DNA from: an uncultured Planctomycetales bacterium | GTDB lineage: Bacteria > Omnitrophota > Gorgyraeia > Zapsychrales > JAHFFX01 | Direction: 5' to 3' | Assembly (NCBI GenBank): GCA_964464475.1 | Contig: CAYXGG010000004.1 | Coordinates: forward strand, 70,940-131,673 | DNA: 60,734 nucleotides | Shown here: positions 1 to 60,734 of the stretch, piece after piece | How positions within the stretch are numbered: position 1 is the first letter of the stretch | Layout of the letters: each line of letters begins with the position of its first letter | Notes under the pieces: model-generated | What the model was told of the DNA's origin: nothing | Seen by the model: only the letters and a program-made list of their open reading frames with translations | Database searches by the model: none | Translations under genes and position numbers: made by a program

Positions 1-346
1 GCAGCAGACGAGAATGAATTTGGGAAGGGGAATGTCGGTGAAAATCCAAAAAGGAGAGTCTCAGGATATGGTCCAAAGTCCTTTCTCGTAAATCTCGAAC
101 CACCTTCTCTCCGACTCCATAAACGAGATAACCGCGAACAAAATTGGCCACGGCCTTAACAAGCAAACTGCCCAACATCAATCCCAGAAGCAATCCCCCG
201 TAACTGACCGAACCGGAAATGAGCCCGTCCAGGACAAACTTCAGACCCCAAGGAAAAATCAGTGTGCACCCATTAGCCACAAGCGTCAACAACAGAATAC
301 ACGCAATCACCTTTGCGTAGGGACGCAAAATAAAAATTATTTTCAT
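1..346 (-). CDS. ABC exporter, fused TMD-NBD type (N-terminal part only; gene continues past the left window edge)
   Basis: Absent from the ORF track because it is truncated. ATG at 344..346 overlaps the TGA of the rSAM gene (ATGA). My translation is MKIIFILRPYAKVIACILLLTLVANGCTLIFPWGLKFVLDGLISGSVSYGGLLLGLMLGSLLVKAVANFVRGYLVYGVGEKVVRDLRERTLDHILRLSFLDFHRHSPSQIHSRLL. This looks like the first TM helices and the (F.D....G.l.SRL) region of a type-I ABC exporter. There is no C39 peptidase domain at the N-terminus. Confidence 0.6.
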   Translation of the reverse strand, partial: MKIIFILRPYAKVIACILLLTLVANGCTLIFPWGLKFVLDGLISGSVSYGGLLLGLMLGSLLVKAVANFVRGYLVYGVGEKVVRDLRERTLDHILRLSFLDFHRHSPSQIHSRLL

Positions 347-1734
347 GTTTTTGTCAAAGCTGGCTCTCGAAGTGCATGGGACTTTGTCTGCGACACCATT
401 CGATGATAGTCACGTTTGATATATTCTGGAGCCATCATATTCAAGTACGGCTTTTTACAGGATGCGACTTTGAAATTTCCATGCCCCCCCACGAAAGACA
501 TCAGGCGACACCCACCGCTACACATCGGTAAATAAGTGCAATCAACCGGGCATTGCTTCCAAACATCCAAATCTCTAAATTCTTTACCCTTTTCGTTATA
601 TTCTTCATGATAAACATCTCCCACGGCAAACTCAGGATGACCGAGCAACGAGTTGCATTTATACAGTTTACCTTCCTGGTCAATAGTGACCCCACCATTT
701 TCTCTAGTTAACGGACAAATCGATGTGGACATACCGCTTTTAGGATTGGCAACACCCTTAGCATCCAATAACGCGTTTAACTTCTTTACGGCCTGCGCGT
801 AAATCGCGTCATCCAAGTTGCACGAACATTCCGATCCACGGACGGCGGTAGGATTTCCCTTAGGCCCTAGCGTGGGAATGATGGGAGAAAATACAAATCG
901 ACCCAATTTATGCAAAACGCCTAAATTTTCCAGGTGATTGATCAATTTTTCTATGGGGTCAATATTGCCTTTCTCAAATCCGATCGAAAGACCGATAGGG
1001 ATTAAATCGGCACAGTCTACGATGTTCTTCATGATCCGCTCAAAAGTCCCCCCACCCCCCCTTAACGGCCTATTACGGTCGTGATCTTCGCCGACGCCAT
1101 CCAAACTGATGCGAACATGGCGTAGATTATATTGCTTGTATTTATTCACAATTTCCGGCGTCAAGAGGTACCCATTCGTTTGCAGGGCCATATCAAATTT
1201 CTTACCGTTGGCTTCGCACCAGGCCAACATTTGACTTGAAACATTTTCAATCGCGGCCTGATTTAGCAAGGGTTCTCCGCCATAATAATTAATGTGCAAA
1301 GCCTCGTAACCCAGGCGCTCCATCTTGCGCTGTAAATAACGGATCACCTGCTCTTGAGTCTCAAAACTCAATTTCACATTGGTTCGCGAACTTTCTTCAA
1401 AACAATAGGTGCATTTAAAATTACACGAATAGGTCGTCAGCAGCGTGACCGTTAAATAGGCAGGATTATAACTATACTTGATTTGTTGTAGATGGCTGCG
1501 TAACTTTTCGCGTTCTTCCACGTCATCTCGCACCAGCAAACCGATTCGGTGCAAATGACGCACATCATCTCTTTGCAAAATATCTTCTTGATACGGCGCG
1601 ATCGTCAGCTGATTCAGGATCTCTCTAAGCGCGTCATCAATTTTGACCAAAGCCTGAGTGCGGGTGCTGTATAACAGGTGTTCGCCAGATTGGGGATAGT
1701 CGGGGACCAGAATCGTATGGCAGGACAGACGCAT
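343..1734 (-). CDS. radical SAM / SPASM-domain peptide maturase
   Basis: CNFKCTYC is a CX3CX2C radical-SAM motif lying after an N-terminal extension of about 100 aa (possibly an RRE-like leader-binding domain). The C-terminal Cys pattern is typical of SPASM: CPLTRENGGVTIDQEGKLYKC (CX14GX4C), CPVDCTYLPMCSGGC, then a lone C in ASCKK. GGAGG lies 5 nt 5' of ATG 1734. Confidence 0.9.
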   Translation of the reverse strand: MRLSCHTILVPDYPQSGEHLLYSTRTQALVKIDDALREILNQLTIAPYQEDILQRDDVRHLHRIGLLVRDDVEEREKLRSHLQQIKYSYNPAYLTVTLLTTYSCNFKCTYCFEESSRTNVKLSFETQEQVIRYLQRKMERLGYEALHINYYGGEPLLNQAAIENVSSQMLAWCEANGKKFDMALQTNGYLLTPEIVNKYKQYNLRHVRISLDGVGEDHDRNRPLRGGGGTFERIMKNIVDCADLIPIGLSIGFEKGNIDPIEKLINHLENLGVLHKLGRFVFSPIIPTLGPKGNPTAVRGSECSCNLDDAIYAQAVKKLNALLDAKGVANPKSGMSTSICPLTRENGGVTIDQEGKLYKCNSLLGHPEFAVGDVYHEEYNEKGKEFRDLDVWKQCPVDCTYLPMCSGGCRLMSFVGGHGNFKVASCKKPYLNMMAPEYIKRDYHRMVSQTKSHALREPALTKT

Positions 1735-1755
1735 AGCTTCCTCCTTTGGGAGTGA

Positions 1756-1791
1756 ATCGGCGCGATCCGGAAAGCTCCGGATCGCGCCGAT
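1756..1791 (-). promoter_or_regulatory. intercistronic stem-loop between the precursor ORF and the maturase (16-bp perfect stem, 4-nt loop)
   Basis: atcggcgcgatccgga (1756-1771) pairs perfectly with tccggatcgcgccgat (1776-1791), with loop aagc. No U-tract follows on the minus strand. The maturase SD starts about 8 nt after the stem. Confidence 0.5.
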
Positions 1792-1806
1792 ATTAACCGC
1801 GGTTAA

Positions 1807-1920
1807 TTATTCTTCGTCGCTAACTTCACGCAAGAATGAATTCATTGTGCCCGGTGGCCAGCAGCAACCCAACGCGGCGAGGTCCTTTAACTTCTCTGAT
1901 CCTTGATTGATCACTTCCAT
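1807..1920 (-). CDS. candidate RiPP precursor peptide, 37 aa (unannotated, below the ORF-track length cutoff)
   Basis: Hand translation gives MEVINQGSEKLKDLAALGCCWPPGTMNSFLREVSDEE followed by TAA. GGAGG lies 5 nt 5' of the ATG (gcgaaaGGAGGtagtgATG). The ORF lies 72 nt 5' of the rSAM/SPASM gene on the same strand. Confidence 0.55.
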   Translation of the reverse strand: MEVINQGSEKLKDLAALGCCWPPGTMNSFLREVSDEE

Positions 1921-1944
1921 CACTACCTCCTTTCGCTATGCGGT

Positions 1945-1968
1945 GAAAACAGCTTCCTTATGAAGCTG
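1945..1968 (-). terminator. weak hairpin plus T-run between the SBP gene and the precursor ORF
   Basis: On the minus strand: cagcttc-ataag-gaagctg followed by TTTTC. This is a 7-bp stem. Only about 20 nt separate it from the precursor SD. Confidence 0.3.
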
Positions 1969-1985
1969 ACTTTCAACGCCCAAAA

Positions 1986-3707
1986 TCACTCAGCCCAATA
2001 CCAATCCTTCATCTCATAAGTTGGCATAAAACGACTGAAATAGGACTCAACACCTTCCAAATTGTCTCGGATAGCCGAATAGCTAATGGGATAAAAAAGA
2101 AAACAAACTGGTTGCTCGACGATAATCACCTGGTGAATTTGTTGAAACAATCTATTACGGGTCTCATCATTTTTTTCCAATCTGACTTTAGTCAGGAGCG
2201 CATCTAGCTGAGAGTTGCGATACTCCCATAATCGACCCACCTGACCGGAGGAGGATGACCAATCATCCGCCACTTCAAAATCCCGCAAATCGTAACCCGC
2301 AAAAAAACGCAACCACGCTTGGACCCCATGTTCCCGCAAAAAAGAAGCGGTCAATTGTTCATCATTATTGTATCGAACTAAATTCAACTTAATTCCCACC
2401 TGAGAGAGTTGTTGCCGCATCTGTGCTGCAATATCCAGCATGACCGGGCTACGCTCATCAACCAGGAGTTTAAGCGTTAAACTCTTACCGGATTTTTCTA
2501 CCGTCCCATCGTTGTCATGGTCTATCCAACCCCTATGATTTAGGAGAATGTTGGACTTAGTAGGATTATAAATTCGATCAATTCTTGATGATTCCCAACC
2601 ATCAAAACGAGTTCTAAACGGCCCCTCGCTCACCACCCCACTGATATCGGTCAAACTCGAGAGCAATTCCCCTCGGTTAATCGCATGAGCGATGGCCTGC
2701 CGGATCTCTATTTGACTAAGCAAAGGATCTCCCAAGTTGTAAACCATCGCGCAATAAAACCCTAAGTCCACCGAGTAACTATTAAAATGTTCATCTTTTC
2801 TAATTAGTTCAAAATCAGCTTGGCGAATGAATTGCACCAGATCGACTTCATTGCGCATCAGTGCGGAAAATAATTGAGCGCTGTCCTGATACACGGCAAC
2901 AATAACTTGATCCAAATAGGGCCGACCTTCAAAGTAATCATCAAAAGCAGCCAGCTTAATCCGTCCGTCCGCCTTGTCCCAAGACACAAAACGAAAAGGT
3001 CCGGTCCCAATCGGAAATTCATTAAAACTCGCTTCTGCCAAATCCTTCCCCATCAACAAATGCCGCGGCATAATTCCATAGGCAATCTTATTAATAAATA
3101 ACGGATTAGGTTCAGACAGAACTACTTCAAATGTATATTCATCAACTACTCTTAATTCTTTGACCAAAGAGAAATTAGGCAAAAAGGGAGAATTATTTTG
3201 GGGGTTCAATAATTGTTCGAAGGTGAATTTAACATCTTCGGCCGTGCATTCCTCGCCATCATGAAACATCACTCCTTGTCGTAAAAGAAAACGATAGATC
3301 AATCCATCGGCGGAGACGGTCCATTCTCGGGCTAGATCCGGCTCCCATTCTCCCCGACTATTAATACGCACTAGTCGATTAAAAATCAAATCCAGTAAAT
3401 TCATAGAAATACTGTGCGTTGTTAACACCGGATTAATAATAGTGGGTTGATGATATACGCCCCAGACCAGATCGCCACCGTAGCGGTTGGCCTTGGCAAC
3501 AACGTGAGGGCTACGGCTTTCCCCATCTGATTCGGCAAGCAAAGGTTCACAAGTAAGTCCTCCTGAAACCACCGCTAACAATGTCAAACCAAATGCGAAC
3601 TTGATTATCTTTATCAATTGAACATGGGCGACTTTTCTTAAAGGACTCAAGGGAGGACAACACAATATGGCAGAAAAGGCCCTTAAAGAATTGAAAGTAT
3701 GGCACAT
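1986..3707 (-). CDS. ABC-type periplasmic solute-binding protein, family 5 (OppA/DppA/NikA-like), orphan
   Basis: About 570 aa with the length and sequence character of family-5 SBPs (GGDLVWG....INP; RLV..N..GE..PDLA..W..S.DG..Y.F.LR.GV.FHDG). The start is uncertain: TTG 3710, ATG 3707, or an internal TTG near 3617 that would give a signal peptide MIKIIKFAFGLTLLAVVSG. No cognate permease or ATPase genes are adjacent. Confidence 0.8.
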   Translation of the reverse strand: MCHTFNSLRAFSAILCCPPLSPLRKVAHVQLIKIIKFAFGLTLLAVVSGGLTCEPLLAESDGESRSPHVVAKANRYGGDLVWGVYHQPTIINPVLTTHSISMNLLDLIFNRLVRINSRGEWEPDLAREWTVSADGLIYRFLLRQGVMFHDGEECTAEDVKFTFEQLLNPQNNSPFLPNFSLVKELRVVDEYTFEVVLSEPNPLFINKIAYGIMPRHLLMGKDLAEASFNEFPIGTGPFRFVSWDKADGRIKLAAFDDYFEGRPYLDQVIVAVYQDSAQLFSALMRNEVDLVQFIRQADFELIRKDEHFNSYSVDLGFYCAMVYNLGDPLLSQIEIRQAIAHAINRGELLSSLTDISGVVSEGPFRTRFDGWESSRIDRIYNPTKSNILLNHRGWIDHDNDGTVEKSGKSLTLKLLVDERSPVMLDIAAQMRQQLSQVGIKLNLVRYNNDEQLTASFLREHGVQAWLRFFAGYDLRDFEVADDWSSSSGQVGRLWEYRNSQLDALLTKVRLEKNDETRNRLFQQIHQVIIVEQPVCFLFYPISYSAIRDNLEGVESYFSRFMPTYEMKDWYWAE

Positions 3708-3856
3708 CAAAATAAACCTAGTTGGGCTTAAGTTAATTTAAACATAATTGATTGCAAGTAAATGGCTATTCTCCGCCATTCACTAACTTTATTCACTGTT
3801 GTCTTTAAATTGACAAACGAACCAAGCCGGCCTGCCTCAATAAGCAAGATTACACG

Positions 3857-4019
3857 CTTTTTCCCTTCTAATGTTAATTAAGGAAGGCGGGATAACGACC
3901 TTTTCTTCTTGGAGAAAAGGCAGTACCTGCCTCGCCGGTCCGCCTCGGCTCGCCATCAGCGAGACGGGCAGGCGGGTTGACTTCCTCTTAAGCATTGGAA
4001 TAGAAAAGGTCAATAAATT
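3857..4019 (+). repeat. modular intergenic repeat, copy A (hairpin module + 52-nt GC core 3925..3976 + AT-rich R module ending aaaaggtcaataaatt)
   Basis: The reverse complement of the core is identical (52/52) to 49270..49321 and 54753..54804. The flanks align with copy E (28032..28146). Confidence 0.85.
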
Positions 4020-4046
4020 AAACTAAAAACAAAAACCTATCCCAAA

Positions 4047-5984
4047 TTAAAATTCGAGGCTAAAGCCCCCTTCAAAATACCGACGGGGTAGAGGAAAATC
4101 AATATTGGACCAGTACTTGCTATTGGTGAGATTATGAATGCTGAAGAAAATTTTTCCATCCACATTGGCCCAAAAATCAACAAAGGCTTGTGATAGCTTA
4201 AAATCCCAAATGGGCTTGCGATCATTGGCCCTTAACGACGGCTCCGAACTCCAGCGGTTATATTGACCCAAAAGCTCGGCACTAAAACCCGTCACGCTAT
4301 GAAAATGCGCAGCTAACGAATATTTCTGCCGGGCGATTCCTTGATCACGCACGGAGCGACCTGTTTGCCGATTTTCCACATCATTAAATGCGCCGCTGGC
4401 CGAAAAAGACAGGGTCTCGGACCAATCGTAATCGAACGTCAACTCCGCTCCCTGCCGACGAAACTTACTAAAGTTTCTTTGTACATAGTAATTGGTAATA
4501 GGATCCTGGACCAACGCGATCGCGTCCCGGACATCTGACAAATAAAAATTAAGGTCCATGTTAAAATCATCCCCAAAAACGGTACTTCCCCCTAACTCGT
4601 ATACAGTGGCGCGCTCTGCTTCTAAATCGGGATTGGCCCCCACTTGAAATCCCGGATCAAAGTTATAAATCCACATCAAAGGTGGCGCGTTAAACACCCG
4701 GGAAATTTTTCCTCTGACCGAAGTCTCCGGCAGCTGGGCAAAACGATAGACCGACGCGAAACTAGGACTGGTTTGACTTCCGAATTGATCATTGCGGTCA
4801 TAACGAATGCCTGGGACAAATTCCCAGCCATTAACTTCTAACGAATAGTTCGCGAAAGGCGCCTGGGCGCTAATACCTTTGGCTTCAGACAAATAGCGAT
4901 TGGACTTGATCGTATGCCAATCAAAATCAGCGCCCATTACCAAAGCTCCAAAATCCGCAAAATCCTTATGACCATTAAGACTGATCCCTCGATAAAAATT
5001 ATTACTGATGGTCTCGAATTGCGACGCATTCGTTGAGACTGACTTTGTGTCGGTCGTAATATCTTGATGGTTAAACTTTAAAGCCACACTAAGAACATCG
5101 TCCCCATCCTCTCTGGAAAGGATCACTTGCCCGTAGCGCGCGTAATAAGGTTGAGTGGAATAATTGCTTGCCGTCTTTAACCCGTACTGAGCGAACGCGT
5201 CGTGATATCCGAACGTGCTTTGGATAATTCCCAAATCGCCTATAGGCAGGGACAATTTAGTCAACACACTCTTTTTTTCAGCCTCGCCAAATCGCTGAGG
5301 TCCATCGGTTTTATAATAACTTCCACTGGCGAAATAGCCCAATTCCTTAACTGATCCGGCTAGCGACAAACTCTCTTGAAACGTACCGAATTCCGCGAAC
5401 GAGCTGTTAAATTGACCGCTGACACGTTCCCCACCAGCGCTTTTGGTAATCACATTGACCACCCCGCCTAAACTAGAACCCCACGCGCTGGAAGCGCCGC
5501 CCTTAATGATCTCCACGCGTTCAATCATTTCCACAGGTATGGCGGAAGGATTAGCCTGCCCCGACAGTTGGGTATTGAAAGGAATGCCGTCAATCAACAG
5601 CAAAACTTGACGCGCATTGGAACCATTGAGAGATAACGCGGTCGATTGGCCGAATTGTCCATTCAATTGCACATCGATCGCGGGAGAATACGACAATACT
5701 TCGGTCAAATCCCGTGCCGGCAGTCGCTCAATGTCTTCGGCGGTAATTATCTCAACTTGTTCTGGACTATGTCGGGATTTACTTGGAGCACGGCGGGCCG
5801 TCACCACGACCGTATTTAATTCGTACAAAAATTTTGGCTTAATTTCAGCACTCTTAGAGGAAGGGGAAAAAGATGGTGAAGAACTGCTTAGGACAGCACT
5901 GTTTGCGTGTACTTGCCTACCCTGCAGAAAAACTTGTAAGACCATAATGACCCAAAAAATTCTTAATGCCTGACGAAACCTCAT
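4047..5984 (-). CDS. TonB-dependent outer-membrane receptor
   Basis: Signal peptide, then a plug region (VVVTARR...IERLPARDLTEVL...LNG...LIDGIP) and GGASSAWGSSLGGVVNVITK. It has a long beta-barrel and a C-terminal aromatic residue (..GGFSLEF). Confidence 0.9.
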   Translation of the reverse strand: MRFRQALRIFWVIMVLQVFLQGRQVHANSAVLSSSSPSFSPSSKSAEIKPKFLYELNTVVVTARRAPSKSRHSPEQVEIITAEDIERLPARDLTEVLSYSPAIDVQLNGQFGQSTALSLNGSNARQVLLLIDGIPFNTQLSGQANPSAIPVEMIERVEIIKGGASSAWGSSLGGVVNVITKSAGGERVSGQFNSSFAEFGTFQESLSLAGSVKELGYFASGSYYKTDGPQRFGEAEKKSVLTKLSLPIGDLGIIQSTFGYHDAFAQYGLKTASNYSTQPYYARYGQVILSREDGDDVLSVALKFNHQDITTDTKSVSTNASQFETISNNFYRGISLNGHKDFADFGALVMGADFDWHTIKSNRYLSEAKGISAQAPFANYSLEVNGWEFVPGIRYDRNDQFGSQTSPSFASVYRFAQLPETSVRGKISRVFNAPPLMWIYNFDPGFQVGANPDLEAERATVYELGGSTVFGDDFNMDLNFYLSDVRDAIALVQDPITNYYVQRNFSKFRRQGAELTFDYDWSETLSFSASGAFNDVENRQTGRSVRDQGIARQKYSLAAHFHSVTGFSAELLGQYNRWSSEPSLRANDRKPIWDFKLSQAFVDFWANVDGKIFFSIHNLTNSKYWSNIDFPLPRRYFEGGFSLEF

Positions 5985-6040
5985 AGCCAGCTAGATTTTT
6001 TCAAAGTCGATCATGATTTTATTAAAAATTGATAAATTAA

Positions 6041-6120
6041 TACCAAAATGAATGATTAAAGTGAACAAAGTAAATTTATTGTATACAATCGTAAATGATT
6101 GTAAACAAATGATTTATTAT
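6041..6120. promoter_or_regulatory. AT-rich region with repeated AATGAT(T) motifs 5' of the TonB receptor gene (possible Fur-type boxes)
   Basis: aaaatgaatgattaaa at 6045-6060, gtaaatgattgtaaacaaatgatttattat at 6091-6120. There is only a partial resemblance to GATAATGATAATCATTATC. Confidence 0.2.
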
Positions 6121-6124
6121 TTCA

Positions 6125-9121
6125 TTACCTTTTTAAGAATCCATTCTTCCGCCTTTTTTGCCACCAATATAGCAACATGAAAAACAGTAACCAGAAAGAA
6201 GGCTCCGGGACATTATATTCTTCTTCAAACTCCAATCCGGCTGAGGTTTTTATTCGTTGACGCTCTTTTTCTTTAAGAATTTTCCATTGCGAAGACCGTT
6301 CCAAAACAATAAAAGAGGTCGAGGGAATTAATACCGTAGCACTTTTACTGTCCGCAACCAATTGAGCAAGCTGCCGATCAATAGCGACCGGATTTAATAA
6401 AGCCATTTCATTACTCTGCCGCAACAATATTCCCCGATTATAAATTGAATCTTTAGAAACCTTAACGACTTCACCCATGGGAATAAATTTTTGAATATTT
6501 GAATCAAAAACCTCCCAGAGCGCCTCACTTCCGTCCTCCACAAAAGCCACTTGCCCCGCTGCCCCAGAGGCATCCACCTTTGATAGCAGGCCATTCTTTC
6601 TTAACACGATCCACGAACGGGCCATGCTCTTGGTCGCACTATTTGGATTTCTGCGTAGTTGCCCATCTCTTCCCAACACATAATAATTCTCGGCCTCAGG
6701 GTAAAAACCTCGTGACCAAATAGCTTTTTCGGATCTTAGAACTTTATCTTCCGCAGATGTAATAAATACAAAAATTGGCTCCGATAATACGCTACTGACA
6801 TTTTCCTTGTCCCACGCCATCTTGGCTTCAAAGACCAGCTGGCGAATGACCCGATCCAAATCCACCCCTCCCCGAGAATAAATTTTTCTTTGTGCGGCCG
6901 ACCATTGCTCCGCCAGTCTTTCAACCGGAATCATCGTTTCACTTATTGAAACGGTGTCTAAATTCGCTAACGTGACTCGACAATAACGTACGTCGGGAAA
7001 ATTCTGAACAGCGGCCTGCATCAACGCCAAATATTTCTTCTCATCCCAGGCCTTTGTGCCTAATGAATGATCCAAAATAAAATGAATATACGGAACTCGA
7101 TTGACTTGAGGTAGACGTTGGATCATCGGCGAGGGTAAAACAAGTGCGCTGGATTTTCCATCTGACAAAGATATCGGCTTTAACTGTTGAGTCTCACCAG
7201 TGGCTTCATTTAAAACGATCTCTTGCTCTTGCAATCTAACTTTAGGAAATATCCCCTTAGGATAAAGAAAATCAATCTGCACCACCCGCTCTTCCCCCGC
7301 TGCGAAAGGGAAGACATTTAAACTTAATTCACCAGGGGCGACGTATTTCAGTAACCCGGGATCTCGTCTAGTCCGGTCACGAATCATGTGATAGACCCAT
7401 TCCGCGGCCCGCCGCTCGAAGATTTGCCCCGGAACTATTTCCTCTCCAATCTTCAAACTAAAACCTGTAATGATCACTTCCTCAGGGACTATCAATGAAC
7501 CTTCAAACTCCGAGTTGATGACCCCGCTATTATTTTTAAGCACTAAGTTGAGTTGACTGCGATGCCAGGGACCTTCGACGCTTTCCCTCACGGACGTGCT
7601 AAGCACTGACACTTTTCTTTGTTCTTCTGTGGGTGGAGAATTAACACCTCTTTCACTCCACCACCGCCCCCGCATATCTTTATTCAATCCCCAAAAATGA
7701 TTCTGTTTTAACGGAGGAAGGTCTTCTCCGATAAAGAATTTGAATAAGTAATCAATTTTCTTATCAGGCAAAACCATGTTCTCAAAAACGATATGATTAT
7801 AAATTCCCGAAAGATAAGGTAACTGTAAACCGTATTTGAATTCTTTAAGATTGATGAGCGTCGCGCGTAACGCTTGCGGATTGCCTTGAAAGGAACGGTC
7901 TTTGCCGGCGAAATCAGGTGCATAAGCATAACGCAGGGCCTCTTTCAAATTAACCTTGGCATAAAACGCTTCTGCCACAAAATAAGTCGGAAATACCAGG
8001 ATTCCGGCTAATCCCAAAACAACCGTCCAGCGCAAACCGACCTGTCTTTGGGTTGCAAGAGCGTCCTGCCACCATCGTTGCGCGTGGATCATAAAAAGAA
8101 ATACCGGCACCAGAAAAAGAATGCCCGCACCTAATGCGAACATGGCCGGCAAAGCCAACGGTAAAAATGGCAAAAAAACTAAAAAGAAATAAAAGCTAAA
8201 CGGGAAAAAGATGCTGCGCGCCAAAAAAATCCACATACTATTTGAGAAACTTTTGTCCGTAGAAACGATCAACAATAATCCGTTAATAAGTGCTAAAACA
8301 TAAACCCACGGTGATTGAAAATCTGCCGGGAACGGGATTTGGCGATTCAGCATTAACCCACCGATGGGGCCGGCAATGCCTATAATCGCGTACAATAACG
8401 TTTGCCCCCAGCGGGCCCGAGCTTGCAGCGAATGATAAATCAAAACCAGCAAGCGGATCAACGCCATACAACTTAACAGAGTCAAGAGAACAAAGAATCC
8501 CGTGGCCACCAACGCCGGCCAACGAAAATTCCAGCGAGATATGAGGAAAAGCACGTAATAGGCTGCCGGTGCTAGCACCGCGATGCTGATGGTTCTGAAA
8601 TATTCGTCTTTGCGCGACCACCCCCAAGAAAAACAAGCTAATCGAACACCGCAATAGAAAATAGCGGGCATCATAAAAGTGAATTGCTGTAACGTCCAAT
8701 CTCCGGAATCTAAAATCCAGGGCTCAATGCTGCTGGGCAAAATACGAAATTGATGCGTCGCCCAAAACCACAAGTAGCCCACGCACCCCAACAACATCGC
8801 CGCGCACCATTTCCAAAACTGGCTACCTTGACCCCGATGTGCCTTCCCCCACGCAACAAAAGCTAAACCTAACAAAAACACTTCCCAACTCAAACTCATA
8901 AGAATCAACTGCCGAGCAGAAAACGAAAATAAATCAAAATAATTAACGTTACCTAACAAGTCCTTCGTGGCCGTCTCATCCCAAATGATCCCGTAGGCCC
9001 GCCCATTAATGAGGAGTAGGACCAATTGCGGCAACAGGCAGGTCCACCACCAACACGCAGGATGGTTGAAGATCGTCGGTAATAATGAATTAGGACTTTT
9101 CAAAGAAGATTGTTGTTCCAT
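6125..9121 (-). CDS. polytopic membrane protein with VIT-like domain and C-terminal PEP-CTERM sorting signal (exosortase substrate)
   Basis: The N-terminal ~400 aa are very hydrophobic with many TM helices. The central region resembles a VIT domain (ITGFSLKIGEEIVPGQIFERRAAEWVY...DPGLLKY..PGELSLNVFPFAAGEERVVQIDFLYP). The C-terminus NVPEPSFWLLFFMLLYWWQKRRKNGFLKR reads as PEP, then a TM helix, then a basic cluster. The ORF track starts at TTG 9157. The first ATG is 9121, which overlaps the exosortase stop by 32 nt. Confidence 0.75.
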   Translation of the reverse strand: MEQQSSLKSPNSLLPTIFNHPACWWWTCLLPQLVLLLINGRAYGIIWDETATKDLLGNVNYFDLFSFSARQLILMSLSWEVFLLGLAFVAWGKAHRGQGSQFWKWCAAMLLGCVGYLWFWATHQFRILPSSIEPWILDSGDWTLQQFTFMMPAIFYCGVRLACFSWGWSRKDEYFRTISIAVLAPAAYYVLFLISRWNFRWPALVATGFFVLLTLLSCMALIRLLVLIYHSLQARARWGQTLLYAIIGIAGPIGGLMLNRQIPFPADFQSPWVYVLALINGLLLIVSTDKSFSNSMWIFLARSIFFPFSFYFFLVFLPFLPLALPAMFALGAGILFLVPVFLFMIHAQRWWQDALATQRQVGLRWTVVLGLAGILVFPTYFVAEAFYAKVNLKEALRYAYAPDFAGKDRSFQGNPQALRATLINLKEFKYGLQLPYLSGIYNHIVFENMVLPDKKIDYLFKFFIGEDLPPLKQNHFWGLNKDMRGRWWSERGVNSPPTEEQRKVSVLSTSVRESVEGPWHRSQLNLVLKNNSGVINSEFEGSLIVPEEVIITGFSLKIGEEIVPGQIFERRAAEWVYHMIRDRTRRDPGLLKYVAPGELSLNVFPFAAGEERVVQIDFLYPKGIFPKVRLQEQEIVLNEATGETQQLKPISLSDGKSSALVLPSPMIQRLPQVNRVPYIHFILDHSLGTKAWDEKKYLALMQAAVQNFPDVRYCRVTLANLDTVSISETMIPVERLAEQWSAAQRKIYSRGGVDLDRVIRQLVFEAKMAWDKENVSSVLSEPIFVFITSAEDKVLRSEKAIWSRGFYPEAENYYVLGRDGQLRRNPNSATKSMARSWIVLRKNGLLSKVDASGAAGQVAFVEDGSEALWEVFDSNIQKFIPMGEVVKVSKDSIYNRGILLRQSNEMALLNPVAIDRQLAQLVADSKSATVLIPSTSFIVLERSSQWKILKEKERQRIKTSAGLEFEEEYNVPEPSFWLLFFMLLYWWQKRRKNGFLKR

Positions 9122-9641
9122 GGGGACGAAACCTTTCCAAAATGATTGAATAGCCAATAAGCAAACTTAAAAAAACACTGATTCCCACGCCTTGATGCAG
9201 AGCGCCCATATACAGGCTTGGCAAAACCGGCTTAAGCCAACTCTCGACATAAAATAAAGAAATGATCCTTAAACTATTAGCTAAAATTGTCAGCAAGTAA
9301 CCCATGCCTAATCCTAACAACAGGCGTCGCGGCATAAACCAAGAAAGTCGATCATAATCATAAAAAAGCCAGACACCCACTGTCAGGGCGAAGAAGTTTA
9401 TCCCTATACAGGCCGGCACAATCTGAATCAACCCCGCCCCCAAAGGTAGGACATAATAATTTTCCGCATTCATTCGTGGATCCACGCCAAAGAAAAAACC
9501 AACCAGGTGCGCGGTTGGACAAGCAAAAAAAGAATAGAAGATAGGTTCGAATTTGGAAAGAAAATGGGCGAGTCCGGCGCTCACCGCCAAAGCCACGACC
9601 GCCGGGCTCGCCCTTCCCACCTTTAATAAAACGGCCTTCAT
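9090..9641 (-). CDS. minimal exosortase-family transpeptidase (183 aa)
   Basis: Hydrophobic multi-TM protein carrying the exosortase/archaeosortase Cys-Arg-His signature in order: IQIVPACIGINFF, LTILANSLRIISLF, GALHQGVGISVF. Its ATG overlaps the upstream stop (ATGA). Confidence 0.7.
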   Translation of the reverse strand: MKAVLLKVGRASPAVVALAVSAGLAHFLSKFEPIFYSFFACPTAHLVGFFFGVDPRMNAENYYVLPLGAGLIQIVPACIGINFFALTVGVWLFYDYDRLSWFMPRRLLLGLGMGYLLTILANSLRIISLFYVESWLKPVLPSLYMGALHQGVGISVFLSLLIGYSIILERFRPHGTTIFFEKS

Positions 9642-9871
9642 GCCGCAACCTCTCGAACTATCTCCTTCTGGCCTTGCAACAAGATGGCCATGCTAATGGA
9701 CCCAGCCGCGTACAGCACGGCTCCGGCGAGAAAAATGACCCCTGCGGCCAAAATGATCCACAGGTTAACCGACAACAAATAAGGAACACACAACAACATC
9801 CCAAAGCCACCCCCTGCGATCGCGACTACCGCGAGGGCCCGATTCAACATAGTGATAAATTCCTGAGTCAT
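9638..9871 (-). CDS. small two-TM membrane protein
   Basis: MTQEFITMLNRALAVVAIAGGGFGMLLCVPYLL...; GGGGGTG lies 5' of ATG 9871 (the ORF track starts at GTG 9880). The stop overlaps the exosortase ATG. Confidence 0.45.
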   Translation of the reverse strand: MTQEFITMLNRALAVVAIAGGGFGMLLCVPYLLSVNLWIILAAGVIFLAGAVLYAAGSISMAILLQGQKEIVREVAA

Positions 9872-9895
9872 GGTCTTCACCCCCCTTCTAAATTA

Positions 9896-11263
9896 TTAAC
9901 GCCAATAATCTTTATTCAGCCAACCCTGAAAAGAGTTCCATAACAAATAACCTGACATCATCAATAACACGGCGATTTGCCCAAGCATCACGCTTACCGT
10001 AAAAGCGCCACAGGAATAGATCATAAATAGTAGTAGCATTCCTAATAAGAAACCATGCCCCGTGATCCAGCCGACATTATCCACACAGGACAAACGCAAC
10101 AGCCAGGCCAAAGCGACCAACCCCACCACGCCCGTCAACAGCAACAAAATCCAGAACCTTACTTCGCCAAAAATTTCCGGTTCGACAAAAAATTGCGGCA
10201 ATAGCCCAAAGCAGATAACGAATAGTAACCAACATTCAAAATATCCTACCAATAATGATAAACCCATTTGTTGGCTCCATTGCCTTCGGGTGATTGGTTT
10301 AAGCAAATCATATCCCCACGCAGACAACCGACGTGGCTGACTCCAAAGCAATAACAAAACGGGCGTTGTCGATAACAACAAAAAATTAGCGAAAGGATTA
10401 CCCCAACGCAACCACTGACTTTGGTCTGAGTTAAAAAAATAACTATACGCGGGCCAAAGCAACAACATCACGACCCATAAGCCGGAATAATTAAAGAATC
10501 CAGCACGGTTCCAATGCTGAGCTTGTGCCAAAAGATTCCCTGCCCTTGGGAAAGGAGGCATCTCTAAAACAGTCTTTGATTTAAAGATTTTCCCCCAATG
10601 AATAAACCCTGCGGGGGCTCGCCATCGAGTCATTCGCTCGATAGGCCAAGACAACAGATAATCAAACTCCCACCGCTCTTCTTTAATCAGGAATAACCTC
10701 ATCACCAAAGACCCTAACAGGGCATAAAACGCCAGTTGAAACAATAAAGAGACTTCGGTGTTAACATCGAGCCAAGCTAAAAGAGGATGGAAAAATATCG
10801 CCAAAATCATTAACCCCGCGTAGGCGTATAACAGCAAAGAGGGAATAGATAAATATCCCAACCACATCAGAACTGCGCCAAAGAACAAACTACCCCAGAA
10901 AACCGCTGCTAAATTCTTGCAAACCAAAGTTAATGTTGATTGAGACAACCATCCCCAACAGAAAATCATCATGACCCCCAATGACAACAAAATCGCGATA
11001 GCGATTAAATGACGCGACCGATAATGCGGCAACAAGCTAGCCGCTGACCGTGTAAATTGAGATTTCAACAAAATTCCAAAATGAAAGCTTAACCACATCC
11101 CAGACATCAACAGTAAAGTAAAAAAATCATCGGCCAAGGCATCATAACGCTGACTCAAAGCCCATAAGGAGCTAAGCAAAGCGCCGAGGAAAATAGTAAC
11201 CGCAAGGCCAATGACCGGCTGTTTGGCATATAATCCCCAAATGGGTCTTAATGACTGAATCAT
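9896..11263 (-). CDS. polytopic membrane protein, putative permease partner of the adjacent ABC ATPase
   Basis: About 455 aa and almost entirely hydrophobic helices. ATG 11263 overlaps the ATPase TGA (cgATGAttcag), which suggests translational coupling. I recognise no motif. Confidence 0.5.
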   Translation of the reverse strand: MIQSLRPIWGLYAKQPVIGLAVTIFLGALLSSLWALSQRYDALADDFFTLLLMSGMWLSFHFGILLKSQFTRSAASLLPHYRSRHLIAIAILLSLGVMMIFCWGWLSQSTLTLVCKNLAAVFWGSLFFGAVLMWLGYLSIPSLLLYAYAGLMILAIFFHPLLAWLDVNTEVSLLFQLAFYALLGSLVMRLFLIKEERWEFDYLLSWPIERMTRWRAPAGFIHWGKIFKSKTVLEMPPFPRAGNLLAQAQHWNRAGFFNYSGLWVVMLLLWPAYSYFFNSDQSQWLRWGNPFANFLLLSTTPVLLLLWSQPRRLSAWGYDLLKPITRRQWSQQMGLSLLVGYFECWLLFVICFGLLPQFFVEPEIFGEVRFWILLLLTGVVGLVALAWLLRLSCVDNVGWITGHGFLLGMLLLFMIYSCGAFTVSVMLGQIAVLLMMSGYLLWNSFQGWLNKDYWR

Positions 11264-12138
11264 CGATGTAACTCCAAGAATATCTCTTCCAGATTTAAAT
11301 CTTCGACCGAGACCTGAGCCGACCATCGCGCTTGCAAGTCGGTAATCAACGCTTCATTAAAATTCCTAACAGTTAATAACGCTTGGGCCCCCTGTATCTC
11401 CGAATGCATGATTCCCGGAATGGGCAACAAAGCGGATAGATCACGGTCACTATGTCCGCGCAACCTCTTAACCGTGTCCTTTAAATCATCCGTCTCTCCA
11501 TAAAAAGACACGGTTCCCCTCTTAAGCAGCACCACCCGATCAGCGACCCTTTCCAAATCCGAAGTGATATGCGTTGAAAAAACAATTGTGCAAGCACGCG
11601 TATTGATAATGTTTAACAAAGTCTTTAAAAAATTCCTACGGGACAACGGATCCAAACTTGCCACCGGCTCATCTAAGATCAACAATTCTGGTTCATGTCC
11701 CAAGGCCAATAAAATCATGACCATTTGCAATTGACCTTCCGAAAGCTCACCCATCTTTTGATCCCTAGACAATTCCCACTCATTTAATAAACGGTCTACT
11801 AACGAATGGTTCCAACGCTGATAAAACGACGCGGTGTAATTCACTAGTTCGATGACCGAAAGCCAAGAATAAACACGTTCGGACTGTGGCACGTAACCGA
11901 TTCGCTCTTTAGCTGCCGCGGAGAAAACCCAAGGGTTCTCTCCTAATGTCATGACCGTTCCTGAACTGGCTTTCATCAGCCCCAACAAGCATTTCATCAG
12001 AGTCGTCTTACCAGCCCCATTTTTCCCCAACAACCCCACCACTGTTCCTCTGGGGATTTGAAAGGATATCTCATTAAGTATTGATCGGTTCCCATAACTC
12101 TTGCTGAGTTGCGTACATTCAATCATTGAATCATTCAT
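11260..12138 (-). CDS. ABC transporter ATP-binding protein (YtrB-like)
   Basis: Walker A GKNGAGKTT, signature LSEGQLQ, Walker B LLILDEP. It overlaps the GntR gene stop by 8 nt. Confidence 0.9.
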   Translation of the reverse strand: MNDSMIECTQLSKSYGNRSILNEISFQIPRGTVVGLLGKNGAGKTTLMKCLLGLMKASSGTVMTLGENPWVFSAAAKERIGYVPQSERVYSWLSVIELVNYTASFYQRWNHSLVDRLLNEWELSRDQKMGELSEGQLQMVMILLALGHEPELLILDEPVASLDPLSRRNFLKTLLNIINTRACTIVFSTHITSDLERVADRVVLLKRGTVSFYGETDDLKDTVKRLRGHSDRDLSALLPIPGIMHSEIQGAQALLTVRNFNEALITDLQARWSAQVSVEDLNLEEIFLELHR

Positions 12139-12529
12139 TATTGTCCCTCCAAAGTTGTTCCCATAATTGCTGTACTTTCTTTCTATCTAACTGCAGCTGA
12201 TGCGCTCGACGGATCACTTCCTCTATATAAGGGACGATCTCTTCCTGCCGCTGAACGGATGATTTCCTCAAAGGAGCTATCGGGGCCAGTCGCATGCCTT
12301 CCCCGCGCACAAACTCCAGAACACCCTCTTTTTCCAATAATGAATAGGCCTTAGATACCGTCATGGGATTAATTTCTAAGGCCTCGGCTACTTGTCGGAC
12401 CGAAGGTAAGAATTCCTCCGCAGGCAGTCGTTCTGTCGCCGCGAGAATTTTGACCTGGTCCATCAATTGTCGATAAATAGGCACCCCCGAAGAGGGGGAA
12501 ATTTGAAATAAATGTTTGATATTGGTCAT
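12131..12529 (-). CDS. GntR-family transcriptional regulator, short YtrA-like subfamily
   Basis: 132 aa with a winged-helix region (PIYRQLMDQVK......LPSVRQVAEALEINPMTVSKAYSLLEKEGVLE.VRG.G). It has only a short C-terminal region and is followed by an ABC ATPase, as in ytrA-type operons. Confidence 0.85.
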   Translation of the reverse strand: MTNIKHLFQISPSSGVPIYRQLMDQVKILAATERLPAEEFLPSVRQVAEALEINPMTVSKAYSLLEKEGVLEFVRGEGMRLAPIAPLRKSSVQRQEEIVPYIEEVIRRAHQLQLDRKKVQQLWEQLWRDNNE

Positions 12530-12549
12530 TCAAAATCCTTTCAGCACCT

Positions 12550-12589
12550 CAACTGTATTATTTATATAATACACTAATACAGTTGTCAA
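12550..12589 (-). promoter_or_regulatory. sigma70-like promoter overlapped by an 11-bp perfect inverted repeat (candidate YtrA operator)
   Basis: Minus strand: TTGACA (12589-12584), 17 nt, TATAAA (12566-12561). The inverted repeat is caactgtatta (12550-12560) and taatacagttg (12575-12585). Confidence 0.4.
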
Positions 12590-12601
12590 GAGGCAATTTA
12601 A

Positions 12602-12644
12602 TAAAAAAGGCCCTCAGGGCGGCCAACTGGCCGCCCCGAGGGCC
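12602..12644 (-). terminator. intrinsic terminator after the DUF2203-like gene
   Basis: GC-rich hairpin ggccctcagggcggcc-aact-ggccgccccgagggcc, followed on the minus strand by TTTTTT. Confidence 0.7.
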
Positions 12645-12658
12645 TGCAATACTTTTCC

Positions 12659-13030
12659 TTACGCCGATAACAAATTCTCCGGGATCAATTTCCTTCCTGA
12701 GAAACCTTCCTCCATTGAGTGATACCAGCGCAATTCAGATTCATCACTACGCCAACACAAAAATACGGCTTCACCATCAATCAACGCCGGGAAATCGACC
12801 AACCCAATCGTAAAATTCCAATCCTTATAATAACACCCAATATCTTCTAACTCCTGCAACAAAGCTTCAATCTCTTCCTGCAATGTTAATAATTCCGCAT
12901 CTTGATTTTGCCTGGAAGTACTGGCCAAACTGAGCCGCACCTGCTTTCCTTTCTCCAGAATCTCTCCCACAATTCTCTTAACCAAAGGTAATCGCTTATT
13001 GGCTTCCTGAGGTGTAAATATCTTTTTCAT
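12659..13030 (-). CDS. DUF2203-like protein
   Basis: MKKIFTPQEANKRLPLVKRIV...CYYKDWNFTIGLVDFPALIDGEAVFLCWRSDESELRWYH. The start is taken at ATG 13030 rather than the longer track ORF. Confidence 0.55.
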   Translation of the reverse strand: MKKIFTPQEANKRLPLVKRIVGEILEKGKQVRLSLASTSRQNQDAELLTLQEEIEALLQELEDIGCYYKDWNFTIGLVDFPALIDGEAVFLCWRSDESELRWYHSMEEGFSGRKLIPENLLSA

Positions 13031-13031
13031 G

Positions 13032-13271
13032 TCAGGTTTTTTCCTGATAAGAAGTTTGATCGGAAACCTCAGTCGGCGATGAAGAATCTCTAACCCAATA
13101 CTTGTCCGCACACACATAGCCTAAAGTTGTTGCCAAAACAAGCAGCGCGCCTAGAATTTTATTAGGACTGGGCACCGGAATATCAATCCACCGACACAAA
13201 GCACCAATAACAAAAGCCAACAATAATCCAACGATACTTTTCAACAAATCTCCCTCCACAGGATGAAACAA
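13032..13271 (-). CDS. XapX-domain (DUF1427-like) small membrane protein
   Basis: LLKSIVGLLLAFVIGALCRWIDIPVPSPNKILGALLVLATTLGYV. The start codon is uncertain (TTG in the track). Confidence 0.45.
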   Translation of the reverse strand: MFHPVEGDLLKSIVGLLLAFVIGALCRWIDIPVPSPNKILGALLVLATTLGYVCADKYWVRDSSSPTEVSDQTSYQEKT

Positions 13272-13272
13272 C

Positions 13273-13989
13273 TTATTTCAAATCAAAAAGCAAAAACTCC
13301 GCATTCTCTTTCGCCGCAAACTTCAATAAACCCGCCTGCTCACAACTTAACCCATCTCCCGACTTTGCCGTCCATCCTTCTCCCTCGACAATCCCTTTGA
13401 TCACTTGAATCCATAAACCACGTCCGATACCACAATCATAAGCAACGGATTGCCCCGGCTTCAACTTACCTAAAAATAGCTCCACGTCCTGCTCAACATG
13501 AATAATACCTTTTTGTTTCGACTTTGAGGCGACCAACGTCAACCCGGTAGAAGATAAAGAATTAATCGCAATTTGTTGATAACCCGGCTCAATACCTTTT
13601 TTGCTAGGAACAATCCATATCTGGAGCAAATGCACTTTGACATCGTCTGATGCGTTAAATTCGCTATGTACAATGCCCGTCCCAGCGCTCATTTTCTGAA
13701 GATCTCCAGGCTTGATCACTGATCCGGTTCCTAGGCTATCCTTATGCTGTAGCGCCCCGCTCACAACATACGTAATAATTTCCATGTCACGATGTGGGTG
13801 TGCGCCAAAACCCATCCCGGGATTAATCCAATCTTCATTAATAACGCGCAGCGTCCGAAAACTCATCTGCTCAGGATCAACATACTCCCCAAACGAAAAG
13901 CTGTGATAGCTATCCAGCCAGCCGACCTGCGTCCGGCCCCTGTCCTGCGACCGACGAATTTTGACGCCAATATTATTCTTTGCGGACAT
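13273..13989 (-). CDS. pirin-family cupin protein
   Basis: GFGAHPHRDMEIITYVVSGALQHKDSLG......AGTGIVHSEFN, 238 aa, with GGAGGTG 5' of the ATG. Confidence 0.9.
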   Translation of the reverse strand: MSAKNNIGVKIRRSQDRGRTQVGWLDSYHSFSFGEYVDPEQMSFRTLRVINEDWINPGMGFGAHPHRDMEIITYVVSGALQHKDSLGTGSVIKPGDLQKMSAGTGIVHSEFNASDDVKVHLLQIWIVPSKKGIEPGYQQIAINSLSSTGLTLVASKSKQKGIIHVEQDVELFLGKLKPGQSVAYDCGIGRGLWIQVIKGIVEGEGWTAKSGDGLSCEQAGLLKFAAKENAEFLLFDLK

Positions 13990-14025
13990 CAGTCACCTCC
14001 TCGACCAGAAAATCCTTCAAATATG

Positions 14026-14838
14026 TTATTGAGCCACCGTGGGCTGGGCATCGTTAATCGTAAGGTCATAATCCCCGTAGTTAATTTTCCAGGAGGATGG
14101 ATCACTGGCTAACGCCTCACCGGTCTCTTGCGGAAGAAACTGCGCGATAAAACGCAACACGGCCGCTTCATTGCTGCCAAAATATTTAGCGTTCCACTTC
14201 ATAATAGAAGAAATGGTCGCCGTTTTAAGACTGACATCAAATCGGTTATTGGTGACATCCGAAAAGAAAACCCGAGCTTGGTCTTCCAGTTGTTGAGAAA
14301 TTTTTTCCGCCCGATAAGCCTCTGAGCGCAAGGGCGGGCAGGAAACCGCCCCGCAAGCCAAACCAAATTGTAACCTTGGTTCATTGAATTCCTTGCGCAA
14401 AATCTGATGGTCAATAGTCTTCAAATTTAGCTTCTTATTAGCCAACACCACAACCGGTCGGTCCCAAATGGTTTTTCCAAAAATTGCCGCCGTCATCATG
14501 CCGCCAAACTGTAAATCATTAATGCTTTTGGCCGGATACCCCTCGCAAATCACCTTTACGTTAAAAGCATTATAGATGTTTAACCACGCGCTCATTTTTT
14601 CTTCATCTGTCACCAGCTTATCCGGGTCCCACTCCTGAGCCTGCGTCCAAAAATCCTTAACGCGTTGATCAACGCATAAATTGACATAATCAACCCGACC
14701 GTCTTTAACATGAGCTTTCAGGGTCTCATCCCACAAACCGATCCATCGATCTAAACCCTCGGCGGCTTGACCAACTGGAACGTCAAAACCCCACCCTAGC
14801 GCGACCACGAGCAGCATGAAAACTATTCCCAACTTCAT
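14026..14838 (-). CDS. DUF547-domain protein, secreted
   Basis: WLNIYNAFNVKVI...LNEPRLQFGLACGAVSCPPLR is the DUF547 pattern. The signal peptide starts at ATG 14838, with GGAG 8 nt upstream. Confidence 0.65.
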   Translation of the reverse strand: MKLGIVFMLLVVALGWGFDVPVGQAAEGLDRWIGLWDETLKAHVKDGRVDYVNLCVDQRVKDFWTQAQEWDPDKLVTDEEKMSAWLNIYNAFNVKVICEGYPAKSINDLQFGGMMTAAIFGKTIWDRPVVVLANKKLNLKTIDHQILRKEFNEPRLQFGLACGAVSCPPLRSEAYRAEKISQQLEDQARVFFSDVTNNRFDVSLKTATISSIMKWNAKYFGSNEAAVLRFIAQFLPQETGEALASDPSSWKINYGDYDLTINDAQPTVAQ

Positions 14839-14983
14839 AAACAATCTCCAATAATTTTTGTTCATGTTTTCTAGAAACAAATGATGAAATGAATGCTTAT
14901 TCGGTTAGCGCCCCAAAGATTTAGGGACCGAAAAGATAGGGCAACCAGCCCTGGCCAGAAATTATTCCTTAAGCTCTTCTGAC

Positions 14984-17704
14984 CTAATTTAACTCAACCA
15001 AGATATGTACGGGAAAACCCTGACGTTGCGACGCTATCAATGACCGCGCGAGTAAGACGGCACGGTCGCTAATGACTTTGGTGGCAACCGCTTGTCCGTT
15101 AATTTTAACGTTACGAATAGAATATTCGCTAAAATCTTTACGCTTGGAATTAAAATACGTGACTTTAATTCGTTGTTCAGCAAAAGTGCAGTGCACAGCG
15201 GCTTTTCCCTGTTGGTCAAATTGCTCACGAACCAGTTGTGGCGCCAACAGTAAATCGCCCTCGCGTCCGCGCACCCCAAAACTTTGAGTCAGCTGAGTCA
15301 ACACCAGCCAACTCGCTGAACCTGTCAGATAGTGATACATACCTTGACCTAACGAATCAAAATATTCCGGAATGCCCGGATAAATACGACTTCGAGTAAA
15401 ATTCTCCGCCATCCGATAAATGGATTGAATGACCGCATACGCTTCCCGCGCGAAGCCGCGGCTATATAAGGCGTAAGCATACATTACAATCATGTGGCTA
15501 AAAAAAGCGCCGTTTTCCTTAGTCCCAAAAGCAAAACCAAATGCTCGACCTAATTCGAGATAATGATCTTTTCCAAAATCTGAATTTAACCGAATCCCAC
15601 CCAATCGTGGATCCTTTAAGAATTGATTCACGCTGCGCACAATTTCCGGCACTTGCGCTTGCGTCGCCACCCCACTCATGATGGCAAATACTTGCCCCGT
15701 CAAGGTCATCCAAATACGATCATTCTTTTTACCTTCAACACGAGCGCCTCGGTTGTCGTAATAACCGTTATACCAATGAAACGCTTCTCCTCCGGAAACG
15801 ACCTTAAGCCATTCCTGGTTTCGTAAATGTTCAAGAATCCACTCCCCTTTAGTCCGCAAATCCAAAGCCACGTCCCGAATGGCCACGTCCACGACCTCAC
15901 CACTAACCTCCGGCTGAACCGCGGCAAAATATTTCTTAAAAAGCAAATCTTGTTTCTCCTTAATTCGATCATAACGGCATTTCTTTTTGCCTAACGTATC
16001 GAGCAAGATTAACAATTCTTTGGCTATTTTTATTTTCTTGAGTTTTTTGCGTTGACCAAATGCCGTTAACAAATCCGCCAAGGCGATCAGATTACCACCA
16101 TAAAAGGAAGTAAACCCCGCGCTCTCCCCCCGAGCAAACCCCATATCCAATCCATCATTCCAGTCAGCACTTTCTAAACGAATCAAATTATGTTCGCCGA
16201 CGTTAAAAAACTGCACCAAGGGCTGTAATAACAGGTGTTCCAGGATAGAACCGTAATATTTCTTACCCTTTTTATCTTTCAGCTGCGAACCATAAGCCGC
16301 TGTCCAGTGGTCATCTTTCTTAAAGGTGCGCGACTGCTGCGGATCTCGGAAATAACCTGTTTTCTCCAAAAGAAAATCATCATCTCCTGTCTGCTGCAAA
16401 TACAGCAAGACCGTCCAAAATGGCCAGACACCGTGATCCATCCAAACCCGCGTGATGGCATTGCGATCCGCGATGAATTCTCCAGGCCGACTGCCAATAA
16501 TGGTTGCGTTAGTCCCATCAATGCGGATTCCGCCAAAATTATTTAATAGGTTCTCTCGGACCTGTTGCGGTTCGATGAGGATGAGTGACAGTTGATCCTG
16601 CCATAGATCGCGCCATCCCTTACCCCCTTTGCCATAATCATGATCCGGCAAAAAAGAACATCCGAAAATGCGACGAAAAATCGGTTGTAGCGTCACCCAA
16701 TGCATCCATCCATCCTGGGAAGCATTCGCACTTTCAAACTGCACTGATTGCGCTTTTGTTTTCCAGTAATCTTGATTAGCTGTTAACGCTTCGGTAAATT
16801 TAATCGTTGAGTCAAACTGTCCGAAGAATTTGCGGGACTCTACAAGATCCTTCGCCACGCCAAAAATTAAAAAATATTCTCGGACTTGCCCTGCCAAGAG
16901 CGAAGCTGGTGCAAACGCGAGTGCTCCGACCGCCTCTTTGCCACACAATTGATCGTCCGCTAACCTAGCGGGTTTTTGAACTTTATAAATAGCCTCGGGC
17001 CGAACCCAGCTACCCGCGGCCCCACAAAAACTCTCAACCGTAGGGAAACTTCCCATCGGGAAGCTTCCTGCTTGATCCACGCCATATACAAAAAAAGCGG
17101 CCTGTGTGGGCTTATGCCCCTCTTCGTTAAAAAACATCGTAGGGCTAACCAAAACGCCTTCGGGTAACTGCTGAATACGATTCAGTAAGGCCGTCACATG
17201 TTCATGGTCATGTTTGTTGGCCAACGCTCGACCAAAAATTGGCAAAACAGCAGTAGGGGTGAAACGCAATTCTTTTGTCCCGATATTCTTCACCCGCACC
17301 CGCATTAACTCGACCGTCTCACCGGACACAGGAATAAAATTAAGGACCTCCACTTGCACGCCGTGGTGAGGATCGACACGGGTAACCTGGTGCCAGAGCG
17401 CACCACACTCAATCTTAGATTCAATACCTTCGGCGGGTTCAGCCAAAGAAAAAATGTGCTGCGTGTCGAAACACAGAAAGAAATTGCGTACCGGAAAACG
17501 CAAATCTTCGCGAGAAGTTGGCTTAGTCAAATAATGATGCTTATCAATTTTGATATCACCACTTAAATAAGGGGTGATGGCCGATTTTAGTGACTGACTA
17601 TCAGTTCCACAAAGCGGAAAATAAATTTGTCGGTCGCTCGCCGCCTCATTGGATTCGAAAGCAATATCGCCGGCAAGAAATTTAACACGCGAATCAGCAT
17701 TCAT
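14984..17704 (-). CDS. GH94-like glycoside phosphorylase (cellobiose/chitobiose phosphorylase superfamily)
   Basis: 906 aa. ESADWNDGLDM resembles the catalytic DWND region of GH94 phosphorylases. The overall length and (alpha/alpha)6-like C-terminal half are consistent with that family. Confidence 0.65.
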   Translation of the reverse strand: MNADSRVKFLAGDIAFESNEAASDRQIYFPLCGTDSQSLKSAITPYLSGDIKIDKHHYLTKPTSREDLRFPVRNFFLCFDTQHIFSLAEPAEGIESKIECGALWHQVTRVDPHHGVQVEVLNFIPVSGETVELMRVRVKNIGTKELRFTPTAVLPIFGRALANKHDHEHVTALLNRIQQLPEGVLVSPTMFFNEEGHKPTQAAFFVYGVDQAGSFPMGSFPTVESFCGAAGSWVRPEAIYKVQKPARLADDQLCGKEAVGALAFAPASLLAGQVREYFLIFGVAKDLVESRKFFGQFDSTIKFTEALTANQDYWKTKAQSVQFESANASQDGWMHWVTLQPIFRRIFGCSFLPDHDYGKGGKGWRDLWQDQLSLILIEPQQVRENLLNNFGGIRIDGTNATIIGSRPGEFIADRNAITRVWMDHGVWPFWTVLLYLQQTGDDDFLLEKTGYFRDPQQSRTFKKDDHWTAAYGSQLKDKKGKKYYGSILEHLLLQPLVQFFNVGEHNLIRLESADWNDGLDMGFARGESAGFTSFYGGNLIALADLLTAFGQRKKLKKIKIAKELLILLDTLGKKKCRYDRIKEKQDLLFKKYFAAVQPEVSGEVVDVAIRDVALDLRTKGEWILEHLRNQEWLKVVSGGEAFHWYNGYYDNRGARVEGKKNDRIWMTLTGQVFAIMSGVATQAQVPEIVRSVNQFLKDPRLGGIRLNSDFGKDHYLELGRAFGFAFGTKENGAFFSHMIVMYAYALYSRGFAREAYAVIQSIYRMAENFTRSRIYPGIPEYFDSLGQGMYHYLTGSASWLVLTQLTQSFGVRGREGDLLLAPQLVREQFDQQGKAAVHCTFAEQRIKVTYFNSKRKDFSEYSIRNVKINGQAVATKVISDRAVLLARSLIASQRQGFPVHILVELN

Positions 17705-17721
17705 AAAAAACCCTTTCTTCT

Positions 17722-17760
17722 ATAAATAAAATACGGTAAGCCAGGAAAGACTTACCGTAT
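17722..17760 (-). terminator. intrinsic terminator after the small PEP-CTERM gene
   Basis: atacggtaag / cttaccgtat is a 10-bp stem, followed on the minus strand by TTTATTTAT. Confidence 0.55.
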
Positions 17761-17799
17761 GGGGAAATAACTTGGCTAGAAAATACCTAAATTAAAAAA

Positions 17800-18072
17800 T
17801 TAACTTTTTTTAGAAAAAACTCTAGCTACCATCGAGATCGCTAAACCCGTTCCCAACAAAGACAAACTCATAGGTTCAGGATTATGAAACGTTTGCGCGC
17901 CAAAATTGGTTCCGCTATTGGCCGCTAACGCGGAACTCCCCGCCGCAGCTCCACCCCCGATAGAACCAAACAGCGCACCCAACGCGCCACTTCCGCCAGG
18001 ACCACAACCACTCAAACAAAAAACCATCACCAGGAGAGAAAAATCATTCGCTAACGAAATCATTTTTCGCAT
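17800..18072 (-). CDS. small Gly/Ala/Ser-rich lipoprotein with C-terminal PEP-CTERM signal
   Basis: The N-terminal signal has a lipobox (VFCLSGC). The low-complexity region is GPGGSGALGALFGSIGGGAAAGSSALAANSG. The C-terminus NPEPMSLSLLGTGLAISMVARVFSKKS reads as PEP, TM helix, basic tail. AGGAG lies 4 nt 5' of the ATG. Confidence 0.65.
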   Translation of the reverse strand: MRKMISLANDFSLLVMVFCLSGCGPGGSGALGALFGSIGGGAAAGSSALAANSGTNFGAQTFHNPEPMSLSLLGTGLAISMVARVFSKKS

Positions 18073-18150
18073 AAGACTCCTTTGGTAGTTGGTCTGATTC
18101 TAAATTAATTTACCGCCAATTCAACAATTATTTTGCGTGTTTTTGAAAAC

Positions 18151-18627
18151 TCATTGATACGTCATCCCCTCATGTTTAACCCATCCACCCGGATGTTTTC
18201 CAGCTGGATCATGGTGCGTCCAATGGACTACCCCTCCCTGATTGTTCCATTCATACTCACCTTTAAAAGACACGGCATCTCCCACATCTAACTTGGTTAC
18301 GCGTGACGCCAAATCTAAATTATGCGCGATAAGAACCGTATGTCCGTTGGATAACTCAACAATAAACCGCTGATGGGCTGCCCCCTCCTGGTCATCCTTT
18401 AGAATTTTTTTCACAACCCCCGAAGTTTCAACCAAAAGATCGGACTCGGCCAATTCATAAGCTTTCTTAATTTGCTCATCAACCGTATTACTAGCTTTCT
18501 CCTGAACAGATGTTGACTGACCGCTTGATTCCGTCGGCAAGAAACGCGCAACAAGATCTTGAAAACCAAATTTATTCCCTAAGTAAATCAAAGCTACAAT
18601 GACTATGGAAAGAATATATTTTTTCAT
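18151..18627 (-). CDS. DUF3465-like protein with N-terminal membrane anchor
   Basis: HQRFIVELSNGHTVLIAHNLDLASRV..L.VGDAVSFKGEYEWNNQGGVVHWTHHDPAGKHPGGW. Confidence 0.65.
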   Translation of the reverse strand: MKKYILSIVIVALIYLGNKFGFQDLVARFLPTESSGQSTSVQEKASNTVDEQIKKAYELAESDLLVETSGVVKKILKDDQEGAAHQRFIVELSNGHTVLIAHNLDLASRVTKLDVGDAVSFKGEYEWNNQGGVVHWTHHDPAGKHPGGWVKHEGMTYQ

Positions 18628-18679
18628 GTGACCTCTTATAAAACTTTGTTAACCTTTCCTCAAAAAAACCAGAAACACT

Positions 18680-21600
18680 TTATGGCTCCACCGTTGTTTT
18701 TCTCAAAGGCGACAAAAGAATATAAATACAGGGAATGACGACTAACGTTAAAATGGTTGAAATCGTGATGCCCCCGATCACTACCGTGGCCATCGGTTTA
18801 AAGACTTCCGAACCCGGCCCCCAAGAAAGAGCCGGGGGAATTGCTGCGGCGACCGTAGCCAGCGAAGTCATGATAATAGGCCGCAATCGAATCGAGCCCG
18901 CTTCGGCCATGGCGTCAAAATAAGACTTGCCCTGTTCCCTCAACTGATTGGCGAACTCCACCAGCAAAATTGAATTCTTTTTGACCAACCCCATCAACAA
19001 AACAATACCGATAAAACTATAAATATTGATGGATTGCCCCGTTATCCATAAAGCAATAAACGCTCCCGAGATACTAAAAGGCATAGCGCACAAAATCGTA
19101 AATGGATCCAAATAGCTGTTGAATTGAGACGCAAGCACCATATAAGCCACCAAGACTCCCAGCCAAACAACAAGCCATAATCCGGAAAAAGACTCTTTAA
19201 ATATTTGGGTGTTTCCCGTCATTTCGAGTCGATAGCCTGATGGCAAAATTTTGGCTGCGATCTCTTTGACTCGGTTGACCGCGTCCGTCTGCGATTGCCC
19301 CGTGGCTACATTGGATTGAATCTTAATCGCGCGTTCGCGATTCTGGCGGGTCACGGTCATAGGAGTTTTCTCTTCCACGATTGAAATAACATCCTTGAGT
19401 TGCACACGTTCGCCAAACTGATTCCAGACCCACAACTCGGCAATATCCTGAATTTGTGTTCGCTGCGAAGGAATCAGCCGTACGCGAATATCATAGCGAC
19501 GGCCACCCTGGGTGTATTTACCAACCCTTTCACCCGCGAATAACGCATTGATGGTCGTCCCAATGGATTCGATGCTAACGCCTCGCTCGCTAGCCTTCTT
19601 TCGATCCGGAACAACCCGGACTTCGGAAACTCCCGCCTGAAAATTATTATTCACATCCGTGAAGATTTTATCCTCATTCATACGCTGCTCGATGAGCTCG
19701 CTATATTGAGCCAGCTCACTCCACTGGGGACCCAAAATCATAAACTCCACCGGAAATCCCCGTTGCGCCGAGAGACCACTTAAAGATGGATCCTGCACGA
19801 CTGCTTTAACTTGGGGAACCTGTTTTAAATCTTCTCTTAAGAAATTCATAAAATCCAAATGCGATGGACGCCTTTTAAAAGGCGGCACAATAGGACGATC
19901 TTGGGGTTCTTTCAAGGAAACAATGATTTGACCGCTATTAACTTCACCCCCGCCAAAACCTCCGACCGCTGCAAAAAAACTTTTGACTTCCGGGCGATCA
20001 GCCAAACGCTTTTCCACCGCTTTAAACTTCTGATCAGTAAATTCAATAGATGACCCCGGAGCCGTTTTAAGACGAATGAAAAGCATACTCTGGTCTTCGG
20101 AAGGTAACATTTCCTTTTTGATGAGACCCATCAGCCCCAAAGATGCCACAAAGAAAATTATCGAAACAAACACGATCCATCCCGGTCGACGCAACGATCG
20201 TCTCAGCAAATTTCCATACCCTTGACTTAATCGCTCCATCCCTTGATCCAATCCTTTTCCCAAAAATGACTTTCGTTCCCCCACGGACAAAAACTGTGAG
20301 CAACGCATGGGCGTAAATGTCAACGCCTCAAGCAATGAAATCGCCACCGCCACCGACAGCGTCACCCCAAACTGATAAAAGAATTTACCAATAGCACCCT
20401 GCATGAAAGCTACCGGCAAAAAGATAGCAATAATCGACAGCGAAGCGGCAATAGCCGCCGCCGCGATCTGCCGCGCTCCCTGTAGAGACGACTGACGATT
20501 GGTCAGCCCCATTTGACGATGCCTTACAATATTTTCCAAAACCATAATCGCGTCATCAACAATGATTCCAATCCCCAAAGAAAGCGCCATCATCGTGAAC
20601 GTGTTTAAAGTAAATCCTAAGAAATAAACAACGATGAACGTACCAAGAACTGAGGTGGGAATAGCCAATAAAATATTAAAGGTTGAACTCAAAGACCCTA
20701 AAAACATCCAGCAAACAATCGAAGTAATAATCGCAGAAAGGATCAAAGTAAATTTCAATTCATGGATGGCCTCTTTTACAAACTTCATGCGATTGACGGT
20801 AATCTCCACCTTAAACTCCGGTGGAATATCGCTTTGTATTTCTTGCAATCGCTTCTCCACCGCCTCGCCGACCGCTACTTCGTTAGACCCACGCTGTTTG
20901 CGAATGCCCATACCAACCGCCATTTCACCATTCTTGCGGGAAATACGGCGCACATCCGCCAATCCGTCCTCCACCCTCGCGACATCCTTGATTCGGATCG
21001 GTTTATAAACCGGTCGACCTCCGCGAGAGGAAATAACAATGTTTCCAAATTCCTCGGTATTTAGCGCTTCCCCCATGGAACGCACGTTCATTTCTAAACT
21101 GGACGTTTCCAAGCGTCCGGCTGGAATTTCAGAATGACCCTGCTGAATGGCGTGAATCACGTCCTGCACCGTCAACTCATGCTCATCGAGTTTCTGGGCA
21201 TCAATCCAAACCCGAAGATTGCGCTCTAAGAACCCGCCCAGAAAAACTTCTCCAACTCCCCGAATGGTGGTAAATCTGTCTTGTAAATGGTTTTGAACAT
21301 AATCCATGAGATGGCGGGTCGGCACATCTTTGCCCGACGCCGCGATCCAAATAATAGGCTGGTCTTCCGGATTGGTTTTGGTGACAATAGGTGGATCCAA
21401 TTCGCGCGGTAAAAAGCGCTGCGCTCCCGCGAGTTTAGTCTGAATTTCCTGAACTGCGACATCAATGTCCCGATCCAAATCAAATTCAACACTAACGTTG
21501 GCCAACCCCTGCATCACGTTAGAACTAATTTCGCGTATACCCTGGATCCCCGTGAGCGCCTGCTCAACAATGTCCACGACATCGGTTTCCATGACTTCCG

Positions 21601-21766
21601 GAGCCGCTCCCTCCCAAGTCAATCGCACCGACACCACGGGAAAATCTACATCCGGCAAACGACCCGTTCCTAGCCGAGTCAAACTCACTAAGCCGAAAAA
21701 CATGAGGCCCAGCATGAGCATCCACGCGAATACCGGCCGACGAATCGATAAATCAGAAATCCACAT
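18680..21766 (-). CDS. RND efflux permease (AcrB/HAE1-like)
   Basis: 1028 aa. Typical N-terminus MWISDLSIRRPVFAWMLMLGLMFFG, a 12-TM / two-large-loop organisation, and conserved GIIVDDAIMVLENI. Confidence 0.92.
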   Translation of the reverse strand: MWISDLSIRRPVFAWMLMLGLMFFGLVSLTRLGTGRLPDVDFPVVSVRLTWEGAAPEVMETDVVDIVEQALTGIQGIREISSNVMQGLANVSVEFDLDRDIDVAVQEIQTKLAGAQRFLPRELDPPIVTKTNPEDQPIIWIAASGKDVPTRHLMDYVQNHLQDRFTTIRGVGEVFLGGFLERNLRVWIDAQKLDEHELTVQDVIHAIQQGHSEIPAGRLETSSLEMNVRSMGEALNTEEFGNIVISSRGGRPVYKPIRIKDVARVEDGLADVRRISRKNGEMAVGMGIRKQRGSNEVAVGEAVEKRLQEIQSDIPPEFKVEITVNRMKFVKEAIHELKFTLILSAIITSIVCWMFLGSLSSTFNILLAIPTSVLGTFIVVYFLGFTLNTFTMMALSLGIGIIVDDAIMVLENIVRHRQMGLTNRQSSLQGARQIAAAAIAASLSIIAIFLPVAFMQGAIGKFFYQFGVTLSVAVAISLLEALTFTPMRCSQFLSVGERKSFLGKGLDQGMERLSQGYGNLLRRSLRRPGWIVFVSIIFFVASLGLMGLIKKEMLPSEDQSMLFIRLKTAPGSSIEFTDQKFKAVEKRLADRPEVKSFFAAVGGFGGGEVNSGQIIVSLKEPQDRPIVPPFKRRPSHLDFMNFLREDLKQVPQVKAVVQDPSLSGLSAQRGFPVEFMILGPQWSELAQYSELIEQRMNEDKIFTDVNNNFQAGVSEVRVVPDRKKASERGVSIESIGTTINALFAGERVGKYTQGGRRYDIRVRLIPSQRTQIQDIAELWVWNQFGERVQLKDVISIVEEKTPMTVTRQNRERAIKIQSNVATGQSQTDAVNRVKEIAAKILPSGYRLEMTGNTQIFKESFSGLWLVVWLGVLVAYMVLASQFNSYLDPFTILCAMPFSISGAFIALWITGQSINIYSFIGIVLLMGLVKKNSILLVEFANQLREQGKSYFDAMAEAGSIRLRPIIMTSLATVAAAIPPALSWGPGSEVFKPMATVVIGGITISTILTLVVIPCIYILLSPLRKTTVEP

Positions 21767-23012
21767 CAGTTAAGTCTCCTGCGGCAACCCGTAACGCCCA
21801 GTATAGACGGCGGGTCTCATTTTTTGTCGCGACAACAGCACGCCTGACATCCTGTAAATCTTGAATAGCTTCGAGAATGATCAAGTTATCCACCAGATTT
21901 AAATCATAATCGTTCAACAGCAAATCATGACTTTTCTCGGTTGCCGTCAACGCCTTTGTTAACGCCTGCAAGCGTTGCTGACTGGACTGAAAACGCGTCC
22001 AGGCATTTTCAACTTCAAGTTGTGCACTGCGACGGGCCAGCGCATACTGTAGTTCGGCTTGCCGGACCAATGAATTTTTTTCTTTAACCATGGCGCCGCT
22101 TTTGGGAATCCACATCAACGGCATCGAGAATTCCAGCGTCATATCCCAATCAACGTCATCAGCATTCCCAACACGCTTAGTAAAATAATTACCGTTTAAC
22201 TCCACTGTGGGTAACGCCTTAAGCCGTTCAACCGAAACAGCCTTACGAACACGTTCAATAGCTTTATCGGCAGCAAGGACGTCGGCCCGCAAACCAGCGT
22301 CAATTTCCGACGCCGAAGCATAGGTCATCCCAAAATCAAATGGTTCGTCTTCGATAAGAAACTCAATCGGCTTTCCGGTGAGAAAATGCAAAAGCTGGCG
22401 AGCTTCTGTTAATTTCCCCTTCTGGGTTTCCATATCGGCTTCCACTTGACTTAAGCGCGCTTGCGCGCCGGCGAGCTCGCTAGCACGGGCTTTCCCGAGA
22501 GACTCTCGCTTAGTCAATTCCTCCACCCGTTGATTCAAGGCGACCCGAACAGTCTCCAACGCGTCCAAATCTTCTTGGTACGTCAATTGTAAATAAAAAG
22601 CATTAGCCACATCCTGAAAGAGCAATTCTTTCGCGCGCCGAAGCGCCAGGTTAAATTGTTCCTTTTCATGGCGAACCGATTTCAACAAATTCAATTCTTG
22701 AAAACCACGAAAAAGCGTCTGGGTGAAGGAAAATCGAGCCTCAGGGACTTCTCCGAGAGAAAAATTATTTCGCCCACTACCATCCTGAATCTTTTGAGAA
22801 TAAATAAAATTGGCCTCCGGCAATAGACCCCGAAGGATTTGCTCAAAATGCAACCGAGCCTGGACGATAGCCTCCTCCTGAATCGCTATCTGTTCACTTT
22901 GCTGTAGGGCAAGATGATAACAGTCATTTAAATTCTCTGCGTGGGCGTTAATGCCCCGAAGCATCAAAAAAAGATTCACCCCCATAATAAAAAAAATAAA
23001 GCGTCTTCTCAT
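21753..23012 (-). CDS. TolC-like outer-membrane efflux protein (OEP family)
   Basis: Two-repeat coiled alpha/beta OEP pattern (LNDCYHLALQQSEQIAIQEEAIVQA...). The start is taken at ATG 23012, giving signal peptide MRRRFIFFIMGVNLFLML; the track ORF extends to 23078. The 3' end overlaps the RND start by 14 nt. Confidence 0.8.
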   Translation of the reverse strand: MRRRFIFFIMGVNLFLMLRGINAHAENLNDCYHLALQQSEQIAIQEEAIVQARLHFEQILRGLLPEANFIYSQKIQDGSGRNNFSLGEVPEARFSFTQTLFRGFQELNLLKSVRHEKEQFNLALRRAKELLFQDVANAFYLQLTYQEDLDALETVRVALNQRVEELTKRESLGKARASELAGAQARLSQVEADMETQKGKLTEARQLLHFLTGKPIEFLIEDEPFDFGMTYASASEIDAGLRADVLAADKAIERVRKAVSVERLKALPTVELNGNYFTKRVGNADDVDWDMTLEFSMPLMWIPKSGAMVKEKNSLVRQAELQYALARRSAQLEVENAWTRFQSSQQRLQALTKALTATEKSHDLLLNDYDLNLVDNLIILEAIQDLQDVRRAVVATKNETRRLYWALRVAAGDLTDVDF

Positions 23013-23083
23013 AAATTTGAACCCAAAATTATCAAAATCGGTTCGCTCGACTGAAAAACCAAGCCTCACCACTGACAATAATT

Positions 23084-23113
23084 ACTTATTAGACACTGCC
23101 TTGCCTAATAAGT
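23084..23113. promoter_or_regulatory. 9-bp inverted repeat 5' of the TolC-RND pair
   Basis: acttattag (23084-23092), N12, ctaataagt (23105-23113). Confidence 0.25.
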
Positions 23114-23212
23114 TTCAGAATTATTGATTTATGCTGTTGATTGTAACAAAGAAACAAACTTAAAAAGAAATTTTTTGGAATATAGTGACTATGTTGCGGA
23201 GCAACGAATGGG

Positions 23213-24082
23213 CTAGCTTTCTTCTTCTGGGCGATATTCAAAACCGCTTAAACCAAATGTCCAGACCACGGCTTCATGAATGGTACGAACTGAAGGCGGC
23301 ACACGCAAGGTGTAAAAGACTCCCGTCGATGGGCATTTGACTTTGACTAAATACAAAGGCTCTTCATCCGGATGCCAGGGAACACGCAATAACTCCTGTT
23401 CACCTTGAATATCCACCACCTCATGAACTAATTCATTCAGTAGACGTTCGTAGCCAATTTCTTCCAGACACAAGCGTCGTAACGACGCGTTATCCATCCG
23501 GACAATACGCGCCACGTCAAGTTTATCTTTCTTCAGCAAGCGTTCAATCTTCCCGCTGCATTCTTGACCACGCAAATAAATTTTGCGGGATTTGACGCCG
23601 CCTTGATAATGAAATTCCTTAAAAAAACCATGCGGATAACCATCGACATAGCTTCCCCGCTCTTTCAAACGAGAACCGGGAAACCATTCGGCCCAATCTC
23701 CCTGCAATTTGTCCATCTGGTAATACGCTTCCGATTTCGGAGAACCATCTGCGTACCATTCGCGACGTAATCCGTCAAAAGAACCATTAGTATAATAAGC
23801 CAATAGTTGCGGTTTACCGTTCTCGTGCCAGCGACGAACCAGTCCATGAAGAACGCCTTTATGAAAATTTTCCTCAATCAGGAGAACTCCCTGAGGGGAC
23901 CAGACTTTTCCTGGTCCATGCAATTTTCCTTTCAACAAAAAATAATGAAAATTAATGCTGCCGTCTGGATACTGGCCTACGGTGACCACCTCCAAAGGAT
24001 CTCGCCTGATGACCTCGCTTTTCAGACAATGCCTTCGGTCGGAGTCCTTCAATAATTCATAGACTTCATCAATCCGTGACAT
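23213..24082 (-). CDS. MORN-variant repeat protein (YwqK-like repeats) with an unassigned C-terminal domain
   Basis: Repeats of the G.l.G....W...G.l..E..Y..G..hG type are present (GKLHGPGKVWSPQGVLLIEENFHKGVLHGLVRRWHENGK...). GGAGG lies 9 nt 5' of ATG 24082. Confidence 0.6.
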   Translation of the reverse strand: MSRIDEVYELLKDSDRRHCLKSEVIRRDPLEVVTVGQYPDGSINFHYFLLKGKLHGPGKVWSPQGVLLIEENFHKGVLHGLVRRWHENGKPQLLAYYTNGSFDGLRREWYADGSPKSEAYYQMDKLQGDWAEWFPGSRLKERGSYVDGYPHGFFKEFHYQGGVKSRKIYLRGQECSGKIERLLKKDKLDVARIVRMDNASLRRLCLEEIGYERLLNELVHEVVDIQGEQELLRVPWHPDEEPLYLVKVKCPSTGVFYTLRVPPSVRTIHEAVVWTFGLSGFEYRPEEES

Positions 24083-24189
24083 GACACCAGCCTCCGGCAC
24101 GATATTCTTTTTGTGGATCCTGCAAATGATTCACGTGTCATTATAACAGTCTCGTCAAGTCAGCGACGACAAGTCTATTAAAAATAAAA

Positions 24190-24220
24190 GGGCCCTGAAA
24201 CCAACTTGGTTTCAGGGCCC
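24190..24220 (-). terminator. intrinsic terminator after the DUF3332 gene
   Basis: gggccctgaaacc-aact-tggtttcagggccc, followed on the minus strand by TTTTATTTTT. Confidence 0.7.
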
Positions 24221-24253
24221 CCAAACAACTAACATTAAATCAAGACTATCACC

Positions 24254-24790
24254 CTAGCGCAAGTAGTCCTCTTTTAAAGACTCAACTTGACCCGCGGAGT
24301 AATTCTTGACCAGCTGACCATCTGCGTTATAAACCGCTATATCGCCGGCTTCACTCTTAATTGAAGAATACAACACTTGACCTTTCGTATTCTTGGCCAC
24401 GACCATCTGGTCATTCTTTTCCAAGACCAACGTGGGTTTGTTTCGTTGCCATTTCTCAGAAGTTAACGAAACTTGGTTGTTGGCTGGATCATGAGTCATT
24501 TTTAATTCTTCTTTCCCACTCTTCACTACTTTTGAAGTTGGAGCGGCGTTGGTCATTTCTACCGGGTTATCTCCCGTCCAAAATTCAATTGAATTAAACA
24601 CAATCGCGTCCGCAAAAGTCGCTAACCCATAGACCGGGACCATCGTCACGAGGAGAAAACAAAGTTCATCTGCCCACTTATCATCCTGGGAACGATGAAA
24701 ATTATAAACTTTGCGAGTCAGGTTAAATGATCCGGTACAGCCCGTTAATAACACGGAAACAACCAGCAATGCGGCCATTTGTTTTCTCAT
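24254..24790 (-). CDS. DUF3332-like lipoprotein
   Basis: Lipobox LLTGC, then GSFNLTRKVYNFHRSQDDKWADELCFLLVTMVPVYGLATFADAIVFNSIEFWTGDNP. Confidence 0.65.
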   Translation of the reverse strand: MRKQMAALLVVSVLLTGCTGSFNLTRKVYNFHRSQDDKWADELCFLLVTMVPVYGLATFADAIVFNSIEFWTGDNPVEMTNAAPTSKVVKSGKEELKMTHDPANNQVSLTSEKWQRNKPTLVLEKNDQMVVAKNTKGQVLYSSIKSEAGDIAVYNADGQLVKNYSAGQVESLKEDYLR

Positions 24791-24913
24791 GAATTCCTCC
24801 TTGTGCCTTGATCAAACGTGCTTTGCTAAATTTTAGCAGAGCCTTAACCTGAAGGCATTCTAACAGAAATAATTTTCAGTAATATTTTTTTATTATTAAT
24901 TATTAAAAAATAA

Positions 24914-24948
24914 AGGGAGCGAATCGCGCTGACTGCGCGATTCGCTCC
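24914..24948 (-). terminator. intrinsic terminator after ppiC
   Basis: gggagcgaatcgcgc-tgact-gcgcgattcgctccc, followed on the minus strand by TTTATTTTTT. Confidence 0.75.
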
Positions 24949-24981
24949 CTTATCCAACCTAAACCTTCAAAACCTACCCAA

Positions 24982-25260
24982 TTAACTACGTTGTGTGACT
25001 TCCACCAAATGAAAACCAAACTGCGTTTTAACCGGCCCCAACACTTTTCCGACTTCACCTTCAAAAACAACCTGATCAAAAGCTGGCACCATCTGTCCTC
25101 GGGAAAATTCTCCTAAATCTCCCCCGCGACGCCCGGAAGGACACTTAGAATGCTGCTGAGCCAAGGAAGCAAAATCAGCGCCTCCCTCAATTTCTGATTT
25201 TAACCGAAGGCATTCGACCTCATTATTAACCAAAATATGTCTAGCTCGGGCTTTACTCAT
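24982..25260 (-). CDS. ppiC: parvulin-type peptidyl-prolyl cis-trans isomerase
   Basis: 92 aa: ARHILV........I..GADFA.LA..HS.CPS...GGDLG.F..GQMVPAFD..VF....G...GPV.TQFG.HL..V. Confidence 0.9.
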   Translation of the reverse strand: MSKARARHILVNNEVECLRLKSEIEGGADFASLAQQHSKCPSGRRGGDLGEFSRGQMVPAFDQVVFEGEVGKVLGPVKTQFGFHLVEVTQRS

Positions 25261-25305
25261 CGCTGACTCCTTATAATTTGTACCGATGGTGGATTTGTAA
25301 ACGCT

Positions 25306-25701
25306 TTATTGTCCCAACTCACATTTAAATTCAATCATCGTCTTATAATCTTCGTTAGAAACAATTTTTCCCAAACTATCCGTGGCCTTATTGGAACCCA
25401 AAACACCCGAACCGATTTGTCCGGCCTTTTGTGCCGTTTGATTCAATCGTTCATCAATGAGTCCCTGATAAATAGTCTCTTCACTAAGAACCATGGCCAT
25501 TCCTTGTTTTCTGCTGGCGCAAAACGTATTCGCGGAAGTACGCGCATTAAGCATTGATTTATCTTTATTGGCGGAAAACTCAATTAACTCATAACTCCCT
25601 TGCGCCGTCATCGTGGCCAAAGGAACTTTCTTTGCCGTCCCACAACCAATGATTGATAAGCACCCTAAAAATAAACTGAGATATAGCTGGCCTCTTTTCA
25701 T
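25306..25701 (-). CDS. hypothetical lipoprotein
   Basis: Signal peptide with lipobox (LSIIGC). I recognise no domain. Confidence 0.45.
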   Translation of the reverse strand: MKRGQLYLSLFLGCLSIIGCGTAKKVPLATMTAQGSYELIEFSANKDKSMLNARTSANTFCASRKQGMAMVLSEETIYQGLIDERLNQTAQKAGQIGSGVLGSNKATDSLGKIVSNEDYKTMIEFKCELGQ

Positions 25702-25857
25702 ACCTTTAAACTCCTTATTTACAATTATTATTAATCATTGCTTAAGCGGCGATATTCTAACCGGGCAAGGTTGCCCTGTCGAGTGATTTCTATGGAGCAG
25801 AAATTCTCAAAAAAACCAGACCCAGGATGTTCTGTCGCTTATAATCAACCATCATTT

Positions 25858-26949
25858 ATGACTTCAAACCCGAATAAAGAATATTACCCGTTTCTAGACG
25901 GCTTAAGGGCGTTGGCCGCTTTTTGGGTATTACTGCATCATCTTTTTGTTCAATGGGAACTATACGATTATTTTGGCAAGGGATTATCCGGCATTTATCC
26001 TTTAGTCACCGTTGGATTCTTTGGAGTTGACGTTTTTTTTGTGATCAGCGGATTTCTCATTACAGGGCTTTTACTCCCAGAACTTAAAGAAACCGTTAAC
26101 CTTAAACGCTTTTACGTTCGCCGTTTTCTCAAAATTGTTCCTCACTATTACGCCGTTGTCTTGCTAAGCGTATTATTCCTTGGGCCGACCCTATTGGAAG
26201 AACCTAGTTTCATATCCTATGGGTTATTCTTCCAAAACTATTTCGGAACCATCGATATTTTGTCGCACACATGGTCCCTAGCCGTAGAGGAACATTTTTA
26301 TTTAATTTATCCTTTGGCATTATTGTTGATTTGTCGACTAAAGAATAATTTTTTATCACGTATTAAAACTTTGATCATCTGCCTAACCGGCGTGATTATC
26401 TTCCAGAATATTTTACGATTTATCATTTTAGGGGACACGCCTATTCTATCCGTTCCAGAATTACAAAGACCCACTCATTTAAGACTGGATGGCCTGGCGC
26501 TTGGGTGTTTAGTGAAAGCACTCGAAGTCCTCCTTGCTGAAAAGGGCTTCACCTATGCCCCTTGGATCGGGAAAATGGCCTTTTTAGTCGGAGGAATTTT
26601 CTTTGCATCCTTATTTACCGACCTGCCAGCGCTTGGCTATTGCGACCATTGGTATTCTTTTTCATTAGCCTCACTGGCCACAGCGCTGATCATTTTCGCA
26701 GCGACGTTAAACTTTTGCCCCCTAGCTCCTTTGCTAAATATGCCTTTCCTACGCTGGATCGGCCGACATTCTTATGGAATTTATTTATGGCACTACATTA
26801 TTCTTTGGGTCTTTATCAATCGAATACAGCTACCCGCCTCCCTGGCTAACATTAGCTTATATTTATTAATAACACTCTCTTTAGGGATCTTGACATCTCT
26901 GACCATTGAGCGCTATTGCTTACGTCTTCGCCAACACCTGGCCCCTTAA
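25858..26949 (+). CDS. membrane acyltransferase family 3 (O-acyltransferase)
   Basis: YYPFLDGLRALAAFWVLLHH, SHTWSLAVEEHFYLIYP, and about 10 TM helices. The start is chosen at ATG 25858. The track ORF begins at TTG 25738, and ATG 25792 is also possible. Confidence 0.85.
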   Translation: MTSNPNKEYYPFLDGLRALAAFWVLLHHLFVQWELYDYFGKGLSGIYPLVTVGFFGVDVFFVISGFLITGLLLPELKETVNLKRFYVRRFLKIVPHYYAVVLLSVLFLGPTLLEEPSFISYGLFFQNYFGTIDILSHTWSLAVEEHFYLIYPLALLLICRLKNNFLSRIKTLIICLTGVIIFQNILRFIILGDTPILSVPELQRPTHLRLDGLALGCLVKALEVLLAEKGFTYAPWIGKMAFLVGGIFFASLFTDLPALGYCDHWYSFSLASLATALIIFAATLNFCPLAPLLNMPFLRWIGRHSYGIYLWHYIILWVFINRIQLPASLANISLYLLITLSLGILTSLTIERYCLRLRQHLAP

Positions 26950-27062
26950 GCGTGAATAAATTTTCATTTTACTAATGGGCCTTTCCTCACTATGCTAAGT
27001 TTTTTAAAAAGGAGGTTGCTCTGTCGCTCTTTAATGATTTACTCGGTGGGGCTTTAGGTTCA

Positions 27063-27488
27063 GTGCTCGGTAATCAATCGTCATCAACAAACGCCTTAAC
27101 GCAAATTCTTAACGGTTTAAGTACTAACAACACCAAAACTGGGAACAATTTGCTGGCCGGGGTCATGAATCTCGTCCAACAAAATGGCGGGTTAGTTGAT
27201 GTTTTGGGGAAATTCGCAAAGTCAGGATTGGCGAACGAAGCTAATTCTTGGGTGGGAACAGGTCCCAACAAACCGATTTCTGCCAACCATATTCAGCAAG
27301 TCTTTGGCAACCAGTCTGTACAGCAAATAGCTTCACAACTGGGAATGAGCCAGCAAGATACTGGTTCTGCCATCGCCAAGATATTGCCGGAATTGATAAA
27401 CCAATTAACCCCCAAAGGAAACGTTCCGGACAATCACCAAGACCTTTTTTCTCAGGGGCTAGCCATGTTATCCAAGCTCGCCAAGTAA
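27063..27488 (+). CDS. yidB: YidB-family (DUF937) protein
   Basis: GGL.DVLGKF...GL...A.SWVGTG.N.PIS...I.QV.G......IA.QLGMS...........LPE.I..LTP.G. The track start is GTG 27063. The frame stays open back to 26976 and encodes LSLFNDLLGGALGS after a GGAGG at 27011-27015. The real start may therefore be a non-canonical codon near 27021. Confidence 0.75.
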   Translation: MLGNQSSSTNALTQILNGLSTNNTKTGNNLLAGVMNLVQQNGGLVDVLGKFAKSGLANEANSWVGTGPNKPISANHIQQVFGNQSVQQIASQLGMSQQDTGSAIAKILPELINQLTPKGNVPDNHQDLFSQGLAMLSKLAK

Positions 27489-27512
27489 TTGGGAGAAAGA
27501 AGTAGGAATAGA

Positions 27513-27553
27513 ACAGGGCCCCTTGAGCGTTCGCTCAAGGGGCCCTGTTTTTC
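27513..27553. terminator. bidirectional hairpin terminator between yidB (+) and the DoxX gene (-)
   Basis: acagggccccttgagcg-ttc-gctcaaggggccctgt, followed by TTTTT on the plus strand. Confidence 0.7.
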
Positions 27554-27577
27554 ATCAACTCACACCTCACTTAGCCG

Positions 27578-27979
27578 TTACCCTTTCGACCAAACCCTCC
27601 CCAGGCTAAACTTTCCCCCACCGGTCAACATCAAAGCACCGGCGATCGTCCAATAAGCGAGCGCCAATTCCTTGACTTGCAATGGATCGGATTTATGGGT
27701 GATAAAGGCAGCCACACTCATCGTAACAAAAATAAAAAAAGCAGAAATTCTTGGAAAAATCCCTAAAGCGAGTAGCAACCCTCCCCCTAATTCAGCTCCC
27801 AAAGCAGCCCAGGCAAAGAATTCCGGTAAAGGAAATCCCATTTTAGATACTCCCTCAATCAATTTAGGCATGCTGTTGTGCGCCAGCTTCTGGTATCCAT
27901 GATAAGCAATCCCCGCGCCCATCAAAACCCGCAACCATAGCAAACCGAAATCCGTGAATTTGCCGTGAGTATCTTTCAT
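27578..27979 (-). CDS. DoxX-family membrane protein
   Basis: FGLLWLRVLMGAGIAYHGYQKL... with 4 TM helices. GGAGG lies 7 nt 5' of ATG 27979; the track ORF is longer. Confidence 0.8.
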   Translation of the reverse strand: MKDTHGKFTDFGLLWLRVLMGAGIAYHGYQKLAHNSMPKLIEGVSKMGFPLPEFFAWAALGAELGGGLLLALGIFPRISAFFIFVTMSVAAFITHKSDPLQVKELALAYWTIAGALMLTGGGKFSLGRVWSKG

Positions 27980-28031
27980 GAGAGTCCTCCTTTTTAACTT
28001 TTTTTGAAAAAGAGGGCCGGCCTCGTTATTG

Positions 28032-28146
28032 GTCTTTTCCTTACTAATAAAAATAAGGAAGCCCAATATAACGACCTTTGTCTTCTAGAGAAAAGACCTC
28101 ATATTGACTTCCACTTTTCCTTTAGCAGTACAAAGGTCAATAAAAC
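28032..28146 (+). repeat. modular intergenic repeat, copy E (scaffold without the GC core), lying between the two arms of a terminator-like 10-bp inverted repeat
   Basis: It aligns with copy A on both sides of the point where A carries the 52-nt core (..gagaaaagacc|tcata|ttgacttcc..). It is flanked by gagggccggc (28012-28021) and gccggccctc (28050-28059). Confidence 0.75.
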
Positions 28147-28168
28147 GCAGCCGGCCCTCAACTCAACG

Positions 28169-28675
28169 TTATTCAACATTAGGGTCCCGCAATACTTTAG
28201 CAACACACTTATTTTCTTCACAGCGCGGGACATCGTATTCTAAGGGAGCCGCGCACTCCACGTAAGGTTGCATCAAGGCAAACACTTTATTATCAAAATA
28301 AATGTTCATTGGTTCCGGTCCACAAACGGCTTCCCGTAAAGCGCAATCACGATCCTGTAAACAAAAGCTAGCGTCCGACTGATATTTAAATTTTGATTCA
28401 ACCGGTTCACACCAGCGATAGCTAGAAAAACAACGCAGCATATTGGCGTTATATCCGGGAGGACAACCATAATTCTCAGTTAATCCCGAAATATCCCGCT
28501 GAAACCCTCCCTTTTCCATACGATCCACCGACGCCTCACAACAGCTTACCGATTGCTGGGTCTGACATTCATCTTGTAACGCTTGATAATATCGTTGCTG
28601 TAAAAAATTCTTTTCTTGCGCATAAACTGAATTACTAAACAAAAGAAAAAAACCTATGAATAGCACTAAACGCAT
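28169..28675 (-). CDS. secreted cysteine-rich protein (14 Cys), function unknown
   Basis: Signal peptide MRLVLFIGFFLLFSNSVYA. I recognise no domain. Confidence 0.45.
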   Translation of the reverse strand: MRLVLFIGFFLLFSNSVYAQEKNFLQQRYYQALQDECQTQQSVSCCEASVDRMEKGGFQRDISGLTENYGCPPGYNANMLRCFSSYRWCEPVESKFKYQSDASFCLQDRDCALREAVCGPEPMNIYFDNKVFALMQPYVECAAPLEYDVPRCEENKCVAKVLRDPNVE

Positions 28676-28689
28676 GACAGCATCTCCCT

Positions 28690-28950
28690 TTAAGCTTCGA
28701 AACGAAAATGCACAAACACTCGCCCAAAATTCTTGTCATCTTTTTCAACACGATGATACATTTTCTTAATGTTGGGACGATTCAGAAAACGCAAAACACC
28801 TTTCTTAAGCTGTCCGCTGCCTTTTCCTGGAATAATTTCAACCAAGGAAATTTTTTTGCTCACGGCTTCGGCAATAACCCGATTGAGTTCGGATTCAATG
28901 GTTCGTCCCTGATTAAAAATACCATGTAAATCTAGTTTAATTTTAGCCAC
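28690..28950 (-). CDS. Smr-domain protein
   Basis: KLDLHG.........L......A......L.EIIPGKGSGQLKKGVLRFL. GTG start in the track. Confidence 0.7.
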   Translation of the reverse strand: MAKIKLDLHGIFNQGRTIESELNRVIAEAVSKKISLVEIIPGKGSGQLKKGVLRFLNRPNIKKMYHRVEKDDKNFGRVFVHFRFEA

Positions 28951-28952
28951 GC

Positions 28953-29633
28953 TTAATCTTCCTCTAAATGACTCATCATCGACGCTAATTGCGAAAATTT
29001 CTCGAGGTAATCCTCTCGCGCCAATCGAATGACTTCCAAGGCCTCTTCACAATTATATACGTGCGTGATTTCACAATGACGTTCATCCGAACCGGGAAGA
29101 TCTTTGTAAGTTAAGAAATAATGCCGCAATCGATCAATAAACGCGCTGGGGCAATCACTCACATCCTGCCACTGGCTATATAATCCGTCGGAATGCATAA
29201 CGGCGATAATTTTGTCATCCGCCTGTCCATTATCAATCATGCGAAACCCACCGATGGGAGTGGCCCGCACAATAATATCGCCATGGCTTATTGTTTTTTC
29301 CGTTAACACACAAATATCAAGAGGATCATCGTCTCCCACGATAGCCGGTCGCCCAGTCTTCCCTCCGCAGAAACGAGCGATTCTTCCCGCACAATACGTT
29401 TGTGGAATAAAGCCATACAAAGTAGGACAAATGCTGGAATATTTTTGAGGCCGATCCACTTTCAAAAAACCACTTTTCTTATCAATCTCATATTTGACGG
29501 TGTCGGTGGGAACCGTTTCTATATATGTATTAACCATAGCCGGGGCTTCTAAACCAATAGGAATTCCATGCCAGGGATGAGACCGTAATAAAAGTGCCAA
29601 CGACTGCCAGAGATGAGCTAAATGTTGATCCAT
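28953..29633 (-). CDS. ppa: inorganic pyrophosphatase, family I (long form)
   Basis: VNTYIE.P......KYE.DK..G...VDR, GDDDPLDICVL, G.FRMIDNGQADDKIIAV. Confidence 0.85.
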   Translation of the reverse strand: MDQHLAHLWQSLALLLRSHPWHGIPIGLEAPAMVNTYIETVPTDTVKYEIDKKSGFLKVDRPQKYSSICPTLYGFIPQTYCAGRIARFCGGKTGRPAIVGDDDPLDICVLTEKTISHGDIIVRATPIGGFRMIDNGQADDKIIAVMHSDGLYSQWQDVSDCPSAFIDRLRHYFLTYKDLPGSDERHCEITHVYNCEEALEVIRLAREDYLEKFSQLASMMSHLEED

Positions 29634-29714
29634 ACATTTTCCTTTCTTGATTGCGGCCCATTATAGCAAAAAAAGAGGCCCCGCCAATGCTGGGGCCAAA
29701 ATAATTCTCCTATT

Positions 29715-29759
29715 TTACTGGCCTTTTTTTACCGAAGATAGAAAGCAAAAGGCCAGTAA
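29715..29759. repeat. solo hairpin module of the repeat family (copy F)
   Basis: ttactggcctttt (29715-29727) and aaaaggccagtaa (29747-29759) form a 13-bp perfect inverted repeat. The arms share the tactggcctttt / aaaaggccagta motif with copies B, C and D. Confidence 0.6.
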
Positions 29760-29767
29760 CGTGCTTA

Positions 29768-30247
29768 TTAATTTTGGTTTGCTAACGACTTTCTAAATTT
29801 CTCACGCCTCGTTTTCTTCAATTGATCAAATTCGGCATACTGTTCGGGGGTAAGAATTTTGCGGGCCTTAAGAATTTTGTCAAGCCGCGCATCCGCAGCC
29901 TGATTCTTTAATTCCCGGATCTCTTGATGCCATTGGCGAATCTTCCCTTCATCATAATCTTGTTTCTTTAGCTCAACATCAATAAAACTCCGCTTCTCTT
30001 TCATTTTTTCCGACAATGCTTTCATAACCTCACGATTCTCTTCACGATTATTATTTAAGGCCTCCTGCTGCTGCGGGGTTAATTTCAACTGGCTATACAT
30101 CTGTTCACGAGCCTGATCCCATTGCTCGCTATTCCATTCGCGATGCTGAAAAGCGTCATCTCGAGCAAAAGCTGCCGTGACGATCAATAAACTGAACGCC
30201 GACACCATGATTATCCCATACCAATTATTTACCTGATGTCTTCGCAT
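29768..30247 (-). CDS. periplasmic Spy/CpxP-family (LTXXQ motif) protein
   Basis: Two LTXXQ-type motifs (LKLTPQQQEAL, ILTPEQYAEF), a helical and charged sequence, and a signal/anchor. AGGAG lies 7 nt 5' of ATG 30247. Confidence 0.6.
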   Translation of the reverse strand: MRRHQVNNWYGIIMVSAFSLLIVTAAFARDDAFQHREWNSEQWDQAREQMYSQLKLTPQQQEALNNNREENREVMKALSEKMKEKRSFIDVELKKQDYDEGKIRQWHQEIRELKNQAADARLDKILKARKILTPEQYAEFDQLKKTRREKFRKSLANQN

Positions 30248-30294
30248 ATACTGCTCCTTTCTCCTCAACGGTATTCGATCCATCCTCTATCCCA

Positions 30295-30792
30295 TCACAA
30301 AAAATAACCTTCAAAATCCGCCGCATAAATTTCCTTGTCGGCCATGGCCATCTCATCCAACTCCTCAAAAGTCTCCTCCATAAGCTCTACAGCTGTCACC
30401 CTTTGCTTAACCGTTGACAAGGAGGGAGCCAAAACACCTACCCCAATGGCAATAACCACCACTCCCATGACCAACCCAGCTAAGGCCGCTCTAGGCAACG
30501 TCACCCAACGATCCCATAACATCGACCAATTTTCTCTCCAAGATGTTCTAACGGGTAACTTCTCTTCCATCGCAATCTGCTGTTGGAGGGCTGACCAGAC
30601 TCTTTCAGACGAAATCTTAAACGTGGGTATATCTATAAAAGGTTCCACCGTCACCTGACGGGCGTCAGCTGCCAGTTCCGCACAAACGCGGCAAGACGAC
30701 AAATGTATTTCTACCTTCTGCTTTACTTCCGGAGAGCATTCTCCGTCTAAATACTCAGTCAATATTAAATCTCGAATTTGATCACAATTCAT
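30295..30792 (-). CDS. anti-sigma factor (zf-HC2 type) with one TM helix
   Basis: MNCDQIRDLILTEYLDGECS...HLSSCRVCAE has the H-x3-C-x2-C motif. The TM helix is AALAGLVMGVVVIAIGVGVLA. The gene overlaps the sigma gene stop by 11 nt. Confidence 0.7.
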   Translation of the reverse strand: MNCDQIRDLILTEYLDGECSPEVKQKVEIHLSSCRVCAELAADARQVTVEPFIDIPTFKISSERVWSALQQQIAMEEKLPVRTSWRENWSMLWDRWVTLPRAALAGLVMGVVVIAIGVGVLAPSLSTVKQRVTAVELMEETFEELDEMAMADKEIYAADFEGYFL

Positions 30793-31342
30793 GGGAAAGC
30801 ACCTCTTTTTTGGAAGCCAGCATAGCCTCACGTGCCCGTTTAATTCGCGTTCGAACCGTATTGATCGGAATGGACAGGGTTTCTGCAATTTGCTGATAAC
30901 TTAACCCCTCCTGACTGCGTAAGACAAGGCAGGTGCGCTGTTCGGGATTAAGAGCTGCCAGGAGTTTTTGAACTGCCGTTTGCCGCAACGATTTATCCAT
31001 ATCATCCGCAACGGAAGACATAACGGTTAAGGCGGTATTCTGCGCCATAGCGTCTTCCTGGTTAGTGACATTCTGGTTAGATTTTCGAATATAGTTCAAG
31101 GAGGTGTTCACGGTGATGCGATACAACCAAGTTTTAAAAGTCGAACCAAATTGAAAATTAGGCAGACTCCGATACACGTTTAGAAAAACCTCTTGAGTGA
31201 CATCTTCCGCGTCTTGGGTGTTATTGACAATACGGCCAGCCACGTTAACAACAAAACGAAAATGACTTTCGTAAAGAACTCTAAATGATTTCCAGTCGCC
31301 CCGAGCCGCGGCACGGATGACTTCTTCGGGAATCTCAACCAT
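30782..31342 (-). CDS. ECF-type RNA polymerase sigma-70 factor
   Basis: Region 2 (DAEDVTQEVFLNVYRSL..F.....F.TWLYRITVN) and region 4 (LSYQQIAETLSIPINTVRTRIKRAR). Confidence 0.9.
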   Translation of the reverse strand: MVEIPEEVIRAAARGDWKSFRVLYESHFRFVVNVAGRIVNNTQDAEDVTQEVFLNVYRSLPNFQFGSTFKTWLYRITVNTSLNYIRKSNQNVTNQEDAMAQNTALTVMSSVADDMDKSLRQTAVQKLLAALNPEQRTCLVLRSQEGLSYQQIAETLSIPINTVRTRIKRAREAMLASKKEVLSHEL

Positions 31343-31518
31343 AATGAGGGCGCTTACTTTCGATTAGCCACACAACCAGTAGTCAGAAAAATTAATAATT
31401 ACTAAATGATTTTACTCTCAGATCCCGGATTTCTCAGCTAAATTCTGCCCCGGCTCCCCAAGGGCGTTAAAATATTTTGATCTTCAGGGAGCCGGGATTC
31501 AAAGGATAAACGCTACGA

Positions 31519-31818
31519 TTACTTACCCAACACAATAACTATTTTGCCATGCAAATCAACTCCTGATCTTGCCTCTCGCCCTTCACGATGATGATCACGA
31601 TGATTATCCCAACGATCGTGACGTTCACCTCGGCAGTGTTCACGGTAGCGATGATGGCTTCGGCAACCATAGGAACAATCTCTGACTTTCACATAATGCA
31701 CATGCCGATAATGCTTATGATGATACGATCCTCCCCCCGCGTAAACTGAAGAACTTCCCAAAAGAAAAGAACTTCCCAGAACCCCCCCCATGACGGCGAG
31801 CTTTAAAACCTTATTCAT
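31519..31818 (-). CDS. secreted His/Arg/Cys-rich small protein
   Basis: Signal peptide, then SYHHKHYRHVHYVKVRDCSYGCRSHHRYREHCRGERHDRWDNHRDHHREGRE. GGGGGAG lies 5' of the ATG. Confidence 0.5.
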   Translation of the reverse strand: MNKVLKLAVMGGVLGSSFLLGSSSVYAGGGSYHHKHYRHVHYVKVRDCSYGCRSHHRYREHCRGERHDRWDNHRDHHREGREARSGVDLHGKIVIVLGK

Positions 31819-31909
31819 ATCTCCCCCTTTTTCAATGTACGGTTCCTTTATATAAAAGCAATCACTTACTTAGACAGAAGAAGTCCCAAAAAGTTCCCTA
31901 AAATTATCA

Positions 31910-31940
31910 GGGGGACTAAACCGTTCCGGTTTAGTCCCCC
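31910..31940 (-). terminator. hairpin after the dienelactone hydrolase gene
   Basis: gggggactaaaccg-ttc-cggtttagtccccc. The T-tract is weak. Confidence 0.45.
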
Positions 31941-31969
31941 TATCCCCACCACCAAACGCCAATCAGAAA

Positions 31970-32761
31970 TTAACGTTGAAACACGTCTTGCAAGAAAGCC
32001 TTCATGTCCGCCCAAGACTGCTGGTCGGCAGCGGCATTATAAGCGACACCCATTCCAAATTTCTTACCTAACTGATCCGCTTCCGGATTGGTAAAACTAT
32101 GCTTAGCACCCGCATATTCCACAAAACGATAATCTGACTTAGCCGCATCCATTTCTTGTTTAAACTGGGCGATTTGCTCCGACGTAATAAAGTTATCTTC
32201 TTTGCCGTGGCAAACAAGCACCTTGGCTTTTACGGTGCCAGCTTTCGGGGCCTCAGCTAAAGCCAATCCCCCATGAAAGCTAACCACGCCTTTAAGATCA
32301 ACGCCCGCCCGAGCCATATTCAACACCGTTGAACCACCAAAACAATATCCGATCGCTGCCAAATTAGCCACGTCCACCAACTCTTGCGCTTTAAGAAATT
32401 CTAAACCCGCGTCAAAACGCGCTTTGAGAATATCCCATTTCGCCATCACTTCACCAACAAACTTTTGCGCGTCTTCAGGATGATTGGCCTGCTTGCCATC
32501 ACCATACATATCCACCGCGAACGCGACGTATCCTTCCTGAGCCAGCATTTCGGCCCGTTTGCGGGCATAGGCGTTATGGCCCCACCATTCGTGAACCACT
32601 AAAACTCCGGGACGCTTTCCTTCTATTTGGTCATCATACGCCAAATAACCTTTGAGAACTTTCGCGTCAGTGTCTTGATAGGTCACTTCTTTCCCAACCA
32701 CCGCGGCCGAAGCCGGCGCGCCCCAGAGCAACAACAACGCAACAACCAACCAATTTCGCAT
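31970..32761 (-). CDS. dienelactone hydrolase family protein, secreted
   Basis: PGVLVVHEWWG.N.Y...RAEMLA.EGY.A.A.DMYG, GYCFGG nucleophile elbow, HG..D. The start is at ATG 32761, giving signal peptide MRNWLVVALLLLWGAPASA, with AGGAG 7 nt upstream. The track ORF extends to 32956. Confidence 0.85.
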   Translation of the reverse strand: MRNWLVVALLLLWGAPASAAVVGKEVTYQDTDAKVLKGYLAYDDQIEGKRPGVLVVHEWWGHNAYARKRAEMLAQEGYVAFAVDMYGDGKQANHPEDAQKFVGEVMAKWDILKARFDAGLEFLKAQELVDVANLAAIGYCFGGSTVLNMARAGVDLKGVVSFHGGLALAEAPKAGTVKAKVLVCHGKEDNFITSEQIAQFKQEMDAAKSDYRFVEYAGAKHSFTNPEADQLGKKFGMGVAYNAAADQQSWADMKAFLQDVFQR

Positions 32762-32852
32762 AAGTGACTCCTTGCTCAATGTAATTTTGACAAAATGATT
32801 ACCAACCCAGGGCGCTATTATAGCAAAAACCCTTCTCGCTTCCTTAGCCCGA

Positions 32853-32870
32853 ATTTTGCATTTGCAAAAT
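32853..32870. promoter_or_regulatory. 18-bp palindrome ATTTTGCA-TT-TGCAAAAT about 95 nt 5' of the hydrolase start
   Basis: Perfect 8-bp arms, read directly from the sequence. Confidence 0.2.
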
Positions 32871-33047
32871 CCCCGCCTGTCGCCATTATAAAACGGCAGA
32901 CAGGCGCCCAAAGGGCCCCGCCAGGGCGGGGGGCAATCCCAAATTTCAGGAAGCACTTTTTTATGCTAGCTTCTCAAGTCGCAAAAATGGCTTCTATTAC
33001 AAAATTTGGGATCAGAGCGAAGGGTTTTGTGAATATCATTAACTCAG

Positions 33048-34343
33048 TTAATATTTAAGCACGACTTGCGAATAAAGCCAATCCGCGTCATCATCGGCAC
33101 CCGTGTCCCGAACATACTCTCCCGTAAAAAAGTGCGCAGCACCCACTTCAAATTTCACATGTTTGTTTAATTCGTAATTGGCCCGCAGCGATACTTCCTG
33201 GCCCACGTAATACCCCCGCTCGCCGGAAGTCTTTGTGCGCAACGCGACTCCCGCGGAATTAAACCACGAATCTGCGTTACTTTCTAACCAGAAAAAGTTT
33301 GTCTCCCCGGTTAACTTAAGTTTCTCATGAACAGCTAGAACCAGCTGCCCTGCCAACTCACGCATATTCTGCCAACGAAAAAAATCCATCTGCCCATAGG
33401 GCGTATGCGTTGATTGGTAAAGCGGTACAAATGAGTTGGCTTCATCATCATTAGGATCTTGGTCGCCTGTGGCTTGATTATATTCCAATGTCATTTTGGG
33501 TTTCCACTTTAATTGCTTCCAAGTGCGATTGATATCCGCATGCAACGCCCAAGCCCGAATGTCCCGTCCAACCAATTCCCCAAATTGAAAGGGAACTTCT
33601 AAATCATACTGGAACTCGCCCCCTACCTTACCCGAGTGTCTCGCCCCAACGGTATAACGTTCCACGTGGGCCGCCGTGCGATGATCCCAAAGACTCAGGA
33701 AATACCCTTCAAATAAGGGGGACTCTTTTTCTTTCTGAAAACCGCCATAGAATCCACCCAGCTTTTCATCTTCACGCGAGCGGTTAAAATTATTATCATC
33801 GTAATTCACCGTTTGGCCGTAAATGAGATCACTGTAAAATCCCGCTTGATCAATATGCGCGACCGCCGCGTCAAAAGAACGCATACGGTTATTAAACGCG
33901 GGGGCTCCGATCAAACGACCTTTCCCATACTCCAAAATTTGTCGACCAATTTTGACATCCACCCTTGATCCGGCAATGTCTTGCGCTTTAATGTAACCTT
34001 GAAAAAAATCAAAATCATCGACCTGATTCGCCAATGGCTTTAGCTGATACCCCCCTGTCTGAGCATCCAACCCTTCCCAAAACAACTCAAGTTTTTCCTT
34101 TGCTTCCTCATTATTAAAAACTAATTTTCCATTTAAGCGTAACCGGTGAAAGAACAAACTTCCATTATCTTTCCGAGTCTCATTAAAATCATAATCCTTA
34201 CGAAACTCGTAGCGAAATCTTTCCTCGACCCCGACACTGGGCTTCCAGCCTAAGGGTATTTCCCCAGCATAAAGATCCATGCTCCCAAAAAAGATTGCCA
34301 ACAATAAATTGGTTATCCGCCAAACTTTTAAACAATAACGCAT
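33048..34343 (-). CDS. outer-membrane beta-barrel porin (alginate-export-like family)
   Basis: Signal peptide from ATG 34343. It shows an alternating amphipathic pattern, ERFRYEFRKDYDF...FFHRLRLNGKL, and a C-terminal ..VVLKY. Confidence 0.5.
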   Translation of the reverse strand: MRYCLKVWRITNLLLAIFFGSMDLYAGEIPLGWKPSVGVEERFRYEFRKDYDFNETRKDNGSLFFHRLRLNGKLVFNNEEAKEKLELFWEGLDAQTGGYQLKPLANQVDDFDFFQGYIKAQDIAGSRVDVKIGRQILEYGKGRLIGAPAFNNRMRSFDAAVAHIDQAGFYSDLIYGQTVNYDDNNFNRSREDEKLGGFYGGFQKEKESPLFEGYFLSLWDHRTAAHVERYTVGARHSGKVGGEFQYDLEVPFQFGELVGRDIRAWALHADINRTWKQLKWKPKMTLEYNQATGDQDPNDDEANSFVPLYQSTHTPYGQMDFFRWQNMRELAGQLVLAVHEKLKLTGETNFFWLESNADSWFNSAGVALRTKTSGERGYYVGQEVSLRANYELNKHVKFEVGAAHFFTGEYVRDTGADDDADWLYSQVVLKY

Positions 34344-34450
34344 ACGACTCCATATTTTTAGTAATGATTTTTTATATAGAAAAGAATTATAGACCATAGC
34401 CACAATCCGGAAATCATTACTTTCTACGAGAAAACTAAGTACTATTACGC

Positions 34451-34486
34451 AAAAAAAGTGGGAGTACGATTTCTCATACTCCCACT
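34451..34486 (-). terminator. intrinsic terminator after the cold-shock gene
   Basis: agtgggagta / tactcccact is a 10-bp stem, followed on the minus strand by TTTTTTT. Confidence 0.75.
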
Positions 34487-34513
34487 TAAGACGTTACAAC
34501 GCTTCAACAGCGA

Positions 34514-34714
34514 TTATAACTTTTTCACGTTCTGGGCTTGTTCACCCTTCGGTCCCGTGACGATTTCGAACTCCACCGATTGGCCTTCGGCCAGGGTCTT
34601 GAAACCCTCGCCTTGGATGGCTGAATGATGAACGAAAACATCGTTACCGGATTCTGGCGTGATAAAACCAAAACCTTTTTGGTCGCTAAACCATTTTACT
34701 TTACCTTTAGTCAT
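34514..34714 (-). CDS. cold-shock protein (CspA family)
   Basis: [60 protein letters not shown], containing RNP1 KGFGFI and RNP2 VFVHHS. Confidence 0.92.
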
Positions 34715-34903
34715 GATTGTAAATCCTCCTTCCCTTGACATTAAGTAAATAGCGCAAAGGTGTTACAGCGCGAAAGGAGACCTTCATGATGCTAAACTAA
34801 GAATGTGTTCAGCCCAACCAGCAAAGGACAATGAAAAAGCCGCTAGGCGACTGATCTTGGGCCTTGCGGCTGAAAGATTCTCTCCTCATTTACTTCGGGA
34901 GTA

Positions 34904-34931
34904 AGTATACCGATCTTCAACACATTGTCAA
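34904..34931 (-). promoter_or_regulatory. sigma70-like promoter of the cold-shock gene (predicts a 5' UTR of about 180 nt)
   Basis: Minus strand: TTGACA (34931-34926), 16 nt, TATACT (34909-34904). Confidence 0.45.
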
Positions 34932-34945
34932 ACAAAAATTCGCCC

Positions 34946-36004
34946 CTAGATTTCAAATTCAAAGAAGGTAACTTCCTTGGGTGTACAATAAATTTCGTCA
35001 TTGCGCGCTATTTTTAAAAGTCGGTTTTCTTCCTGACTAATTTCAACTTGCAGTAAATTACCGTCGCCAGAACGAGCCTCAATTTTTACCATCGAGCCCG
35101 CGGAGTTAACAAACACGACTACGGCTTTGATCGAATTATTGGCCAAGGGAGTTCGAGAAACCGTCAGCTGATGTGGACGCACATACATCTTGGCGGCTTT
35201 CTTCCCCTCCTCTTTAGTGGGCGCTTCAGTTTTCTTTAAAGAAGATAAATTCTTATTTTCTTCCACGCGAGCATGAAAAAGATTCACGTTACCAAGAAAA
35301 TTCAAAACAAAAACCGACGCCGGATTATGATAAACCTCCTCGGGAGTTCCCACCTGCTCAATCTTCCCCTGATTCATCACTACAATTTTATCAGCCACTT
35401 CCAACGCTTCCTCTTGATCGTGAGTTACGAATAACGTCGTAATATGCAATTCATCATGGAAACGCCGCAACCACTGGCGTAATTCTTTCCGCACTTTGGC
35501 ATCAAGCGACCCAAAGGGTTCGTCCAGTAACAAAACTTTGGGCTCGATCGCCAAAGCCCGGGCCAAGGCAATCCGCTGACGCTGCCCGCCGGATAACTGC
35601 GCCGGATAGCGGTCAGCCACCCAATCTAGTTGAACAAGCTTAAGCAACTCGTGTACCTTTTCTTTGATCTTGTCATTACTGGGCCGAACGTTCTTAGGCT
35701 TAACCCTGAGTCCAAAAGCAATATTTTCAAATACGGTCAGGTGACGAAACAATGCGTAATGCTGAAAAACAAAACCAACATTGCGATCTTTGGTCTTTTT
35801 TTCTTTGGCATCCTCGCCATGAAATAGTATTTCTCCCTGTTCGGCGCTCTCTAAGCCCGCGATGATTCGCAACAAAGTCGTCTTCCCTGATCCGGAAGGA
35901 CCTAATAGCGCAATCAGCTCTCCCGTCTGAATATTCAAATGGACTTGGTCTAAAGCCTTGAAATGACCGAAATTCTTCGTAATATTTTTTACCTCGATAC
36001 TCAT
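34946..36004 (-). CDS. cysA: sulfate/thiosulfate ABC transporter ATP-binding protein
   Basis: [31 protein letters not shown], and a C-terminal TOBE-like extension. It sits in a cysT-cysW-cysA arrangement. Confidence 0.9.
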
Positions 36005-36849
36005 GACGGAGTCTCCGTTTTTCGTAACGCTTTTAACTCTTCTCTGAATTTATGTTCCACCGCGGACTTCAAAACCAACGTGACTAAAGCCAACATAGCT
36101 AAAACCGACGCTACCGCGAACGCCGCCGTAAACTGATACTCGTTATACAAAATCTCAATGTGCAACGGAAGCGTGTTCGTCAATCCACGAATATGCCCCG
36201 AGACAACCGACACCGCCCCAAATTCGCCCATCGCCCGCGCATTGCACAAGATCACGCCGTAAAGCAAACCCCACTTAATATTTGGTAGCGTGACCCGCCA
36301 AAACGTCTGCCAACCGCTGGCACCGAGCGTTAGTGCGGCTTCCTCTTCTTCATTCCCCTGCGTTTTCATGACAGGGATCAATTCCCTGGCCACCATCGGA
36401 AACGTCACAAAGATCGTCGCCAGGATAATCGCCGGTGGCGCGAAAATAATTTTAATCCCCTGCTGTATCAGCCAAGGCCCCAGCAAACCTTGAGCACCAA
36501 ACAGCAAAACATAGATAAGCCCGGAAATTACCGGAGAGACAGACAAAGGTAAATCGATCAACGTCAACAAAAAGTTTTTGCCTCGAAAATCAAATTTAGC
36601 AATACACCAGGAAGCGGCTACCCCAAAAACTAAATTAAGGGGAACCGCGATCCCAGCCGTCAACAACGTCAACTTCAAGGCCGACCAAGCGTCTTCATCC
36701 GCCAATGATTTCCAATAAAGAGCCCATCCTTTTCCAAACGCATTAACAAAAACTGCCGCCAGCGGCACAAAAATAATTAACGTAAATAATGTTAACGCCA
36801 GCGCAATCAAAATACGCCTAACCCAAAGCGACTCTCCTCGGATAAGCAT
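36001..36849 (-). CDS. cysW: sulfate ABC transporter permease
   Basis: BPD-type permease with an EAA-like loop ([21 protein letters not shown]). ATGA overlap with cysA. Confidence 0.85.
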
Positions 36850-36850
36850 C

Positions 36851-37687
36851 TTAATTCATTCCTATCTTTCTTGACGAAAATTGCTGGATAAGGTTAGTCA
36901 CGGTCAATAGAATAAATGAAACGCCCAACATCACTATCGCAATGGCCGTCGCCCCCGCGTAATCAAACTGTTCAAGTTTAGTCATAATCAGCAAAGGAGC
37001 TATCTCCGTTTTGCCCGGCATATTGCCGGCTATAAAAATAACGGAACCATATTCCCCGACACCTCGGGCAAATGCTAACGTAAATCCCGTAATTAACGGT
37101 GGGACCAAATTAGGGAAAAGCACGCGGCTGAATGTTTGCCAGCGATTAGCCCCTAAACTCGCCGCGGCGTCTTCAAGTTCGGCATCCAACTCCTGCAAAA
37201 CAGGTTCTAGCGTTCGTACGACAAAAGGGAGCCCGATGAAAACCAGCGCGACCGTGACGCCAAACGGGCTATACGCCGACTGGATTCCCCAAGAATACAA
37301 ATATTTTCCAATCCAACCATTTTGAGAGTATAACGCGCTTAACGTAATCCCTGCGACTGCGGTGGGCAATGCAAAAGGCAAGTCCACAAAAGCATCAATG
37401 ATCTTCTTACCCGGAAAAGAGTACCTTACCAGCACCCAAGCCAGCAGAAATCCCACGAAAACATTAATAACACTGGCAATTAGGCTGGCAAAAAAAGTTA
37501 GCCGATAGGCCGCCAGAGAACGCGGGCTGGCCACCGCCTCCCAGAATTCTTTCAATCCCATTGTCGATGATTTAACTAACAACATCGACAATGGGATTAA
37601 GACAATTAAACTTAAATAAAATACGGTATATCCTAAAGATAATTTAAAACCCGGAAGATTATGCCGTTGTTTTTTGCGATTGATCAT
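36851..37687 (-). CDS. cysT: sulfate ABC transporter permease
   Basis: BPD-type permease (EDAAASLGANRWQTFSRVLFP), immediately 5' of cysW. Confidence 0.85.
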   Translation of the reverse strand: MINRKKQRHNLPGFKLSLGYTVFYLSLIVLIPLSMLLVKSSTMGLKEFWEAVASPRSLAAYRLTFFASLIASVINVFVGFLLAWVLVRYSFPGKKIIDAFVDLPFALPTAVAGITLSALYSQNGWIGKYLYSWGIQSAYSPFGVTVALVFIGLPFVVRTLEPVLQELDAELEDAAASLGANRWQTFSRVLFPNLVPPLITGFTLAFARGVGEYGSVIFIAGNMPGKTEIAPLLIMTKLEQFDYAGATAIAIVMLGVSFILLTVTNLIQQFSSRKIGMN

Positions 37688-37750
37688 AGCGACATTCTAC
37701 CCATAAATATCCAGGATGCAATAACGTCTCCAGAAATACTTAACAAGAGT

Positions 37751-38767
37751 CTAATTTTGATAAATTTGATCAAAAAATCCCTTATCAGCAAAATGCTTTT
37801 CCTGAGCGTGCTTCCATCCGCCGAAATCACGATCAATTGTCAACAAATCGACTTTAGGAAATTTATCCGCATATTTTTCAGCAACTTTTGCCGATCTGGG
37901 ACGAAAATGATGTTTGGCAATAACTTCTTGGGCTTCCTCTGAATAAAGGAATTTCAAATATTCTTCAGCGATCTTCCGATTACCTTTGCGGTCCGCGTTG
38001 CGTTCAACGACCGCTACCGATGGTTCAGCCAAAATACTGATTGAAGGGATAACCACTTCAAACTTATCCGGACCCAAATCTTTGATCGCCAAAAAAGCTT
38101 CATTTTCCCAAGCAATCAACACATCTCCGATACCCCGCTCAACAAATGTCGTTGTGGATCCACGAGCCCCTGAATCCAAAACCGGAACATTCTTAAACAA
38201 AGCCTTCAAAAATTCTTTGGCCTTCAACTCATCATTATTATGTTGACGTAAGGCATAGCCCCAAGCCGCTAAATAATTCCACCGGGCCCCACCCGATGTT
38301 TTGGGGTTAGGTGTAATCACCGAGATCCCGGCCCGGACCAAATCGTTCCAATCCTTTATATTCTTGGGATTACCTTTTCGAACCAAAAAAACGATTGTTG
38401 ACGTATACGGAGCGCTGTTGTCAGGCAACAGCTGTTGCCAATTTTTAGGAAGAAGGCCTGACTTCTCGGCAATAGCATCAATATCATAGGCCAACGCCAA
38501 AGTAACAACATCGGCTTCCAACCCATCAATCACCGAACGGGCCTGCTTCCCACTCCCCCCGTGAGATTGGTTGATTTTGACCTCTTGCCCACCTAGGCTT
38601 TGCCAATGTTCATTAAATAAATTATTGTATTCCTCATACAGCTCTCTCGTCGGATCATAAGAAACATTCAATAAAGCTCCTTTTTTTCCGGCCGCAAACG
38701 CATTGCCGCTCATAAAGATTCCCACCATGAATGCCAAAACTCCCACTAAAATTGTTCGATGTAACAT
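37751..38767 (-). CDS. sbp: sulfate-binding periplasmic protein
   Basis: [18 protein letters not shown]...W.......[29 protein letters not shown] is a characteristic Sbp/CysP N-terminal region. Confidence 0.9.
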
Positions 38768-38799
38768 TTCTTGCTCCTTTGTTTGTTGTTTATTTATTA

Positions 38800-40152
38800 T
38801 TAATAACTGACCTGAAAACGGGTTAATACGGCGTTTTCTGGCTTACGATCTTCTCGTGAGACATTACCATTCTCAAACTTGGTTTGTTCAAAACCCAAAG
38901 CCACCTTGACGTTCTTATTCAACCACCAGTTTAACCCTAGCCCCCATGCGTCTGCCGTGGAGATAGCGGTCGTCAAACTGGCAAAACCATTTTTGAAAGC
39001 TTCATCGTCAATCTTAAGGTGTTCGTATCGACCCACCAATTCCAAAGCACCCCAGTTGCCTTCAGCCAAATTAAAAGGCTTCAGCGGCGTGATACCGCGA
39101 TAGGACGCGTTCTCGCCTGTCAGAACATACGTCCCAACGACCTGCCATGCTGTGTTGGTAAAGTCTTCTGAAAAAGTGCGGTTACTTTGGACTCTCGTAA
39201 CGGCCTGTTCTGAAGATATGTATTCGCCCAATACACCAAAAGAATCATGATAAAAATACGCTTGAGGAGAGAACCGCAGGTGCTCTCCATCCGCCGTGAC
39301 ACCGGAAGCGTAATTAAAAATAGCGGCCTGCCCTGCGGAACGATAGGTAGGCAGACTGCTTCCTTCTTTATGGCCATAACTGATGGCCCCACCGACACCT
39401 AACCCTTTAAAAAAACTATCCCCGTTTTTGAACGGGTGGGCGAACAGACGACCAACAACTTCCTTATCATTATTGGTGTCCGTATCCGAGCTCCCCGCAT
39501 CGGATGTTCCGTTAAACGCCCCCACGGCATAACTGAGCGTTTCATTAAAAATATCACCGGAGAGCTGTACCCCTACATCTCGATTGGGGCCCAAGTTACC
39601 AGTCAAACCCAACTCCGTAAAAGCTCCCACGGCATCCGATTGCAACCGCTCCAACGCAAAGGGTGCTTTAAATTTACCCGCCCTAAATTTAGCTTTAGGA
39701 AAGTATTTGTACTCAATGTAACCATCAACAAGTTGTTGTTGGCCACTGCCAAAATCAGGCATCAGGTAAAAATCAAAATCTTTGGCAACCGTCCCTTCAA
39801 AAATAGGCCTGGCCCGACGGACCAAAAAGCTATCGGTATAACCTAAATCTTTTTTATCATCGGCAATAAAACGCGCATCGGCCTGCAGCAAGCCACGGAC
39901 TCTTAATTTAAAGCTATCATCCGGAGATTTTATACTAAAACCATCTTTAGTCGATGCCGTGACTAACGGAATTTCCGCCGCCTTTTTGGCTTTATCTTCT
40001 TTTTCGATCTCTAATTGGCGCTTAAGGATTGCCACAGCTTGCTCTAATTCGGCCAACCGACTTTCAAGCGAAGGGTCTGCAAACACTTGCGTTGGATTAG
40101 AAAAGATTGTGAATACCATCATGATTGTGAATAAATACCGGAACAATTTCAT
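38800..40152 (-). CDS. anion-selective porin, OprO/OprP (porin O_P) family, with N-terminal coiled coil
   Basis: Signal peptide, then [20 protein letters not shown], then a beta-barrel with K/R-rich early strands ([15 protein letters not shown]...[12 protein letters not shown]). GGAGG lies 5' of the ATG. Confidence 0.7.
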
Positions 40153-40280
40153 GGAAGCCTCCTTTACGAACTATCGTATTTACTTCGGCCTCCGGTTGTC
40201 CGGTCGGTTGACGAACGAGTAATTTTATTTATGTGCAGTTGTCTGCTGATCTATAGTTATATTATTTAATTAGATATAAT

Positions 40281-40448
40281 TTATCCCTTTTCTTGATCAT
40301 CAAATCTTCGCTTATGAGTGGTCTCGATTTGAACGATACGAGAATTCTGGACAACAATTAAAACGGTCCCATACTTAATGGCCCTTACAGACCGTAAGAT
40401 TTCTTTGTCTTTCTCGCTTATCTCAAACTTATCTTGACTATCAATCAT
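40281..40448 (-). CDS. YezD-family (DUF2292) small protein, 55 aa (unannotated, below the ORF-track cutoff)
   Basis: Hand translation gives MIDSQDKFEISEKDKEILRSVRAIKYGTVLIVVQNSRIVQIETTHKRRFDDQEKG. The motif (..YG.V.I.VQ...IVQIE....R.) matches my memory of the family. No clear SD is present. Confidence 0.55.
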   Translation of the reverse strand: MIDSQDKFEISEKDKEILRSVRAIKYGTVLIVVQNSRIVQIETTHKRRFDDQEKG

Positions 40449-40495
40449 AGACTATATTATCTATAAACTTAGTAGACTTATTGGACAAAAAAATT

Positions 40496-40951
40496 TTAAA
40501 TCTGATAATTCATCACCATCGATAAACTTAACACGCCTGATTTTTCAATCATATCGGACAAACTGGTCTTATCTAATATATTTGTCATGGCCTCTCTCAC
40601 ATCTTTCATGACCAACCGGATCCCACAATGGTGCTCGTCCTGGCATTCCTTACATCGCTGATAAGCGGTTTGACTAACACATGAAACCGGTGCTAGCGGA
40701 CCATCCAAGATTCTGATTACTTGACCCAATTTAATCTCAGAAGGATGGCGAGCTAATTGATAGCCGCCTCCTTTTCCCTTTTTGCTTTGCAAAATCCCAT
40801 GGTTCTTTAAATCCAATAGAATCAGTTCCAGGAACTTTTTAGGGATCCTTTCTTCTTTCGCGAGATCAGCAATAAGGATCGACCCTTGATTATATTTTTT
40901 ACTTAAGTGAATGAGCGCGTGCAAACCGTATTTAGTTTTGCTTGATAACAT
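40496..40951 (-). CDS. Rrf2-family transcriptional regulator (CymR/IscR-like) with Cys cluster
   Basis: MLSSKTKYGLHALIHLSK......I..LA..E.IPKKFLE.IL..L...GIL.S..G..GGY.LAR, followed by CVSQTAYQRCKECQDEHHC. Confidence 0.9.
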   Translation of the reverse strand: MLSSKTKYGLHALIHLSKKYNQGSILIADLAKEERIPKKFLELILLDLKNHGILQSKKGKGGGYQLARHPSEIKLGQVIRILDGPLAPVSCVSQTAYQRCKECQDEHHCGIRLVMKDVREAMTNILDKTSLSDMIEKSGVLSLSMVMNYQI

Positions 40952-41035
40952 AATCTATATCCCTATAGAGATGATAGAGAATAAAACTTTAATTCCAATC
41001 TGTCAAGAATAATTTTCAAGGATTAAAATCCTGAA

Positions 41036-42625
41036 CTACCAATCAATCGGAAAATAATCTTTAAGGAACTTACCACACCAATGCTCCCCGGTAAGGATGC
41101 CGGAAAAGAAAGGATCACAGACGCGCGCCGCTCCATCCACAATGTCTAGCGGTGGCTGAAAATCATGTTCTGCCTGTTTGGCCTTAGAAAGCTGAATCGG
41201 ATCTTCATCCGTCACCCAGCCCGTATCAACCGCGTTCATGTAAATGCCGTAATTGGCCAAATCCCGCGCCGAGGTATGCGTTAACATATTGAGCGCCGCC
41301 TTCGCCATATTGGTATGGGGATGACGGTCCGTTTTTGTGTAGCGATGAAACTTCCCCTCCATTGCGGAAACGTTGACGATATGCTTTTTGCCCGTATTAT
41401 CCCGCTTCATGACGTTGACCAAACGATTGCATAACACAAAGGGTGCGATTGAATTGACTAACTGCAACTCCAAAAGTTCGGCCGTCGGCACTTCACCGAG
41501 CTTCAATCGCCAGCTATTCATCGTTCGCAAATCAACTTGTTGCAAATCAGCATCTAACTCACCTTTTGGGAAAACTTGTTCGGCGGGTAGCGTGTGGTCG
41601 TATTCGTAAGGGATTTGAGACAATTGCGCGGAGGCGCGCAAACCGACACCCGGCGCTTTCCCGCTCCAGGAGATGGAAAGCGCCGTCGTCGCATCTTTGG
41701 ACGCTTCATTCGCCATTTCCTGACGAGCGATCATGATCTGTGTTTGCGTGGTTATTTTACGTTTGCAGACTTCAAAAGGCCTTAGAAGTTTCTGGACCTT
41801 CTCAGGTAATTCGTCAAAAGAAAGCATTTCTTTAGGCATCATGTGCGAATAAAATCCCGGCGGACGACGAACGGTTTGCGCCGCGTTATTAACCAAAATA
41901 TCAAGCCGATCATATGTCTGCTCAAAATACGTGCAAAACAATTCCACACTGGGCGTGTGCCGCAAATCCAACCCATAAATATGCAGCCGGTCCCCCCAGT
42001 CATCAAAATCTTTCTCCGCCGCGTAGCGCAGCGCCGAATCGACCGGAAACCGGGTCGTCGCGACAACCCGCGCCCCCGCCCGCAGCATCATTAACGTCGA
42101 TTGGTAACCGATTTTTAATCGCGATCCGGTAATGAGCGCCAGCATCCCATGCATCGGCGCCGTCTGAAACCTTTTGGCATAATTAAATTCCGCGCACTCG
42201 GGACACATGGAGTCATAAAAAAAATGCATTTGGGTGAATTCTTTTTTACACACGTAACAATTACGAGGTTTCACCAAACACAAATCCTGGGCCCGTTGAG
42301 TGGCGGACTGGTCTGTGATTTGCGCAGGCGCGGTAAAAACCGTGGCCGTGCGCGCACTGCGAATACCCGTCAGCGAGCGGGCTTTGCGTTCATGAGCGAC
42401 GATACGTTGGCGCTTGACTTTCCTTCCGTCCCGACGACGTTTGATGATCTCATCGCGATCCGGTCGGGACAGCTTTCCTGCAGCAATCAAGAGCGCGTTA
42501 CGCGTTTCTAGGGGAACAAGCACCAGCTGCTCACTATTTTCCACCAGTCCTTCCAGCGTCTTTAAACACTGTTGGACTTCCTGCTCAGTATATTTGGCTT
42601 CAATTTTCTGTGGTTGAGGACACAT
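41036..42625 (-). CDS. SDR-superfamily oxidoreductase with a ~170-aa N-terminal extension containing a CxxC...CxxC motif
   Basis: Rossmann motif [34 protein letters not shown] motif (LVNNAAQT), and active-site-like HTNMAKAAL. The extension contains [22 protein letters not shown]. Confidence 0.65.
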
Positions 42626-42645
42626 AGCGAATGAACAGGTGATGA

Positions 42646-43047
42646 TTATTTCTGGTAGGCCGTATACTTATCCGATTTTCCTTTGGCCCGGGCGACCGGA
42701 TATTTAGCTTCATTCTTTTTCATTTTATTTTTAATCGCCTGGGCTAAATCAATCTGCTGCAGGTGACAAAAATCCAAAAGATAAATAGCGATATCCGCTA
42801 ATTCATCTTCGATCTCTTGCTTTTTTACCGGATCTTTTAAAACCTGCCGGCTTTCTTCGGCGGAATTGGCCCACTGGAAATGCTCCATCAATTCCGCGGC
42901 TTCAATCGCGATCGACATGCTGACATTCTTAGGAGAGTGAAATTGTTCCCAATCGCGCTCCTGAATAAACCGGGCAATCTGCGCTTGCACTTCTTCCCAA
43001 TTTTCCGATGGTAATCGTCGGCTCAATGCGGTCTCCTTTATTCTCAC
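42646..43047 (-). CDS. MazG-like nucleotide pyrophosphohydrolase
   Basis: [30 protein letters not shown]...........[17 protein letters not shown] start in the track. Confidence 0.75.
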
Positions 43048-43120
43048 CTAACAAAAACGCTCCATTATAGGCGACAATCTTAACCGAAACTAATATTTTT
43101 TCTGGGCAACTACTAACAAC

Positions 43121-46100
43121 CTATTCTCGCCAATCGCCACCCAACGCTTTAATAAGTTCAACAGTCGAAATAAGACTGCGGTTTAAAATGCGAACGGAAT
43201 CAAGTTCGGACTGCAGACGCGATCTTTCCGTATCCACGACATCCAGAAAATTAACCAGACCCTGGCGATAACGGGCATTGGAAATATCCGCCGATTGCCG
43301 CGCGGCGTCCATCACCTTTTGTTGAACCAGCCACTGCTCGCGCCCCAAACGGATGCGGGCCAGAGCGTTTTCTACTTCCGAAAAAGCCACTAAAATACGC
43401 TGTCGATATTGGGCCGTCGTTACTTCGTGTTCAGCGCGTGCGGCCTCCAGATTAGCGCGATTAGCGCCACCGTTAAAAACCGGAATAGTAATATTCGGCC
43501 CCAATGACCAGAATCGACTTTCCCAATTAGCGACATCGCGAAGTTCAACACTTTCTAATCCGGCGGCTCCGGTCAGTGTGATTTTCGGAAAGAAAGCCGC
43601 CTGAGCAGCCCCGATACGCGCGTTAGCTGCCGCCATCAGACGCTCGCTTTCAGCGATATCCGGACGTCGTTCCAGCAAAAACGCCGGTAGTCCCGGCGGA
43701 ATCACCGGAGGCACAATATCCAATGGCTTTACCTCAAGCGTAAAATCCGATGCTGGTTTTCCTAATAAAACCGCCAAAGCGTTTTCCGCTTCCGCTCGCT
43801 GACGGGCCACATCAATCTTGTCGGCTTCGGCTTTCGCCAATTCAGTTTGCACGCGCGAAACATCCAATTCACTGACAACCCCCGATTGATAACGATCCTC
43901 AACCAACGACAGCGCATTGCGACGCAAATCCAAAGCCTTATCAAAAATCTCCATCTCGGTCTCTAATTCACGCAAAATAAAATAATTCCTGGCTACGTCC
44001 GCGGTCACGGACAAAAGCACCGTTTGAAAAGCCGCCTCACTGGCCGATACTTCCGAGTTAGCAGCGGCAAACAAATGCTCCACTCTTCCCCAAACATCCA
44101 GCTCATAACTTAAATCAAAAGGCATTGAATATTTATCATGCGGATTATCCACGAAAAATCCCGAGGAAACATTTTGAGAGGTGTGTTCTCGAGTATACGA
44201 AGGTTTAGCGTCGACATGCGGAAAAAAATCCGCGCGGCTTAATCGCGCCAGGGCTCGAGATTTATTAAGGGAAGCAAACGCCACCTTCAAGTTTTGATTA
44301 TGCTCAATCGCCTGTTGCTGCAATTCATTTAATAACGGATCACGAAAAACCTTCCACCACTGCCCCCGCGGCACATCGTCGCGAGGCTCAGCCTGCTTCC
44401 AGTTGGGGTCCTCAACTTTCCAACCCGCGGGCATGGGCGCTTCCGGACGCTGATAGGGAACGCCCCTCGAGCAACCTGACGACAAAACCATCAGGACTAT
44501 CAGTACCGCCGCCTTCACTGGTTCGGCAATCAAAGGGCTAACCGGAACTTTGGGTTGATTTTTCTTACCGCTTAACAACACGTATACGACCGGAATAACG
44601 ACCAAGGTCAAAAATGTACTGGTGATCATACCCCCTACGGCCGCGACCCCCAAAGGCCGACGGCTTTCCGCCCCGGCGCCAAATCCAATCGCGATCGGCA
44701 AAATACCGGCAATCGTCGCTGTCGCCGTCATTAAAATGGGACGCAACCGAATCAATCCTGACGCCAACATCGCTTCCCGGGCGTCTTTGCCCTTAGCCAT
44801 TTGCTGATTGGCAAAATCAACCAGCAAAATACCATTTTTAGTAACCAGCCCAATGAGCAGAATCATTCCGATTTGACTAAACAAATTCAAACCCATCGCT
44901 GGAACGCCAAAATAATTCATCAGCCACAACGAAAAGAACGCGCCAAACGCCGCCAGCGGCACCGTCAGCATAACCGTCAACGGATGGACCAAACTTTCAA
45001 ATTGCGCGGCCAATACCATATAAATAACCAGCATAGACAACACCAAAACGAATAACGTTTCCTGACCAGATTCCAACAAGTCCTGAGCCTCACCGGTCCA
45101 TTCATACCGAAAATCTGCCGGCAATTCCTTCTTTAATAATTCCTCAACGTTCTTGACCGCGGTCCCGAGAGGAACCCCGATCGGCGTGCCTTCAATCGTC
45201 GCCGAACGGAAACGGTTAAAATGATTAATCGCGCTCGGCCCCGCACCAGTTTCATAACTGACGACATTGCTTAACTGAATCAGCTGACCTTGGTCATTGC
45301 GCACATATAGGCGATCCAAATCCGCCGGCGTTAAACGAGATTCCCGTCGCAGCTGCACAATCACGTCATATTCCTTACCCTGTAAATTCAGTTTGCTTAA
45401 ATCCAACCCACCAAACAAAATCTGCAACGTGTGCGAAATAGATTCGATGGAAACACCCAACGCCGCCGCGCGATTACGATCAATATAGACACGTAATTCG
45501 GGTTTATTTAATTCGAACGTAGAACGAACATTTGCGAGATACCCCGAAGTTCGTAACTTTCCACTGAACTCCGCGGCAAAACGGCTCAGCTCTTCCAAAT
45601 TCTGACTTTGCAAAACCAGTTGAAACGGCTGAGAAAAACCACCACCGATCGCTTTGGGAACAATGGGGATCACAATCGCCCCTTCGATGTTCATAAAAAA
45701 CTGCCCGGCCAGACCCGTAGGCCCGCCAATTATGTCACGAATATGACGATCTCGTTCCTCCTTAAGACGTATAAATGATAGCCCCTCCGCCGAGCGTCCG
45801 GGACCGCCACGCGAAAGCGCCACCGCAGAGAAATAACCCTCAACTTCCGGGACAGAAGCAATGATGCCTTCTGCTTTCTTAACCATGCGATCAGTGTATT
45901 CACTAGTGGAACCTTCCGGGGCGATAACAATGCAAAACAAACGTCCCTTGTCTTCATCGGGGAGAAACTCCCGACTCAATTTAGAGTAAAAAAATACTGA
46001 AGACGCGCAGATGACCAACGCGACAACAACAATAACCCAGGGAAACTTAAGCGCCCAGCGTAACACTTTTTCATACAGATTCGTCGTGGCGGTAAACGCG

Positions 46101-47617
46101 CGTTCAAAGATACCCACCAAACCTCGTTTGGTATCTACGTGAACCGGCTTCAACAATCGAGCCGAAATCATCGGCGTTAAGGTCAACGCAACAAAAGCAG
46201 AAATGAGGACTGAGAATGAAAGCGCCACGGCAAATTCAATAAACAACCGGCCGGTGACGCTGGTTTGGAACGCCATCGGCAAGAAGACCGCGACCAGCGC
46301 GATCGTCGTCGCGATAACAGCAAAACCGATTTCTTTCATGCCTTGGTACGCCGCGGCCAGAGGTTGCATGCCTTCTTCCACGTGACGATAAATATTTTCC
46401 AAAACAATAATGGCGTCATCAACAACCAGCCCAATAGCTAAGACAAAAGCCAGCATGGTCACGATGTTGACCGAATAACCAAAAATATAAAGCACGCCAA
46501 AAGTGGCAATGATCGACACGGGGATGGTGATGGAAGGAATAAACGTTGAACGGACATTATGCAAGAACACATAAATAGTGAGAATAACCAACACAAAAGC
46601 GATCCCCAGCGTTTCCCAGACTTCAAGAATGGATTTCTCGACGTAAATAGACTCGTCATAAGGAACCGCCATATTGACGCCAGCCGGCAATAATGGTTTA
46701 AGACGTTCCATTTCTTTCTTTATACCGTTGGCCACGTCAATCGTGTTGGCTTTGGACTGCTTTACAATCCCGATCCCCACGCACGGCTTGGAATTAAATC
46801 TGGCCACGGCACGTTCATCTTCAACACCGACCGCCGCGAACCCTACATCCCGCAACCGCACAAAATTATCCTTCTCTTGGCGGAGGACTAAATCATTGAA
46901 TTCTTCCGGGGTCTTCATTTCACCAAGGGTCTCAATAGAAAGTTCTCGTTGCAAACTTTCCACCCGACCGCTTGGCAGTTCGACATTTTGATTCGCCAGG
47001 GCTCGCTCGACATCCTGAACCGTCACGCCACGCGCCGCCATCTTCTCTGAATCAAGCCACAGACGGATGGCAAAACGTTTGGCCCCGCCAAAAATGACTG
47101 AGCTCACTCCCGGAACAGTTTGCAATCGGTCTTTAAGGGTATTCTCGGCGAGTGTTGTTAACTCGAGGGTGGAATATTGATCGCTAAATAAGGCGATCCA
47201 CAGCGCGGGCTGCGCGTCGGCGTCCTGCTTGGCCACGATGGGTTCATCAATATTTTCAGGCAAGCGACCGCGCACACGCGCCACGCGATCTCGCACGTCC
47301 TGCGCCGCCAAATCAACACTGCGGGACAAATCAAACTCAATCGTAATCGAACTGACTTGTTCGCGACTCTCGCTGGTGAGTTGTTTGATGCCTTCAATCG
47401 AGTTGAGCGTCTCTTCTAGGGGTTCGGTGATTTGGGTCTCAATGACGGCGGCACTGGCCCCCGCGTAAACGGTAGTCACGTTCACAATCGGCGGATCCAC
47501 GTCGGGTAGTTCGCGTACTGGCAAACGGCTGATCCCGATGATCCCAAACAATACCAGCCCCAAACTCATCATCATCGCTAGGACCGGCCGTTGAATACTT
47601 AATTCTGAAAGCTTCAT
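43121..47617 (-). CDS. RND efflux permease fused in frame to an OprM/NodT-type outer-membrane factor (1498 aa)
   Basis: Residues 1 to about 1030 form a complete RND permease (MKLSELSIQRPVLAMMMSLGL..., GLVVDDAIIVLENI, ends ..VVIPVVYVLLSGKK). With no stop codon it continues into VKAAVLIVLMVLSSGCSRG, a lipoprotein signal with lipobox. A full two-repeat OMF of about 450 aa follows. An in-frame GTG at 44518 could start the OMF part separately. The Cys codon is at 44471-44473. Confidence 0.85.
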   Translation of the reverse strand: MKLSELSIQRPVLAMMMSLGLVLFGIIGISRLPVRELPDVDPPIVNVTTVYAGASAAVIETQITEPLEETLNSIEGIKQLTSESREQVSSITIEFDLSRSVDLAAQDVRDRVARVRGRLPENIDEPIVAKQDADAQPALWIALFSDQYSTLELTTLAENTLKDRLQTVPGVSSVIFGGAKRFAIRLWLDSEKMAARGVTVQDVERALANQNVELPSGRVESLQRELSIETLGEMKTPEEFNDLVLRQEKDNFVRLRDVGFAAVGVEDERAVARFNSKPCVGIGIVKQSKANTIDVANGIKKEMERLKPLLPAGVNMAVPYDESIYVEKSILEVWETLGIAFVLVILTIYVFLHNVRSTFIPSITIPVSIIATFGVLYIFGYSVNIVTMLAFVLAIGLVVDDAIIVLENIYRHVEEGMQPLAAAYQGMKEIGFAVIATTIALVAVFLPMAFQTSVTGRLFIEFAVALSFSVLISAFVALTLTPMISARLLKPVHVDTKRGLVGIFERAFTATTNLYEKVLRWALKFPWVIVVVALVICASSVFFYSKLSREFLPDEDKGRLFCIVIAPEGSTSEYTDRMVKKAEGIIASVPEVEGYFSAVALSRGGPGRSAEGLSFIRLKEERDRHIRDIIGGPTGLAGQFFMNIEGAIVIPIVPKAIGGGFSQPFQLVLQSQNLEELSRFAAEFSGKLRTSGYLANVRSTFELNKPELRVYIDRNRAAALGVSIESISHTLQILFGGLDLSKLNLQGKEYDVIVQLRRESRLTPADLDRLYVRNDQGQLIQLSNVVSYETGAGPSAINHFNRFRSATIEGTPIGVPLGTAVKNVEELLKKELPADFRYEWTGEAQDLLESGQETLFVLVLSMLVIYMVLAAQFESLVHPLTVMLTVPLAAFGAFFSLWLMNYFGVPAMGLNLFSQIGMILLIGLVTKNGILLVDFANQQMAKGKDAREAMLASGLIRLRPILMTATATIAGILPIAIGFGAGAESRRPLGVAAVGGMITSTFLTLVVIPVVYVLLSGKKNQPKVPVSPLIAEPVKAAVLIVLMVLSSGCSRGVPYQRPEAPMPAGWKVEDPNWKQAEPRDDVPRGQWWKVFRDPLLNELQQQAIEHNQNLKVAFASLNKSRALARLSRADFFPHVDAKPSYTREHTSQNVSSGFFVDNPHDKYSMPFDLSYELDVWGRVEHLFAAANSEVSASEAAFQTVLLSVTADVARNYFILRELETEMEIFDKALDLRRNALSLVEDRYQSGVVSELDVSRVQTELAKAEADKIDVARQRAEAENALAVLLGKPASDFTLEVKPLDIVPPVIPPGLPAFLLERRPDIAESERLMAAANARIGAAQAAFFPKITLTGAAGLESVELRDVANWESRFWSLGPNITIPVFNGGANRANLEAARAEHEVTTAQYRQRILVAFSEVENALARIRLGREQWLVQQKVMDAARQSADISNARYRQGLVNFLDVVDTERSRLQSELDSVRILNRSLISTVELIKALGGDWRE

Positions 47618-48726
47618 GACTTCCCTTCACCATTCCCCATGGTCGCTTCCTCCGGAGGTGAAACCGGAGCCGGTTCTCCTTCATAACGCACGGACACTTT
47701 CATCCCCGGGCCTAATTTCTGATGGCCTTCCACAATAACGATTTCTCCTTCCGAAAGGCCTTCCAAAATCTCCACCGTCCCAGCCATACGGATTCCCACT
47801 TTGACCAACTTATTGACCGTCGAATCGTCGGCATTGACCACATAAACCTGCACGTCGTCTCCTTTAGGAATCAACGCCGCTTCCGGAACCACAATGACAT
47901 CCTCTTTTTTATTCACGATTAATTTCAAATTGGCAAACATGCCATGGCGCAGCTTGCCTTCAGGATTAGCAACTTTGGCTTTAACGAGCGCGGTGCGAGA
48001 CAACTCATCAATTTTAGGATCAATAAAATAAACGTCGCCACCGAACTTCTCTCCGGGGTAAGCGGCCACTTCCATTTCAACAGTTTGCCCCACCGATACG
48101 GTATTCAAATATCGCTCCGGCACTCGAAAATTAGCTTTCATGGGATCCTGACTAACCAGAAAACTGATGCTGGTTCCTTTGGTAATAAATTGCCCCACAC
48201 TGACTTTACGTTCTCCCATGACCCCATCAAAGGGCGCGACAATCGTTGAGTCTTTCAACAAAGCTTTGTTCAGCTCTACGTCGGCGCGATTCACTTCCAA
48301 TGACGCGACGGCCTGATCATATTCCTGGCGGGAAACCGCACCACTCGCAATCAGGGGCTGATAACGCTCAGTCGTCGTCTCAGCAAAACGCAGGTTAGCT
48401 TGCGCCTGTTCTAAAGCGGCCTTTAATTTTCGCTGATCAATCAATAGAATCTCGGTTCCCTTCTTGACTTTCTGACCCTCGCTGAAATCAATCTTTTCAA
48501 CCGCGCCGTCAATCTCACTTTTGATTTCCACCATCTCGTTGGCTTCCAGAGTGCCCACCAAAGATATTTTTTCTGCGATAGGCTGTTTGATCGCTTTAAA
48601 GCCAACCACAGGAATTACCATTTGCGGAGGCGGCGGTGCAGCATCACTTTTTTGTTCACAACCGGAAACGCAAAAAAGAACCCAAGAAAACAGAATCAAA
48701 TTTAAACCTAGAACTTGAAAACGCAT
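47614..48726 (-). CDS. RND membrane-fusion (periplasmic adaptor) lipoprotein
   Basis: Signal with lipobox (LFCVSGC) from ATG 48726, with GAGGA 8 nt upstream. It has biotinyl-lipoyl-like and coiled-coil hairpin regions. ATGA overlap with the RND start. Confidence 0.9.
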   Translation of the reverse strand: MRFQVLGLNLILFSWVLFCVSGCEQKSDAAPPPPQMVIPVVGFKAIKQPIAEKISLVGTLEANEMVEIKSEIDGAVEKIDFSEGQKVKKGTEILLIDQRKLKAALEQAQANLRFAETTTERYQPLIASGAVSRQEYDQAVASLEVNRADVELNKALLKDSTIVAPFDGVMGERKVSVGQFITKGTSISFLVSQDPMKANFRVPERYLNTVSVGQTVEMEVAAYPGEKFGGDVYFIDPKIDELSRTALVKAKVANPEGKLRHGMFANLKLIVNKKEDVIVVPEAALIPKGDDVQVYVVNADDSTVNKLVKVGIRMAGTVEILEGLSEGEIVIVEGHQKLGPGMKVSVRYEGEPAPVSPPEEATMGNGEGKS

Positions 48727-48781
48727 AAGCTTATCCTCAGAGGGGTCAATTAGATGAACTACCAACTATTCAAACACCACG

Positions 48782-49222
48782 TTAAACCAAGTTAGCTACC
48801 ACCTGCCGCAAAACTTGCTTACATATCTCTAAATTTTTCTTAGCAATGCTGCGCTGAGACTCCAACAAAGTTTTTTGGACCAGGGCCAATAACGCCTGCT
48901 GTAAATCTTTGCCTTTATTCGTCAAATAAATCAATTTCTGACGGCCATCCGCGAGATCGGGCGTTCGAACGACCAAATTGCGTTTTTCCAACCCATCTAA
49001 CAAACGAGTGATACTGGTTTTATCTTTGCACGTGCATCCGGCCAGTTCTTTCTGGCTCTGGCCATTTTTCTGCCAAAGATTCATGAGTATCGCCCATTGC
49101 TCGCAGGTAACATTATGGCCGGCCTTTTCAAAATTCTGATTAAGCCTGTGCGCCAACGTGCGCCCGGCCCGACCCACAACATAACCTAACGTCTCTTCTA
49201 AAGAATTGGATTGAACTTTCAT
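48782..49222 (-). CDS. MarR-family transcriptional regulator
   Basis: 146 aa with a winged HTH (QWAILMNLWQKNGQSQKELAGCTCKDKTSITRLLDGLEKRNLVVR..D..D.R). Confidence 0.9.
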   Translation of the reverse strand: MKVQSNSLEETLGYVVGRAGRTLAHRLNQNFEKAGHNVTCEQWAILMNLWQKNGQSQKELAGCTCKDKTSITRLLDGLEKRNLVVRTPDLADGRQKLIYLTNKGKDLQQALLALVQKTLLESQRSIAKKNLEICKQVLRQVVANLV

Positions 49223-49223
49223 G

Positions 49224-49362
49224 AATTTATTGACCTTTCTACTACTAATGATGCACTTATGGAAGTGACCCCGCCTGCCCGTCTCGCTGATGGCGAGCCG
49301 AGGCGGACCGGCGAGGCAGGTACTGGCTACCTTACAAGTATCGGAAGAGAAAAGGCCAGTAG
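49224..49362 (-). repeat. modular intergenic repeat, copy B (core 49270..49321), ending 1 nt before the marR ATG
   Basis: Minus strand: tactggcc..gccagta hairpin, then the 52-nt core, then the R module ...gaaaggtcaataaattcATG. Confidence 0.85.
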
Positions 49363-49409
49363 TTGCATATGCAACTAGCGAAGTATAAAGCCAAAGCGTA
49401 AACTGTCAA
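49360..49409 (-). promoter_or_regulatory. sigma70-like promoter plus 18-bp perfect palindrome (candidate MarR operator)
   Basis: Minus strand: TTGACA (49409-49404), 16 nt, TATACT (49387-49382), then TAGTTGCATATGCAACTA (49377-49360) over the predicted transcription start. Confidence 0.45.
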
Positions 49410-49451
49410 GCTTGTTGAAGTGCCCAGCGGGAATAGGAAAACAAAGCGGCC

Positions 49452-50597
49452 TTAGGGCGAAGAGGGCGAATCGCTCAAGAAATTCCGTTGTCCATAATAC
49501 AGAGCGGTTCCCACCGCAAGCCCGAGCAGATAGCCATGCGGGAGCGTCAACACGATGAGTGCGACCAGCAAAGAGATTGCGAAATATCGTCGCTGACCGG
49601 CCTGATCGCGAACAAATAACAGCAACGTTAACGCCTCAAAAAGCAAAATCACGCCTAAAACCGGCTTGGGGAAAAATTCCAGGATTTGCCCAAAAACAGA
49701 ACTAAAAAATAATCCGATCAGAACATAAATTGACCCATAAATAACAACTGACCCTCCCGTGCGAGCGCCCAGCGCGTAATGTCCAGCCAACCCCCCACAT
49801 CCATGGCAAAGCGGAACTCCTTGAAAAAAAGGAACAACAAGATTTAATAGCGCATAGGTTAAGCCTATTCGAGAAATAGAAATCTTTCTTTCGGGAAAGA
49901 AATCCTGAACGGTTCTTTGCGTGGCGATGACCGAATTGGAAATGGACAACGGTAATTGCGGTAGACTTAAGATAAAGAATCCCGTCACAATATCCGAAAA
50001 CTTAGGGACCTGAAATTGGGGTAACGCAAAGCCAACCCCTTCCCAGACGGTGGCCGCGTTCACTCTAAAAATTAACGCGTAAACAACTCCCAGCCCAATC
50101 ACCAAGGCTCCGGGAGGCAAGCGACGGTTACCTAGCAACATCACCATTAGTACGAAACACAGAAAAGCCAAAACAAAACCGCTGCCTCCTAAACTAGGCA
50201 CATACTCTTTGAGAGCCAAAGACGCCAGCGATAACCCCAAGCCAAATTGGATCCCGCGAACAACACAAACCGGAATCGCCCGCGCTAACCAATTTAAAGC
50301 GCCCGTCATGCTTAAAACCAGCATCACAAGCCCAATCGCCAGTCCTCCCCCAAAGAGCACGGGAGCGGCGATTCCCTGAGTGATGACCAAGACCGCCATG
50401 GCTTTTAAAGGCTGTACCGGCATGGGCAGCCCGTATACAAGGCCGGTTAAAATCTGCATCAAGCCAAACATAACCATGACGCTGGTGACGTCAAGTTTTG
50501 CGGCCAGAATCATGCCCACTAAAAGTGGGAAATCCGTTCCAATATCCCCAAAGCTACCGGAGAGTTCGTTACGATTAAATTGTACGCGCTGTTTCAT
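49452..50597 (-). CDS. MOT1-type (sulfate/molybdate transporter-like) membrane protein
   Basis: NELSGSFGDIGTDFPLLVGMILA near the N-terminus and about 10-12 TM helices. The start is taken at ATG 50597; the track begins at TTG 50621. Confidence 0.6.
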   Translation of the reverse strand: MKQRVQFNRNELSGSFGDIGTDFPLLVGMILAAKLDVTSVMVMFGLMQILTGLVYGLPMPVQPLKAMAVLVITQGIAAPVLFGGGLAIGLVMLVLSMTGALNWLARAIPVCVVRGIQFGLGLSLASLALKEYVPSLGGSGFVLAFLCFVLMVMLLGNRRLPPGALVIGLGVVYALIFRVNAATVWEGVGFALPQFQVPKFSDIVTGFFILSLPQLPLSISNSVIATQRTVQDFFPERKISISRIGLTYALLNLVVPFFQGVPLCHGCGGLAGHYALGARTGGSVVIYGSIYVLIGLFFSSVFGQILEFFPKPVLGVILLFEALTLLLFVRDQAGQRRYFAISLLVALIVLTLPHGYLLGLAVGTALYYGQRNFLSDSPSSP

Positions 50598-50704
50598 ATT
50601 CAGTTCTTCAATCAGGTTCAAAACTTCTGTATCTTAAAGAGTCTTCTGCCGACGTCAATAATTATTTGGCCAGAACAGAACAATGACCCTTCTAACCTAC
50701 GAGG

Positions 50705-50822
50705 TTACTGGCCTTTTCTTTTTTAATTCTTGGAGTGAAGCCAGCCCGTCTCACCGATGGCGAGCCGAGGCGGACCGAGTGGACTTCATTACTTCGATCT
50801 TTATTAGTAGAAAAGTCAATAG
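50705..50822 (+). repeat. modular intergenic repeat, copy D (flanks in the A orientation, shortened core 50744..50777 in the opposite orientation)
   Basis: ttactggcctttt..ttcttggag.. | gcccgtctcaccgatggcgagccgaggcggaccg | ..gacttc..attagtagaaaagtcaata. The core has 2 mismatches over 34 nt compared with copies B and C, read on the plus strand. Confidence 0.75.
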
Positions 50823-50905
50823 AAGGGTGCTGGGAATAACACTTAAAGTTATTTTAGCAATGCCGAATGAGGATTAATTTTGCCCGCCTATGCTACAATA
50901 CGGTC

Positions 50906-51100
50906 ATGTCATTTCTAGAACATTCCGAGTTCTCGTGTCCATACTGCGGCGCTGGCAATTCGCTAGAAGTAGATTTCACCGGCGGGCGCCGGCAGAAATT
51001 CGTAGTGGATTGTGAAGCCTGCTGCAGCCCGATCGTCATCTTGCTTCACCTGGCTGGCCAGGAAATCATCGGCCTCGACGTTCGCCGAGAAAATGAATAA
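50906..51100 (+). CDS. CPXCG-motif cysteine-rich small protein
   Basis: MSFLEHSEFSCPYCGAGNSLEVDFTGGRRQKFVVDCEACCSPIVI.. (CPxCG ... DCxxCC). ATG 50906; the track ORF starts earlier. Confidence 0.7.
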   Translation: MSFLEHSEFSCPYCGAGNSLEVDFTGGRRQKFVVDCEACCSPIVILLHLAGQEIIGLDVRRENE

Positions 51101-51152
51101 ATTCTTCCCGTGATCGTGGAAAATGGCTCTAAGCAAAAGTCACCGGGGTTAC

Positions 51153-51359
51153 CTAAGGTGATGAGGGCTTAGATAATTTCTGAGATTTCAGGCCTCGCTC
51201 GCACGCGCTGCAGCAGTTCTTACGATACCCTTTGAATCGTCCCGGCCGAGAATCCGGCCCAAAATTAATCAACTCTTTCCATTCGCCACACTCCGTGCAC
51301 ACCTTACCGCTAATCCCACCTCGTCTCGTGACTGTCATGTTGGTGCCTTTCTTCCGCAT
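51153..51359 (-). CDS. small basic CxxC...CxxC protein, hypothetical
   Basis: VCTECGEWKELINF......RKNCCSACERG. I recognise no family. Confidence 0.35.
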   Translation of the reverse strand: MRKKGTNMTVTRRGGISGKVCTECGEWKELINFGPDSRPGRFKGYRKNCCSACERGLKSQKLSKPSSP

Positions 51360-51392
51360 TCAGTGATGGCAACACAGTAACATAGAATCGAA

Positions 51393-51428
51393 GAAAAAAG
51401 AAGGACAGTCAGCTGAACTGTCCTTCTT
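51393..51428 (-). terminator. intrinsic terminator after the 73-aa gene
   Basis: agaaggacagt-cagctga-actgtccttct, followed on the minus strand by TTTTTT. Confidence 0.65.
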
Positions 51429-51483
51429 TAGGTGCCTGGATGAGGCCTCACCATGGGTACTCTCCTTCATCATTGGTTTAGCC

Positions 51484-51705
51484 TCACTTGGCTCGACGAT
51501 TGGGTTTGAGCGTCGCGGCAATCAACTCGCTGATCTCGGCAGGCTTGACCCCGAACTCCTTCGCGCGCGCGATGAGTTCCGGGCACTGCTCATAATCCTC
51601 CTTAAGAATCGCTTCACTAAGATACAGTAAAGCGGTTTCTTTGAGGACTTCCTCAGCCGTCACCGTAACTTTCGGACGATTTTTCAAGACCACATTGTTA
51701 CGCAT
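51484..51705 (-). CDS. hypothetical 73-aa protein
   Basis: MRNNVVLKNRPKVTVTAEEVLKETALLYLSEAILKEDYEQCPELIARAKEFGV... GGAGGTG lies 6 nt 5' of ATG 51705; the track ORF starts 9 codons earlier. Confidence 0.5.
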   Translation of the reverse strand: MRNNVVLKNRPKVTVTAEEVLKETALLYLSEAILKEDYEQCPELIARAKEFGVKPAEISELIAATLKPNRRAK

Positions 51706-51825
51706 GTTCTTCACCTCCTTTCTTTTTTCCACCAGGGAACGTGTATCTCAAATATCCTACTTCGCTCCAATGTTTTCACGTTGGAGCTACGCAGGATTAT
51801 TCGCTTACTGGTAACAGCAGCGAAT

Positions 51826-51990
51826 AAAAAAACCACCGACTCTTTGGGAGAATCGGTGGTTTTGAAAAGCTAACTTAAAAATAATTAATTAACGAATCAA
51901 AACACACCGCCTCCGGCGCACATTCTCCAAATAGGGGAATGCGTAAGGCCGAAAAATACGTAGTGTTTACGATTCGTTAGTTGTTGCATA
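51826..51990 (-). ncRNA. candidate structured RNA of about 165 nt (sRNA or cis-regulatory leader), class not recognised
   Basis: Minus strand: TTGACT (52026-52021), 17 nt, TATTCT (52003-51998). A long closing stem follows (51979-51963 with 51905-51889; 9+6 bp around a small internal loop) enclosing about 57 nt with short hairpins. It ends in an intrinsic terminator (ccaccga/tcggtgg stem 51833-51859 plus T7 at 51832-51826). Confidence 0.3.
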
Positions 51991-52139
51991 GGGTCAAAGA
52001 ATAGCACTGCCTGGCATGAAAGTCAATGCGCGCGAATGTCTCCTGAAAGAATTACCGTAATCCAAACGACCAGCAACCTGTCCCGGTTGGTCAGGACAAT
52101 GAGCAGAGCGTTCAGGATCACAAGAACTCTTATGTACCG

Positions 52140-52796
52140 TTACTTCGCCGCCCCCAGCATCTGATTAATAAATCCCGTGTACGTTTCAGGAAATAATTTG
52201 CGATAAAAAGACTGTGTTTGTAGCGCAGTCCGCCACTGAGAAACCTTAGGGTAAGCCGTGAGATCAAACCCCACCACTTCCGACGGATCAAGGATGGCTA
52301 ACAAATTGAGATCAGCCAACGTCATTTCATTGCCGCATAGATAAGCCGCTTTTCCCAACTGACCATCCAAAAGCTTCAAATAATTACCCAAAAACTGCCG
52401 ACCTTCGGTGAGTGATCTTTCGTCAATAGGCGCGTTGACCATTTTATAAACAATCGTGTTAAAGAAAACCTTGTTCATGCCCCCGGCCCCAACGTGAATG
52501 GAACCAAAATCCATCCATTGATTTACTAAAGAGTGTTTCTCAATGTCTTTCGGATACAAGGGAGAATTATTTTTTTCGGCAAGATACCGCATGATGGCGT
52601 TACTTTCAATCATCACAAAACTCCCCTCACTTAAAGCCGGCACGCGTCCGATAGGGTTGACTTTTAAGAACTCTTCTTTACGCTGCTCTCCCGCCGCGAG
52701 ATTAATAGATACAAATTCATAATTCAGGTTCATCGCGTTGGCTGCGTAGCGGACTTTATTGCTATTAGGGGAAAAATCATTACCGTATAGTTTCAT
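52140..52796 (-). CDS. glutathione S-transferase
   Basis: 218 aa. The N-terminal thioredoxin-like domain includes G.VPAL.......ESNAI..YL. The C-terminal domain is helical. Confidence 0.85.
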   Translation of the reverse strand: MKLYGNDFSPNSNKVRYAANAMNLNYEFVSINLAAGEQRKEEFLKVNPIGRVPALSEGSFVMIESNAIMRYLAEKNNSPLYPKDIEKHSLVNQWMDFGSIHVGAGGMNKVFFNTIVYKMVNAPIDERSLTEGRQFLGNYLKLLDGQLGKAAYLCGNEMTLADLNLLAILDPSEVVGFDLTAYPKVSQWRTALQTQSFYRKLFPETYTGFINQMLGAAK

Positions 52797-52827
52797 AAAT
52801 TTCTCCTTCGATCACCCTTGGTTATTC

Positions 52828-52889
52828 AAATACTTGCACTTTGCAAGTTGCGAATAGCCTAACAGAGCTACTTTCAATTTGCAAGTATT
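52828..52889. promoter_or_regulatory. operator-like repeats in the divergent GST / HxlR intergenic region
   Basis: ACTTGCA-ctt-TGCAAGT palindrome at 52832-52848. A third half-site TGCAAGTATT at 52880-52889 is the inverted match of AATACTTGCA at 52829-52838. Confidence 0.35.
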
Positions 52890-52913
52890 AATTCTTTAAG
52901 CTAGACTACCCAC

Positions 52914-53294
52914 ATGAAAAAAAACTCCACCTGCTCCAAAATCAAAAGTGACCTCCCCCGCTCGCCGTGTCCGATTACCAGCACCCTCGACATCATCGGC
53001 GATAAGTGGACCCTGATCATCGTCCGTGACATGCTGTTTCTAAACAAACGCTTCTTTAATGAATTTCTGGAATCGCCCGAAGGAATCGCGACCAACATCC
53101 TCACCGAACGGCTGAGTCGCCTGGAGGCCTATGGCCTCATTGTGAAGCAGCCCCTAACCCCCTCTTCCACCCGTCAAGCCTATGCCCTGACTACCCGCGG
53201 ACAAGATTTAAAGAAAATTTTGATCGAGCTAATCGCGTGGGGCAACACGCACATTGAAGGCACCGTTGTTCCAGGGAAGGAAAACAAAACCTGA
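52914..53294 (+). CDS. HxlR-family (MarR-like) transcriptional regulator
   Basis: CPITSTLDIIGDKWTLIIVRDML.....F.EF......I.TNILT.RL..LE..G. Confidence 0.9.
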   Translation: MKKNSTCSKIKSDLPRSPCPITSTLDIIGDKWTLIIVRDMLFLNKRFFNEFLESPEGIATNILTERLSRLEAYGLIVKQPLTPSSTRQAYALTTRGQDLKKILIELIAWGNTHIEGTVVPGKENKT

Positions 53295-53456
53295 AGACTT
53301 TTGAAAAAATTTCCATTAGACACATGCGCGTCCACGATGACGATAAAAGTAATTTTGTGCTGTAGGCAACCAACTCTTCGCGCCAGCGAGTATAAAATTC
53401 AATCTTCATTTTTATCACCTACTGAGTATTTCTTTCGCTTCCAGTAACAGAAAAAA

Positions 53457-53879
53457 TCATTTTTGATTCTCTCCTAATTTAAACCACGGAACAAAAAAGC
53501 TGGCGGAAGTAAACTTAACGACTTCCTGCGCTTTGACTTTCCCCAGGACAACATGGTAAGTCAAAATAGCCACTAATTGCTCTTTGTTTTCCGGTTTTAA
53601 CAAGTTCTCCGGCGTCCCGGCGGGGAGCTTCGCAAAAGCTTCATCAGTCGGAGCAAAGACCGTAAAAGGCCCTGCCCCTTTAGGCGTTTCCACCAATCCT
53701 GCCGCCTGTAGCGCAGTAGCCAGAGTTTTAAAATATCCTGTCTGGACCGCAGTGTCCACGATATCCTTTGGGGCCTCAACAGCAGATGACTTTTTATCAC
53801 TCATACCGGCATACGCGATGGCAGTACTTCCTCCCGCCAACGCAATGACACTGGCTAACACTAATAATTTGTCTTTCAT
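53457..53879 (-). pseudogene. fasciclin (FAS1) domain protein, C-terminally truncated
   Basis: Signal peptide, then [51 protein letters not shown]...[15 protein letters not shown]. The usual C-terminal third, with its NGV(I)H.ID motif, is missing. The ORF ends in unrelated residues [14 protein letters not shown]. Confidence 0.6.
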
Positions 53880-54191
53880 GACTTCCTCCCGTTTTGGTAT
53901 TTTCTGTTGTCCGCGAAATATTCGCTAAGATCTGAACTAATCATATCGGACAAACCCAAACGGTCAACCCAGACTGAAATCTTACAAATGACTGACAAAG
54001 ATATACATGACCAAATAAAACTCATCATCTCTACCTAGAATTAAAAACGTTCTTTAATTTAACGGTCGTTATGCGGACACCAACTAAAGGTGAGGAAAAT
54101 ATTTCTTAAAACAAACAAAAATTAACGCACCCATACGGCCCAAGAAAAAAAGACTTGCGACAAGCAACGACTATTAACGATGCCGCAAAAC

Positions 54192-54698
54192 CTATTTCTT
54201 CTTCGCTTTTTTAGCCGGGGCGGATTTCTTTTTAGTTTTTTTGGTGAGGCTGGAAGGTTTCTTTTCTTTGGTAACTGGAAGCGCGTCCTGAGCCACCGCC
54301 ATCGCAGTTACTGGAGCCACGGGCTGGACAGAAGGTTTGGGATTGACATTATTTTTAGGCTGACCGCTTGCCTTTCGACGCGCAAAACATTCCTTACAGT
54401 ACACCGGACGGTCCCCCGTAGGTTTAAAAGGCACCTCACAATCCTTTCGGCAGTCCGCGCACGTCGCACGAAACGTGGGCCGGCGCTGCGGATTTTCCGG
54501 TGGCCGAGCCTGGAGCGCAGGCCGAGGGGATGACGCTGGCACAACGGCCGGCTTTAAAGAAGCCGCCCTGACCTGAGCCAATTCATTTAAAGACTTCGTC
54601 ATAAACGTGTCTAATTTCTGATCCAGCATGGCCAACTGCTCTTGAATCTTGGCCATAAATCCAACGATGTCGATCTCAGCTGCCGCATTCTTTTTCAT
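54192..54698 (-). CDS. CxxC-x17-CxxC zinc-ribbon domain protein with Lys-rich tail
   Basis: CADC-RKDCEVPFKPTGDRPVY-CKEC has exactly 17 residues between the two CxxC pairs. The tail is KKTKKKSAPAKKAKKK. AGGAG lies 4 nt 5' of the ATG. Confidence 0.7.
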   Translation of the reverse strand: MKKNAAAEIDIVGFMAKIQEQLAMLDQKLDTFMTKSLNELAQVRAASLKPAVVPASSPRPALQARPPENPQRRPTFRATCADCRKDCEVPFKPTGDRPVYCKECFARRKASGQPKNNVNPKPSVQPVAPVTAMAVAQDALPVTKEKKPSSLTKKTKKKSAPAKKAKKK

Positions 54699-54708
54699 AA
54701 GACTCCTT

Positions 54709-54890
54709 ATTATTGACCTTTCTACTACTAATGATGCACTTAAGGAAGTGAACCCGCCTGCCCGTCTCGCTGATGGCGAGCCGAGGCGGACCGGCGAGGC
54801 AGGTACCGCCTTTTTCCCTAGATAGAAAAGTCCTGCCCAATGGGCAGGTACTGGCTACCTTATTGATTCTGGAAGGGAAAAGGCCAGTAA
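54709..54890 (-). repeat. modular intergenic repeat, copy C (core 54753..54804; extra 45-nt hairpin module 54807..54851), ending 13 nt before the ATG at 54698
   Basis: Same order as copy B plus a second hairpin module bounded by the 9-nt direct repeat ggcaggtac (54798-54806 and 54843-54851). Confidence 0.85.
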
Positions 54891-55040
54891 AAAATAATTA
54901 ACGTAATTTCACGACCCAAACTTTACCGCGGTTTGAAAGAAATGGTATCAAAATTTTAGATTTTTATTTTCAATAATCATCAAAGAGCGAAACAAATAAA
55001 ATAACAGCTAACAGCCCGCAAAACAATGGACTCAATTCCC

Positions 55041-55160
55041 TCACTTCTTTTTCACCGACCCGCCTTTTTGAAAATCATCCTGATCCCAATCATCTCCCTC
55101 CCAGCCCTCATCTTGCTGGCCCTTCTCTTTTTCTTTATCATCAAACGCTATTTCTGCCAT
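55041..55160 (-). CDS. possible 39-aa acidic, Trp-containing peptide (unannotated sORF)
   Basis: Hand translation gives MAEIAFDDKEKEKGQQDEGWEGDDWDQDDFQKGGSVKKK. GGGAGGG lies 4 nt 5' of ATG 55160, which is 14 nt after the stop of the upstream membrane-protein gene. Confidence 0.3.
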   Translation of the reverse strand: MAEIAFDDKEKEKGQQDEGWEGDDWDQDDFQKGGSVKKK

Positions 55161-55174
55161 AGTCCCTCCCTGAT

Positions 55175-55738
55175 TTATAAAACAAACAATCCCGAGCTAA
55201 ACAAAAGCGCTACCACCGCCAAGCCCATCCCGACCAAAAAACTGACATCCCCGCCCCACACCAAGCCGCTTTTACGTTCGTTTTCTTTTTTGATGGAAGC
55301 GTAAATCTTTTCCGCGGCCTTAACATATTCAACCCAAAAACGCGACCGCGATGTTTGGGCCCGATATTCTTGAATCAGCCGGTCGGGCTTGATAATACCC
55401 TTGCCCACCGACGACCAAATACTGCGCATGTACGCGAAAATCGCCCAAGCGAGCGCTAGCACGCACATGACTAAAAGCATAGCTACCCACCAAGAAAGCT
55501 TGGCCCGGCATTCTATGGCCGTGCGGACAATCAGCGTTAAGATAACGCCACAAAACCCCAACATGCTGGTGGCCTTCGCGGCCATGGCCTGATTATGTTT
55601 ATCAATCATTTCCCAACCGGTTTTAATGTGTTCAAAAATCTCTTTTAAGTTTTCTACTTTTGGATCATCTTCCATGCGTTTGTCCTGAGTTAAGTGGTTG
55701 AGGTTGAGTTTCCTGAACACCAAATAATTTCTAAACAA
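55175..55738 (-). CDS. hypothetical membrane protein (3-4 TM helices)
   Basis: Hydrophobic segments SMLGFCGVILTLIV, WWVAMLLVMCVLALAWAIFAY and FLVGMGLAVVALLFSSGLFVL. The start is uncertain (TTG 55738 or ATG 55675). Confidence 0.45.
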   Translation of the reverse strand: MFRNYLVFRKLNLNHLTQDKRMEDDPKVENLKEIFEHIKTGWEMIDKHNQAMAAKATSMLGFCGVILTLIVRTAIECRAKLSWWVAMLLVMCVLALAWAIFAYMRSIWSSVGKGIIKPDRLIQEYRAQTSRSRFWVEYVKAAEKIYASIKKENERKSGLVWGGDVSFLVGMGLAVVALLFSSGLFVL

Positions 55739-56000
55739 TAAAGTAAAAGCAGCTTTCTAAATTTTCTTTATAGTAACAGAAAGATCCCTAACGCAATGGG
55801 CTAGTTTTATAAAGTGATGGCTGGCTGAGATTCGGATTCTGATCATTATTTGAATCGTCCTTACTCTCTTCCCCTCGCCTTGTAAAAATCAAAACAGACT
55901 TCACGTATCCAATAGTCCTCAAACCCTTCTTAAGTTGACTAAATCCAGAATTTTCTCAAAGCCTTCTTTACCACACGGAGAGCTTTGTTATACTAGACAC

Positions 56001-57224
56001 ATGATGCGTCGAGGATTACTCGCGTTACTAATACTAGCAAGCCTTTCCCGTGTTGCCCACGGGGCCACGATGCTCAACGTCGGACACGTGGAACTACTCG
56101 GGGCTTACTCCGAAGTCAAAGACGGCAACACCGACGTCGGCCAGGACCTGACGGGATTTTGGGCGCCGATCATCAAAATTTCCGACACGTACTGCGTCAT
56201 TCCCCTCATCGACGTGCATCTTAACCGCGTCGCTCAGTTTCTGCCGGAAGATCAAGGCAACCGTTTCAACAATACCTATTTAACCACCAATACCAACATC
56301 GCCTTTCGCAAAGAATTCAAACCGGGCTGGTTTAGCAAAGTCACGGTACTGGGCACCTGGAATTTCATGAAAGAATCCCAGGAAGACAATTGGGGAAAAG
56401 GTCTCTACGATTACACGGACGTCGGCGCCAATCTGGAAGTCAAGCACCTCAAGAAAACGGACACGAGCGAAGGGAATGCGGCGCTCTCTTTTGAATATTA
56501 CCGCCGCAAGTATCCTAACTTTCAAACCCTCATTTCAGAAACGTCGGTGACGCCCCCGGAAGTGGATGAAAAAGATTTTCACGCGTTTAAACCCAAGCTT
56601 CGCCTGGATTACGCGACCGCCGGTGGGCTAACCCTCTTTGCGCAGCCGTACTTTGAAAGCCGACATTTTGACGACAAACATCTCGTCAAGGACGATGGGA
56701 CGCTCGACCTCGCAAAAAAACGTACCGACAGTCAAGTCGTTCTGGACTTTGGCGCAAGCCATCGACTCCCCTGGGAAAAACTTACACTAGGACTGGACAA
56801 CAGCCTCACGCATTACCGTAGCAACATCGGTTTCTACGATACTCGCTCGACCTTAAGCCTTTCTGATGACGTGTTCACGGCAGATTACTACAACTACGAC
56901 AGCGGTCGGATCTCACCGTGGTTTGAATTTGCGTACCCCATCACCAATGAAAAAATCATCCGCGCCCGGCTAGGCTACGCCTTTAACTATCGCCGCTACC
57001 TAGACCGTAAAGCGCAAAGTGCGAACGGCACCTACTTACCCGAAGACCAAAAAGATAACGAGCAGGAAATGTTTTTTTCTCTGAATATTCCGCTCGCCAA
57101 CGACTGGGACTGGGTCACCCGCTACAGCAACACCCGCACGCGCTCCAACCAAGAATACGAAGCGTTTTACCGCTACAGCTACGATTACGCCACCATCAAA
57201 TCCGGCGTGGCTGTGGATTTCTAA
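56001..57224 (+). CDS. outer-membrane beta-barrel protein, family not recognised
   Basis: Signal peptide MMRRGLLALLILASLSRVAHG. It has an alternating beta-strand pattern rich in Y/F/N/D/T and a C-terminal ..GVAVDF. Confidence 0.5.
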   Translation: MMRRGLLALLILASLSRVAHGATMLNVGHVELLGAYSEVKDGNTDVGQDLTGFWAPIIKISDTYCVIPLIDVHLNRVAQFLPEDQGNRFNNTYLTTNTNIAFRKEFKPGWFSKVTVLGTWNFMKESQEDNWGKGLYDYTDVGANLEVKHLKKTDTSEGNAALSFEYYRRKYPNFQTLISETSVTPPEVDEKDFHAFKPKLRLDYATAGGLTLFAQPYFESRHFDDKHLVKDDGTLDLAKKRTDSQVVLDFGASHRLPWEKLTLGLDNSLTHYRSNIGFYDTRSTLSLSDDVFTADYYNYDSGRISPWFEFAYPITNEKIIRARLGYAFNYRRYLDRKAQSANGTYLPEDQKDNEQEMFFSLNIPLANDWDWVTRYSNTRTRSNQEYEAFYRYSYDYATIKSGVAVDF

Positions 57225-57288
57225 AAATCCCGCTATACAAAATCAGAAAATTTAAAATTTAGCGCATCGAGTTTAGAATTTGAATAAT

Positions 57289-57318
57289 GGGCCGCCGGCG
57301 TTAAGACGAAGGCGGCCC
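57289..57318. terminator. hairpin in the convergent intergenic region
   Basis: gggccgcc / ggcggccc is an 8-bp stem. Confidence 0.4.
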
Positions 57319-57340
57319 CCACGTCTCCTCCACACATCAT

Positions 57341-57387
57341 TTAGTGACTCGTTTCCCGTGACCCGCTTTCGGGCCACGAGTCACTAA
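57341..57387. terminator. long hairpin in the convergent intergenic region
   Basis: ttagtgactcg / cgagtcactaa are the outer arms; the inner stem is cgtgacccg..cgggccacg. Confidence 0.45.
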
Positions 57388-57417
57388 CGACGGACCATCC
57401 TTTTTCATAAATTTGAT

Positions 57418-59478
57418 TTACCAGGAAAGCGGTTGATACCAATCTGGCGTCCCGCGCCAAATAAGACTGCGGATAGGAACGTAAATCACCGTCCATACGT
57501 TTGAACTAAAGGAGAGTTTAATTTCAATATTATTATTACCTACCGCCGTAAAACCCGGGAGATTGGCGCCGAGCACGGAAAAAAGGTCGTTAAACGTATG
57601 CGTGCCTTGCAGCGTACCGTTGTCATTGATCACATAAATATCAAAAGTCGCCCCAACCGACGGATATGAAAAATTGTACGGATTGGTATTCGGGGTCCCG
57701 GCGTTGACCGAATACGTAAGAAAGCTGCCCCCATTGACCGACGCGGTATTAACGACATTCTGTGTCCACTGGGATCCGAACGCCGGGTTGGCGTAAGCGC
57801 GGGAGTTAACAAAAGAATCCGTTGTCCCTTGGTGTTCAAAAAGCACTTTCATGTTCGTGGGAAACAGAGCCGGCGCGGTGGCTCCATAATTGGGAATGGA
57901 ACTTAAATAGATATCCCACGGTAAATCTCGAATTTGCGGTGACGATAATCCCGACAATGAGCTATTAAAACTCGTAGACCAAAGCATTGAAGTCCATCCT
58001 CCCGCACTAGAATCATATGTAATAACCTGGACATCCACTTCATTGGGTTTAGGACGAAAAACGTACTCTTCGGTGCGAACCCAATTTCCGGAATGATTCT
58101 TGAGAACCTTGTGAGTCTGCGCGTCCGAAATCCGATCCATCAGAAAATCTTTGGTTCGTTCATTATTGTCGGTGAGCATCCCCGCGATTTCTGATCGTAA
58201 GCCTGGAATTGATTGCACCTGGGCGTAACGTTTCACCCGGATGTCGGCACGATTGCCCGTGAGAGCTGGATTGAGAGGAAAAACATCCGCAATATCCGGG
58301 ACGCCATCCGAGTCCGAATGCACCTGCAGCGGGGAAGTTTTTTGCACGCGGGCCTCTTCCCAATCGGTCAGCCCATCGCCATCGGTATCCTGCTTTAAAA
58401 CTGCCGTGTGAAAAACGTTGATCTCATCGCTGTCGATCAAAAAATCATTGTCATCATCTGAATCAATGTTGTCCGGGATGCCATCAAAATCATTGTCTCC
58501 CGGCAAACTCCCGGTCGTATAGCCCGGCAAATAGGCCTGCTGTTCCAACTGATTACCCATGATGGCATTCTGCTGTTGCTGATAAAAATTTTGTTGTTGC
58601 TGGTAAATATCCAACGGCCCCGGAACTCCCAAAAATTTGACAGCGTCCGGAGGTGGCGGTTGGTCCGGAATCCCATCTCCATTTAAATCGGGCGGCGGAT
58701 CCGGAAATCCATCGCCATTTTTATCCGGTGGTAAATCAGGAACACCATCCCCATTGGCATCCGGTGGAGGTGGCGGTAAAACATCGACCTCCCAATCAGA
58801 TTGAAATTGTTGCATTTTCTCAGGCGGGGGCACAAAGGGATCACTAACATCTCCCCCACTATCGGCCGTTACGGCAAAACCGGCATTCAGTTGCCGGGTC
58901 TCTCCTCGCGAACCATCACGCAACTCAACTCGTCCACGCTCGACAAATACTTCGGTAAAATCCGGCCGCGCGTTGACATATAAAATCGTTCCGCGCACCC
59001 CGATCGTGGTCATGGGAGTTTTAATTTCAAACTGCTGTTTTTGTTTAGAATTGACTTCGGCTTTTAAGGAAGCTTTGATGACATCAAAAACGCTTTTAGG
59101 TTTACCGGACTTTAAATCCAATCCCAGTTCGCTGATAATCAGCGTTGAATTGGCTTTAATGGACACGACATTTCCATTAGAAAACTCAACGCGGACTGAT
59201 CCGTCAGGGCCCGAGCGAAGTTCATCGCCCTGTTCCAAAACGGCGTTTAACGTGAGCGGAACCCATTCGCTAAGATTCACCTTTCGAACGTCGACCTGAC
59301 CGGCGACCGCGGTCACGAGCCCAGTAAAAGTGCCCGCCATACGATCCAGTTCAGCTTGAGCGGAAAGCTGCTTGGGCGCGGATTGAGTGGAGGCCTCCGC
59401 AGCCAGAATTCCCGATGGGTACACGCACAAGATTCCACACGCGAACGCGAGCCACCCCCCAAGAATTTGTTTAAGCAT
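57418..59478 (-). CDS. secreted FecR-domain protein with Pro-rich tandem repeats and thrombospondin-type-3-like Ca-binding repeats
   Basis: FecR-like region (GQVDVRK......L.....L..GDELRSGPDGSVRVEFSNGNVVSIKANSTL). Three PPD.NGDG.PD repeats. D.D.DG motifs (DNDFDGIPDNIDSDDDND, DTDGDGLTDWEE, SDSDGVPD). Confidence 0.65.
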   Translation of the reverse strand: MLKQILGGWLAFACGILCVYPSGILAAEASTQSAPKQLSAQAELDRMAGTFTGLVTAVAGQVDVRKVNLSEWVPLTLNAVLEQGDELRSGPDGSVRVEFSNGNVVSIKANSTLIISELGLDLKSGKPKSVFDVIKASLKAEVNSKQKQQFEIKTPMTTIGVRGTILYVNARPDFTEVFVERGRVELRDGSRGETRQLNAGFAVTADSGGDVSDPFVPPPEKMQQFQSDWEVDVLPPPPPDANGDGVPDLPPDKNGDGFPDPPPDLNGDGIPDQPPPPDAVKFLGVPGPLDIYQQQQNFYQQQQNAIMGNQLEQQAYLPGYTTGSLPGDNDFDGIPDNIDSDDDNDFLIDSDEINVFHTAVLKQDTDGDGLTDWEEARVQKTSPLQVHSDSDGVPDIADVFPLNPALTGNRADIRVKRYAQVQSIPGLRSEIAGMLTDNNERTKDFLMDRISDAQTHKVLKNHSGNWVRTEEYVFRPKPNEVDVQVITYDSSAGGWTSMLWSTSFNSSLSGLSSPQIRDLPWDIYLSSIPNYGATAPALFPTNMKVLFEHQGTTDSFVNSRAYANPAFGSQWTQNVVNTASVNGGSFLTYSVNAGTPNTNPYNFSYPSVGATFDIYVINDNGTLQGTHTFNDLFSVLGANLPGFTAVGNNNIEIKLSFSSNVWTVIYVPIRSLIWRGTPDWYQPLSW

Positions 59479-59570
59479 GCCCTAATTTTAATGGAATCAA
59501 GAGGAGATAAAACAAAAAATTGAATTTATTTCGTAGACCGTGAATGAATACAACCAGACGAAGAATAATA

Positions 59571-59606
59571 GAGGGCCGCCTGAGTATTGACGCAGGGCGG
59601 CCCCTC
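59571..59606 (-). terminator. hairpin after the DUF309 gene
   Basis: gagggccgcc ... ggcggcccctc, followed on the minus strand by a T-rich run. Confidence 0.45.
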
Positions 59607-59624
59607 ACTTCCATTCACTATTTT

Positions 59625-60164
59625 TTAAGAAAAACGCAACGTAATAAACGGATAGTCTACCAACTCATCCGGCCATTCCCCAGGACCGTCGAACACTTTG
59701 GCAAAATGGCGATCGACGCTGGAAAGAAACTCTGCAATATTCAACCCTAAATAAACCGGTTCCACCCCTTGGGCTTTTTTTAATAAAGCGGTCCCTCCCA
59801 AATAATGGCTGCGCACACCGCGCGCGTCACGCAAATGCCACTTATAGAGTGCGGCTGCGATTTTAATCAGTCCCTGGAGATAATCACTCTCCCGGCTACC
59901 GCGGCCATAGAGCGCCCACAGTCCTTCGAAAGCCTCATGCGTTTCCCACCAGTAAGCGTAATTAAATAAATCAACGCCGTAAAGATACGTCGCGTGCGTT
60001 GACCAATTCTGCACCGTTAACAGCGGCGGCTCAAACTCTTTGCCATAAGAATGACCCTCGGGGTCAGCAGTCGGATGTGGATTTTCTCCCAGGATAAAAC
60101 GATACGGCGGAAAAGGAAGGTTAGAGTAACGCTGAGGGGCTGGTTGGGGTATGGGATGCATCAC
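59625..60164 (-). CDS. DUF309-domain protein
   Basis: YLYGVDLFNYAYWWETHEAFEGLW matches the DUF309 G..LFN...YWE.HE..E..W pattern. Confidence 0.65.
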   Translation of the reverse strand: MMHPIPQPAPQRYSNLPFPPYRFILGENPHPTADPEGHSYGKEFEPPLLTVQNWSTHATYLYGVDLFNYAYWWETHEAFEGLWALYGRGSRESDYLQGLIKIAAALYKWHLRDARGVRSHYLGGTALLKKAQGVEPVYLGLNIAEFLSSVDRHFAKVFDGPGEWPDELVDYPFITLRFS

Positions 60165-60179
60165 AAGAAAGAATCACTT

Positions 60180-60734
60180 TCAAATTGTCTTTAGTTGCAA
60201 CGTTTTTTTAAGCAACATGGTTAAAAATACGAACAACCCAACGGACCACCAGCCCACGAGCATCGTCAGCCCAGTAAAACTGGTCACGGCAAAAATGAAG
60301 TACACCTCATTCTTGCCCGGCACAAGCGGCACGGCTTTATACGCCAGCTGAGCCCGTGACACCGGTACCGGCTGACCATTAACGGTCGCGCTCCACCCCG
60401 CGTGCCAAACGTCCGAGTACAACAGCCACGCCGGCGCCCCAGAGTCATTATGAACTTCAAAAACAACCTGATTAGCGTCAAACCGACGCAAACTCCACGG
60501 TAAACGCACACGCTCTGACACCGTTGGATCGAGGAAGGTCGCAAGCGGGCCGCCCGTAGCACCCCCTGCCGAATGATCCAACAACAATTGTTCCCCCGAG
60601 AAAACACCTTCGCGCAAAAGCTCGGCTTGCGATGAGTCGGCCAACGCGTGGGCTTGCCGAAAAAACTGCACCTTGCTTTCGCTTACTCCGGCCATCGTCA
60701 CCCCGGCCACTTTCTCGCGTGGAAATTCCCAGAA
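60180..60734 (-). CDS. C-terminal part of a large membrane protein (YfhO-like C-terminus); gene continues past the right window edge
   Basis: The frame is open from 60710 to the window end (FWEFPREKVAGVT precedes the track Met). YSDVWHAGWSATVNGQPVPVSRAQLAYKAVPLVPGKNEVYFIF plus a terminal TM helix resembles the C-terminal beta-domain of YfhO-type proteins. Confidence 0.4.
   Translation of the reverse strand, partial: FWEFPREKVAGVTMAGVSESKVQFFRQAHALADSSQAELLREGVFSGEQLLLDHSAGGATGGPLATFLDPTVSERVRLPWSLRRFDANQVVFEVHNDSGAPAWLLYSDVWHAGWSATVNGQPVPVSRAQLAYKAVPLVPGKNEVYFIFAVTSFTGLTMLVGWWSVGLFVFLTMLLKKTLQLKTI

Follow-up and report, generated by a model that had tools for sequence, protein, structure and literature searches.

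The closest described counterpart of the locus analysed here is the geopeptide system of NCBIfam (TIGR04280 with TIGR04229), which was defined computationally and is uncharacterised; no paper in the literature mentions the family, and no experimental work on any member exists. Methanobactin loci (MbnA, MbnB/C, MbnM, MbnT, MbnE) likewise combine a RiPP precursor by a TonB-dependent transporter (TBDT) and an orphan family 5 solute-binding protein (SBP) with an exporter and dedicated regulators, and a preliminary description had proposed that our locus, too, works by exporting the peptide and recovering it in a TonB-dependent way. The SCIFF/ranthipeptide and sactipeptide maturases (CteB, PapB, SkfB) share with the enzyme described below an RRE, radical SAM (rSAM) and SPASM architecture, and there, as here, Cys is the sole conserved residue of the precursor core. 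Gram-positive pheromone cassettes (agrBDCA, comAB/comCDE) hold a precursor, its maturation and export, a histidine kinase and a response regulator in one operon. In PfeA with PfeS/PfeR and in Bacteroides SusC with hybrid regulators, a ligand admitted by a TBDT is sensed in the periplasm by a kinase and the transporter operon is induced; the Bacteroides hybrid two-component regulators have an AraC-type output domain, as do the regulators of our related loci.

The locus opens a 60,734-nucleotide stretch of Omnitrophota DNA (the window) and consists of five co-directional minus-strand genes, for a TBDT, an SBP_bac_5 protein, a 37-codon ORF, an rSAM/SPASM enzyme and the start of an ABC exporter, all lying where the preliminary description had placed them (Table 1). 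Comparison of related loci recovered the same gene order in more than 12 independent cases, so the arrangement is more than chance; and, because the flanking genes vary from locus to locus, the module behaves as a unit. The window carries a genuine operon for a small enzyme-modified peptide, beside an outer-membrane uptake channel and a periplasmic binder.

Table 1. Positions and identification of the features of the operon.
Feature	Position	Strand	Basis
TonB-dependent outer-membrane transporter (TBDT)	4047..5984	-	Pfam Plug + TonB_dep_Rec_b-barrel
Orphan periplasmic family 5 SBP (OppA/NikA class)	1986..3710	-	PF00496, 241 bits
Shine-Dalgarno GAAAGGAGGT of precursor gene	1925..1934	-	identical in 8/8 close loci
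Precursor peptide gene, 37 aa	1807..1920	-	homologous ORF, same position, >20 loci
Perfect 16-bp stem, 4-nt loop	1756..1791	-	inverted repeat + fold energy
rSAM/SPASM peptide maturase, 463 aa	343..1734	-	NCBIfam best match TIGR04280
MsbA-like ABC half-transporter, N-terminal 115 residues	1..346	-	PF00664; gene cut by window start

The maturase has the rSAM motif C104-x3-C108-x2-C111 (CX3CX2C) and seven SPASM cysteines (C340, C360, C395, C399, C405, C409, C426), all invariant or nearly so among 22 homologues. Its N-terminal extension, noted before together with these two motifs, shows in an AF2 model (pLDDT 88) three strands followed by three helices over residues ~1-90, the RRE pattern. Profile classification placed the enzyme nearest to TIGR04280 ('geopeptide radical SAM maturase', 259.9 bits), within the peptide-modifying, thioether-type rSAM/SPASM enzymes. 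Since the TIGR04280 cutoff is 400 bits and true members score 535-570, we assign it to a sister clade of that family, which occurs mainly in Omnitrophota. The next matches were CefB and TIGR04463 (182 bits), followed by Clo7bot, PapB (140 bits, cutoff 340) and SCIFF (99 bits, cutoff 425), all Cys-targeting and thioether-type; similarity to QhpD was weak (105.7 bits), and all scores for QHNDH and PQQ families in the NCBIfam search were far under cutoffs. The best PDB match by both fold and sequence was the thioether-forming CteB (5WHY/5WGG), over the full length including the RRE. The class of the enzyme thus suggests thioether chemistry. In profiles and PDB matches the enzyme did not group with anSME or cofactor-biosynthesis enzymes.

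The small ORF runs from an ATG at 1920 to a stop at 1809-1807, is preceded by GGAGG at 1930-1926 and is separated from the maturase ATG (1734) by exactly 72 nt. It encodes MEVINQGSEKLKDLAALG-CC-WPPGTMNSFLREVSDEE, in which a leader with an EVI/EII hydrophobic strand and an invariant Gly7 is followed by a core starting at the invariant Cys19-Cys20. Its position, leader spacing and CC motif are kept in Omnitrophota, Planctomycetota, Auribacterota, Nitrospirota, Desulfobacterota and Gammaproteobacteria, so that orthologous maturases do have a conserved adjacent small ORF. CCWPPG is encoded at the same position in eleven close loci (the window and ten others), and the eight close loci compared as DNA have the ribosome-binding site directly upstream of the precursor start in common and differ by synonymous changes in core codons. 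On these comparisons of sequence the ORF is a real precursor gene, in agreement with the preliminary description.

The invariant residues of the core are the cysteines only. A thioether-forming enzyme would be expected to react at just these residues, which disfavours free thiols as metal ligands. Of the two roles offered earlier for the Cys pair, that of crosslink donor is thus consistent with the enzyme class, and that of metal ligand is argued against. The hairpin of Table 1 stands between the precursor stop and the ribosome-binding site of the maturase; its fold energy is -41.9 kcal/mol (z = -6.3), and about 19 of 20 related loci have an analogous hairpin, though not one of related sequence. 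It is likely to be a transcript attenuator or stabiliser that raises the ratio of precursor to enzyme.

The ATG of the ABC exporter gene (346-344) overlaps the TGA of the maturase (345-343) in the ATGA reported earlier, an arrangement of translational coupling. PF00664 was detected in the 115 visible residues, the membrane domain coming first, with no C39 peptidase domain in the half-transporter. Full-length orthologues have 569-585 aa, with ABC_membrane and ABC_tran domains, and match MsbA_rel best in NCBIfam (449 bits, under cutoff). However, precursor, maturase and exporter do not form a fixed core as had been supposed: the exporter is optional in the window clade, being absent from 4 of about 17 loci (L004, L084, L086, L169), and none of the four bona fide geopeptide loci examined has it. 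The module loci encode neither an outer-membrane export component nor a leader peptidase.

The TBDT carries a signal peptide and a sequence resembling a TonB box (LNTVVVTA), is short and BtuB-like (nearest solved structure BtuB) and has no N-terminal signalling (STN) domain; orthologues with 39-52% identity occupy the same position in related loci, and a search upstream of their genes gave no common operator motif. For the SBP, the TTG at 3710 is no more than the earliest start that the frame allows: alignments with orthologues begin at about residue 44-75, a signal-peptide-like stretch covers about residues 30-58, and orthologue N-termini resemble signal peptides. The true start probably lies about 90 nt downstream, and the gap between the TBDT and SBP genes would therefore be at least 336 nt. 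The nearest solved structures are 8EFZ, NikZ (4OET) and AppA (1XOC). The orphan status given to the SBP in the preliminary description was borne out, as no partner permease genes adjoin the module in any locus examined, which fits a sensing role; the one BPD_transp_1 gene encountered, some 5 kb downstream in L171, is part of an unrelated SBP_bac_1 importer. A TBDT and an SBP are co-conserved with the maturase across phyla. The nearest relatives of the SBP include nickel and metallophore binders, an observation that counts against that sensing role.

In relatives the operon continues beyond the point at which the window begins. Each of the 14 distinct window-clade loci whose sequence reaches far enough downstream goes on to a dCache histidine kinase, with an AraC-type response regulator usually next, and L002, L005, L081-86, L167, L169, L172 and L173 show the full order TBDT-SBP5-precursor-rSAM-(ABC)-dCache kinase-RR(AraC)-RR. 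Genes within the module of L172 have stop/start overlaps; L168 has rSAM-ABC-kinase-RR without TBDT, SBP or precursor. Because in these orthologous loci the kinase gene comes immediately after that for the ABC exporter or the rSAM enzyme, a kinase gene most probably lies past the point where the window starts, and a regulator gene may follow it on the same contig. This kinase and regulator pair is the conserved part that the preliminary description did not include.

The bona fide TIGR04280 loci examined (L009, L012, L170, L171) contain a TBDT directly upstream of a CC precursor and the rSAM gene, a hairpin preceding the maturase gene and, nearby, an orphan SBP with a histidine kinase. TIGR04280 and TIGR04229 are the best-scoring families for the window enzyme and peptide, the latter weakly (16.3 bits). 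The precursors of both clades have a short leader that contains Gly and a hydrophobic strand (II/VV), then a set distance to CC, often followed by W/G-P (CCWGP in L171, CCWPPG in the window). In contrast to the family 5 protein of the window, the SBP of these loci is of PF04392. Directly coupled to it is a HAMP/sCache kinase unrelated to that of the window clade, where the kinase is of dCache type with an AraC-type regulator; L170 and L171 have it in hybrid form, and in L009 and L012 a regulator of NtrC or NarL type goes with it. The window clade, hosted mainly in Omnitrophota, also often adds the ABC exporter. The geopeptide loci thus have the same design built with a non-homologous SBP and kinase, and this replacement suggests that what is selected is the function 'TBDT + periplasmic binder + kinase' and not particular genes.

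The other systems differ more. Scores of the maturase for SCIFF and PapB are far under cutoffs, the window precursor has two adjacent Cys and not a six-Cys or CX3D pattern, and the diderm hosts and the TBDT, SBP and two-component context are foreign to SCIFF and sactipeptide systems. Unlike methanobactin loci, the module uses rSAM/SPASM chemistry, as had been anticipated, with no MbnB/MbnC (MNIO/DUF692)-like gene; its TBDT lacks a signalling domain, there is no FecI/FecR-type sigma pair, and relatives have two-component regulation. The order precursor-rSAM-ABC-kinase-regulator of relatives, with its putative signalling, recalls agrBDCA and comAB/comCDE; the window itself shows neither kinase nor regulator, the proteins are not homologous, and in diderm hosts a TBDT and a periplasmic binder are interposed. 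In comparison with PfeA and SusC systems, the presumed ligand would be a self-made RiPP, a separate orphan SBP belongs to the module, and the proteins are not orthologous.

We tentatively favour a self-contained geopeptide-type RiPP production-and-recognition operon, whose thioether peptide would be re-admitted by the TBDT and sensed via the SBP and kinase. The RRE would bind the 37-aa precursor by its leader, and the maturase would link one or both adjacent cysteines to nearby backbone or side-chain carbons, the thioether bridges yielding a small, rigid peptide. Where its gene is present, the coupled MsbA-like exporter would move the peptide out of the cytoplasm; the dedicated TBDT, required for re-entry because the peptide would be too large for porins, would bring it back into the periplasm for capture by the SBP. 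The dCache kinase and AraC-type regulator could read the loaded SBP, or the peptide itself, and feed back on the operon, giving an autoinducing, TonB-gated peptide-sensing circuit. Counting against a signal, the nine identical tandem precursor genes of L171 suggest a product consumed stoichiometrically and not present in traces. The optional exporter, the missing outer-membrane export component and leader peptidase, the incomplete gene set of L168 and the lack of a common operator motif also speak against this reading.

The same tandem genes, together with the hairpin, would fit a peptide metallophore, released to bind a thiophilic metal that is scarce in sulfidic anoxic habitats (Ni, Co, Cu or Zn) and recovered via TBDT and SBP as methanobactin is via MbnT/MbnE, with the two-component system inducing the receptor by its substrate, like PfeS/PfeR for enterobactin. 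MbnE is likewise an orphan family 5 SBP, the best curated matches of the window SBP are nickel and staphylopine-type binders (Opp5A/NikA, CntA) and NikZ, the TBDT is of the BtuB/heme/siderophore receptor class, the adjacent Cys pair is invariant, and the hosts are anaerobes. We nevertheless consider a metallophore rather unlikely: the enzymes nearest to the maturase use up the Cys thiol in forming a thioether, one related subclade has only one Cys, set in an aromatic core (e.g. WCWWMIYK), the module in related loci has no recognisable metal-responsive regulator, riboswitch, reductase or inner-membrane importer, MbnB/MbnC-like genes are missing, and the flanks contain metal genes only here and there (ZnuA in L172, ZIP in L169, CutA1 in L168).

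The peptide might also be the output and not the ligand, the TBDT, SBP and kinase sensing and admitting an unrelated external compound and the regulator turning on an rSAM peptide such as an antimicrobial or a periplasmic or cytoplasmic effector. This seems to us distinctly improbable, since in both clades the TBDT gene stands right before the precursor gene and is co-transcribed with it, accompanied by no catabolic or other substrate-related gene, the peptide is the sole small molecule encoded by the module, and the SBP and kinase are swapped while the TBDT-precursor-rSAM core stays, which argues for a ligand tied to the core. Nonetheless, a TBDT with periplasmic sensing and AraC-type output is nutrient-sensing logic, as in Bacteroides polysaccharide-utilisation loci; any exporter is missing from most geopeptide-clade and four window-clade loci, and PF04392 SBP-kinase pairs are coupled to each other, not to the precursor. 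We give very little credence to a crosslinked peptide exported to the periplasm only, where it would pair stably with the SBP or be trimmed into a small cofactor derived from Cys and salvageable via the TBDT, by analogy with QhpC subunit export by QhpF (quinohemoprotein amine dehydrogenase) and PQQ salvage via PqqU: the conserved module includes neither a dehydrogenase subnit nor a peptidase nor any further tailoring enzyme, the QHNDH and PQQ scores are low as given above, and the exporter is optional. Consistent with such a product are the MsbA-like exporter without an outer-membrane partner, the QhpD match of the maturase, a weak similarity of the relatives' regulator to QhpR (62 bits), and the hairpin and multi-copy precursors, which resemble the pqqA arrangement.

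The window locus is a radical SAM (rSAM)/SPASM RiPP cluster, sister to the geopeptide systems. The five co-directional minus-strand genes that the preliminary description had placed in 1-5984 were borne out. The first of them encodes a TonB-dependent transporter (TBDT), of which BtuB is the closest relative of solved structure. For the family-5 solute-binding protein (SBP), whose true start probably lies downstream of the TTG at 3710, the curated neighbours in NCBIfam are Opp5A/NikA, Opp4A and CntA and the structural neighbours are 8EFZ, NikZ and AppA, the best of them including both nickel or metallophore binders and binders of oligopeptides. A stretch of 72 nt separates the end of the precursor ORF from the ATG of the maturase, and the visible 115 residues of the ABC exporter belong to a membrane domain without a peptidase domain. 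The TBDT and SBP genes stand further apart (336 nt or more) than in orthologous loci (77-196 nt), and the predicted structure of the GC-rich segment in this spacer (-42.7 kcal/mol, z = -2.6) is a modest gain over shuffles. An Rfam scan of window positions 1-6400 at E ≤ 1 returned no riboswitch or other RNA, a scan for consensus promoters and terminators gave no excess over shuffle expectation, and inspection of the 250-nt regions upstream of ten TBDT genes revealed no common operator motif.

Features of the module, of the rest of the window and of related loci
Sequence	Feature	Position	Strand	Description
Window	TBDT gene	4047-5984	-	Plug and barrel domains, signal peptide, TonB-box-like LNTVVVTA
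Window	GC-rich segment	3890-4000	-	Inside AT-rich TBDT-SBP spacer; long imperfect hairpin, then second stem
Window	Family-5 SBP gene	1986-3710	-	PF00496, 241 bits
Window	Precursor ORF, 37 codons	ATG 1920, stop 1809-1807	-	Preceded by ribosome-binding site GAAAGGAGGT
Window	Perfect 16-bp hairpin	1756-1791	-	Between precursor and maturase; z = -6.3
Window	rSAM/SPASM maturase gene	343-1734	-	C104-x3-C108-x2-C111 and full SPASM cysteine set
Window	ABC exporter gene, start		-	ATG overlaps maturase stop (ATGA); 115 residues inside window
Window	MSEP-CTERM sorting-domain protein gene	6125-9157	-	TIGR04286, 415 bits; VIT domain
Window	Exosortase-like gene	9090-9641	-	XrtK 47 bits against cutoff of 55; exosortase signature model passes
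Window	1498-aa ORF (RND permease and NodT-type outer-membrane factor)	43121-47617	-	Residues 1-1016 NF033617, 1045 bits; residues 1041-1494 TIGR01845, 400 bits
Window	RND adaptor-subunit gene, companion of the 1498-aa ORF	47614-48765	-	Precedes the 1498-aa ORF
L007	Third-subclade small ORF	9418-9489
L089	Third-subclade small ORF	11375-11455
L104	Third-subclade small ORF	11413-11487
L085	Second receptor and sensor set	2061-6137		TBDT, DUF4154, CHASE8 histidine kinase, response regulator; immediately upstream of module
L009	Geopeptide locus			TBDT, CC precursor, rSAM, PF04392 SBP (4-nt overlap with next gene), HAMP kinase, sigma-54-type regulator
L012	Geopeptide locus			Divergent PF04392 SBP, sCache kinase and NarL-type regulator, facing TBDT, CC precursor, rSAM
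L170, L171	Geopeptide loci			PF04392 SBP and hybrid kinase, divergent from TBDT, precursor(s), rSAM
L171	Precursor array	6310-7750		Nine identical tandem genes, 34-aa precursor MKEERIIIIDEGIDEVNPDGWQACCWGPLFAFRG, 166-nt period

Profile-HMM classification of the maturase, a check that the preliminary description had proposed, gave TIGR04280 ("geopeptide radical SAM maturase") as the best NCBIfam match (259.9 bits against a 400-bit cutoff), and not anSME or a cofactor enzyme. CefB and TIGR04463 (182 bits) came next, then FlmE/OhkG, Clo7bot and PapB. By these scores, the window maturase is the nearest outgroup of TIGR04280, below the membership cutoff; bona fide maturases score 570 bits (L012, Desulfobacteraceae) and 535 bits (L009, Nitrospiraceae). 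The window peptide matches the peptide model TIGR04229 ("geopeptide") weakly (16.3 bits, E = 0.006, cutoff 30), and the CC peptides beside bona fide TIGR04280 enzymes score 13.4 bits, 10.8 bits or not at all. TIGR04229 is narrower than the enzyme family, the window peptide being as similar to it as those bona fide neighbours. By these results, the window system forms a clade that is sister to the geopeptide family, and its precursor is homologous.

Several other identities were rejected, namely anSME (77 bits against 349), mycofactocin (MftC, 56 against 265), QHNDH (QhpD, 106 against 453), a PQQ maturase (far below cutoff) and darobactin/dynobactin (DynA, 99.5 bits against 450; the module is also without a membrane-fusion protein). 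Curated sactipeptide and ranthipeptide families likewise fell short of their cutoffs (SCIFF TIGR03974, 99/425; PapB NF047865, 140/340; CcpM, 107/500), and RumMC was absent among the best 25 matches. In an AF2 model (pLDDT 88) the maturase has an N-terminal RiPP recognition element (RRE) of three strands and three helices, an rSAM barrel and a SPASM domain, and the best PDB match of this model is the thioether-forming SCIFF maturase CteB (~460 aligned columns). The enzyme thus shares with sactipeptide and ranthipeptide maturases both the RRE and a SPASM domain with auxiliary-cluster cysteines, and its cysteine pattern is invariant across 22 homologues. Since no core residue other than Cys is invariant and the relatives act on Cys, the predicted product most likely carries one or two Cys-to-carbon thioether bridges. 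Three homologues of geopeptide maturases (P0203, P0214 and P0232, 695-725 aa) have an extra C-terminal domain of ~290 aa, which in P0203 and P0214 matches nothing in Pfam or NCBIfam; its YLDDFID motif resembles the DDxxD of prenyl-diphosphate enzymes, and the domain may provide some bona fide geopeptide maturases with a second tailoring activity.

Maturase homologues led to further loci, in which an ORF in the corresponding place codes for a related peptide. The motif CCWPPG is common to eleven close loci (the window, L001, L005, L081, L084, L085, L086, L167, L169, L172 and L173), and more distant precursors have CCFP.G (L002, L087, L088), CCIPG (L003), CCPPM (L004), CCKQG (L006) or CCGFD (L008). 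An alignment of 23 peptides shows near-invariance at Gly7 and the Cys pair alone, with a constant distance from Gly to Cys. The ribosome-binding site is identical in 8/8 close loci. The CCWPPG codons of the close loci vary synonymously (TGC/TGT, CCA/CCG/CCC, GGC/GGA/GGG/GGT), and selection therefore acts on the protein. By this comparison across loci, the small ORF is a genuine precursor gene. A hairpin between precursor and maturase is a classic RiPP layout, in which the precursor transcript exceeds that of the enzyme; about 19 of 20 related loci have a hairpin of unrelated sequence at the corresponding site, and T-runs come after some of these hairpins. A third subclade (L007, L089, L104) has its small ORF on the downstream side of the maturase gene; behind the same leader type, this ORF encodes an aromatic core with a single Cys (WCWWMIYK, YCFWFVTA, LCPFFVT). 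There the family-5 SBP gene follows the small ORF, and in L089 and L104 a kinase was detected after it.

Independent loci repeat the same order: TBDT, family-5 SBP, precursor, rSAM, in some an MsbA-like ABC exporter, a dCache/HAMP histidine kinase, an AraC-type response regulator and a single-domain response regulator. The named maturase homologues are from Candidatus Omnitrophota, and the rSAM-(ABC)-kinase part is kept in Planctomycetota L004 and Auribacterota L006. Flanking genes vary between loci; within L172, successive module genes overlap stop to start. The co-occurrence of a short CC ORF, a family-5 SBP and a TBDT with homologous maturases was seen across related loci, and there is support for the uptake arm that the earlier proposal attached to the RiPP. 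A core trio of precursor, maturase and ABC exporter, which the same description had assumed, did not hold: the exporter is optional (present in L002, L005, L081-83, L085, L167, L172 and L173; missing from L084, L086 and L169), and a conserved two-component system lay beyond that reader's view. The window starts inside the ABC gene, and a kinase and regulator beyond it are predicted from orthologous loci only; a kinase follows in 14/14 distinct window-clade loci having downstream sequence. An exception, L168, has rSAM-ABC-kinase-regulator without TBDT, SBP or precursor. Partner permease or ATPase genes were found beside the module in none of the related loci examined; the SBP is an orphan, and the idea that it serves a local Opp/Dpp importer was rejected. 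Scans of genome and metagenome collections with generic rSAM patterns yielded few further close loci among the matches listed. The additional gene set of L085 is a further TonB-receptor-plus-sensor arrangement in an Omnitrophota genome.

The geopeptide systems share with the window a short Cys-Cys precursor directly beside the rSAM/SPASM enzyme. At the four bona fide geopeptide loci (L009, L012, L170, L171), the SBP, kinase and regulator come from families unrelated to those of the window clade, and the TBDT-precursor-rSAM core persists. This replacement of the surrounding parts around a persisting core is strong evidence that outer-membrane gate, periplasmic binder and sensor kinase form a set with a functional tie to the peptide system. 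No exporter was found near any of the four. In L171, each precursor copy has its own ribosome-binding site and a terminator-like hairpin follows the array; the gene caller had fused the copies into overlapping 71-aa ORFs.

We tentatively favour, at somewhat short of even confidence, a reading in which the peptide is a signal. A thioether-crosslinked peptide would be made and re-admitted to the periplasm by the TBDT; there the orphan SBP would bind it, and the kinase and regulator would sense it and feed back on the operon. The components have precedents: LuxP/LuxQ and DppA/Tap use binding proteins as co-sensors, and ligands imported through TonB are sensed in the periplasm by PfeA with PfeS/R and by Bacteroides SusC with AraC-type hybrid regulators. 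In agr/com-type cassettes, precursor, processing or export function, kinase and regulator share one operon, and the orthologous loci hold precursor, maturation/export function, kinase and response regulator in one operon too. The broader proposition, that diderms of at least six phyla use a TonB-gated autoinduction circuit of a released rSAM-crosslinked pheromone, TBDT, orphan binder and kinase, is possible but rather doubtful; if true, agr/com-type peptide quorum sensing would have a Gram-negative equivalent assembled from unrelated components.

That the peptide is instead a metallophore strikes us as fairly unlikely. It is consistent with the nickel- and metallophore-like relatives of the SBP, the Cys pair, the anaerobic nature of the hosts and the array of nine precursor copies in L171, as well as with the precedent of methanobactin with its orphan MbnE, where a TBDT and a family-5 SBP also stand beside a precursor. 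This analogy, however, is one of layout only: the MbnB/MbnC (DUF692/MNIO) pair is found neither in the window locus nor in any related locus, and a methanobactin-type locus was rejected on this ground. The thioether type of the maturase, the single-Cys subclade and the lack of metal regulators, riboswitches or importers further argue against a metallophore. Two other readings are less likely than either a signal or a metallophore. The peptide could be the regulated output of a system whose TBDT, SBP and kinase sense something else, to which the frequent absence of the exporter would be suited; we regard this as improbable. A periplasmic partner or cofactor role, as in QHNDH or PQQ, seems very unlikely.

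Our literature search returned no paper on the geopeptide family or on a TBDT-SBP-rSAM RiPP-kinase architecture; the geopeptide enzymes are known solely through a computational NCBIfam model, and NCBI's annotation pipeline gives them their name. TonB transporter, orphan binding protein and two-component system are obligatorily linked to the peptide system, a previously undescribed trait that is apparently general to the family, which comprises >2000 protein clusters at E ≤ 1e-60, with about 600 further clusters in the window's sister clade at E ≤ 1e-20. Two deeply separated clades consistently pair a CC precursor and maturase with a TonB gate, an orphan binder and a kinase. This would give the family a concrete function, be it signalling by peptides across the outer membrane or metal acquisition in anaerobes by a new class of metallophore of the thiol/thioether peptide kind, and Geobacter and Desulfobacterota relatives offer tractable hosts in place of the uncultured Omnitrophota.

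Elsewhere, the genes of the window are ordinary diderm ones and include two RND efflux systems, one of them with the 1498-aa ORF, and a sulfate ABC importer. Directly upstream of the RiPP module, the MSEP-CTERM gene adjoins the exosortase-like gene, a pair that is not kept beside the module in related loci. The 1498-aa ORF is either an unusual permease-channel fusion or an assembly error in the form of a lost stop codon or a frameshift. Of the 53 ORFs of 120 aa or more in the whole window, about 47 are minus-strand, and the GC skew stays uniformly negative over all 60 kb.

Follow-up and report, generated by a model that had tools for sequence, protein, structure and literature searches.

A small gene and its neighbours

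The window analysed here, a 60,734-nt stretch of DNA, carries on its minus strand a 37-codon ORF that runs from an ATG at 1920-1918 to a TAA stop at 1809-1807, between the genes for a periplasmic solute-binding protein and a radical SAM/SPASM enzyme (Table 1). Its translation, MEVINQGSEKLKDLAALGCCWPPGTMNSFLREVSDEE, is identical to the one given in the initial annotation, which had described the ORF exactly as found, with its strand (minus) unstated. The consensus Shine-Dalgarno sequence at ideal spacing that had been claimed for it is also present: a 5-nt spacer, TAGTG, separates GGAGG from the ATG. An in-frame GTG at 1923, one codon 5' of the ATG, would give an alternative product of 38 aa, but we prefer the ATG because the GTG lies only 2 nt from the Shine-Dalgarno sequence. 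Orthologous peptide ORFs are also preceded by AAGGAGG-type sites (seen as an in-frame 'KGG' before the Met). A scan for sigma-70 promoters found fewer sites than in shuffled controls, none of them usable 5' of the peptide ORF; no Rfam family matched in the intergenic regions or elsewhere across the window, and no tRNA was found in it. The ORF had been described as unannotated, which holds insofar as it is unnamed; gene callers had, however, already called it in public data, on this contig included.

Table 1. Positions of the features discussed, in window coordinates
Feature	Position	Strand	Basis and remarks
ABC exporter, N-terminal 115 codons, cut by the window edge	1..346	-	sequence; clustering with orthologues
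Radical SAM/SPASM peptide maturase, 463 aa	343..1734	-	NCBIfam, Pfam Radical_SAM, AF2, Foldseek
16-bp GC-rich hairpin, T-run absent	1756..1791	-	RNA fold
Precursor peptide gene (putative)	1807..1920	-	37 codons plus TAA; translation, homologous ORFs, public clusters, codon analysis
Leader-like half	codons 1-18, 1920-1867	-	conserved N-terminal half
Conserved core CCWPPGT	codons 19-25, 1866-1846	-	alignment of homologues
Variable acidic tail	codons 26-37, 1845-1810	-	differs among homologues
Shine-Dalgarno GGAGG	1926..1930	-	sequence read; 5 nt 5' of ATG
Periplasmic solute-binding protein, family 5 (Opp/Nik/App-like)	1986..3710	-	Pfam SBP_bac_5, 241 bits; start codon uncertain
TonB-dependent outer-membrane receptor (Plug plus beta-barrel)	4047..5984	-	Pfam Plug, TonB_dep_Rec_b-barrel

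From the end of the peptide stop codon at 1807, 72 nt lead to the ATG of the radical SAM gene at 1734, on the same strand, and the TGA stop of that gene (345-343) in turn overlaps the ATG of the exporter gene (346-344). The exporter is of the fused type, with membrane and ATPase parts in one chain, and its fragment in the window clusters with proteins of 570-595 aa encoded 3' of the radical SAM gene in related loci. It had been said to lack a C39 peptidase domain, and this is borne out: the chain begins directly with membrane helices, and the orthologues (about 578 aa at full length) have only ABC_membrane and ABC_tran domains, which in the orthologue of locus L243 span residues 17-285 and 347-496, with nothing else.

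The spacer between the peptide and radical SAM genes folds into a hairpin of -41.9 kcal/mol (z = -5.5), and none of 200 shuffled sequences folded equally well; a smaller palindrome (1792-1807) precedes it. A strong hairpin occupies the same place in most of 21 family loci (the window included), with z at or below -3.5 in 14 of them, while its sequence is not conserved. It may act as a partial terminator or as an mRNA-stabilising element, either of which would raise the ratio of precursor to enzyme transcript.

Conservation of the peptide and its maturase

At 37 codons and with no Pfam match, the ORF could be a chance open frame within an intergenic spacer, and its length alone would not distinguish it from one; we judge the gene to be real because of its conservation. 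In 20 independent related loci, the radical SAM gene is directly preceded on its own strand by a homologous ORF of 29-41 codons; each locus gives exactly one match, and the rest of the window gives none. This count covers the related loci where a small ORF was found upstream of a radical-SAM/SPASM orthologue; it leaves out four loci with maturases 29-33% identical (L083, L084, L098 and L167), in which no recognisable CC peptide was found upstream of the maturase gene, and the peptide comparison also leaves out P0002 and P0004, where the sequence was absent or the contig began at the radical SAM gene. Alignment-based scans of metagenome and genome contigs gave about 15 useful loci, the remaining matches being mostly unrelated SPASM enzymes. 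A profile search of public data, made from the 20-sequence alignment headed by a 41-aa orthologue, returned 34 peptide clusters, including one for the window's own product; none has a name, and nearly all carry CCWPP followed by G[T/S].

The initial annotation had proposed looking for the peptide in related genomes and comparing codon-level conservation, and had named a frame that tolerates frameshifts or stops as the finding that would speak against the gene. No frameshift or internal stop occurs in the peptide ORFs of the 20 related loci. Codon-position divergence is 20.7 at position 3 against 13.6 and 9.9 at positions 1 and 2. G7, C19 and C20 are invariant among the 20 aligned peptides, and synonymous variation is seen at the invariant Gly, Cys, Cys and Pro positions, where 4, 2, 2 and 4 different codons occur, respectively. 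The median dN/dS (NG86) is 0.33 for the whole peptide and 0.21 for leader plus core, with every computable pair below 1, values that rest on 15 pairs, dS being saturated in 30 of 45. By these comparisons, and with a Shine-Dalgarno sequence at the right spacing, the 37-codon ORF is a real, conserved gene under purifying selection, and the comparative data already refute the chance-frame reading, whose probability we regard as negligible.

The product of the downstream gene has the radical SAM motif CX3CX2C (C104-X3-C108-X2-C111) and a set of SPASM cysteines (C340-X14-G355-X4-C360 ... C395-X3-C399-X5-C405-X3-C409 ... C426), all invariant or nearly so in 32 homologues. Its AF2 model (pLDDT 88.9) has an RRE-like N-terminal domain of beta-beta-beta-alpha-alpha-alpha topology, and the best Foldseek matches, over the whole length, are to CteB (5WHY/5WGG; TM 0.64-0.70, 18% identity). 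The best NCBIfam match, also full length, is TIGR04280, the geopeptide radical SAM maturase (259.9 bits); the next-ranking models are for maturases that act on Cys-rich peptides (TIGR04463, CefB, PapB, CcpM and the SCIFF maturase). A search with the window enzyme listed at least 120 protein clusters with identities of 41% or higher. The 37-aa peptide had been put forward as the likely precursor, and its co-occurrence with a radical-SAM/SPASM orthologue, the purifying selection, the conserved leader with CCWPPG[T/S] and the RRE-like domain all support this; judged from sequence, it is very probably the genuine precursor of the adjacent maturase.

Family-wide, the peptides share a plan in which an N-terminal [IV][IV]xxG leader is followed by a spacer of roughly 9-12 residues and an invariant Cys-Cys; set beside geopeptides, the common plan reads as an [IV][IV]xxxG leader with a spacer of about 10-14 residues. 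The clade to which the window belongs (the window clade) combines a CCWPPG[T/S] core with a variable tail. Across the superfamily the two Cys are the sole invariant core residues: the Trp gives way to F, Y or I or is absent, the T/S at +5 is missing in three loci (L163, L166 and L169), and cores without PP occur in sister clades (CCFPTG, CCFPAG, CCKQG, CCRIG). The division into a leader-like and a core-like half that had been drawn from the window sequence alone thus agrees with the alignment, where a conserved N-terminal half precedes the invariant CC and WPPG[T/S]. The Gly said to end the leader half is not conserved, position 18 being G, S or N among homologues, which rules out Gly-type leader cleavage there. 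The acidic tail is present in the window peptide, although its length and sequence vary among homologues. The replacement or absence of the Trp in sister clades likewise rules out that the family is defined by a Cys-Trp cross-link.

Pro-Pro-Gly runs are of a kind able to stall ribosomes. With tandem Cys codons and such a run upstream of a very stable hairpin before the radical SAM gene, and with a hairpin in most orthologous loci, the ORF could instead be a cis-regulatory uORF, in which stalling at the Cys-Cys/WPPG codons controls the hairpin and radical SAM expression and the peptide itself has no function. However, some 58 nt separate the PPG codons (1857-1849) from the hairpin downstream, a distance over which a stalled ribosome could not influence it. 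Moreover, sister clades lack a conserved PP but keep the N-terminal leader motif at its distance from CC, features that an arrest peptide would not need, and the enzyme encoded downstream carries a domain for peptide recognition and falls in peptide-maturase families. We consider a regulatory uORF very improbable.

Kinship with geopeptides and recurrent gene order

Geopeptides, known from the database models TIGR04229 (peptide) and TIGR04280 (maturase), are a computationally defined system. The window peptide matches TIGR04229 with 16.4 bits (E = 0.0058), below the curated cut-off of 30 bits, its residues 2-21 aligning with positions 2-19 of the 22 in the profile; the maturase score against TIGR04280 is likewise below the cut-off, which is 400 bits. 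Other members of the superfamily come closer: the peptide of L085 scores 23.5 bits over the whole TIGR04229 profile, and the maturases of L085, L169 and L172 (535-586 bits) pass the TIGR04280 cut-off, with peptides of the same leader-spacer-CC plan. In a pattern search, I[IV]VL.xG...CC peptides were seen in 63 of the 80 loci of geopeptide proper.

The likeness between window clade and geopeptides covers the peptide (a hydrophobic N-terminal motif plus Gly, a spacer, the invariant CC and a short tail), the maturase, homologous over its full length and with TIGR04280 as its best family match, and the surroundings, namely a TonB-dependent receptor upstream, a periplasmic binding protein and, as read in orthologous loci, a histidine kinase nearby, and a hairpin 3' of the peptide gene. 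The window clade differs in its CCWPPG[T/S] core and a longer tail, often acidic or Pro-rich, in having SBP_bac_5 in place of PF04392 and a dedicated ABC exporter in addition, and in its host phyla. Its hosts are mainly Omnitrophota, with a few Planctomycetota bins and, in an outlier that lacks the CCWPP core, Auribacterota, whereas geopeptide proper is found here in Nitrospirota, Geobacteraceae and Desulfobacterota. Peptide and maturase form a separate, divergent clade of the geopeptide superfamily with a CCWPPG[T/S] core, the two groups being distant relatives. The initial annotation had recognised no known RiPP class in the core; the distant relationship to geopeptide/TIGR04280, with scores below the cut-offs, qualifies that statement. 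Searches of the available literature library for geopeptide, TIGR04280/TIGR04229, PF04392 with TonB and Omnitrophota radical SAM RiPPs returned nothing relevant.

The recurrent order in the window clade is TonB-dependent receptor, SBP_bac_5 protein, peptide, hairpin, radical SAM enzyme, ABC exporter without C39, dCache histidine kinase, response regulator of AraC type and a further response regulator; the kinase and the regulators were read in orthologous loci and in the window would fall beyond its left edge. The receptor is present in 13 of the 17 window-clade loci and 72 of the 80 geopeptide-proper loci. A binding protein is nearly always encoded as well, but its family differs: SBP_bac_5 directly 5' of the peptide in 14 of 17 window-clade loci, PF04392 in 58 of 80 geopeptide-proper loci and in none of the 17. 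The exporter 3' of the enzyme is also unevenly distributed (14/17 against 4/80).

Histidine kinases occur commonly in the two clades. The clusters are rich in signalling genes, with the dCache kinase, two to three response regulators and, upstream in L002, L243 and L244, an HD-GYP protein. The regulator is of AraC type in the window-clade loci examined (L243, L244, L326 and L327) and of sigma-54 type in geopeptide proper, as read from its one annotated locus, L169. No Fur-, ECF- or metal-type regulator was found in the clusters; cognate permease genes for the solute-binding protein are absent from them, no inner-membrane importer was found between the conserved genes, and the annotated loci gave no metal-release gene, conserved immunity gene or conserved leader peptidase.

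Proposed role of the product and comparison with known systems

The neighbouring radical-SAM enzyme most likely modifies the 37-aa peptide. Because a strong hairpin follows the peptide stop codon, we propose that the precursor message exceeds the enzyme message. The leader would dock on the maturase at the enzyme's RRE-like N-terminal domain. By means of a 5'-deoxyadenosyl radical the enzyme would then modify the two Cys of the core, most probably yielding one or two Cys-derived thioether cross-links. The leading candidate acceptor would be Thr/Ser25, i+5 from Cys20, the spacing at which CteB, an enzyme with an RRE and two auxiliary clusters, forms the Cys32-Thr37 thioether in its substrate (PMC8172795). 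A Cys-to-Thr link cannot be family-wide, since the +5 T/S is missing in L163, L166 and L169. The fold, too, leaves the chemistry unfixed, because the second-closest structure to the maturase is TigE, whose product is cyclopropylglycine (PMC10878394). For thioether chemistry at the Cys pair, the case for and against seems to us about evenly poised.

The translationally coupled ABC exporter would then secrete the product, any leader removal falling to a protease encoded elsewhere, and the co-encoded TonB-dependent receptor would bring it back into the periplasm, where the SBP_bac_5 protein would bind it and its presence would be reported to the dCache histidine kinase and the AraC-type response regulator. 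The peptide would thus be a self-made extracellular ligand perceived in the periplasm, with signalling as the preferred role and metal carriage as the main alternative. We marginally favour export of the product and its subsequent perception by way of receptor, binding protein and kinase; the whole chain, from precursor through modification and export to periplasmic perception, we hold to be reasonably probable. Everything beyond a conserved gene next to a maturase gene, chemistry and role included, is what we infer from these comparisons.

A wider reading, which we find possible but rather doubtful, takes the Cys-Cys peptides (geopeptides together with the CCWPPG[T/S] clade) as a new radical-SAM chemical class, in which the reaction would be intrinsic to the vicinal Cys pair instead of a sacti- or ranthi-type link to a fixed acceptor. 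The same peptides could also be the ligands of a hitherto undescribed perception pathway of bacteria with an outer membrane, in which a dedicated TonB-dependent receptor admits a self-made peptide, interchangeable SBP_bac_5 or PF04392 proteins capture it and a histidine kinase reads the result. If true, the outer membrane would be the gate for a form of peptide quorum sensing, or of metallophore sensing.

Even in the narrower form, if correct, the analysis adds a well-populated clade from uncultured bacteria, with its 120 or more maturase clusters and 34 peptide clusters, to a peptide family that has so far consisted of two database models. The Cys-Cys pair, the short core and the strictly linked genes for receptor, binding protein and kinase lead to testable predictions on chemistry and perception, including how bacteria with an outer membrane might sense a self-made peptide that is presumably too large for porins. 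As for annotation, an ORF below 60 aa such as this one merits calling and naming.

Among known systems, the CteA-CteB pair (SCIFF/ranthipeptide, thermocellin) is the nearest in structure. CteB is the closest solved structure to the maturase, N-terminal peptide-recognition domain included, its substrate is also Cys-bearing, and the Cys20-Thr25 spacing of the window peptide equals that of Cys32-Thr37 (PMC8172795); PapB, CefB and QhpD are related thioether-forming SPASM maturases. The peptide is nevertheless not a SCIFF, as the initial annotation had stated: it has two Cys where SCIFF peptides (model TIGR03973) have six in 45 residues, the maturase reaches 99.4 bits against a TIGR03974 cut-off of 425, and the context of TonB-dependent receptor, solute-binding protein and kinase is unlike that of clostridial SCIFF loci. 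The same annotation had set the peptide apart from darobactin, and rightly so, since a W-x-W-x-K-type motif is absent and the score against the DynA model (NF041298) is 99.5 bits, below the cut-off of 450; neither core motif nor maturase score places the system in the darobactin/dynobactin group.

Many radical SAM/SPASM peptides (sactipeptides, darobactin, dynobactin) are antibiotics, and the weaker matches of the enzyme include the DynA, SCIFF, PapB and CcpM maturases, so that the product might be a secreted antimicrobial aimed at other cells. The exporter, common as it is 3' of the enzyme in the window clade, would then act in secretion or immunity, and its neighbours (receptor, binding protein, kinase) would be unrelated or only regulatory. 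However, it is receptor, binding protein and kinase that stay linked across at least four phyla, and the exporter that does not, being rare in geopeptide proper. In addition, neither an immunity gene nor a leader peptidase is conserved, and the core is very short and strongly conserved, whereas many bacteriocins are diversified. We regard an antimicrobial role as improbable, and a perceived ligand as the better account.

The alternative closest to our preferred signalling role keeps the same precursor and enzyme and makes the product a metallophore for copper, nickel or zinc, exported by the ABC protein, loaded with metal outside, re-imported by the TonB-dependent receptor and handed to the SBP_bac_5 protein, following the pattern of methanobactin operons. 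In favour of this, the two adjacent cysteines, both invariant, are ligands for soft metals. The closest solved structures to the binding protein are 8EFZ, 4OET and 1XOC (AppA), of which 4OET is the Campylobacter nickel-binding protein NikZ, and the protein scores highest with a nickel-type model (NF045468, 161.7 bits, against 155.1 for Opp4A). Because nickel and peptide binders are resembled about equally, this protein cannot decide between a signal and a metallophore. Against metal carriage, the thiols would be consumed if the enzyme forms thioethers, the cluster is without an inner-membrane importer or metal-release gene, and signalling genes are unusually many, with Fur-, ECF- and metal-type regulators absent. 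In geopeptide proper the binding protein is PF04392, adjoining a kinase, and the exporter is absent; MbnE is not among the 60 solved relatives listed for the window's binding protein. On balance we think a metallophore unlikely and retain signalling as the preferred role.

The parallel with the methanobactin operon lies at the level of the gene module: a TonB-dependent receptor (MbnT), an Opp/App-family binding protein (MbnE), a short precursor that contains Cys (MbnA), a modifying enzyme (MbnBC) and an exporter of the inner membrane (MbnM), the cognate inner-membrane importer being missing in both (PMC7558416). The conserved neighbours include no MbnB (DUF692/MNIO) or MbnC domain, the radical SAM protein being the only enzyme between binding protein and exporter. 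The two systems differ in that the enzyme here is radical SAM/SPASM, not MbnB/MbnC, and the exporter is an ABC protein, not a MATE protein, and in that the window clade has a two-component system where the methanobactin operon has a sigma/anti-sigma pair.

A conserved small gene paired with a radical SAM enzyme

The initial annotation had singled out a 37-aa ORF with a consensus Shine-Dalgarno sequence at good spacing, and both features are confirmed, with the surrounding genes transcribed from the same strand (see the table). An in-frame GTG one codon before the ATG is an alternative start, but would leave only 2 nt to the Shine-Dalgarno sequence. No Rfam family matches the peptide-gene region.

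Positions of the peptide gene and neighbouring features in the window
Feature	Position	Strand	Remark
Peptide ORF	ATG 1920-1918, TAA 1809-1807	minus	translation MEVINQGSEKLKDLAALGCCWPPGTMNSFLREVSDEE
Shine-Dalgarno GGAGG	1930-1926	minus	5 nt ahead of peptide ATG
Hairpin, 16 bp, GC-rich	1791-1756	minus	between peptide stop and radical SAM start
Small hairpin (predicted)	1741-1753	minus	right after the large hairpin
Shine-Dalgarno of radical SAM gene, GGAGG	1745-1741	minus	predicted pairing with CUCC just upstream
Radical SAM protein, 463 aa	1734-343	minus	start 72 nt downstream of peptide ORF
ABC exporter gene	start 346-344	minus	overlaps radical SAM stop codon; continues past window edge
SBP_bac_5 binding protein	3710-1986	minus	upstream of peptide ORF
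TonB-dependent receptor	5984-4047	minus	upstream of peptide ORF
MSEP-CTERM protein (1010 aa) and exosortase-family protein (183 aa)	6125-9641	minus	directly upstream of TonB-dependent receptor
GntR-type regulator (132 aa), ABC ATPase (292 aa), membrane protein (476 aa)	9896-12529	minus	three genes in a row

Related loci were gathered by scanning genomes and metagenomes with the radical SAM protein and by looking up its closest homologues (enzymes 36-69% identical); their hosts are mostly Candidatus Omnitrophota bins, with a few Planctomycetota bins, one member of Auribacterota and several unclassified hosts. Every family locus with sequence upstream of the enzyme has a small ORF in the same position, as in L002 (MDIIQEGKTDIKEMAALGCCWPPGTQNMQLTEPEED), L003 (MDIINYGSDDLNEMAALSCCWPPGSETTRFPTN) and L005 (MKIIRKGSDRAVEPKGCCWPPGSLGSRHP). 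Two of the checks proposed in the initial annotation, a search for the peptide in related genomes and an analysis of codon-level conservation, both came out in favour of the gene. When a peptide profile was compared with all six-frame segments of 245 loci plus the window, exactly one segment matched in each of 21 family members (window included) and none matched outside them. When 11 CCWPP loci were aligned by codon, summed pairwise divergences were 13.6, 9.9 and 20.7 at codon positions 1, 2 and 3. The invariant Gly, Cys, Cys and Pro residues are encoded by 4, 2, 2 and 4 different codons, and NG86 dN/dS was below 1 in all 15 pairs with unsaturated dS (median 0.33; 0.21 for leader plus core). 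These conservation data exclude a chance ORF and show, at the level of sequence, that the small gene is conserved and translatable and has a radical SAM enzyme of the peptide-maturase type as its partner, which supports its earlier designation as the likely precursor, with some corrections. A profile search of a 5.8-billion-protein collection found 34 peptide clusters, all unnamed or labelled 'hypothetical protein', with the window's own product among them; the ORF has therefore already been called by gene callers, yet nobody has named it. In the public homologue P0124 (41 aa, from a 763-bp ENA contig) the N-terminus is duplicated (MEVINQEMEVINQG...), which reflects a tandem duplication of 21 nt or else faulty assembly.

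The large hairpin has a predicted fold energy of -41.9 kcal/mol (z = -5.5) and recurs at the same position, without sequence similarity, in most of the 21 family loci (z <= -3.5 in 14), four of which (L003, L165, L169 and L172) carry T-runs there as in intrinsic terminators. Hairpins are the usual means of raising precursor over enzyme message in RiPP operons, and we infer that this one would likewise let precursor message outnumber that of the enzyme. That the ORF is a regulatory uORF is unlikely, since some 58 nt separate the PPG codons from the hairpin and PPG is not conserved in sister clades. The small hairpin predicted over the Shine-Dalgarno sequence of the enzyme gene might dampen enzyme translation, or might be due to chance.

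The enzyme and the geopeptide family

The enzyme matches Pfam Radical_SAM, and among 32 homologues C104/C108/C111 are invariant, the SPASM pattern C340-X14-G355-X4-C360 ... C395-X3-C399-X5-C405-X3-C409 is common to all and C426 is nearly invariant. Its AlphaFold model (pLDDT 88.9) predicts a three-strand, three-helix N-terminal domain before the barrel, and structural comparison ranks CteB (5WHY/5WGG; TM 0.64-0.70 across about 470 columns) first, followed by TigE (8VPO), anSME, ChlB and SkfB, an order that a PDB sequence search reproduced. CteB has a peptide-recognition domain (RRE) and two auxiliary clusters, one binding a substrate cysteine, and its product carries a Cys32-Thr37 thioether, later placed on the Thr gamma carbon (PMC8172795). 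TigE is a cyclopropylglycine synthase (PMC10878394), so the fold alone does not determine the chemistry.

Against NCBIfam, the enzyme's best match is TIGR04280, 'geopeptide radical SAM maturase' (259.9 bits, cut-off 400), followed by the Cys-rich peptide maturases TIGR04463, CefB, Clo7bot, PapB, CcpM, QhpD and SCIFF maturase, while the peptide matches TIGR04229, 'geopeptide', weakly (16.4 bits, cut-off 30). More distant loci have enzymes that pass TIGR04280 at 535-586 bits (L169 from Nitrospiraceae, L172 from Desulfobacteraceae, and L085), and upstream of these lie peptides of the same plan as in the window, the one at L085 aligning across the whole 22-position geopeptide profile (23.5 bits). 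A further scan added 80 such geopeptide-proper loci (Nitrospirota, Geobacteraceae and Desulfobacterota), 63 of which have peptides that fit ...I[IV]VL[DK]xG-(10-14)-CC-(8-11) in a pattern search. In a subset (L249, L250, L256, L262, L264, L279 and L287), a long Lys/Ala-rich N-terminal stretch upstream of the radical SAM match precedes CC in place of the I-V-V-L leader, for example ...AAKKGAKAKKKVVKKGGAKKSSVKIACCPGGAGASRR. By profile comparison, then, the window system is homologous to the geopeptide system, lies below both curated thresholds and forms its own clade. The core was not recognised in the initial annotation as a known RiPP class; the system is a distant relative of both database models, below their cut-offs. 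Our literature search found no mention of geopeptide, TIGR04229 or TIGR04280 among the papers searched.

Peptide anatomy and a candidate cross-link

Only G7, C19 and C20 are invariant among 20 aligned peptides. The close-clade consensus is M-E-[IV]-I-x-x-G-[STK]-[DE]-D-[ILV]-x-E-[ML]-A-A-L-[GS]-C-C-W-P-P-G-[TS], where PP is mostly followed by G but may be followed by M, L, F or A, and nearly all members have Thr/Ser at +5 relative to the second Cys. Sister-clade cores are diverse (CCFPTGT, CCFPAGT, CCIPGA, CCPPMT, CCKQGP, CCGFDVS, CCRIGA, CCPSSTS), and what all members of the family share is therefore an N-terminal hydrophobic motif with Gly, followed after roughly 9-12 spacer residues by the vicinal cysteines. 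The leader-like half proposed initially is thereby retained, but not its terminal Gly or the acidic tail: position 18 may be G, S or N, which rules out a Gly-type cleavage site there, and the tail varies in length and sequence, often being P/E-rich.

We propose that the leader docks on the RRE-like domain of the maturase and that the enzyme works on the Cys pair, most probably giving one or more thioethers, since Cys-rich peptides are the substrates of the nearest maturase families and CteB ranks first among the structural matches. A candidate acceptor for a Cys20 link is Thr/Ser25, which lies as far from Cys20 as the acceptor Thr does from its Cys in the CteB substrate; such a link cannot be a family-wide rule.

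Gene neighbourhood and proposed role

In the CCWPPG[T/S] clade, the recurring gene order is HD-GYP protein (some loci), TonB-dependent receptor, SBP_bac_5, peptide, radical SAM enzyme, ABC exporter, dCache/HAMP histidine kinase, response regulator with an AraC domain and single-domain response regulator. The exporters (about 578 aa) consist of ABC_membrane and ABC_tran only, in agreement with the C39 peptidase domain having been noted as missing. The geopeptide-proper locus L169 reads TonB-dependent receptor, peptide, radical SAM enzyme, PF04392 binding protein, HAMP kinase and sigma-54 regulator. The two clades are thus alike in peptide plan, upstream receptor and linked periplasmic binding protein and sensor kinase: tblastn counts, which are lower bounds as many loci are incomplete at their ends, gave receptors in 72/80 geopeptide-proper and 13/17 CCWPPG[T/S] loci and histidine kinases in 46/80 and 14/17. 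They differ in the binding protein (PF04392 in 58/80 versus 0/17, SBP_bac_5 in 0/80 versus 14/17) and in the ABC exporter (4/80 versus 14/17). The link of the peptide system to receptor, binding protein and kinase therefore predates the clade split, with the binding-protein family exchanged since then and the exporter specific to the CCWPPG[T/S] clade. As the two binding-protein families are unrelated (PF04392 ABC_sub_bind, L169:7697-8434 and 58 of the 80 loci L246-L325, versus SBP_bac_5) and receptor and kinase are kept, one part of a conserved module seems to have been exchanged for a non-homologous one.

Several neighbours deserve mention. The HD-GYP-type (HD_5) protein directly upstream of the receptor (L002:51-1421, L243:1-1358, L244:651-2021) may point to a connection with cyclic-di-GMP signalling; in the window its place is taken by the MSEP-CTERM sorting-domain protein, which has a VIT domain (TIGR04286, 415 bits), and the exosortase-family protein, just under the XrtK cut-off (47.2 versus 55 bits), a pair probably unrelated to the peptide system because it is absent from orthologous peptide clusters. 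The three genes at 9896-12529, with a PmtA-like best match for the ATPase and no family match for the polytopic membrane protein, resemble an ABC-2-type export module. The related locus L327 (1061-5137) carries, just ahead of its peptide cluster, a second module of TonB-dependent receptor, DUF4154 (PF13689) periplasmic protein, CHASE8 histidine kinase and response regulator, sharing the receptor-periplasmic protein-kinase logic without a peptide gene.

In the proposed scheme the coupled ABC exporter would secrete the product, any leader removal falling to a protease whose gene lies outside the cluster; the TonB-dependent receptor would let the product back into the periplasm, where SBP_bac_5 would bind it and the dCache kinase report it. 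Function and chemistry are proposals from sequence, and the locus offers a firm starting point for work on radical-SAM peptide chemistry and on an unusual perception module. A role in signalling seems to us likelier than metal carriage because signalling genes abound in the clusters, because the genes conserved across them include no inner-membrane importer and because the binding protein always lies near the kinase, even when its family changes. A metallophore is kept alive as a reading by the invariant thiols, by nickel-binder-like matches of the SBP_bac_5 protein and by the resemblance of the gene set to the methanobactin operon (PMC7558416).

Follow-up and report, generated by a model that had tools for sequence, protein, structure and literature searches.

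The six repeat loci dispersed through the 60,734-nt window, which is the whole stretch of DNA that was analysed, are, with reasonable rather than high confidence, members of a lineage-specific modular family of non-autonomous MITEs in a Candidatus Omnitrophota genome. Its probable source of mobility is a TA-targeting DDE transposase acting in trans, an enzyme that we infer. The elements are non-coding, range from 43 to 179 nt and account for about a tenth of the window's intergenic DNA; all six loci are intergenic in a window of which only 12.2% is intergenic. An earlier note made from the sequence alone had described dispersed repeats at these six places, and each of them holds family members. 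Its proposal of a non-autonomous, MITE/REP-like composite element also stands, on the grounds of inverted termini, terminal TAs, many dispersed copies, intergenic loci and the filled and empty states of one site.

The basic component is a hairpin unit of approximately 30–40 nt with the termini TA-YTGRCCTTTTC...GAAAAGGYCAR-TA. Three modules had been distinguished, a hairpin (H), a GC-rich core (G) and an AT-rich stretch (R). The core is borne out, but H and R belong to a single type of module: they align as one family of homologous ~40-nt units at 10 sites (nhmmer, E 2.5e-8 to 1.4e-4), with a weak eleventh match at 3856–3886 (E 0.02). The R units exhibit pairwise identities of 70–78%, with the exception of B versus C (38/40), and the L/H units 58–83%; the GC content of the units without the core is 27–40%. 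TA is present at 12 of 12 outer termini and at most internal module junctions. Terminal inverted repeats are present (14/18 ungapped in F, 12–14 of 16–18 in E2 and in the S-to-R part of A), long-range pairing of the ends is visible in the folds of A (minus strand) and E, and DNA fold z-scores are −6.1 for F and −3.6 for E. Counting against the MITE reading, the terminal repeats are imperfect and of limited length (9–14 of 18 ungapped), the unit interiors are poorly palindromic, and MITEs usually show the opposite of the pattern found here, in which the interior is conserved and the arms vary.

Element A is a composite on the plus strand at 3851–4015 (165 nt including both terminal TAs) and is laid out as TA, an L' unit (3853–3892), TA, a short S hairpin (3895–3923), TA, the core in reverse complement (3925–3976), an R unit (3977–4013) and TA. 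Its S-to-R part has the matching inverted ends TAACGACCTTTTCT and TATTGACCTTTTCT. The element had been placed at 3857–4019 and does lie there, but it starts at 3851 and includes the further unit at 3853–3892. Family members were likewise found at 28032–28146, although as two abutting coreless elements rather than the single element described. The first of these, E1 (28027–28068, plus strand), is a single L-type unit in which two TAs enclose TTGGTC...GCCCAA, in the orientation opposite to the R unit of its neighbour. The second, E2 (28069–28142, plus strand, 74 nt), consists of TA, S (28071–28101), TA, R (28104–28140) and TA, and is the coreless counterpart of A with the inverted ends TAACGACCTTTGT and TATTGACCTTTGT. 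Together they occupy the loop of a terminator-like hairpin with arms at 28012–28021 and 28150–28159. The family member expected at 29715–29759 (F) is a single palindromic unit of 43 nt at 29716–29758, assigned to neither strand, with CTGGCCTTTT...AAAAGGCCAG between its TAs.

Element B is a composite of 134 nt on the minus strand (49228–49361), which reads on the plus strand as TA, R (49230–49269), the core (49270–49321), TA, L (49323–49359) and TA, the last T of the core starting the next TA. It ends 5 nt upstream of the ATG (49220–49222) of a MarR-family gene and is probably within the 5' UTR of that gene. Element C is a composite of 179 nt on the minus strand (54711–54889); its plus-strand layout is TA, R (54713–54752), the core (54753–54804), TA, S' (54806–54831), an 'empty' core stem CCTGCCCAATGGGCAGG (54832–54848), TA, L (54851–54887) and TA. 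The extra short unit and the empty stem were missing from the earlier description. Element D is a composite on the plus strand at 50706–50821, composed of TA, L (50708–50744), a variant of the inner core (50745–50777) inverted relative to R, AG, R (50780–50819) and TA. Its insertion site is the right arm of a perfect 13-bp palindrome (50686–50698 and 50702–50707 plus 50822–50828).

A search of the window with the core returned three exact 52/52 matches at 3925–3976 (−), 49270–49321 (+) and 54753–54804 (+), in agreement with the identity claimed for A, B and C, and no matches in shuffled sequence. A fourth, diverged copy is located within D at 50740–50777 (35/38, 92% identity). The core is thus 100% identical among A, B and C and, as had been noted, far better conserved than the flanking units. 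It has a GC content of 77% against 46% for the genome, none of its variants reaches 2% of depth over all copies in two metagenome runs, and it is also conserved in strains of approximately 95% identity. Every context seen in the metagenome contigs has in common an inner core of 33 nt, which is CCCGTCTCGCTGATGGCGAGCCGAGGCGGACCG as given for A; the minimal inner core lies at 3936–3968 (−) in A, 49278–49310 (+) in B and 54761–54793 (+) in C. Relative to co-oriented genes, B and C carry the core antisense and A carries it sense, and the core of D lies within a divergent promoter region.

Metagenome depth places the core at ~7–40 copies per genome, a range obtained by summing contig depths in a metagenome in which several related strains may be present. 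The contig with the exact core, a Logan unitig, has a depth of 41.5–42.5 against 4–6 for unique DNA, and the overlapping contigs sum to 130–220. Many distinct flanks in these contigs start exactly at module boundaries. Coreless copies composed of R, GCCTGCC-C-GGCAGGC, TA and an L-like unit occur at single-copy depth in three runs, and a further coreless metagenome copy consists of R, CAATA and S; within the window, E2 and the empty stem in C are the coreless forms. No related elements were found in any sequence collection searched. The inner core was also considered as a CRISPR repeat and rejected, as the copies are dispersed and the core contigs of 341–860 nt hold one copy each.

The orthologous empty site that the earlier note had suggested looking for is found at D, where it is precise and retains a single TA. 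The 114 nt of D are absent from a related strain of approximately 95% identity in a biofilter metagenome, which reads GAGGT-TA-GAAGGG against GAGGT-TA-[114 nt]-GAAGGG in the window. The empty allele is carried by a 194-nt contig from runs X4 and X5, which matches the window to 50707 and then 26/30 from 50822 on, this match being unique within the window; run X14 has the filled site with 0 mismatches. The empty site is a single case, with a contig depth of 3x and with X4 and X5 appearing to be one sample deposited twice. This one polymorphism is consistent with TA target duplication, and it can also be read as insertion of an element including one TA without duplication, a 2-bp duplication being inherently ambiguous. 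Reconstruction of the empty sites yields strong hairpins, with z-scores of −6.1 at D and −4.6 at E.

Insertion at TA with TA duplication points to a TA-targeting DDE transposase. Single units such as F and two-unit elements such as E2 and D would insert at TA and duplicate it through an enzyme of IS630/Tc1-mariner type supplied from elsewhere in the genome, and a cognate IS or transposase gene would be expected to have ends like TAYTGRCCTTTTC. The statement that the window contains no transposase holds for the listed ORFs of at least 80 aa outside longer ORFs; nine of the ORFs checked (at least 80 aa) had no Pfam hit. At least two targets are palindromes, namely the terminator hairpin loop at E and the arm of the 13-bp palindrome at D. 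The TA beside a resident copy would likewise serve as a target, producing the TA-delimited arrays of A, C and E. The elements would have inserted into palindromes and into one another, in a putative nested order. The GC-rich core is apparently not original to the units. Because coreless copies exist and the core of D is inverted, the 33-nt inner core appears to be a secondary insertion in the loop of an internal hairpin, CCTGCC...GGCAGG.

The same two observations, the empty hairpin in other copies and the inverted core of D, indicate recent insertion or spread as the source of the identical G in A, B and C rather than selection on an RNA. Of the two options offered earlier, recent spread or selection, the former is thus favoured and the latter is not; the identical 52 nt may stem from recent insertion or from an R-G master segment spread by recombination or gene conversion. 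A possible, though doubtful, reading treats CCCGTCTCGCTGATGGCGAGCCGAGGCGGACCG, the inner core, as an ultra-small mobile insertion in its own right, one that targets hairpin loops in either orientation, a 'parasite of a parasite'; if true, its mechanism would match no characterised transposase. On this reading the inner core would have neither inverted repeats of its own nor coding capacity, and it would land mostly in the CCTGCC/GGCAGG hairpin inside resident MITEs, but elsewhere too, perhaps via single-stranded DNA.

A host function for the core is very unlikely, yet it draws on the same conservation: the core would be selected as a protein-binding site or as a structured RNA, in the latter case a small RNA or a module for processing, stability or termination, and the AT-rich hairpins would be carriers only. 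Its variants remain below the 2% level where the arms differ by 20–40%, it is kept in the strains of ~95% identity, and its GC content stands far apart from that of the genome. B also lies between a strong promoter-like site (49409–49382, 11/12) and the MarR-family start and is probably transcribed, and the empty stem of C with its T-run fits a terminator pattern. Against this, the core is in both orientations relative to neighbouring genes, and coreless copies occupy the same kinds of site. The predicted fold of G, with an outer stem and two hairpins, is possible but barely exceeds shuffled sequences (z −1.7 and −2.3; inner core −0.9 and +0.4), and the two core substitutions in D fail to preserve the CTCGC/GCGAG hairpin on the plus strand. 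Rfam 15, which the earlier note had recommended searching, gave 0 hits at the gathering score over the whole window, and permissive scans of A, C and E returned hairpin-type noise only (E at least 0.2, far under gathering scores). The absence of an Rfam match, the weak fold z-scores and the two orientations argue against the mobile structured-RNA module suggested in that note. A recombination mosaic, in which old immobile palindromes share blocks by gene conversion and the D polymorphism is a deletion between flanking TAs or within the palindrome, is comparably improbable. Patchwise conversion predicts that the high-identity stretch differs per copy pair, as it does (B–C 102 nt at 96%, A–C 90 nt at 90%, A–B 68 nt at 96%); B and C differ by a 46-nt segment (54805–54850) bounded by the direct repeat GGCAGGTAC, and only one polymorphic site was found. 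However, an exact deletion leaving behind a perfect 13-bp palindrome and a single TA is much less likely than an insertion, the core is found in unrelated flanks, and an identical core at an estimated 7–10 or more sites needs a spreading process.

The family may alternatively be REP/BIME or REPIN-like, in which case a RAYT (a tyrosine transposase related to IS200/IS605) with its gene elsewhere would recognise the hairpin units as single-stranded DNA, and the composites would be equivalent to BIMEs or REPINs as inverted units around a spacer. This is unlikely, though not as improbable as the two preceding explanations. The units are imperfect palindromes of 30–40 nt, two homologous inverted units flank a spacer in B, C and D, A, C and E contain clusters of alternating units, insertion takes place within or close to other hairpins, and new copies lie beside or inside old ones as in REPIN clusters (PMC3116915). 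The units nevertheless have no GTAG/GTGG head and are AT-rich rather than GC-rich when compared with the REP table, and IS200/IS605-type elements make no larger target duplication (PMC2817692). The two terminal TAs and the single TA of the empty site instead agree with staggered cleavage by a DDE enzyme. Under an IS608-style reading of D, with TTAC as target and TCAA at the right end, the empty site should be GAGGTTAC-TAGAAGGG; the observed GAGGTTAGAAGGG excludes this reading. A Y1 transposase is absent from the window ORFs, and the copy number is under the >100 per genome typical of REPs.

As a MITE family, this kind of element is ordinary; what is new is its occurrence in Omnitrophota, an uncultured freshwater phylum known almost only from metagenome-assembled genomes, and a literature search found no description of MITEs or small non-coding mobile elements in Omnitrophota. 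Since the same site can be occupied in one strain and empty in another, the family provides a strain-level marker for Omnitrophota populations. The elements bring hairpins and a terminator-like stem to neighbouring genes. B provides the only Shine-Dalgarno-like sequence of the MarR-family regulator, its ribosome-binding region, and D interrupts a perfect palindrome within a divergent promoter region; gene expression may have been rewired at the insertions B, D and E. The inner core, which is found in either orientation and both inside and outside its carrier, offers a small, concrete case for studying the spread of very short sequences into hairpin loops, a question that dates from the description of small dispersed repeats in cyanobacteria.

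Those small dispersed repeats (SDR), which Elhai and colleagues are said to have described in 2008 from heterocyst-forming cyanobacteria, are reportedly very small, nearly identical and found in either orientation inside other repeats, in the loops of inverted-repeat contexts. The likeness would extend to the 33-nt inner core only, and the phylum and sequence differ. In the BOX elements of Streptococcus pneumoniae the modules are named boxA-boxB(n)-boxC. BOX is similarly a modular composite with varying combinations and numbers of modules and extensive predicted secondary structure, and is regarded as parasitic and able to affect co-transcribed genes (PMC3049150); in contrast, the Omnitrophota modules are TA-bounded, mutually homologous hairpins with an inner core in both orientations. 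REP, BIME and REPIN sequences resemble the family in being short, imperfectly palindromic repeats, found alone, in clusters or as inverted pairs separated by a spacer, with new copies inserting into or beside old ones (PMC2817692, PMC3116915), whereas the AT-rich Omnitrophota units begin with TA-YTGRCC in place of a GTAG/GTGG head, TA duplication is indicated, the copy number is lower and no RAYT is found in the window. Bacterial MITEs such as Correia, ERIC and RUP are typically <200 bp, end in inverted repeats with 5'-TA-3' termini and duplicate their target (Delihas 2008, PMC2229807), and RUP is ascribed to an IS630-family transposase (PMC2229807; PMC3049150). The Omnitrophota elements are alike in being <200 bp, non-coding and intergenic, with terminal inverted repeats and 5'-TA-3' at both ends. 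The resemblance extends to multiple copies, to filled/empty polymorphism among strains and to the indicated TA duplication; RUP, Correia/NEMIS and ERIC have tens to hundreds of copies and hairpin-forming transcripts (PMC2229807, PMC3049150). No sequence similarity to these families was found, and the present family differs from them in its much smaller unit (~40 nt), which occurs alone as well as arrayed, in its Omnitrophota host, and in that conservation is highest not at the termini but in an internal GC-rich insert.

The six intergenic repeat loci of the window, A (3851–4015), B (49228–49361), C (54711–54889), D (50706–50821), E (28027–28142) and F (29716–29758), each hold the sequences that the earlier note had described for them. 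The 52-nt core (CCCGCCTGCCCGTCTCGCTGATGGCGAGCCGAGGCGGACCGGCGAGGCAGGT) is present in three mismatch-free copies (52/52), located on the minus strand at 3925–3976 in A and on the plus strand at 49270–49321 in B and 54753–54804 in C, and none of 100 shuffles gave a match to it at three mismatches or fewer. A fourth, diverged copy is found in D (50740–50777, 35/38 identical). The G+C content of the core is 77% vs 46% for the window. Its flanks are far less alike: the R units exhibit 70–78% pairwise identity, with the exception of B and C (38/40), and the L/H units 58–83%, which bears out the earlier description of a conserved core within diverged flanks. Metagenome contigs from the runs of the sample containing this strain showed no variant letters in the core at 2% of depth or more.

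The H and R sequences had been described as separate modules. They are instead homologous to each other, with R of A and E aligning to H of B and C at 63–73% in the repeat finder, and the grammar of the family is simpler than three modules. The unit is a hairpin of approximately 30–40 nt with the ends YTGRCCTTTTC...GAAAAGGYCAR. A profile built from ten units recovers all ten of them (E 2.5e-8 to 1.4e-4) and one additional weak unit at 3856–3886 (E 0.02), with no other convincing match in the rest of the window. When the six loci are placed in one orientation, TA is present at every outer end and at most internal junctions. Written with the hairpin units R, L, L', S and S', locus A is TA[L']TA[S]TA[core][R]TA, B is TA[L]TA[core][R]TA, C is TA[L]TA[empty stem + S']TA[core][R]TA, D is TA[L][inner core][R]TA, E is TA[L]TA·TA[S]TA[R]TA and F is TA[L]TA. 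Locus F is a clean hairpin with a 13-bp stem (z -6.1). In A and in E2, the second of the two abutting coreless elements (E1 and E2) of locus E, the outer ends pair mutually over 9–10 bp, with CCTTTGT at both ends of E2 and CCTTTTCT at both ends of A.

E2 corresponds to A without the core, as the two align end to end with 53 extra bases in A directly after an internal TA. The stretch common to every context is the 33-nt inner core CCCGTCTCGCTGATGGCGAGCCGAGGCGGACCG (49278–49310). In D it is inverted relative to the R unit and is flanked by the inner arms of L and R, themselves pairable (GAAGCCA / TGGACTTC), and C contains a CCTGCC/GGCAGG stem with a 3–5-nt loop and without the core (54832–54848). 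Given this inversion and these coreless stems, the inner core behaves like a sequence that was added to hairpin loops afterwards and not like an original part of the unit. The blocks of identity also differ between copy pairs (102 nt at 96% for B and C, 90 nt at 90% for A and C, and 68 nt at 96% for A and B), which shows that modules are also shuffled by recombination or conversion among the copies.

For three runs of the sample in which this strain occurs, Logan contigs were aligned to the elements. Unique DNA in these contigs has a depth of 3–6 and the exact-core contigs have depths of 41.5 and 42.5, which suggests roughly 7–10 copies of the exact core per genome equivalent, a rough figure as contigs overlap and strains may mix. 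Overlapping variant contigs reach a summed depth of 130–220, giving an upper bound near 40 core copies, which is likewise rough because of the overlap between Logan contigs and the possible presence of related strains in the sample. The R unit has a depth of 25–55 and the L unit of 10–25, also rough values from overlapping contigs. Loose contig ends fall exactly at module borders (49226, 49361, 50744, 50777, 54710, 54744, 54764, 54793, 54812 and 54890). The metagenome contexts include R-like units with other loops, an arrangement in which CAATA and an S unit directly follow R, and a single-copy variant, present in all three runs, with the order R, GCCTGCC-C-GGCAGGC, TA, L-like unit; it has the outer stem but no inner core. 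The inner core is also found flanked by unrelated sequences. One such context, GAATTTAAGTTTTGTCCCTGTGGCCCGGCT-core-TTAAGTAGGCTCAACGGCTCCGATGTTTGC (runs X1–X3 and X12; loose ends 50744/50777), carries the D variant of the inner core and has one frame open over all 93 nt (EFKFCPCGPAPVSPMASRGGPLSRLNGSDVC); it may represent a copy located within a gene, or the sequence from which the core derives.

An orthologous empty site, a check proposed in the earlier note, was found for one locus, D, in two biofilter runs (X4 and X5) that are about 95% identical to the window and are apparently one data set deposited twice. A 194-nt contig from these runs matches window positions 50546–50707 and then continues with GAAGGGTATTGTGAATAACACCTAAAGTTA, whose 30 letters are placed uniquely at 50822 (26/30 identity) when both window strands are scanned. 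The X4/X5 allele reads ...CGAGGT-TA-GAAGGG..., and the window reads ...CGAGGT-TA-[CTGGCC...GTCAA-TA]-GAAGGG..., so that the X4/X5 strain lacks 114 bases and has one TA where the window has two. The filled form of D is present in run X14 with 0 mismatches. No further empty sites were found; where other strains have coverage, which is thin, they carry filled alleles of A, B and F.

With D removed, a perfect 13-bp palindrome is restored, ACCCTTCTAACCT-ACG-AGGTTAGAAGGGT (50686–50698, and 50702–50707 joined to 50822–50828; z -6.1), located between the divergent MFS_MOT1 transporter and Zn-ribbon genes. This palindrome, which D splits, may be an operator or a terminator. Locus E is bracketed by a GC-rich inverted repeat of 10 perfectly matched bp, GAGGGCCGGC / GCCGGCCCTC (28012–28021 / 28150–28159), which with E removed forms a terminator-like hairpin (z -4.6) with a T-run after it on the gene (minus) strand, and E appears to have inserted into the terminator loop of the gene at 28169–28675. 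The hairpins formed upon removal of D and E thus indicate that both were inserted into palindromes. It is improbable that a chance deletion would restore a perfect palindrome.

All six loci are intergenic, with the intergenic share of the window being 12.2%, and the elements make up about 10% of this intergenic DNA. B lies between a promoter-like site (TTGACA-16-TATACT, 49409–49382, minus strand, 11/12 match) located just upstream and the ATG of a MarR-family gene, with 5 nt from the element end to the ATG, and GAAAGG in B is the only Shine-Dalgarno-like sequence for this gene. On the gene strand, a T-run comes directly after the empty stem of C. Side effects on neighbouring genes could arise through B, the empty stem of C, D and E. 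The gene content is Gram-negative in type, encoding a TonB-dependent receptor, RND efflux systems, an MSEP-CTERM protein and a geopeptide-type radical SAM maturase; the latter, a radical SAM/SPASM protein (343–1734), and the 1010-aa MSEP-CTERM sorting-domain protein (6125–9157) lie at the left end. The MFS_MOT1 transporter between B and D has its nearest homologues at 70–72% identity, the named ones being Candidatus Omnitrophota MAGs. Window DNA was found in freshwater (runs X1–X3), biofilter and drinking-water metagenomes, with the biofilter and drinking-water strains (runs X4–X14) being about 95% identical, and the only other assembly of the region, an ENA contig (L001), is from the same strain (99.94%). 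A 1498-aa ORF (43121–47617, minus strand) joins a complete RND efflux permease (residues 4–1016) to a complete NodT-type outer-membrane factor (residues 1041–1494) with no stop between them, which reflects either a genuine fusion or the loss of a stop codon. The N-terminal coding region of an ABC-transporter permease gene contains a 25-nt inverted repeat (37545–37607) with 88% complementarity and a spacer of 13 nt, a short distance downstream of the solute-binding-protein gene. The minus strand carries approximately 50 of the 56 window genes, and all 2-kb bins have negative GC skew (cumulative -4.7), which suggests a single replichore with genes strongly co-oriented with replication.

None of the sequence collections searched contained anything similar. 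The 33-nt core with two degenerate positions gave no hits in 185,579 GTDB species genomes, a 22-nt core gave none in JGI metagenomes or IMG/VR, and element C had no blastn match to plasmids and phages. The hairpin-unit pattern TACTGGCCTTTT-N8-38-AAAAGGYCARTA returned only unrelated chance matches from GTDB genomes and JGI metagenomes (Vibrio albus, a Prolixibacteraceae MAG and a GC-rich Pseudomonas-like REP hairpin). The GC-rich hairpin TACTGGCCTTTTCGCGAGCATGCCCGCGAAAAGGCCAGTA in two sequences (L004 553–592 and L005 3075–3114) belongs to an unrelated high-GC organism and has the same 12-nt arms as F; it resembles REPs from pseudomonad-like genomes, and the similarity to F is probably coincidental. 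A chimeric protein query from the open translations of C, aimed at spurious ORFs over other copies, returned nothing at E<=10. The earlier statement that the window contains no transposase holds for the listed non-nested ORFs of at least 80 aa, none of which has a transposase domain and nine of which are without a Pfam hit.

The invariance of the core would suggest a structured RNA or protein-binding sequence kept by selection; a structured-RNA module and selection had been raised in the earlier note. This option is not favoured, as coreless copies of the family exist, Rfam gave no match and the fold z is weak (-1.7 and -2.3 for the 52-nt core, -0.9 and +0.4 for the inner core). Moreover, the genes are almost uniformly minus-strand and the core is sense in A, antisense in B and C, and between divergent genes at D, which argues against a fixed-orientation cis-regulatory RNA. 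A riboswitch or 5'-UTR leader was rejected for the presence of elements in both orientations and the empty Rfam result, and none of the RNA-seq runs searched contain the region. A relation to tmRNA or tRNA was not found, a CRISPR repeat was dismissed with one copy per contig, and a cyanobacterial origin was set aside since HIP1 is not enriched.

A pure recombination mosaic among copies, without transposition, does not readily account for the restoration of the palindrome or for the occurrence of the core within unrelated flanks. A REP/BIME/REPIN system, whose units are moved by a RAYT, has palindromic units, inverted doublets and clusters in common with this family (PMC2817692; PMC3116915), yet it does not fit AT-rich units that lack a GTAG head and apparently duplicate TA. 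For an IS608-type insertion (target TTAC, right end TCAA), the expected empty site differs from the one observed.

Small size, lack of coding sequence, inverted ends, TA termini, TA duplication and filled/empty sites are typical of the Correia, ERIC and RUP MITEs (PMC2229807). RUP is attributed to a transposase of the IS630 family (PMC2229807; PMC3049150), which targets TA. The present family shares with these elements its size, absence of coding capacity, inverted ends, terminal TA, apparent TA target duplication, dispersed intergenic copies and filled/empty polymorphism. From these properties and the IS630-family link of RUP, we infer that the family consists of MITEs mobilised in trans by a DDE transposase that targets TA and would be encoded outside the window. 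Repeated insertion into the TA beside a resident copy would produce the TA-delimited arrays. MITEs are not mentioned for Omnitrophota in a recent complete-genome survey, which does mention IS families. This kind of element is well known and the family is a further case of it; the feature possibly beyond that kind is the inner core. The small dispersed repeats of cyanobacteria are unexplained, and if the inner core does move by itself into hairpin loops, it would provide a parallel to them.

Follow-up and report, generated by a model that had tools for sequence, protein, structure and literature searches.

What are an exosortase and its substrate doing in an operon headed by a GntR-type repressor and an ABC transporter? 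This question is raised by six tightly packed minus-strand ORFs that lie at 6125-12529, downstream of one promoter, in the window (the whole 60,734-nucleotide stretch of DNA analysed here), and the answer that we consider probable is a single autorepressed transcription unit, co-expressing an ABC-2/type V transporter with a protein-sorting pair of the XrtK/MSEP-CTERM kind. The first-pass annotation had described six consecutive genes, overlapping or closely spaced, as an exosortase system inside a GntR/ABC operon; this is confirmed, with every ORF where it had been placed and the junctions, read from the coordinates in gene order, consisting of an 8-nt overlap, an ATGA, a gap of 15-24 nt, a second ATGA and a 32-nt overlap. 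At its 5' end the six-gene unit is bounded by a strong intrinsic terminator belonging to the upstream DUF2203 gene (12608-12645, minus strand; a 17-pair stem with 14 G-C pairs, then a T run), and we infer that the six genes are co-transcribed.

The promoter and operator occupy 12550-12589 on the minus strand, where a -35 hexamer, TTGACA (12584-12589), is followed after a 17-nt spacer by a -10 hexamer, TATAAA (12561-12566); a consensus promoter scan missed this site (12561-12589) only because its rule demands a T at position 6 of the -10 hexamer. As had been claimed from the sequence at first sight, the promoter is overlapped by a perfect 11-bp inverted repeat (12550-12560/12575-12585), which covers parts of the spacer, the -10 hexamer and the likely transcription start and is included in an operator built from two direct TGTATTA boxes and one inverted TAATACA box. 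A search with the motif derived from this operator, TGTATYASTGTATTAY-N5-8-TARTACA, gives a single match in the window, against 0 over 100 shuffles, and exactly one match apiece in 16 related loci, each time upstream of the GntR gene. Counted over the 21 module-bearing loci with upstream DNA available, the 28-nt operator motif precedes the GntR gene in 16 and is near-identical in the other five, and the layout of TTGACA, box, box and inverted box precedes every related GntR gene, the proteins themselves being diverged to 25-55% identity. The palindromic operator is more than chance.

The first gene (12131-12529, minus strand) encodes a short, YtrA-type GntR-family repressor of 132 aa, which matches the Pfam GntR family at 43 bits and, among NCBIfam models, PmtR, a regulator of the same short type, at 42.7 bits; the higher-scoring NCBIfam matches span only the helix-turn-helix domain shared with MocR/PdxR-type regulators. 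Among solved structures it is matched best, for the most part, by GntR proteins 113-134 aa long (3by6, 4ham, 6sbs, 2du9).

The start of the second gene (11260-12138, minus strand) overlaps the GntR stop by 8 nt, as it also does in loci L001 and L002, and its 292-aa product is an ABC transporter ATPase (PF00005) of the ABC-2/type V class. Its best NCBIfam matches, none of which reaches its cut-off, are PmtA (171 bits), GldA and DrrA, and among solved structures its nucleotide-binding domain is nearest to those of ABCA1/4/7, Rv1218c, NosF and ABCG. The ATGA overlap couples it to a polytopic membrane protein of 455 aa, TM455 (9896-11263, minus strand), which would be 476 aa long if read from an ATG further upstream; the length of its relatives, 440-462 aa, favours the coupled start. 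TM455 has no sequence match in Pfam, NCBIfam or the PDB, and an alignment of its orthologues contains 24 invariant columns. The AF2 model, of low confidence (pLDDT 58.5), has 6+6 long helices with a short helix before each half, and its top Foldseek matches, all non-significant (E > 0.25), are type V permeases (Rv1217c at a TMq of 0.42, CcmB, NosY and ABCG2); TM455 probably supplies the ABC system with its permease, of a fused 6+6-helix type. The third component, TM80 (9638-9880, minus strand), is a small membrane protein with two hydrophobic segments, of 80 aa if read from a GTG or 77 aa from the ATG at 9871, which has no family match in Pfam or NCBIfam and is found at every TM455 locus with enough sequence.

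The fifth gene (9090-9641, minus strand) encodes a 183-aa protein that consists of a short catalytic core only. It had been called exosortase-like, and it passes the TIGR04178 exosortase/archaeosortase signature (39.5 bits, cut-off 23), with XrtK (TIGR04287) as its best specific model at 47.2 bits, narrowly below the cut-off of 55. The Cys, Arg and His motifs proposed for it are real: in an alignment of 66 homologues the conserved motifs are Cys, Asn-x-x-Arg and His-x-x-x-Gly, with C78, N122 and R125 invariant and H149 and G153 98% conserved, making Cys78 (9408-9410), Arg125 (9267-9269) and His149 (9195-9197) the catalytic candidates. A search of 1.84 billion representative proteins gave 180 homologues, those listed being mostly about 130-250 aa. 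Against the XrtK model, sampled Omnitrophota-type, Verrucomicrobiota and gammaproteobacterial enzymes score 28-54 bits and sampled Bacteroidota and Leptospiraceae enzymes 115-130 bits. The 183-aa enzyme belongs to a divergent XrtK-like branch common to PVC-group, Omnitrophota-like and gammaproteobacterial loci.

Its partner, encoded at 6125-9121 on the minus strand, is a 998-aa MSEP-CTERM protein (TIGR04286 at 415 bits, cut-off 150; Pfam VIT at 34 bits). The early suggestion of kinship with either the XrtK/MSEP-CTERM or the XrtN/VIT systems holds for the former; assignment to the XrtN system was rejected, the TIGR04477 score being 50 bits against a cut-off of 250. Eleven membrane helices at aa 21-400 (7922-9061) are followed by a periplasmic module of VIT, vWA-like and helical parts resembling an inter-alpha-inhibitor heavy chain (aa ~500-960; 6242-7624), in which the metal-binding MIDAS motif is degenerate, and by a C-terminal sorting signal of VPEP, hydrophobic helix and KRRK (aa 971-998; 6128-6211). 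The confident AF2 prediction (pLDDT 89.6, pTM 0.90) has the 11 helices, an ITIH1-like module and the terminal helix, and Foldseek matches it to ITIH1 (6fpy) with E = 1.7e-10 over ~596 columns. The [PS]-[EA]-P motif is conserved, P974 being present in 96 of 102 sequences.

Do the two modules belong together? The exosortase/MSEP pair is near-universal among ~90 related loci, and in ~70 loci an exosortase homologue lies directly upstream of the MSEP gene, an order that spans PVC-group phyla, Gammaproteobacteria, Leptospirales and Bacteroidota. The GntR-ABC-TM455-TM80 module is joined to the pair in only one clade of the MSEP tree, of Omnitrophota type, which comprises eight lineages no more than 54% identical, has the window at its base and includes only two members without the module (L005 and L010); GntR/ABC genes are absent from more than 60 other exosortase/MSEP loci examined, in other phyla. 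Synteny of the GntR/ABC genes with the exosortase pair, set beforehand as the test of the linkage, is seen in many relatives; with the exosortase model match and the conserved catalytic residues, none of the three checks that could have refuted the first reading did so. The accompanying view of a self-contained module with a dedicated ABC system fares less well: the linkage is confined to one clade and some loci have the ABC module but not the pair, so that both terms overreach the evidence, and a second, small PEP-CTERM ORF in the window (17800-18072, ~9 kb from the operon) means that the genome has more than one PEP-type substrate.

The alternative that survives best, which we regard as unlikely, is that two functionally unrelated modules share a promoter, a generic envelope-stress or detoxification exporter having had the exosortase/MSEP pair land downstream and under its control. 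Each module is also found on its own: in most phyla it is the pair that stands by itself, and in L086, L093 and L095 it is the ABC module, with no exosortase in the available sequence; a GntR regulator with an ABC ATPase and a membrane protein is moreover a very common stand-alone arrangement (the YtrA/PmtR-type operons), in keeping with the PmtR and PmtA matches here. Set against this, the gene order is kept across eight lineages at no more than 54% identity; in L001, TM80 is interleaved after the MSEP gene; and the cluster stays intact where TM455/TM80 are separated from the exosortase by inserted genes, which encode a B12 radical-SAM enzyme and two proteases, one M50B-like and one of the PrsW kind. 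An Ldi-like protein has independent ties to both modules: PVC-group loci without the ABC module have it next to the exosortase/MSEP pair, and in L086, which lacks the pair, it carries TM80 fused to its C-terminus. Together with L085, which retains module and exosortase, and L087, which retains the module and an exosortase fragment, the displaced TM80, the tolerated insertions and the Ldi-like links are signs of more than mere adjacency.

A different role for the ABC proteins themselves is improbable: ATPase, TM455 and TM80 would act not as an exporter but like FtsEX, LolCDE or LptB2FG, as a mechanotransducer or extractor that uses ATP to draw the MSEP protein, once processed, or the signal helix cleaved from it out of the membrane, or to activate the exosortase. 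LptF/G and other extractor-type permeases are among the weak structural matches of TM455, the substrate is membrane-embedded with a C-terminal helix that must be removed, and the M50B-like and PrsW proteases between the modules, which are intramembrane enzymes, occur in one subclade. These TM455 matches are, however, non-significant and come from a low-confidence model, the ABC module is found also without any exosortase, and it is lipid and drug exporters whose nucleotide-binding domains come nearest to that of the ATPase.

That this is an ordinary PEP-CTERM/exosortase A system, tied to exopolysaccharide whose genes lie elsewhere, is largely refuted. It could draw on the canonical VPEP motif and the second PEP-CTERM ORF, but XrtA and XrtB models give no score for the 183-aa core, the exosortase is one-to-one with the MSEP gene in the ~70 loci, and polysaccharide-synthesis genes are, as first noted, absent within ~10 kb of the operon. 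The idea of a toxin-antitoxin or anti-phage defence island with an AAA_21/ABC-like ATPase at its centre is effectively refuted. The ATPase does cross-match PADLOC models (mad3 at 97 bits, AriA, PtuA) and Pfam AAA_21, but only over the generic nucleotide-binding fold; its domain is of full transporter type and matches ABC transporters far better, and the other five proteins have no PADLOC match.

In the co-expressed transporter and sorting pair that we favour, the GntR protein would bind the operator and repress its own operon until a ligand, by analogy with PmtR possibly the transporter's substrate, sets it free. The first module would be an ABC-2/type V transporter of ATPase, TM455 as probable permease and TM80 as accessory; the second, a dedicated one-enzyme/one-substrate pair. 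The substrate is predicted to be held in the inner membrane by its N-terminal helices, to display the VIT and vWA-like module in the periplasm and to return to the membrane through its C-terminal signal. Sortases and archaeosortase A pass the new C-terminus of their substrate to an acceptor, and the exosortase is predicted likewise to cut at VPEP and hand the new C-terminus on. The modules would then act together, with the ABC system most plausibly exporting or presenting the acceptor, or handling an envelope component targeted by the sorted protein. The sorting pair itself is already known, though unstudied; its regulated fusion with an ABC exporter, a combination suspected from the start to be undescribed and for which the literature searched gave no description, is a new, lineage-specific variant, and its conservation in one group of uncultured Omnitrophota-like bacteria provides a first lead to the pair's role.

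Several known systems share parts of this arrangement. Archaeosortase A and PGF-CTERM proteins have the same enzyme superfamily (the TIGR04178 signature), Cys/Arg catalytic residues and a tripartite C-terminal signal, and differ in signal motif, enzyme length and lineage; archaeosortase A processing is coupled to lipid attachment, which to our knowledge has been shown for no exosortase substrate of the MSEP-CTERM type. ITIH1 aligns structurally with the MSEP-CTERM protein over its VIT, vWA and C-terminal helical regions, at ~11% identity, whereas the bacterial protein has the degenerate MIDAS, the membrane anchor and an unrelated processing enzyme. ITIH chains lose a C-terminal propeptide and have the new C-terminus esterified to a glycan, a conceptual parallel to exosortase cleavage and transfer. 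The XrtN VIT protein (TIGR04477) and the marine proteobacterial sortase target (TIGR03788) likewise pair a single large VIT/vWA protein with its own sorting transpeptidase, yet both models match the 998-aa protein weakly and locally, in the VIT region only (50 vs 250 and 17 vs 552 bits).

The regulatory half of the operon resembles PmtR-PmtABCD of Staphylococcus and YtrA-ytrBCDEF of Bacillus, in which a GntR gene for 120-135 aa also comes first, is translationally coupled to an ABC-2-class ATPase gene and has a palindromic operator in its own promoter, PmtA being the best NCBIfam match of the ATPase and PmtR the short-GntR match of the regulator, with all scores below equivalog cut-offs. Here, in contrast, one ATPase and one unrecognised 455-aa membrane protein replace separate ABC-2 permeases, the system is of Gram-negative/PVC type, and the operon runs on into a protein-sorting pair. 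For that pair, the nearest counterpart is XrtK/MSEP-CTERM (TIGR04287/TIGR04286), where the gene for a ~160-190-aa exosortase lies directly upstream of, and overlaps, that for a single ~950-1000-aa substrate whose N-terminal half is polytopic and which also has a VIT domain and, at its C-terminus, a sorting signal. The differences from it are an enzyme under the 55-bit cut-off (47 bits), a motif that reads VPEP/TP[AE]P rather than MSEP, and the placing of the pair inside a regulator/ABC operon that the Bacteroidota loci lack.

The operon consists of six minus-strand genes between 6125 and 12529, all of which were recovered as ORFs in the order, and with the junctions, that the first-pass annotation had proposed. 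A GntR regulator of 132 aa (12131-12529) is followed, with an 8-nt overlap between the genes, by an ABC ATPase of 292 aa (11260-12138), which is joined through an ATGA to the gene for a polytopic protein of 455 aa, termed TM455 here (9896-11263). After a gap of 15-24 nt comes a small two-helix membrane protein of 77-80 aa, termed TM80 (9638-9880), linked by a second ATGA to a 183-aa exosortase-like protein (9090-9641), the gene for which overlaps by 32 nt the start of that for a 998-aa MSEP-CTERM protein (6125-9121). We refer to the first four genes as the module and to the last two as the pair. On the 5' side, a terminator with a 17-pair stem (12608-12645) closes the upstream gene, and the operon's own promoter has a -35 hexamer, TTGACA (12584-12589), separated by a 17-nt spacer from a -10 hexamer, TATAAA (12561-12566). 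Together, a perfect inverted repeat of 11 bp (12550-12560 and 12575-12585) and a nested 8-bp repeat take in the spacer, the -10 hexamer and the probable start of transcription. No terminator was predicted downstream of the MSEP gene, so that read-through is possible. The AT-rich spacer (5985-6124) separating the MSEP stop from a TonB-dependent receptor gene (4047-5984) holds a promoter-like site, TTTACA-16-TACAAT, and short AATCATT-rich palindromes reminiscent of Fur boxes.

The neighbours of the operon comprise the TonB-dependent receptor, a solute-binding protein, a radical-SAM enzyme, DUF2203, pirin and DUF547 proteins, a GH94-like protein and an AcrB-type efflux pump with its outer-membrane factor (18680-23078, minus strand), the last of these about 6 kb upstream. 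In L002, one of the related loci fetched for comparison, an AcrB-type gene and a 481-aa one without annotation (1-4412) lie immediately 5' of the GntR gene, and this may be remnant synteny. Just 5' of the GntR gene in another relative, L011, is a 1273-aa protein (760-4581) that lacks a Pfam match and contains dozens of repeats rich in Cys (CC.Y…CG motifs). Across the window (1-60734), every 2-kb bin has a negative GC skew and the minus strand holds 30 of the 32 ORFs of at least 200 aa; the whole window appears to belong to a single replichore, its genes co-oriented.

For the 183-aa protein, the suggestion that it is an exosortase was borne out at the level of the superfamily, the protein passing the TIGR04178 exosortase/archaeosortase signature with 39.5 bits against a cut-off of 23, but it did not reach the threshold of a named subfamily, the best specific model, XrtK (TIGR04287), giving 47.2 bits against a cut-off of 55. 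The Cys/Arg/His motifs noted in the first pass were upheld by an alignment of 66 homologues, in which Cys78, Asn122 and Arg125 are invariant and His149 and Gly153 are 98% conserved. As a word-indexed protein search returned the query alone, homologues were gathered instead by exhaustive HMMER and locus-based profile searches, the former yielding 180 exosortase relatives from 1.84 billion representative proteins; the matches listed are mostly of approximately 130-250 aa, the closest having 42% identity. With TIGR04287, sampled Omnitrophota-type, Verrucomicrobiota and gammaproteobacterial relatives score 28-54 bits, against 115-130 bits for sampled Bacteroidota and Leptospiraceae relatives, and the curated model therefore covers only one branch of a wider family. 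This is evidence that the model is too narrow, missing sampled PVC-group, Omnitrophota-type and gammaproteobacterial exosortases whose substrates pass the MSEP-CTERM model. A further ORF of approximately 90 aa elsewhere in the window (17800-18072, minus strand) encodes a lipoprotein-type signal peptide (…FCLSGC) and, after a middle rich in Gly, Ser and Ala, a canonical PEP-CTERM tail (NPEP-helix-SKKS); at least one more PEP-type substrate is therefore present in this genome.

For the 998-aa protein, checks against the MSEP-CTERM and XrtN-VIT models had been proposed; the first identity holds, with 415 bits on NCBIfam TIGR04286 (curated cut-off 150 bits) over model positions 12-916 of 920, whereas the second was rejected, TIGR04477 giving 50.4 bits against a cut-off of 250 and matching the VIT region only. 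An AlphaFold2 model built on a 102-sequence alignment (pLDDT 89.6, pTM 0.90) has eleven long helices (aa 21-400), a short linker, a beta-rich and alpha/beta region and a last helix at 976-992. The VIT/vWA module, which includes a Pfam VIT domain, comes after the eleven helices, in the layout of polytopic N-terminal half and extracytoplasmic VIT region expected of TIGR04286. In Foldseek, the model aligns over approximately 596 columns with ITIH1, an inter-alpha-inhibitor heavy chain (6fpy; E = 1.7e-10), below which many vWA domains are listed; the 11-helix N-terminal domain found no structural relative in this whole-protein list, which vWA domains dominate. Of the MIDAS motif in the vWA-like domain, the first residues, D684 and S686, are conserved and the remainder is not. 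As modelled, the substrate is a membrane-anchored module resembling ITIH, a structural reading that this locus adds. Exosortase substrates need a periplasmic module and a C-terminal tail that returns to the cytoplasm; here the number of membrane helices is odd, which would place the ITIH-like module in the periplasm and bring the VPEP-helix-KRRK tail back to the cytoplasm. The tripartite C-terminal signal is present with VPEP in place of the literal M-S-E-P signature, and the underlying [PS]-[EA]-P motif is conserved, P974 being found in 96 of the 102 sequences. The sorting motif varies by clade, being MSEP in Bacteroidota, TSEP in Gammaproteobacteria and TP[AE]P in Omnitrophota-type loci.

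Turning to the module, the ATPase belongs to the ABC-2/type V class, its closest NCBIfam models being PmtA, GldA and DrrA and its nearest solved nucleotide-binding domains those of ABCA, Rv1218c, NosF and ABCG. Neither TM455 nor TM80 matched any Pfam, NCBIfam or PADLOC family; for TM455, a profile search against PDB sequences also gave no match and a word-indexed protein search found three relatives. A low-confidence AlphaFold2 model of TM455 (pLDDT 58.5, built on an alignment of four sequences only) has twelve long helices in two groups of six, with a short helix ahead of each group, and its top Foldseek matches are the type V permeases Rv1217c (the partner of Rv1218c), CcmB, NosY and ABCG2, none of them significant (E > 0.25). 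TM455 is probably a fused double ABC-2 permease.

GntR proteins of the YtrA type consist of a winged helix-turn-helix and a very short C-terminal domain, with a total of about 120-135 aa. The regulator has PF00392 at residues 19-80 and its best solved matches are mostly GntR proteins of 113-134 aa, so that by size and shape we class it in the YtrA subfamily; in keeping with this type, its gene stands first in an operon with an ABC ATPase and has a palindromic putative operator in its own promoter. The same arrangement precedes every related GntR gene, namely TTGACA, 3-5 nt, two direct (G)TGTAT(T/C)A boxes, 5-8 nt holding the -10 hexamer, and an inverted TA(A/G)TACA box. The pattern TGTATYASTGTATTAY-N5-8-TARTACA has a single match in the window, at 12554-12581, and none in 100 shuffles, and each of 16 loci has exactly one match, at the site 5' of the GntR gene. 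Because this non-coding DNA is conserved while the adjoining proteins have diverged to 25-55% identity, there is strong indirect evidence that GntR autoregulates the operon through the candidate operator.

How far the module and the pair belong together was judged from 80 loci on one-genome-per-species contigs, nine further loci from metagenomes with TM455 as query and seven more from exact-protein look-ups; the many clusters of antisense ‘shadow’ ORFs that neighbourhood clustering gave inside the MSEP gene were set aside as spurious. A short exosortase lies directly 5' of the MSEP gene in approximately 70 loci, spanning Omnitrophota, Verrucomicrobiota, Lentisphaerota, Kiritimatiellia, Planctomycetota, Gammaproteobacteria, Leptospirales and Bacteroidota. 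The nearest MSEP homologues are from Omnitrophota metagenome-assembled genomes, at no more than 39% identity. The link between the GntR/ABC genes and the pair, made in the first pass from the window alone, recurs in relatives, the module preceding the pair in Omnitrophota-type loci only (L001, L002, L007, L009, L011, L012, L015, L023, L026, L088, L089, L092 and L094), of which L088, L089 and L092 come from activated-sludge and groundwater samples. In a neighbour-joining tree of MSEP proteins, the module-linked loci form one clade of eight lineages at no more than 54% identity, with the window at its base and only L005 and L010 lacking the module. Searched from the TM455 side, TM455 is always accompanied by TM80, and several loci have a module without a complete pair: L085 has the module and exosortase but lacks MSEP; in L087 the module, an unknown 235-aa protein and TM80 are accompanied by an exosortase fragment of 112 aa, and an IS (rve) transposase adjoins the locus; and L086, L093 and L095 have the module with no exosortase within the available sequence. 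L085 and L087 look like decayed versions of the cluster. The module and the pair are therefore separable, yet have been kept together through deep divergence.

The cluster in the window has the minimal six genes and no more; accessory genes are found in relatives. Two intramembrane proteases, one M50B-like (HExxH) and one of the PrsW family, lie between the TM80 and exosortase genes in the subclade of L011 (7934-9534), L012, L023 and L026, and also in L088 and L089. A B12-binding radical-SAM enzyme, usually with a linalool dehydratase/isomerase-like (Ldi-like) protein, is found between TM455 and TM80 in L012 (5190-6653) and after the module in L086 (7888-10859) and L095 (10791-12641). The Ldi-like protein also follows the module in L095 and has TM80 fused to its C-terminus in L086; it lies directly 3' of the MSEP gene in L005, which among Omnitrophota loci lacking the ABC module is the nearest relative, and near the pair in the PVC-group loci L017, L019, L020, L034, L042, L053, L059 and L067, all without that module. 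In L005 (5594-8513), the MSEP gene is followed by the Ldi-like protein, a zinc-finger protein and a PF04240 ‘carotenoid biosynthesis’ membrane protein, a hint of isoprenoid chemistry. An analogous layout from unrelated parts is seen in Verrucomicrobiota- and Lentisphaerota-type loci (L017 7773-9423, with equivalents in L019, L034, L041-L043 and L053), where an HTH_34 small winged-helix regulator and a polytopic protein of approximately 410-500 aa precede the pair.

The best-supported reading is that repressor, exporter and sorting pair work from one operon. The YtrA-type repressor, bound to the operator across the promoter, would keep the operon off; its release would allow synthesis both of an ABC-2 exporter (ATPase, TM455 and TM80) and of the membrane-anchored ITIH-like protein with its private exosortase, which is predicted to cut at VPEP through Cys78 and to pass the new C-terminus to an acceptor. 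The main rival holds that module and pair are unrelated and do no more than share a promoter. Loci having one without the other are compatible with it, and the best argument for a single process is the Ldi-like partner common to both; we consider the rival unlikely, while giving it real weight. For the exporter itself, we favour a part in supplying the acceptor or handling the envelope component concerned; that the ABC complex instead serves as an extractor or activator strikes us as improbable. Two other readings, as an exopolysaccharide-linked XrtA system and as a defence system, are essentially ruled out, the former as the exosortase has no XrtA or XrtB match and the operon, as first remarked from the sequence, no polysaccharide-synthesis genes nearby (within about 10 kb), and the latter on a PADLOC search.

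The exosortase/MSEP pair is already catalogued as a curated family pairing, and the core of the operon is therefore a divergent example of a known association. It seems to be known only in that form: the literature searched contained nothing naming the XrtK/MSEP-CTERM pair or linking exosortases to YtrA regulators or Omnitrophota, and the conserved joining of the pair to an autoregulated YtrA/ABC-2 module, the conserved operator and the network of accessory genes were likewise not found there. The finding is a useful lead that overturns nothing, its central functional link being one that we infer; the bacteria, of Omnitrophota type, are uncultured, and tests must therefore be heterologous. Through the operator, the ABC exporter and the recurrent accessory enzymes, it becomes possible to test under which conditions the system is turned on and what it may act upon.

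A more specific proposal, which we regard as a long shot, is that the ABC-2 transporter acts on an envelope molecule of lipid or isoprenoid type by exporting or flipping it, that the XrtK-like exosortase takes this molecule as its acceptor and links it covalently to the ITIH-like protein at the new C-terminus, that accessory genes (the B12 radical-SAM enzyme, the Ldi-like alpha/alpha-barrel protein and, in L005, the CruF-like ‘carotenoid biosynthesis’ membrane protein) tailor the acceptor, and that the YtrA-type repressor senses it. Were this true, the system would be the equivalent in bacteria of archaeosortase-linked lipidation or of the esterification of ITIH to glycan.
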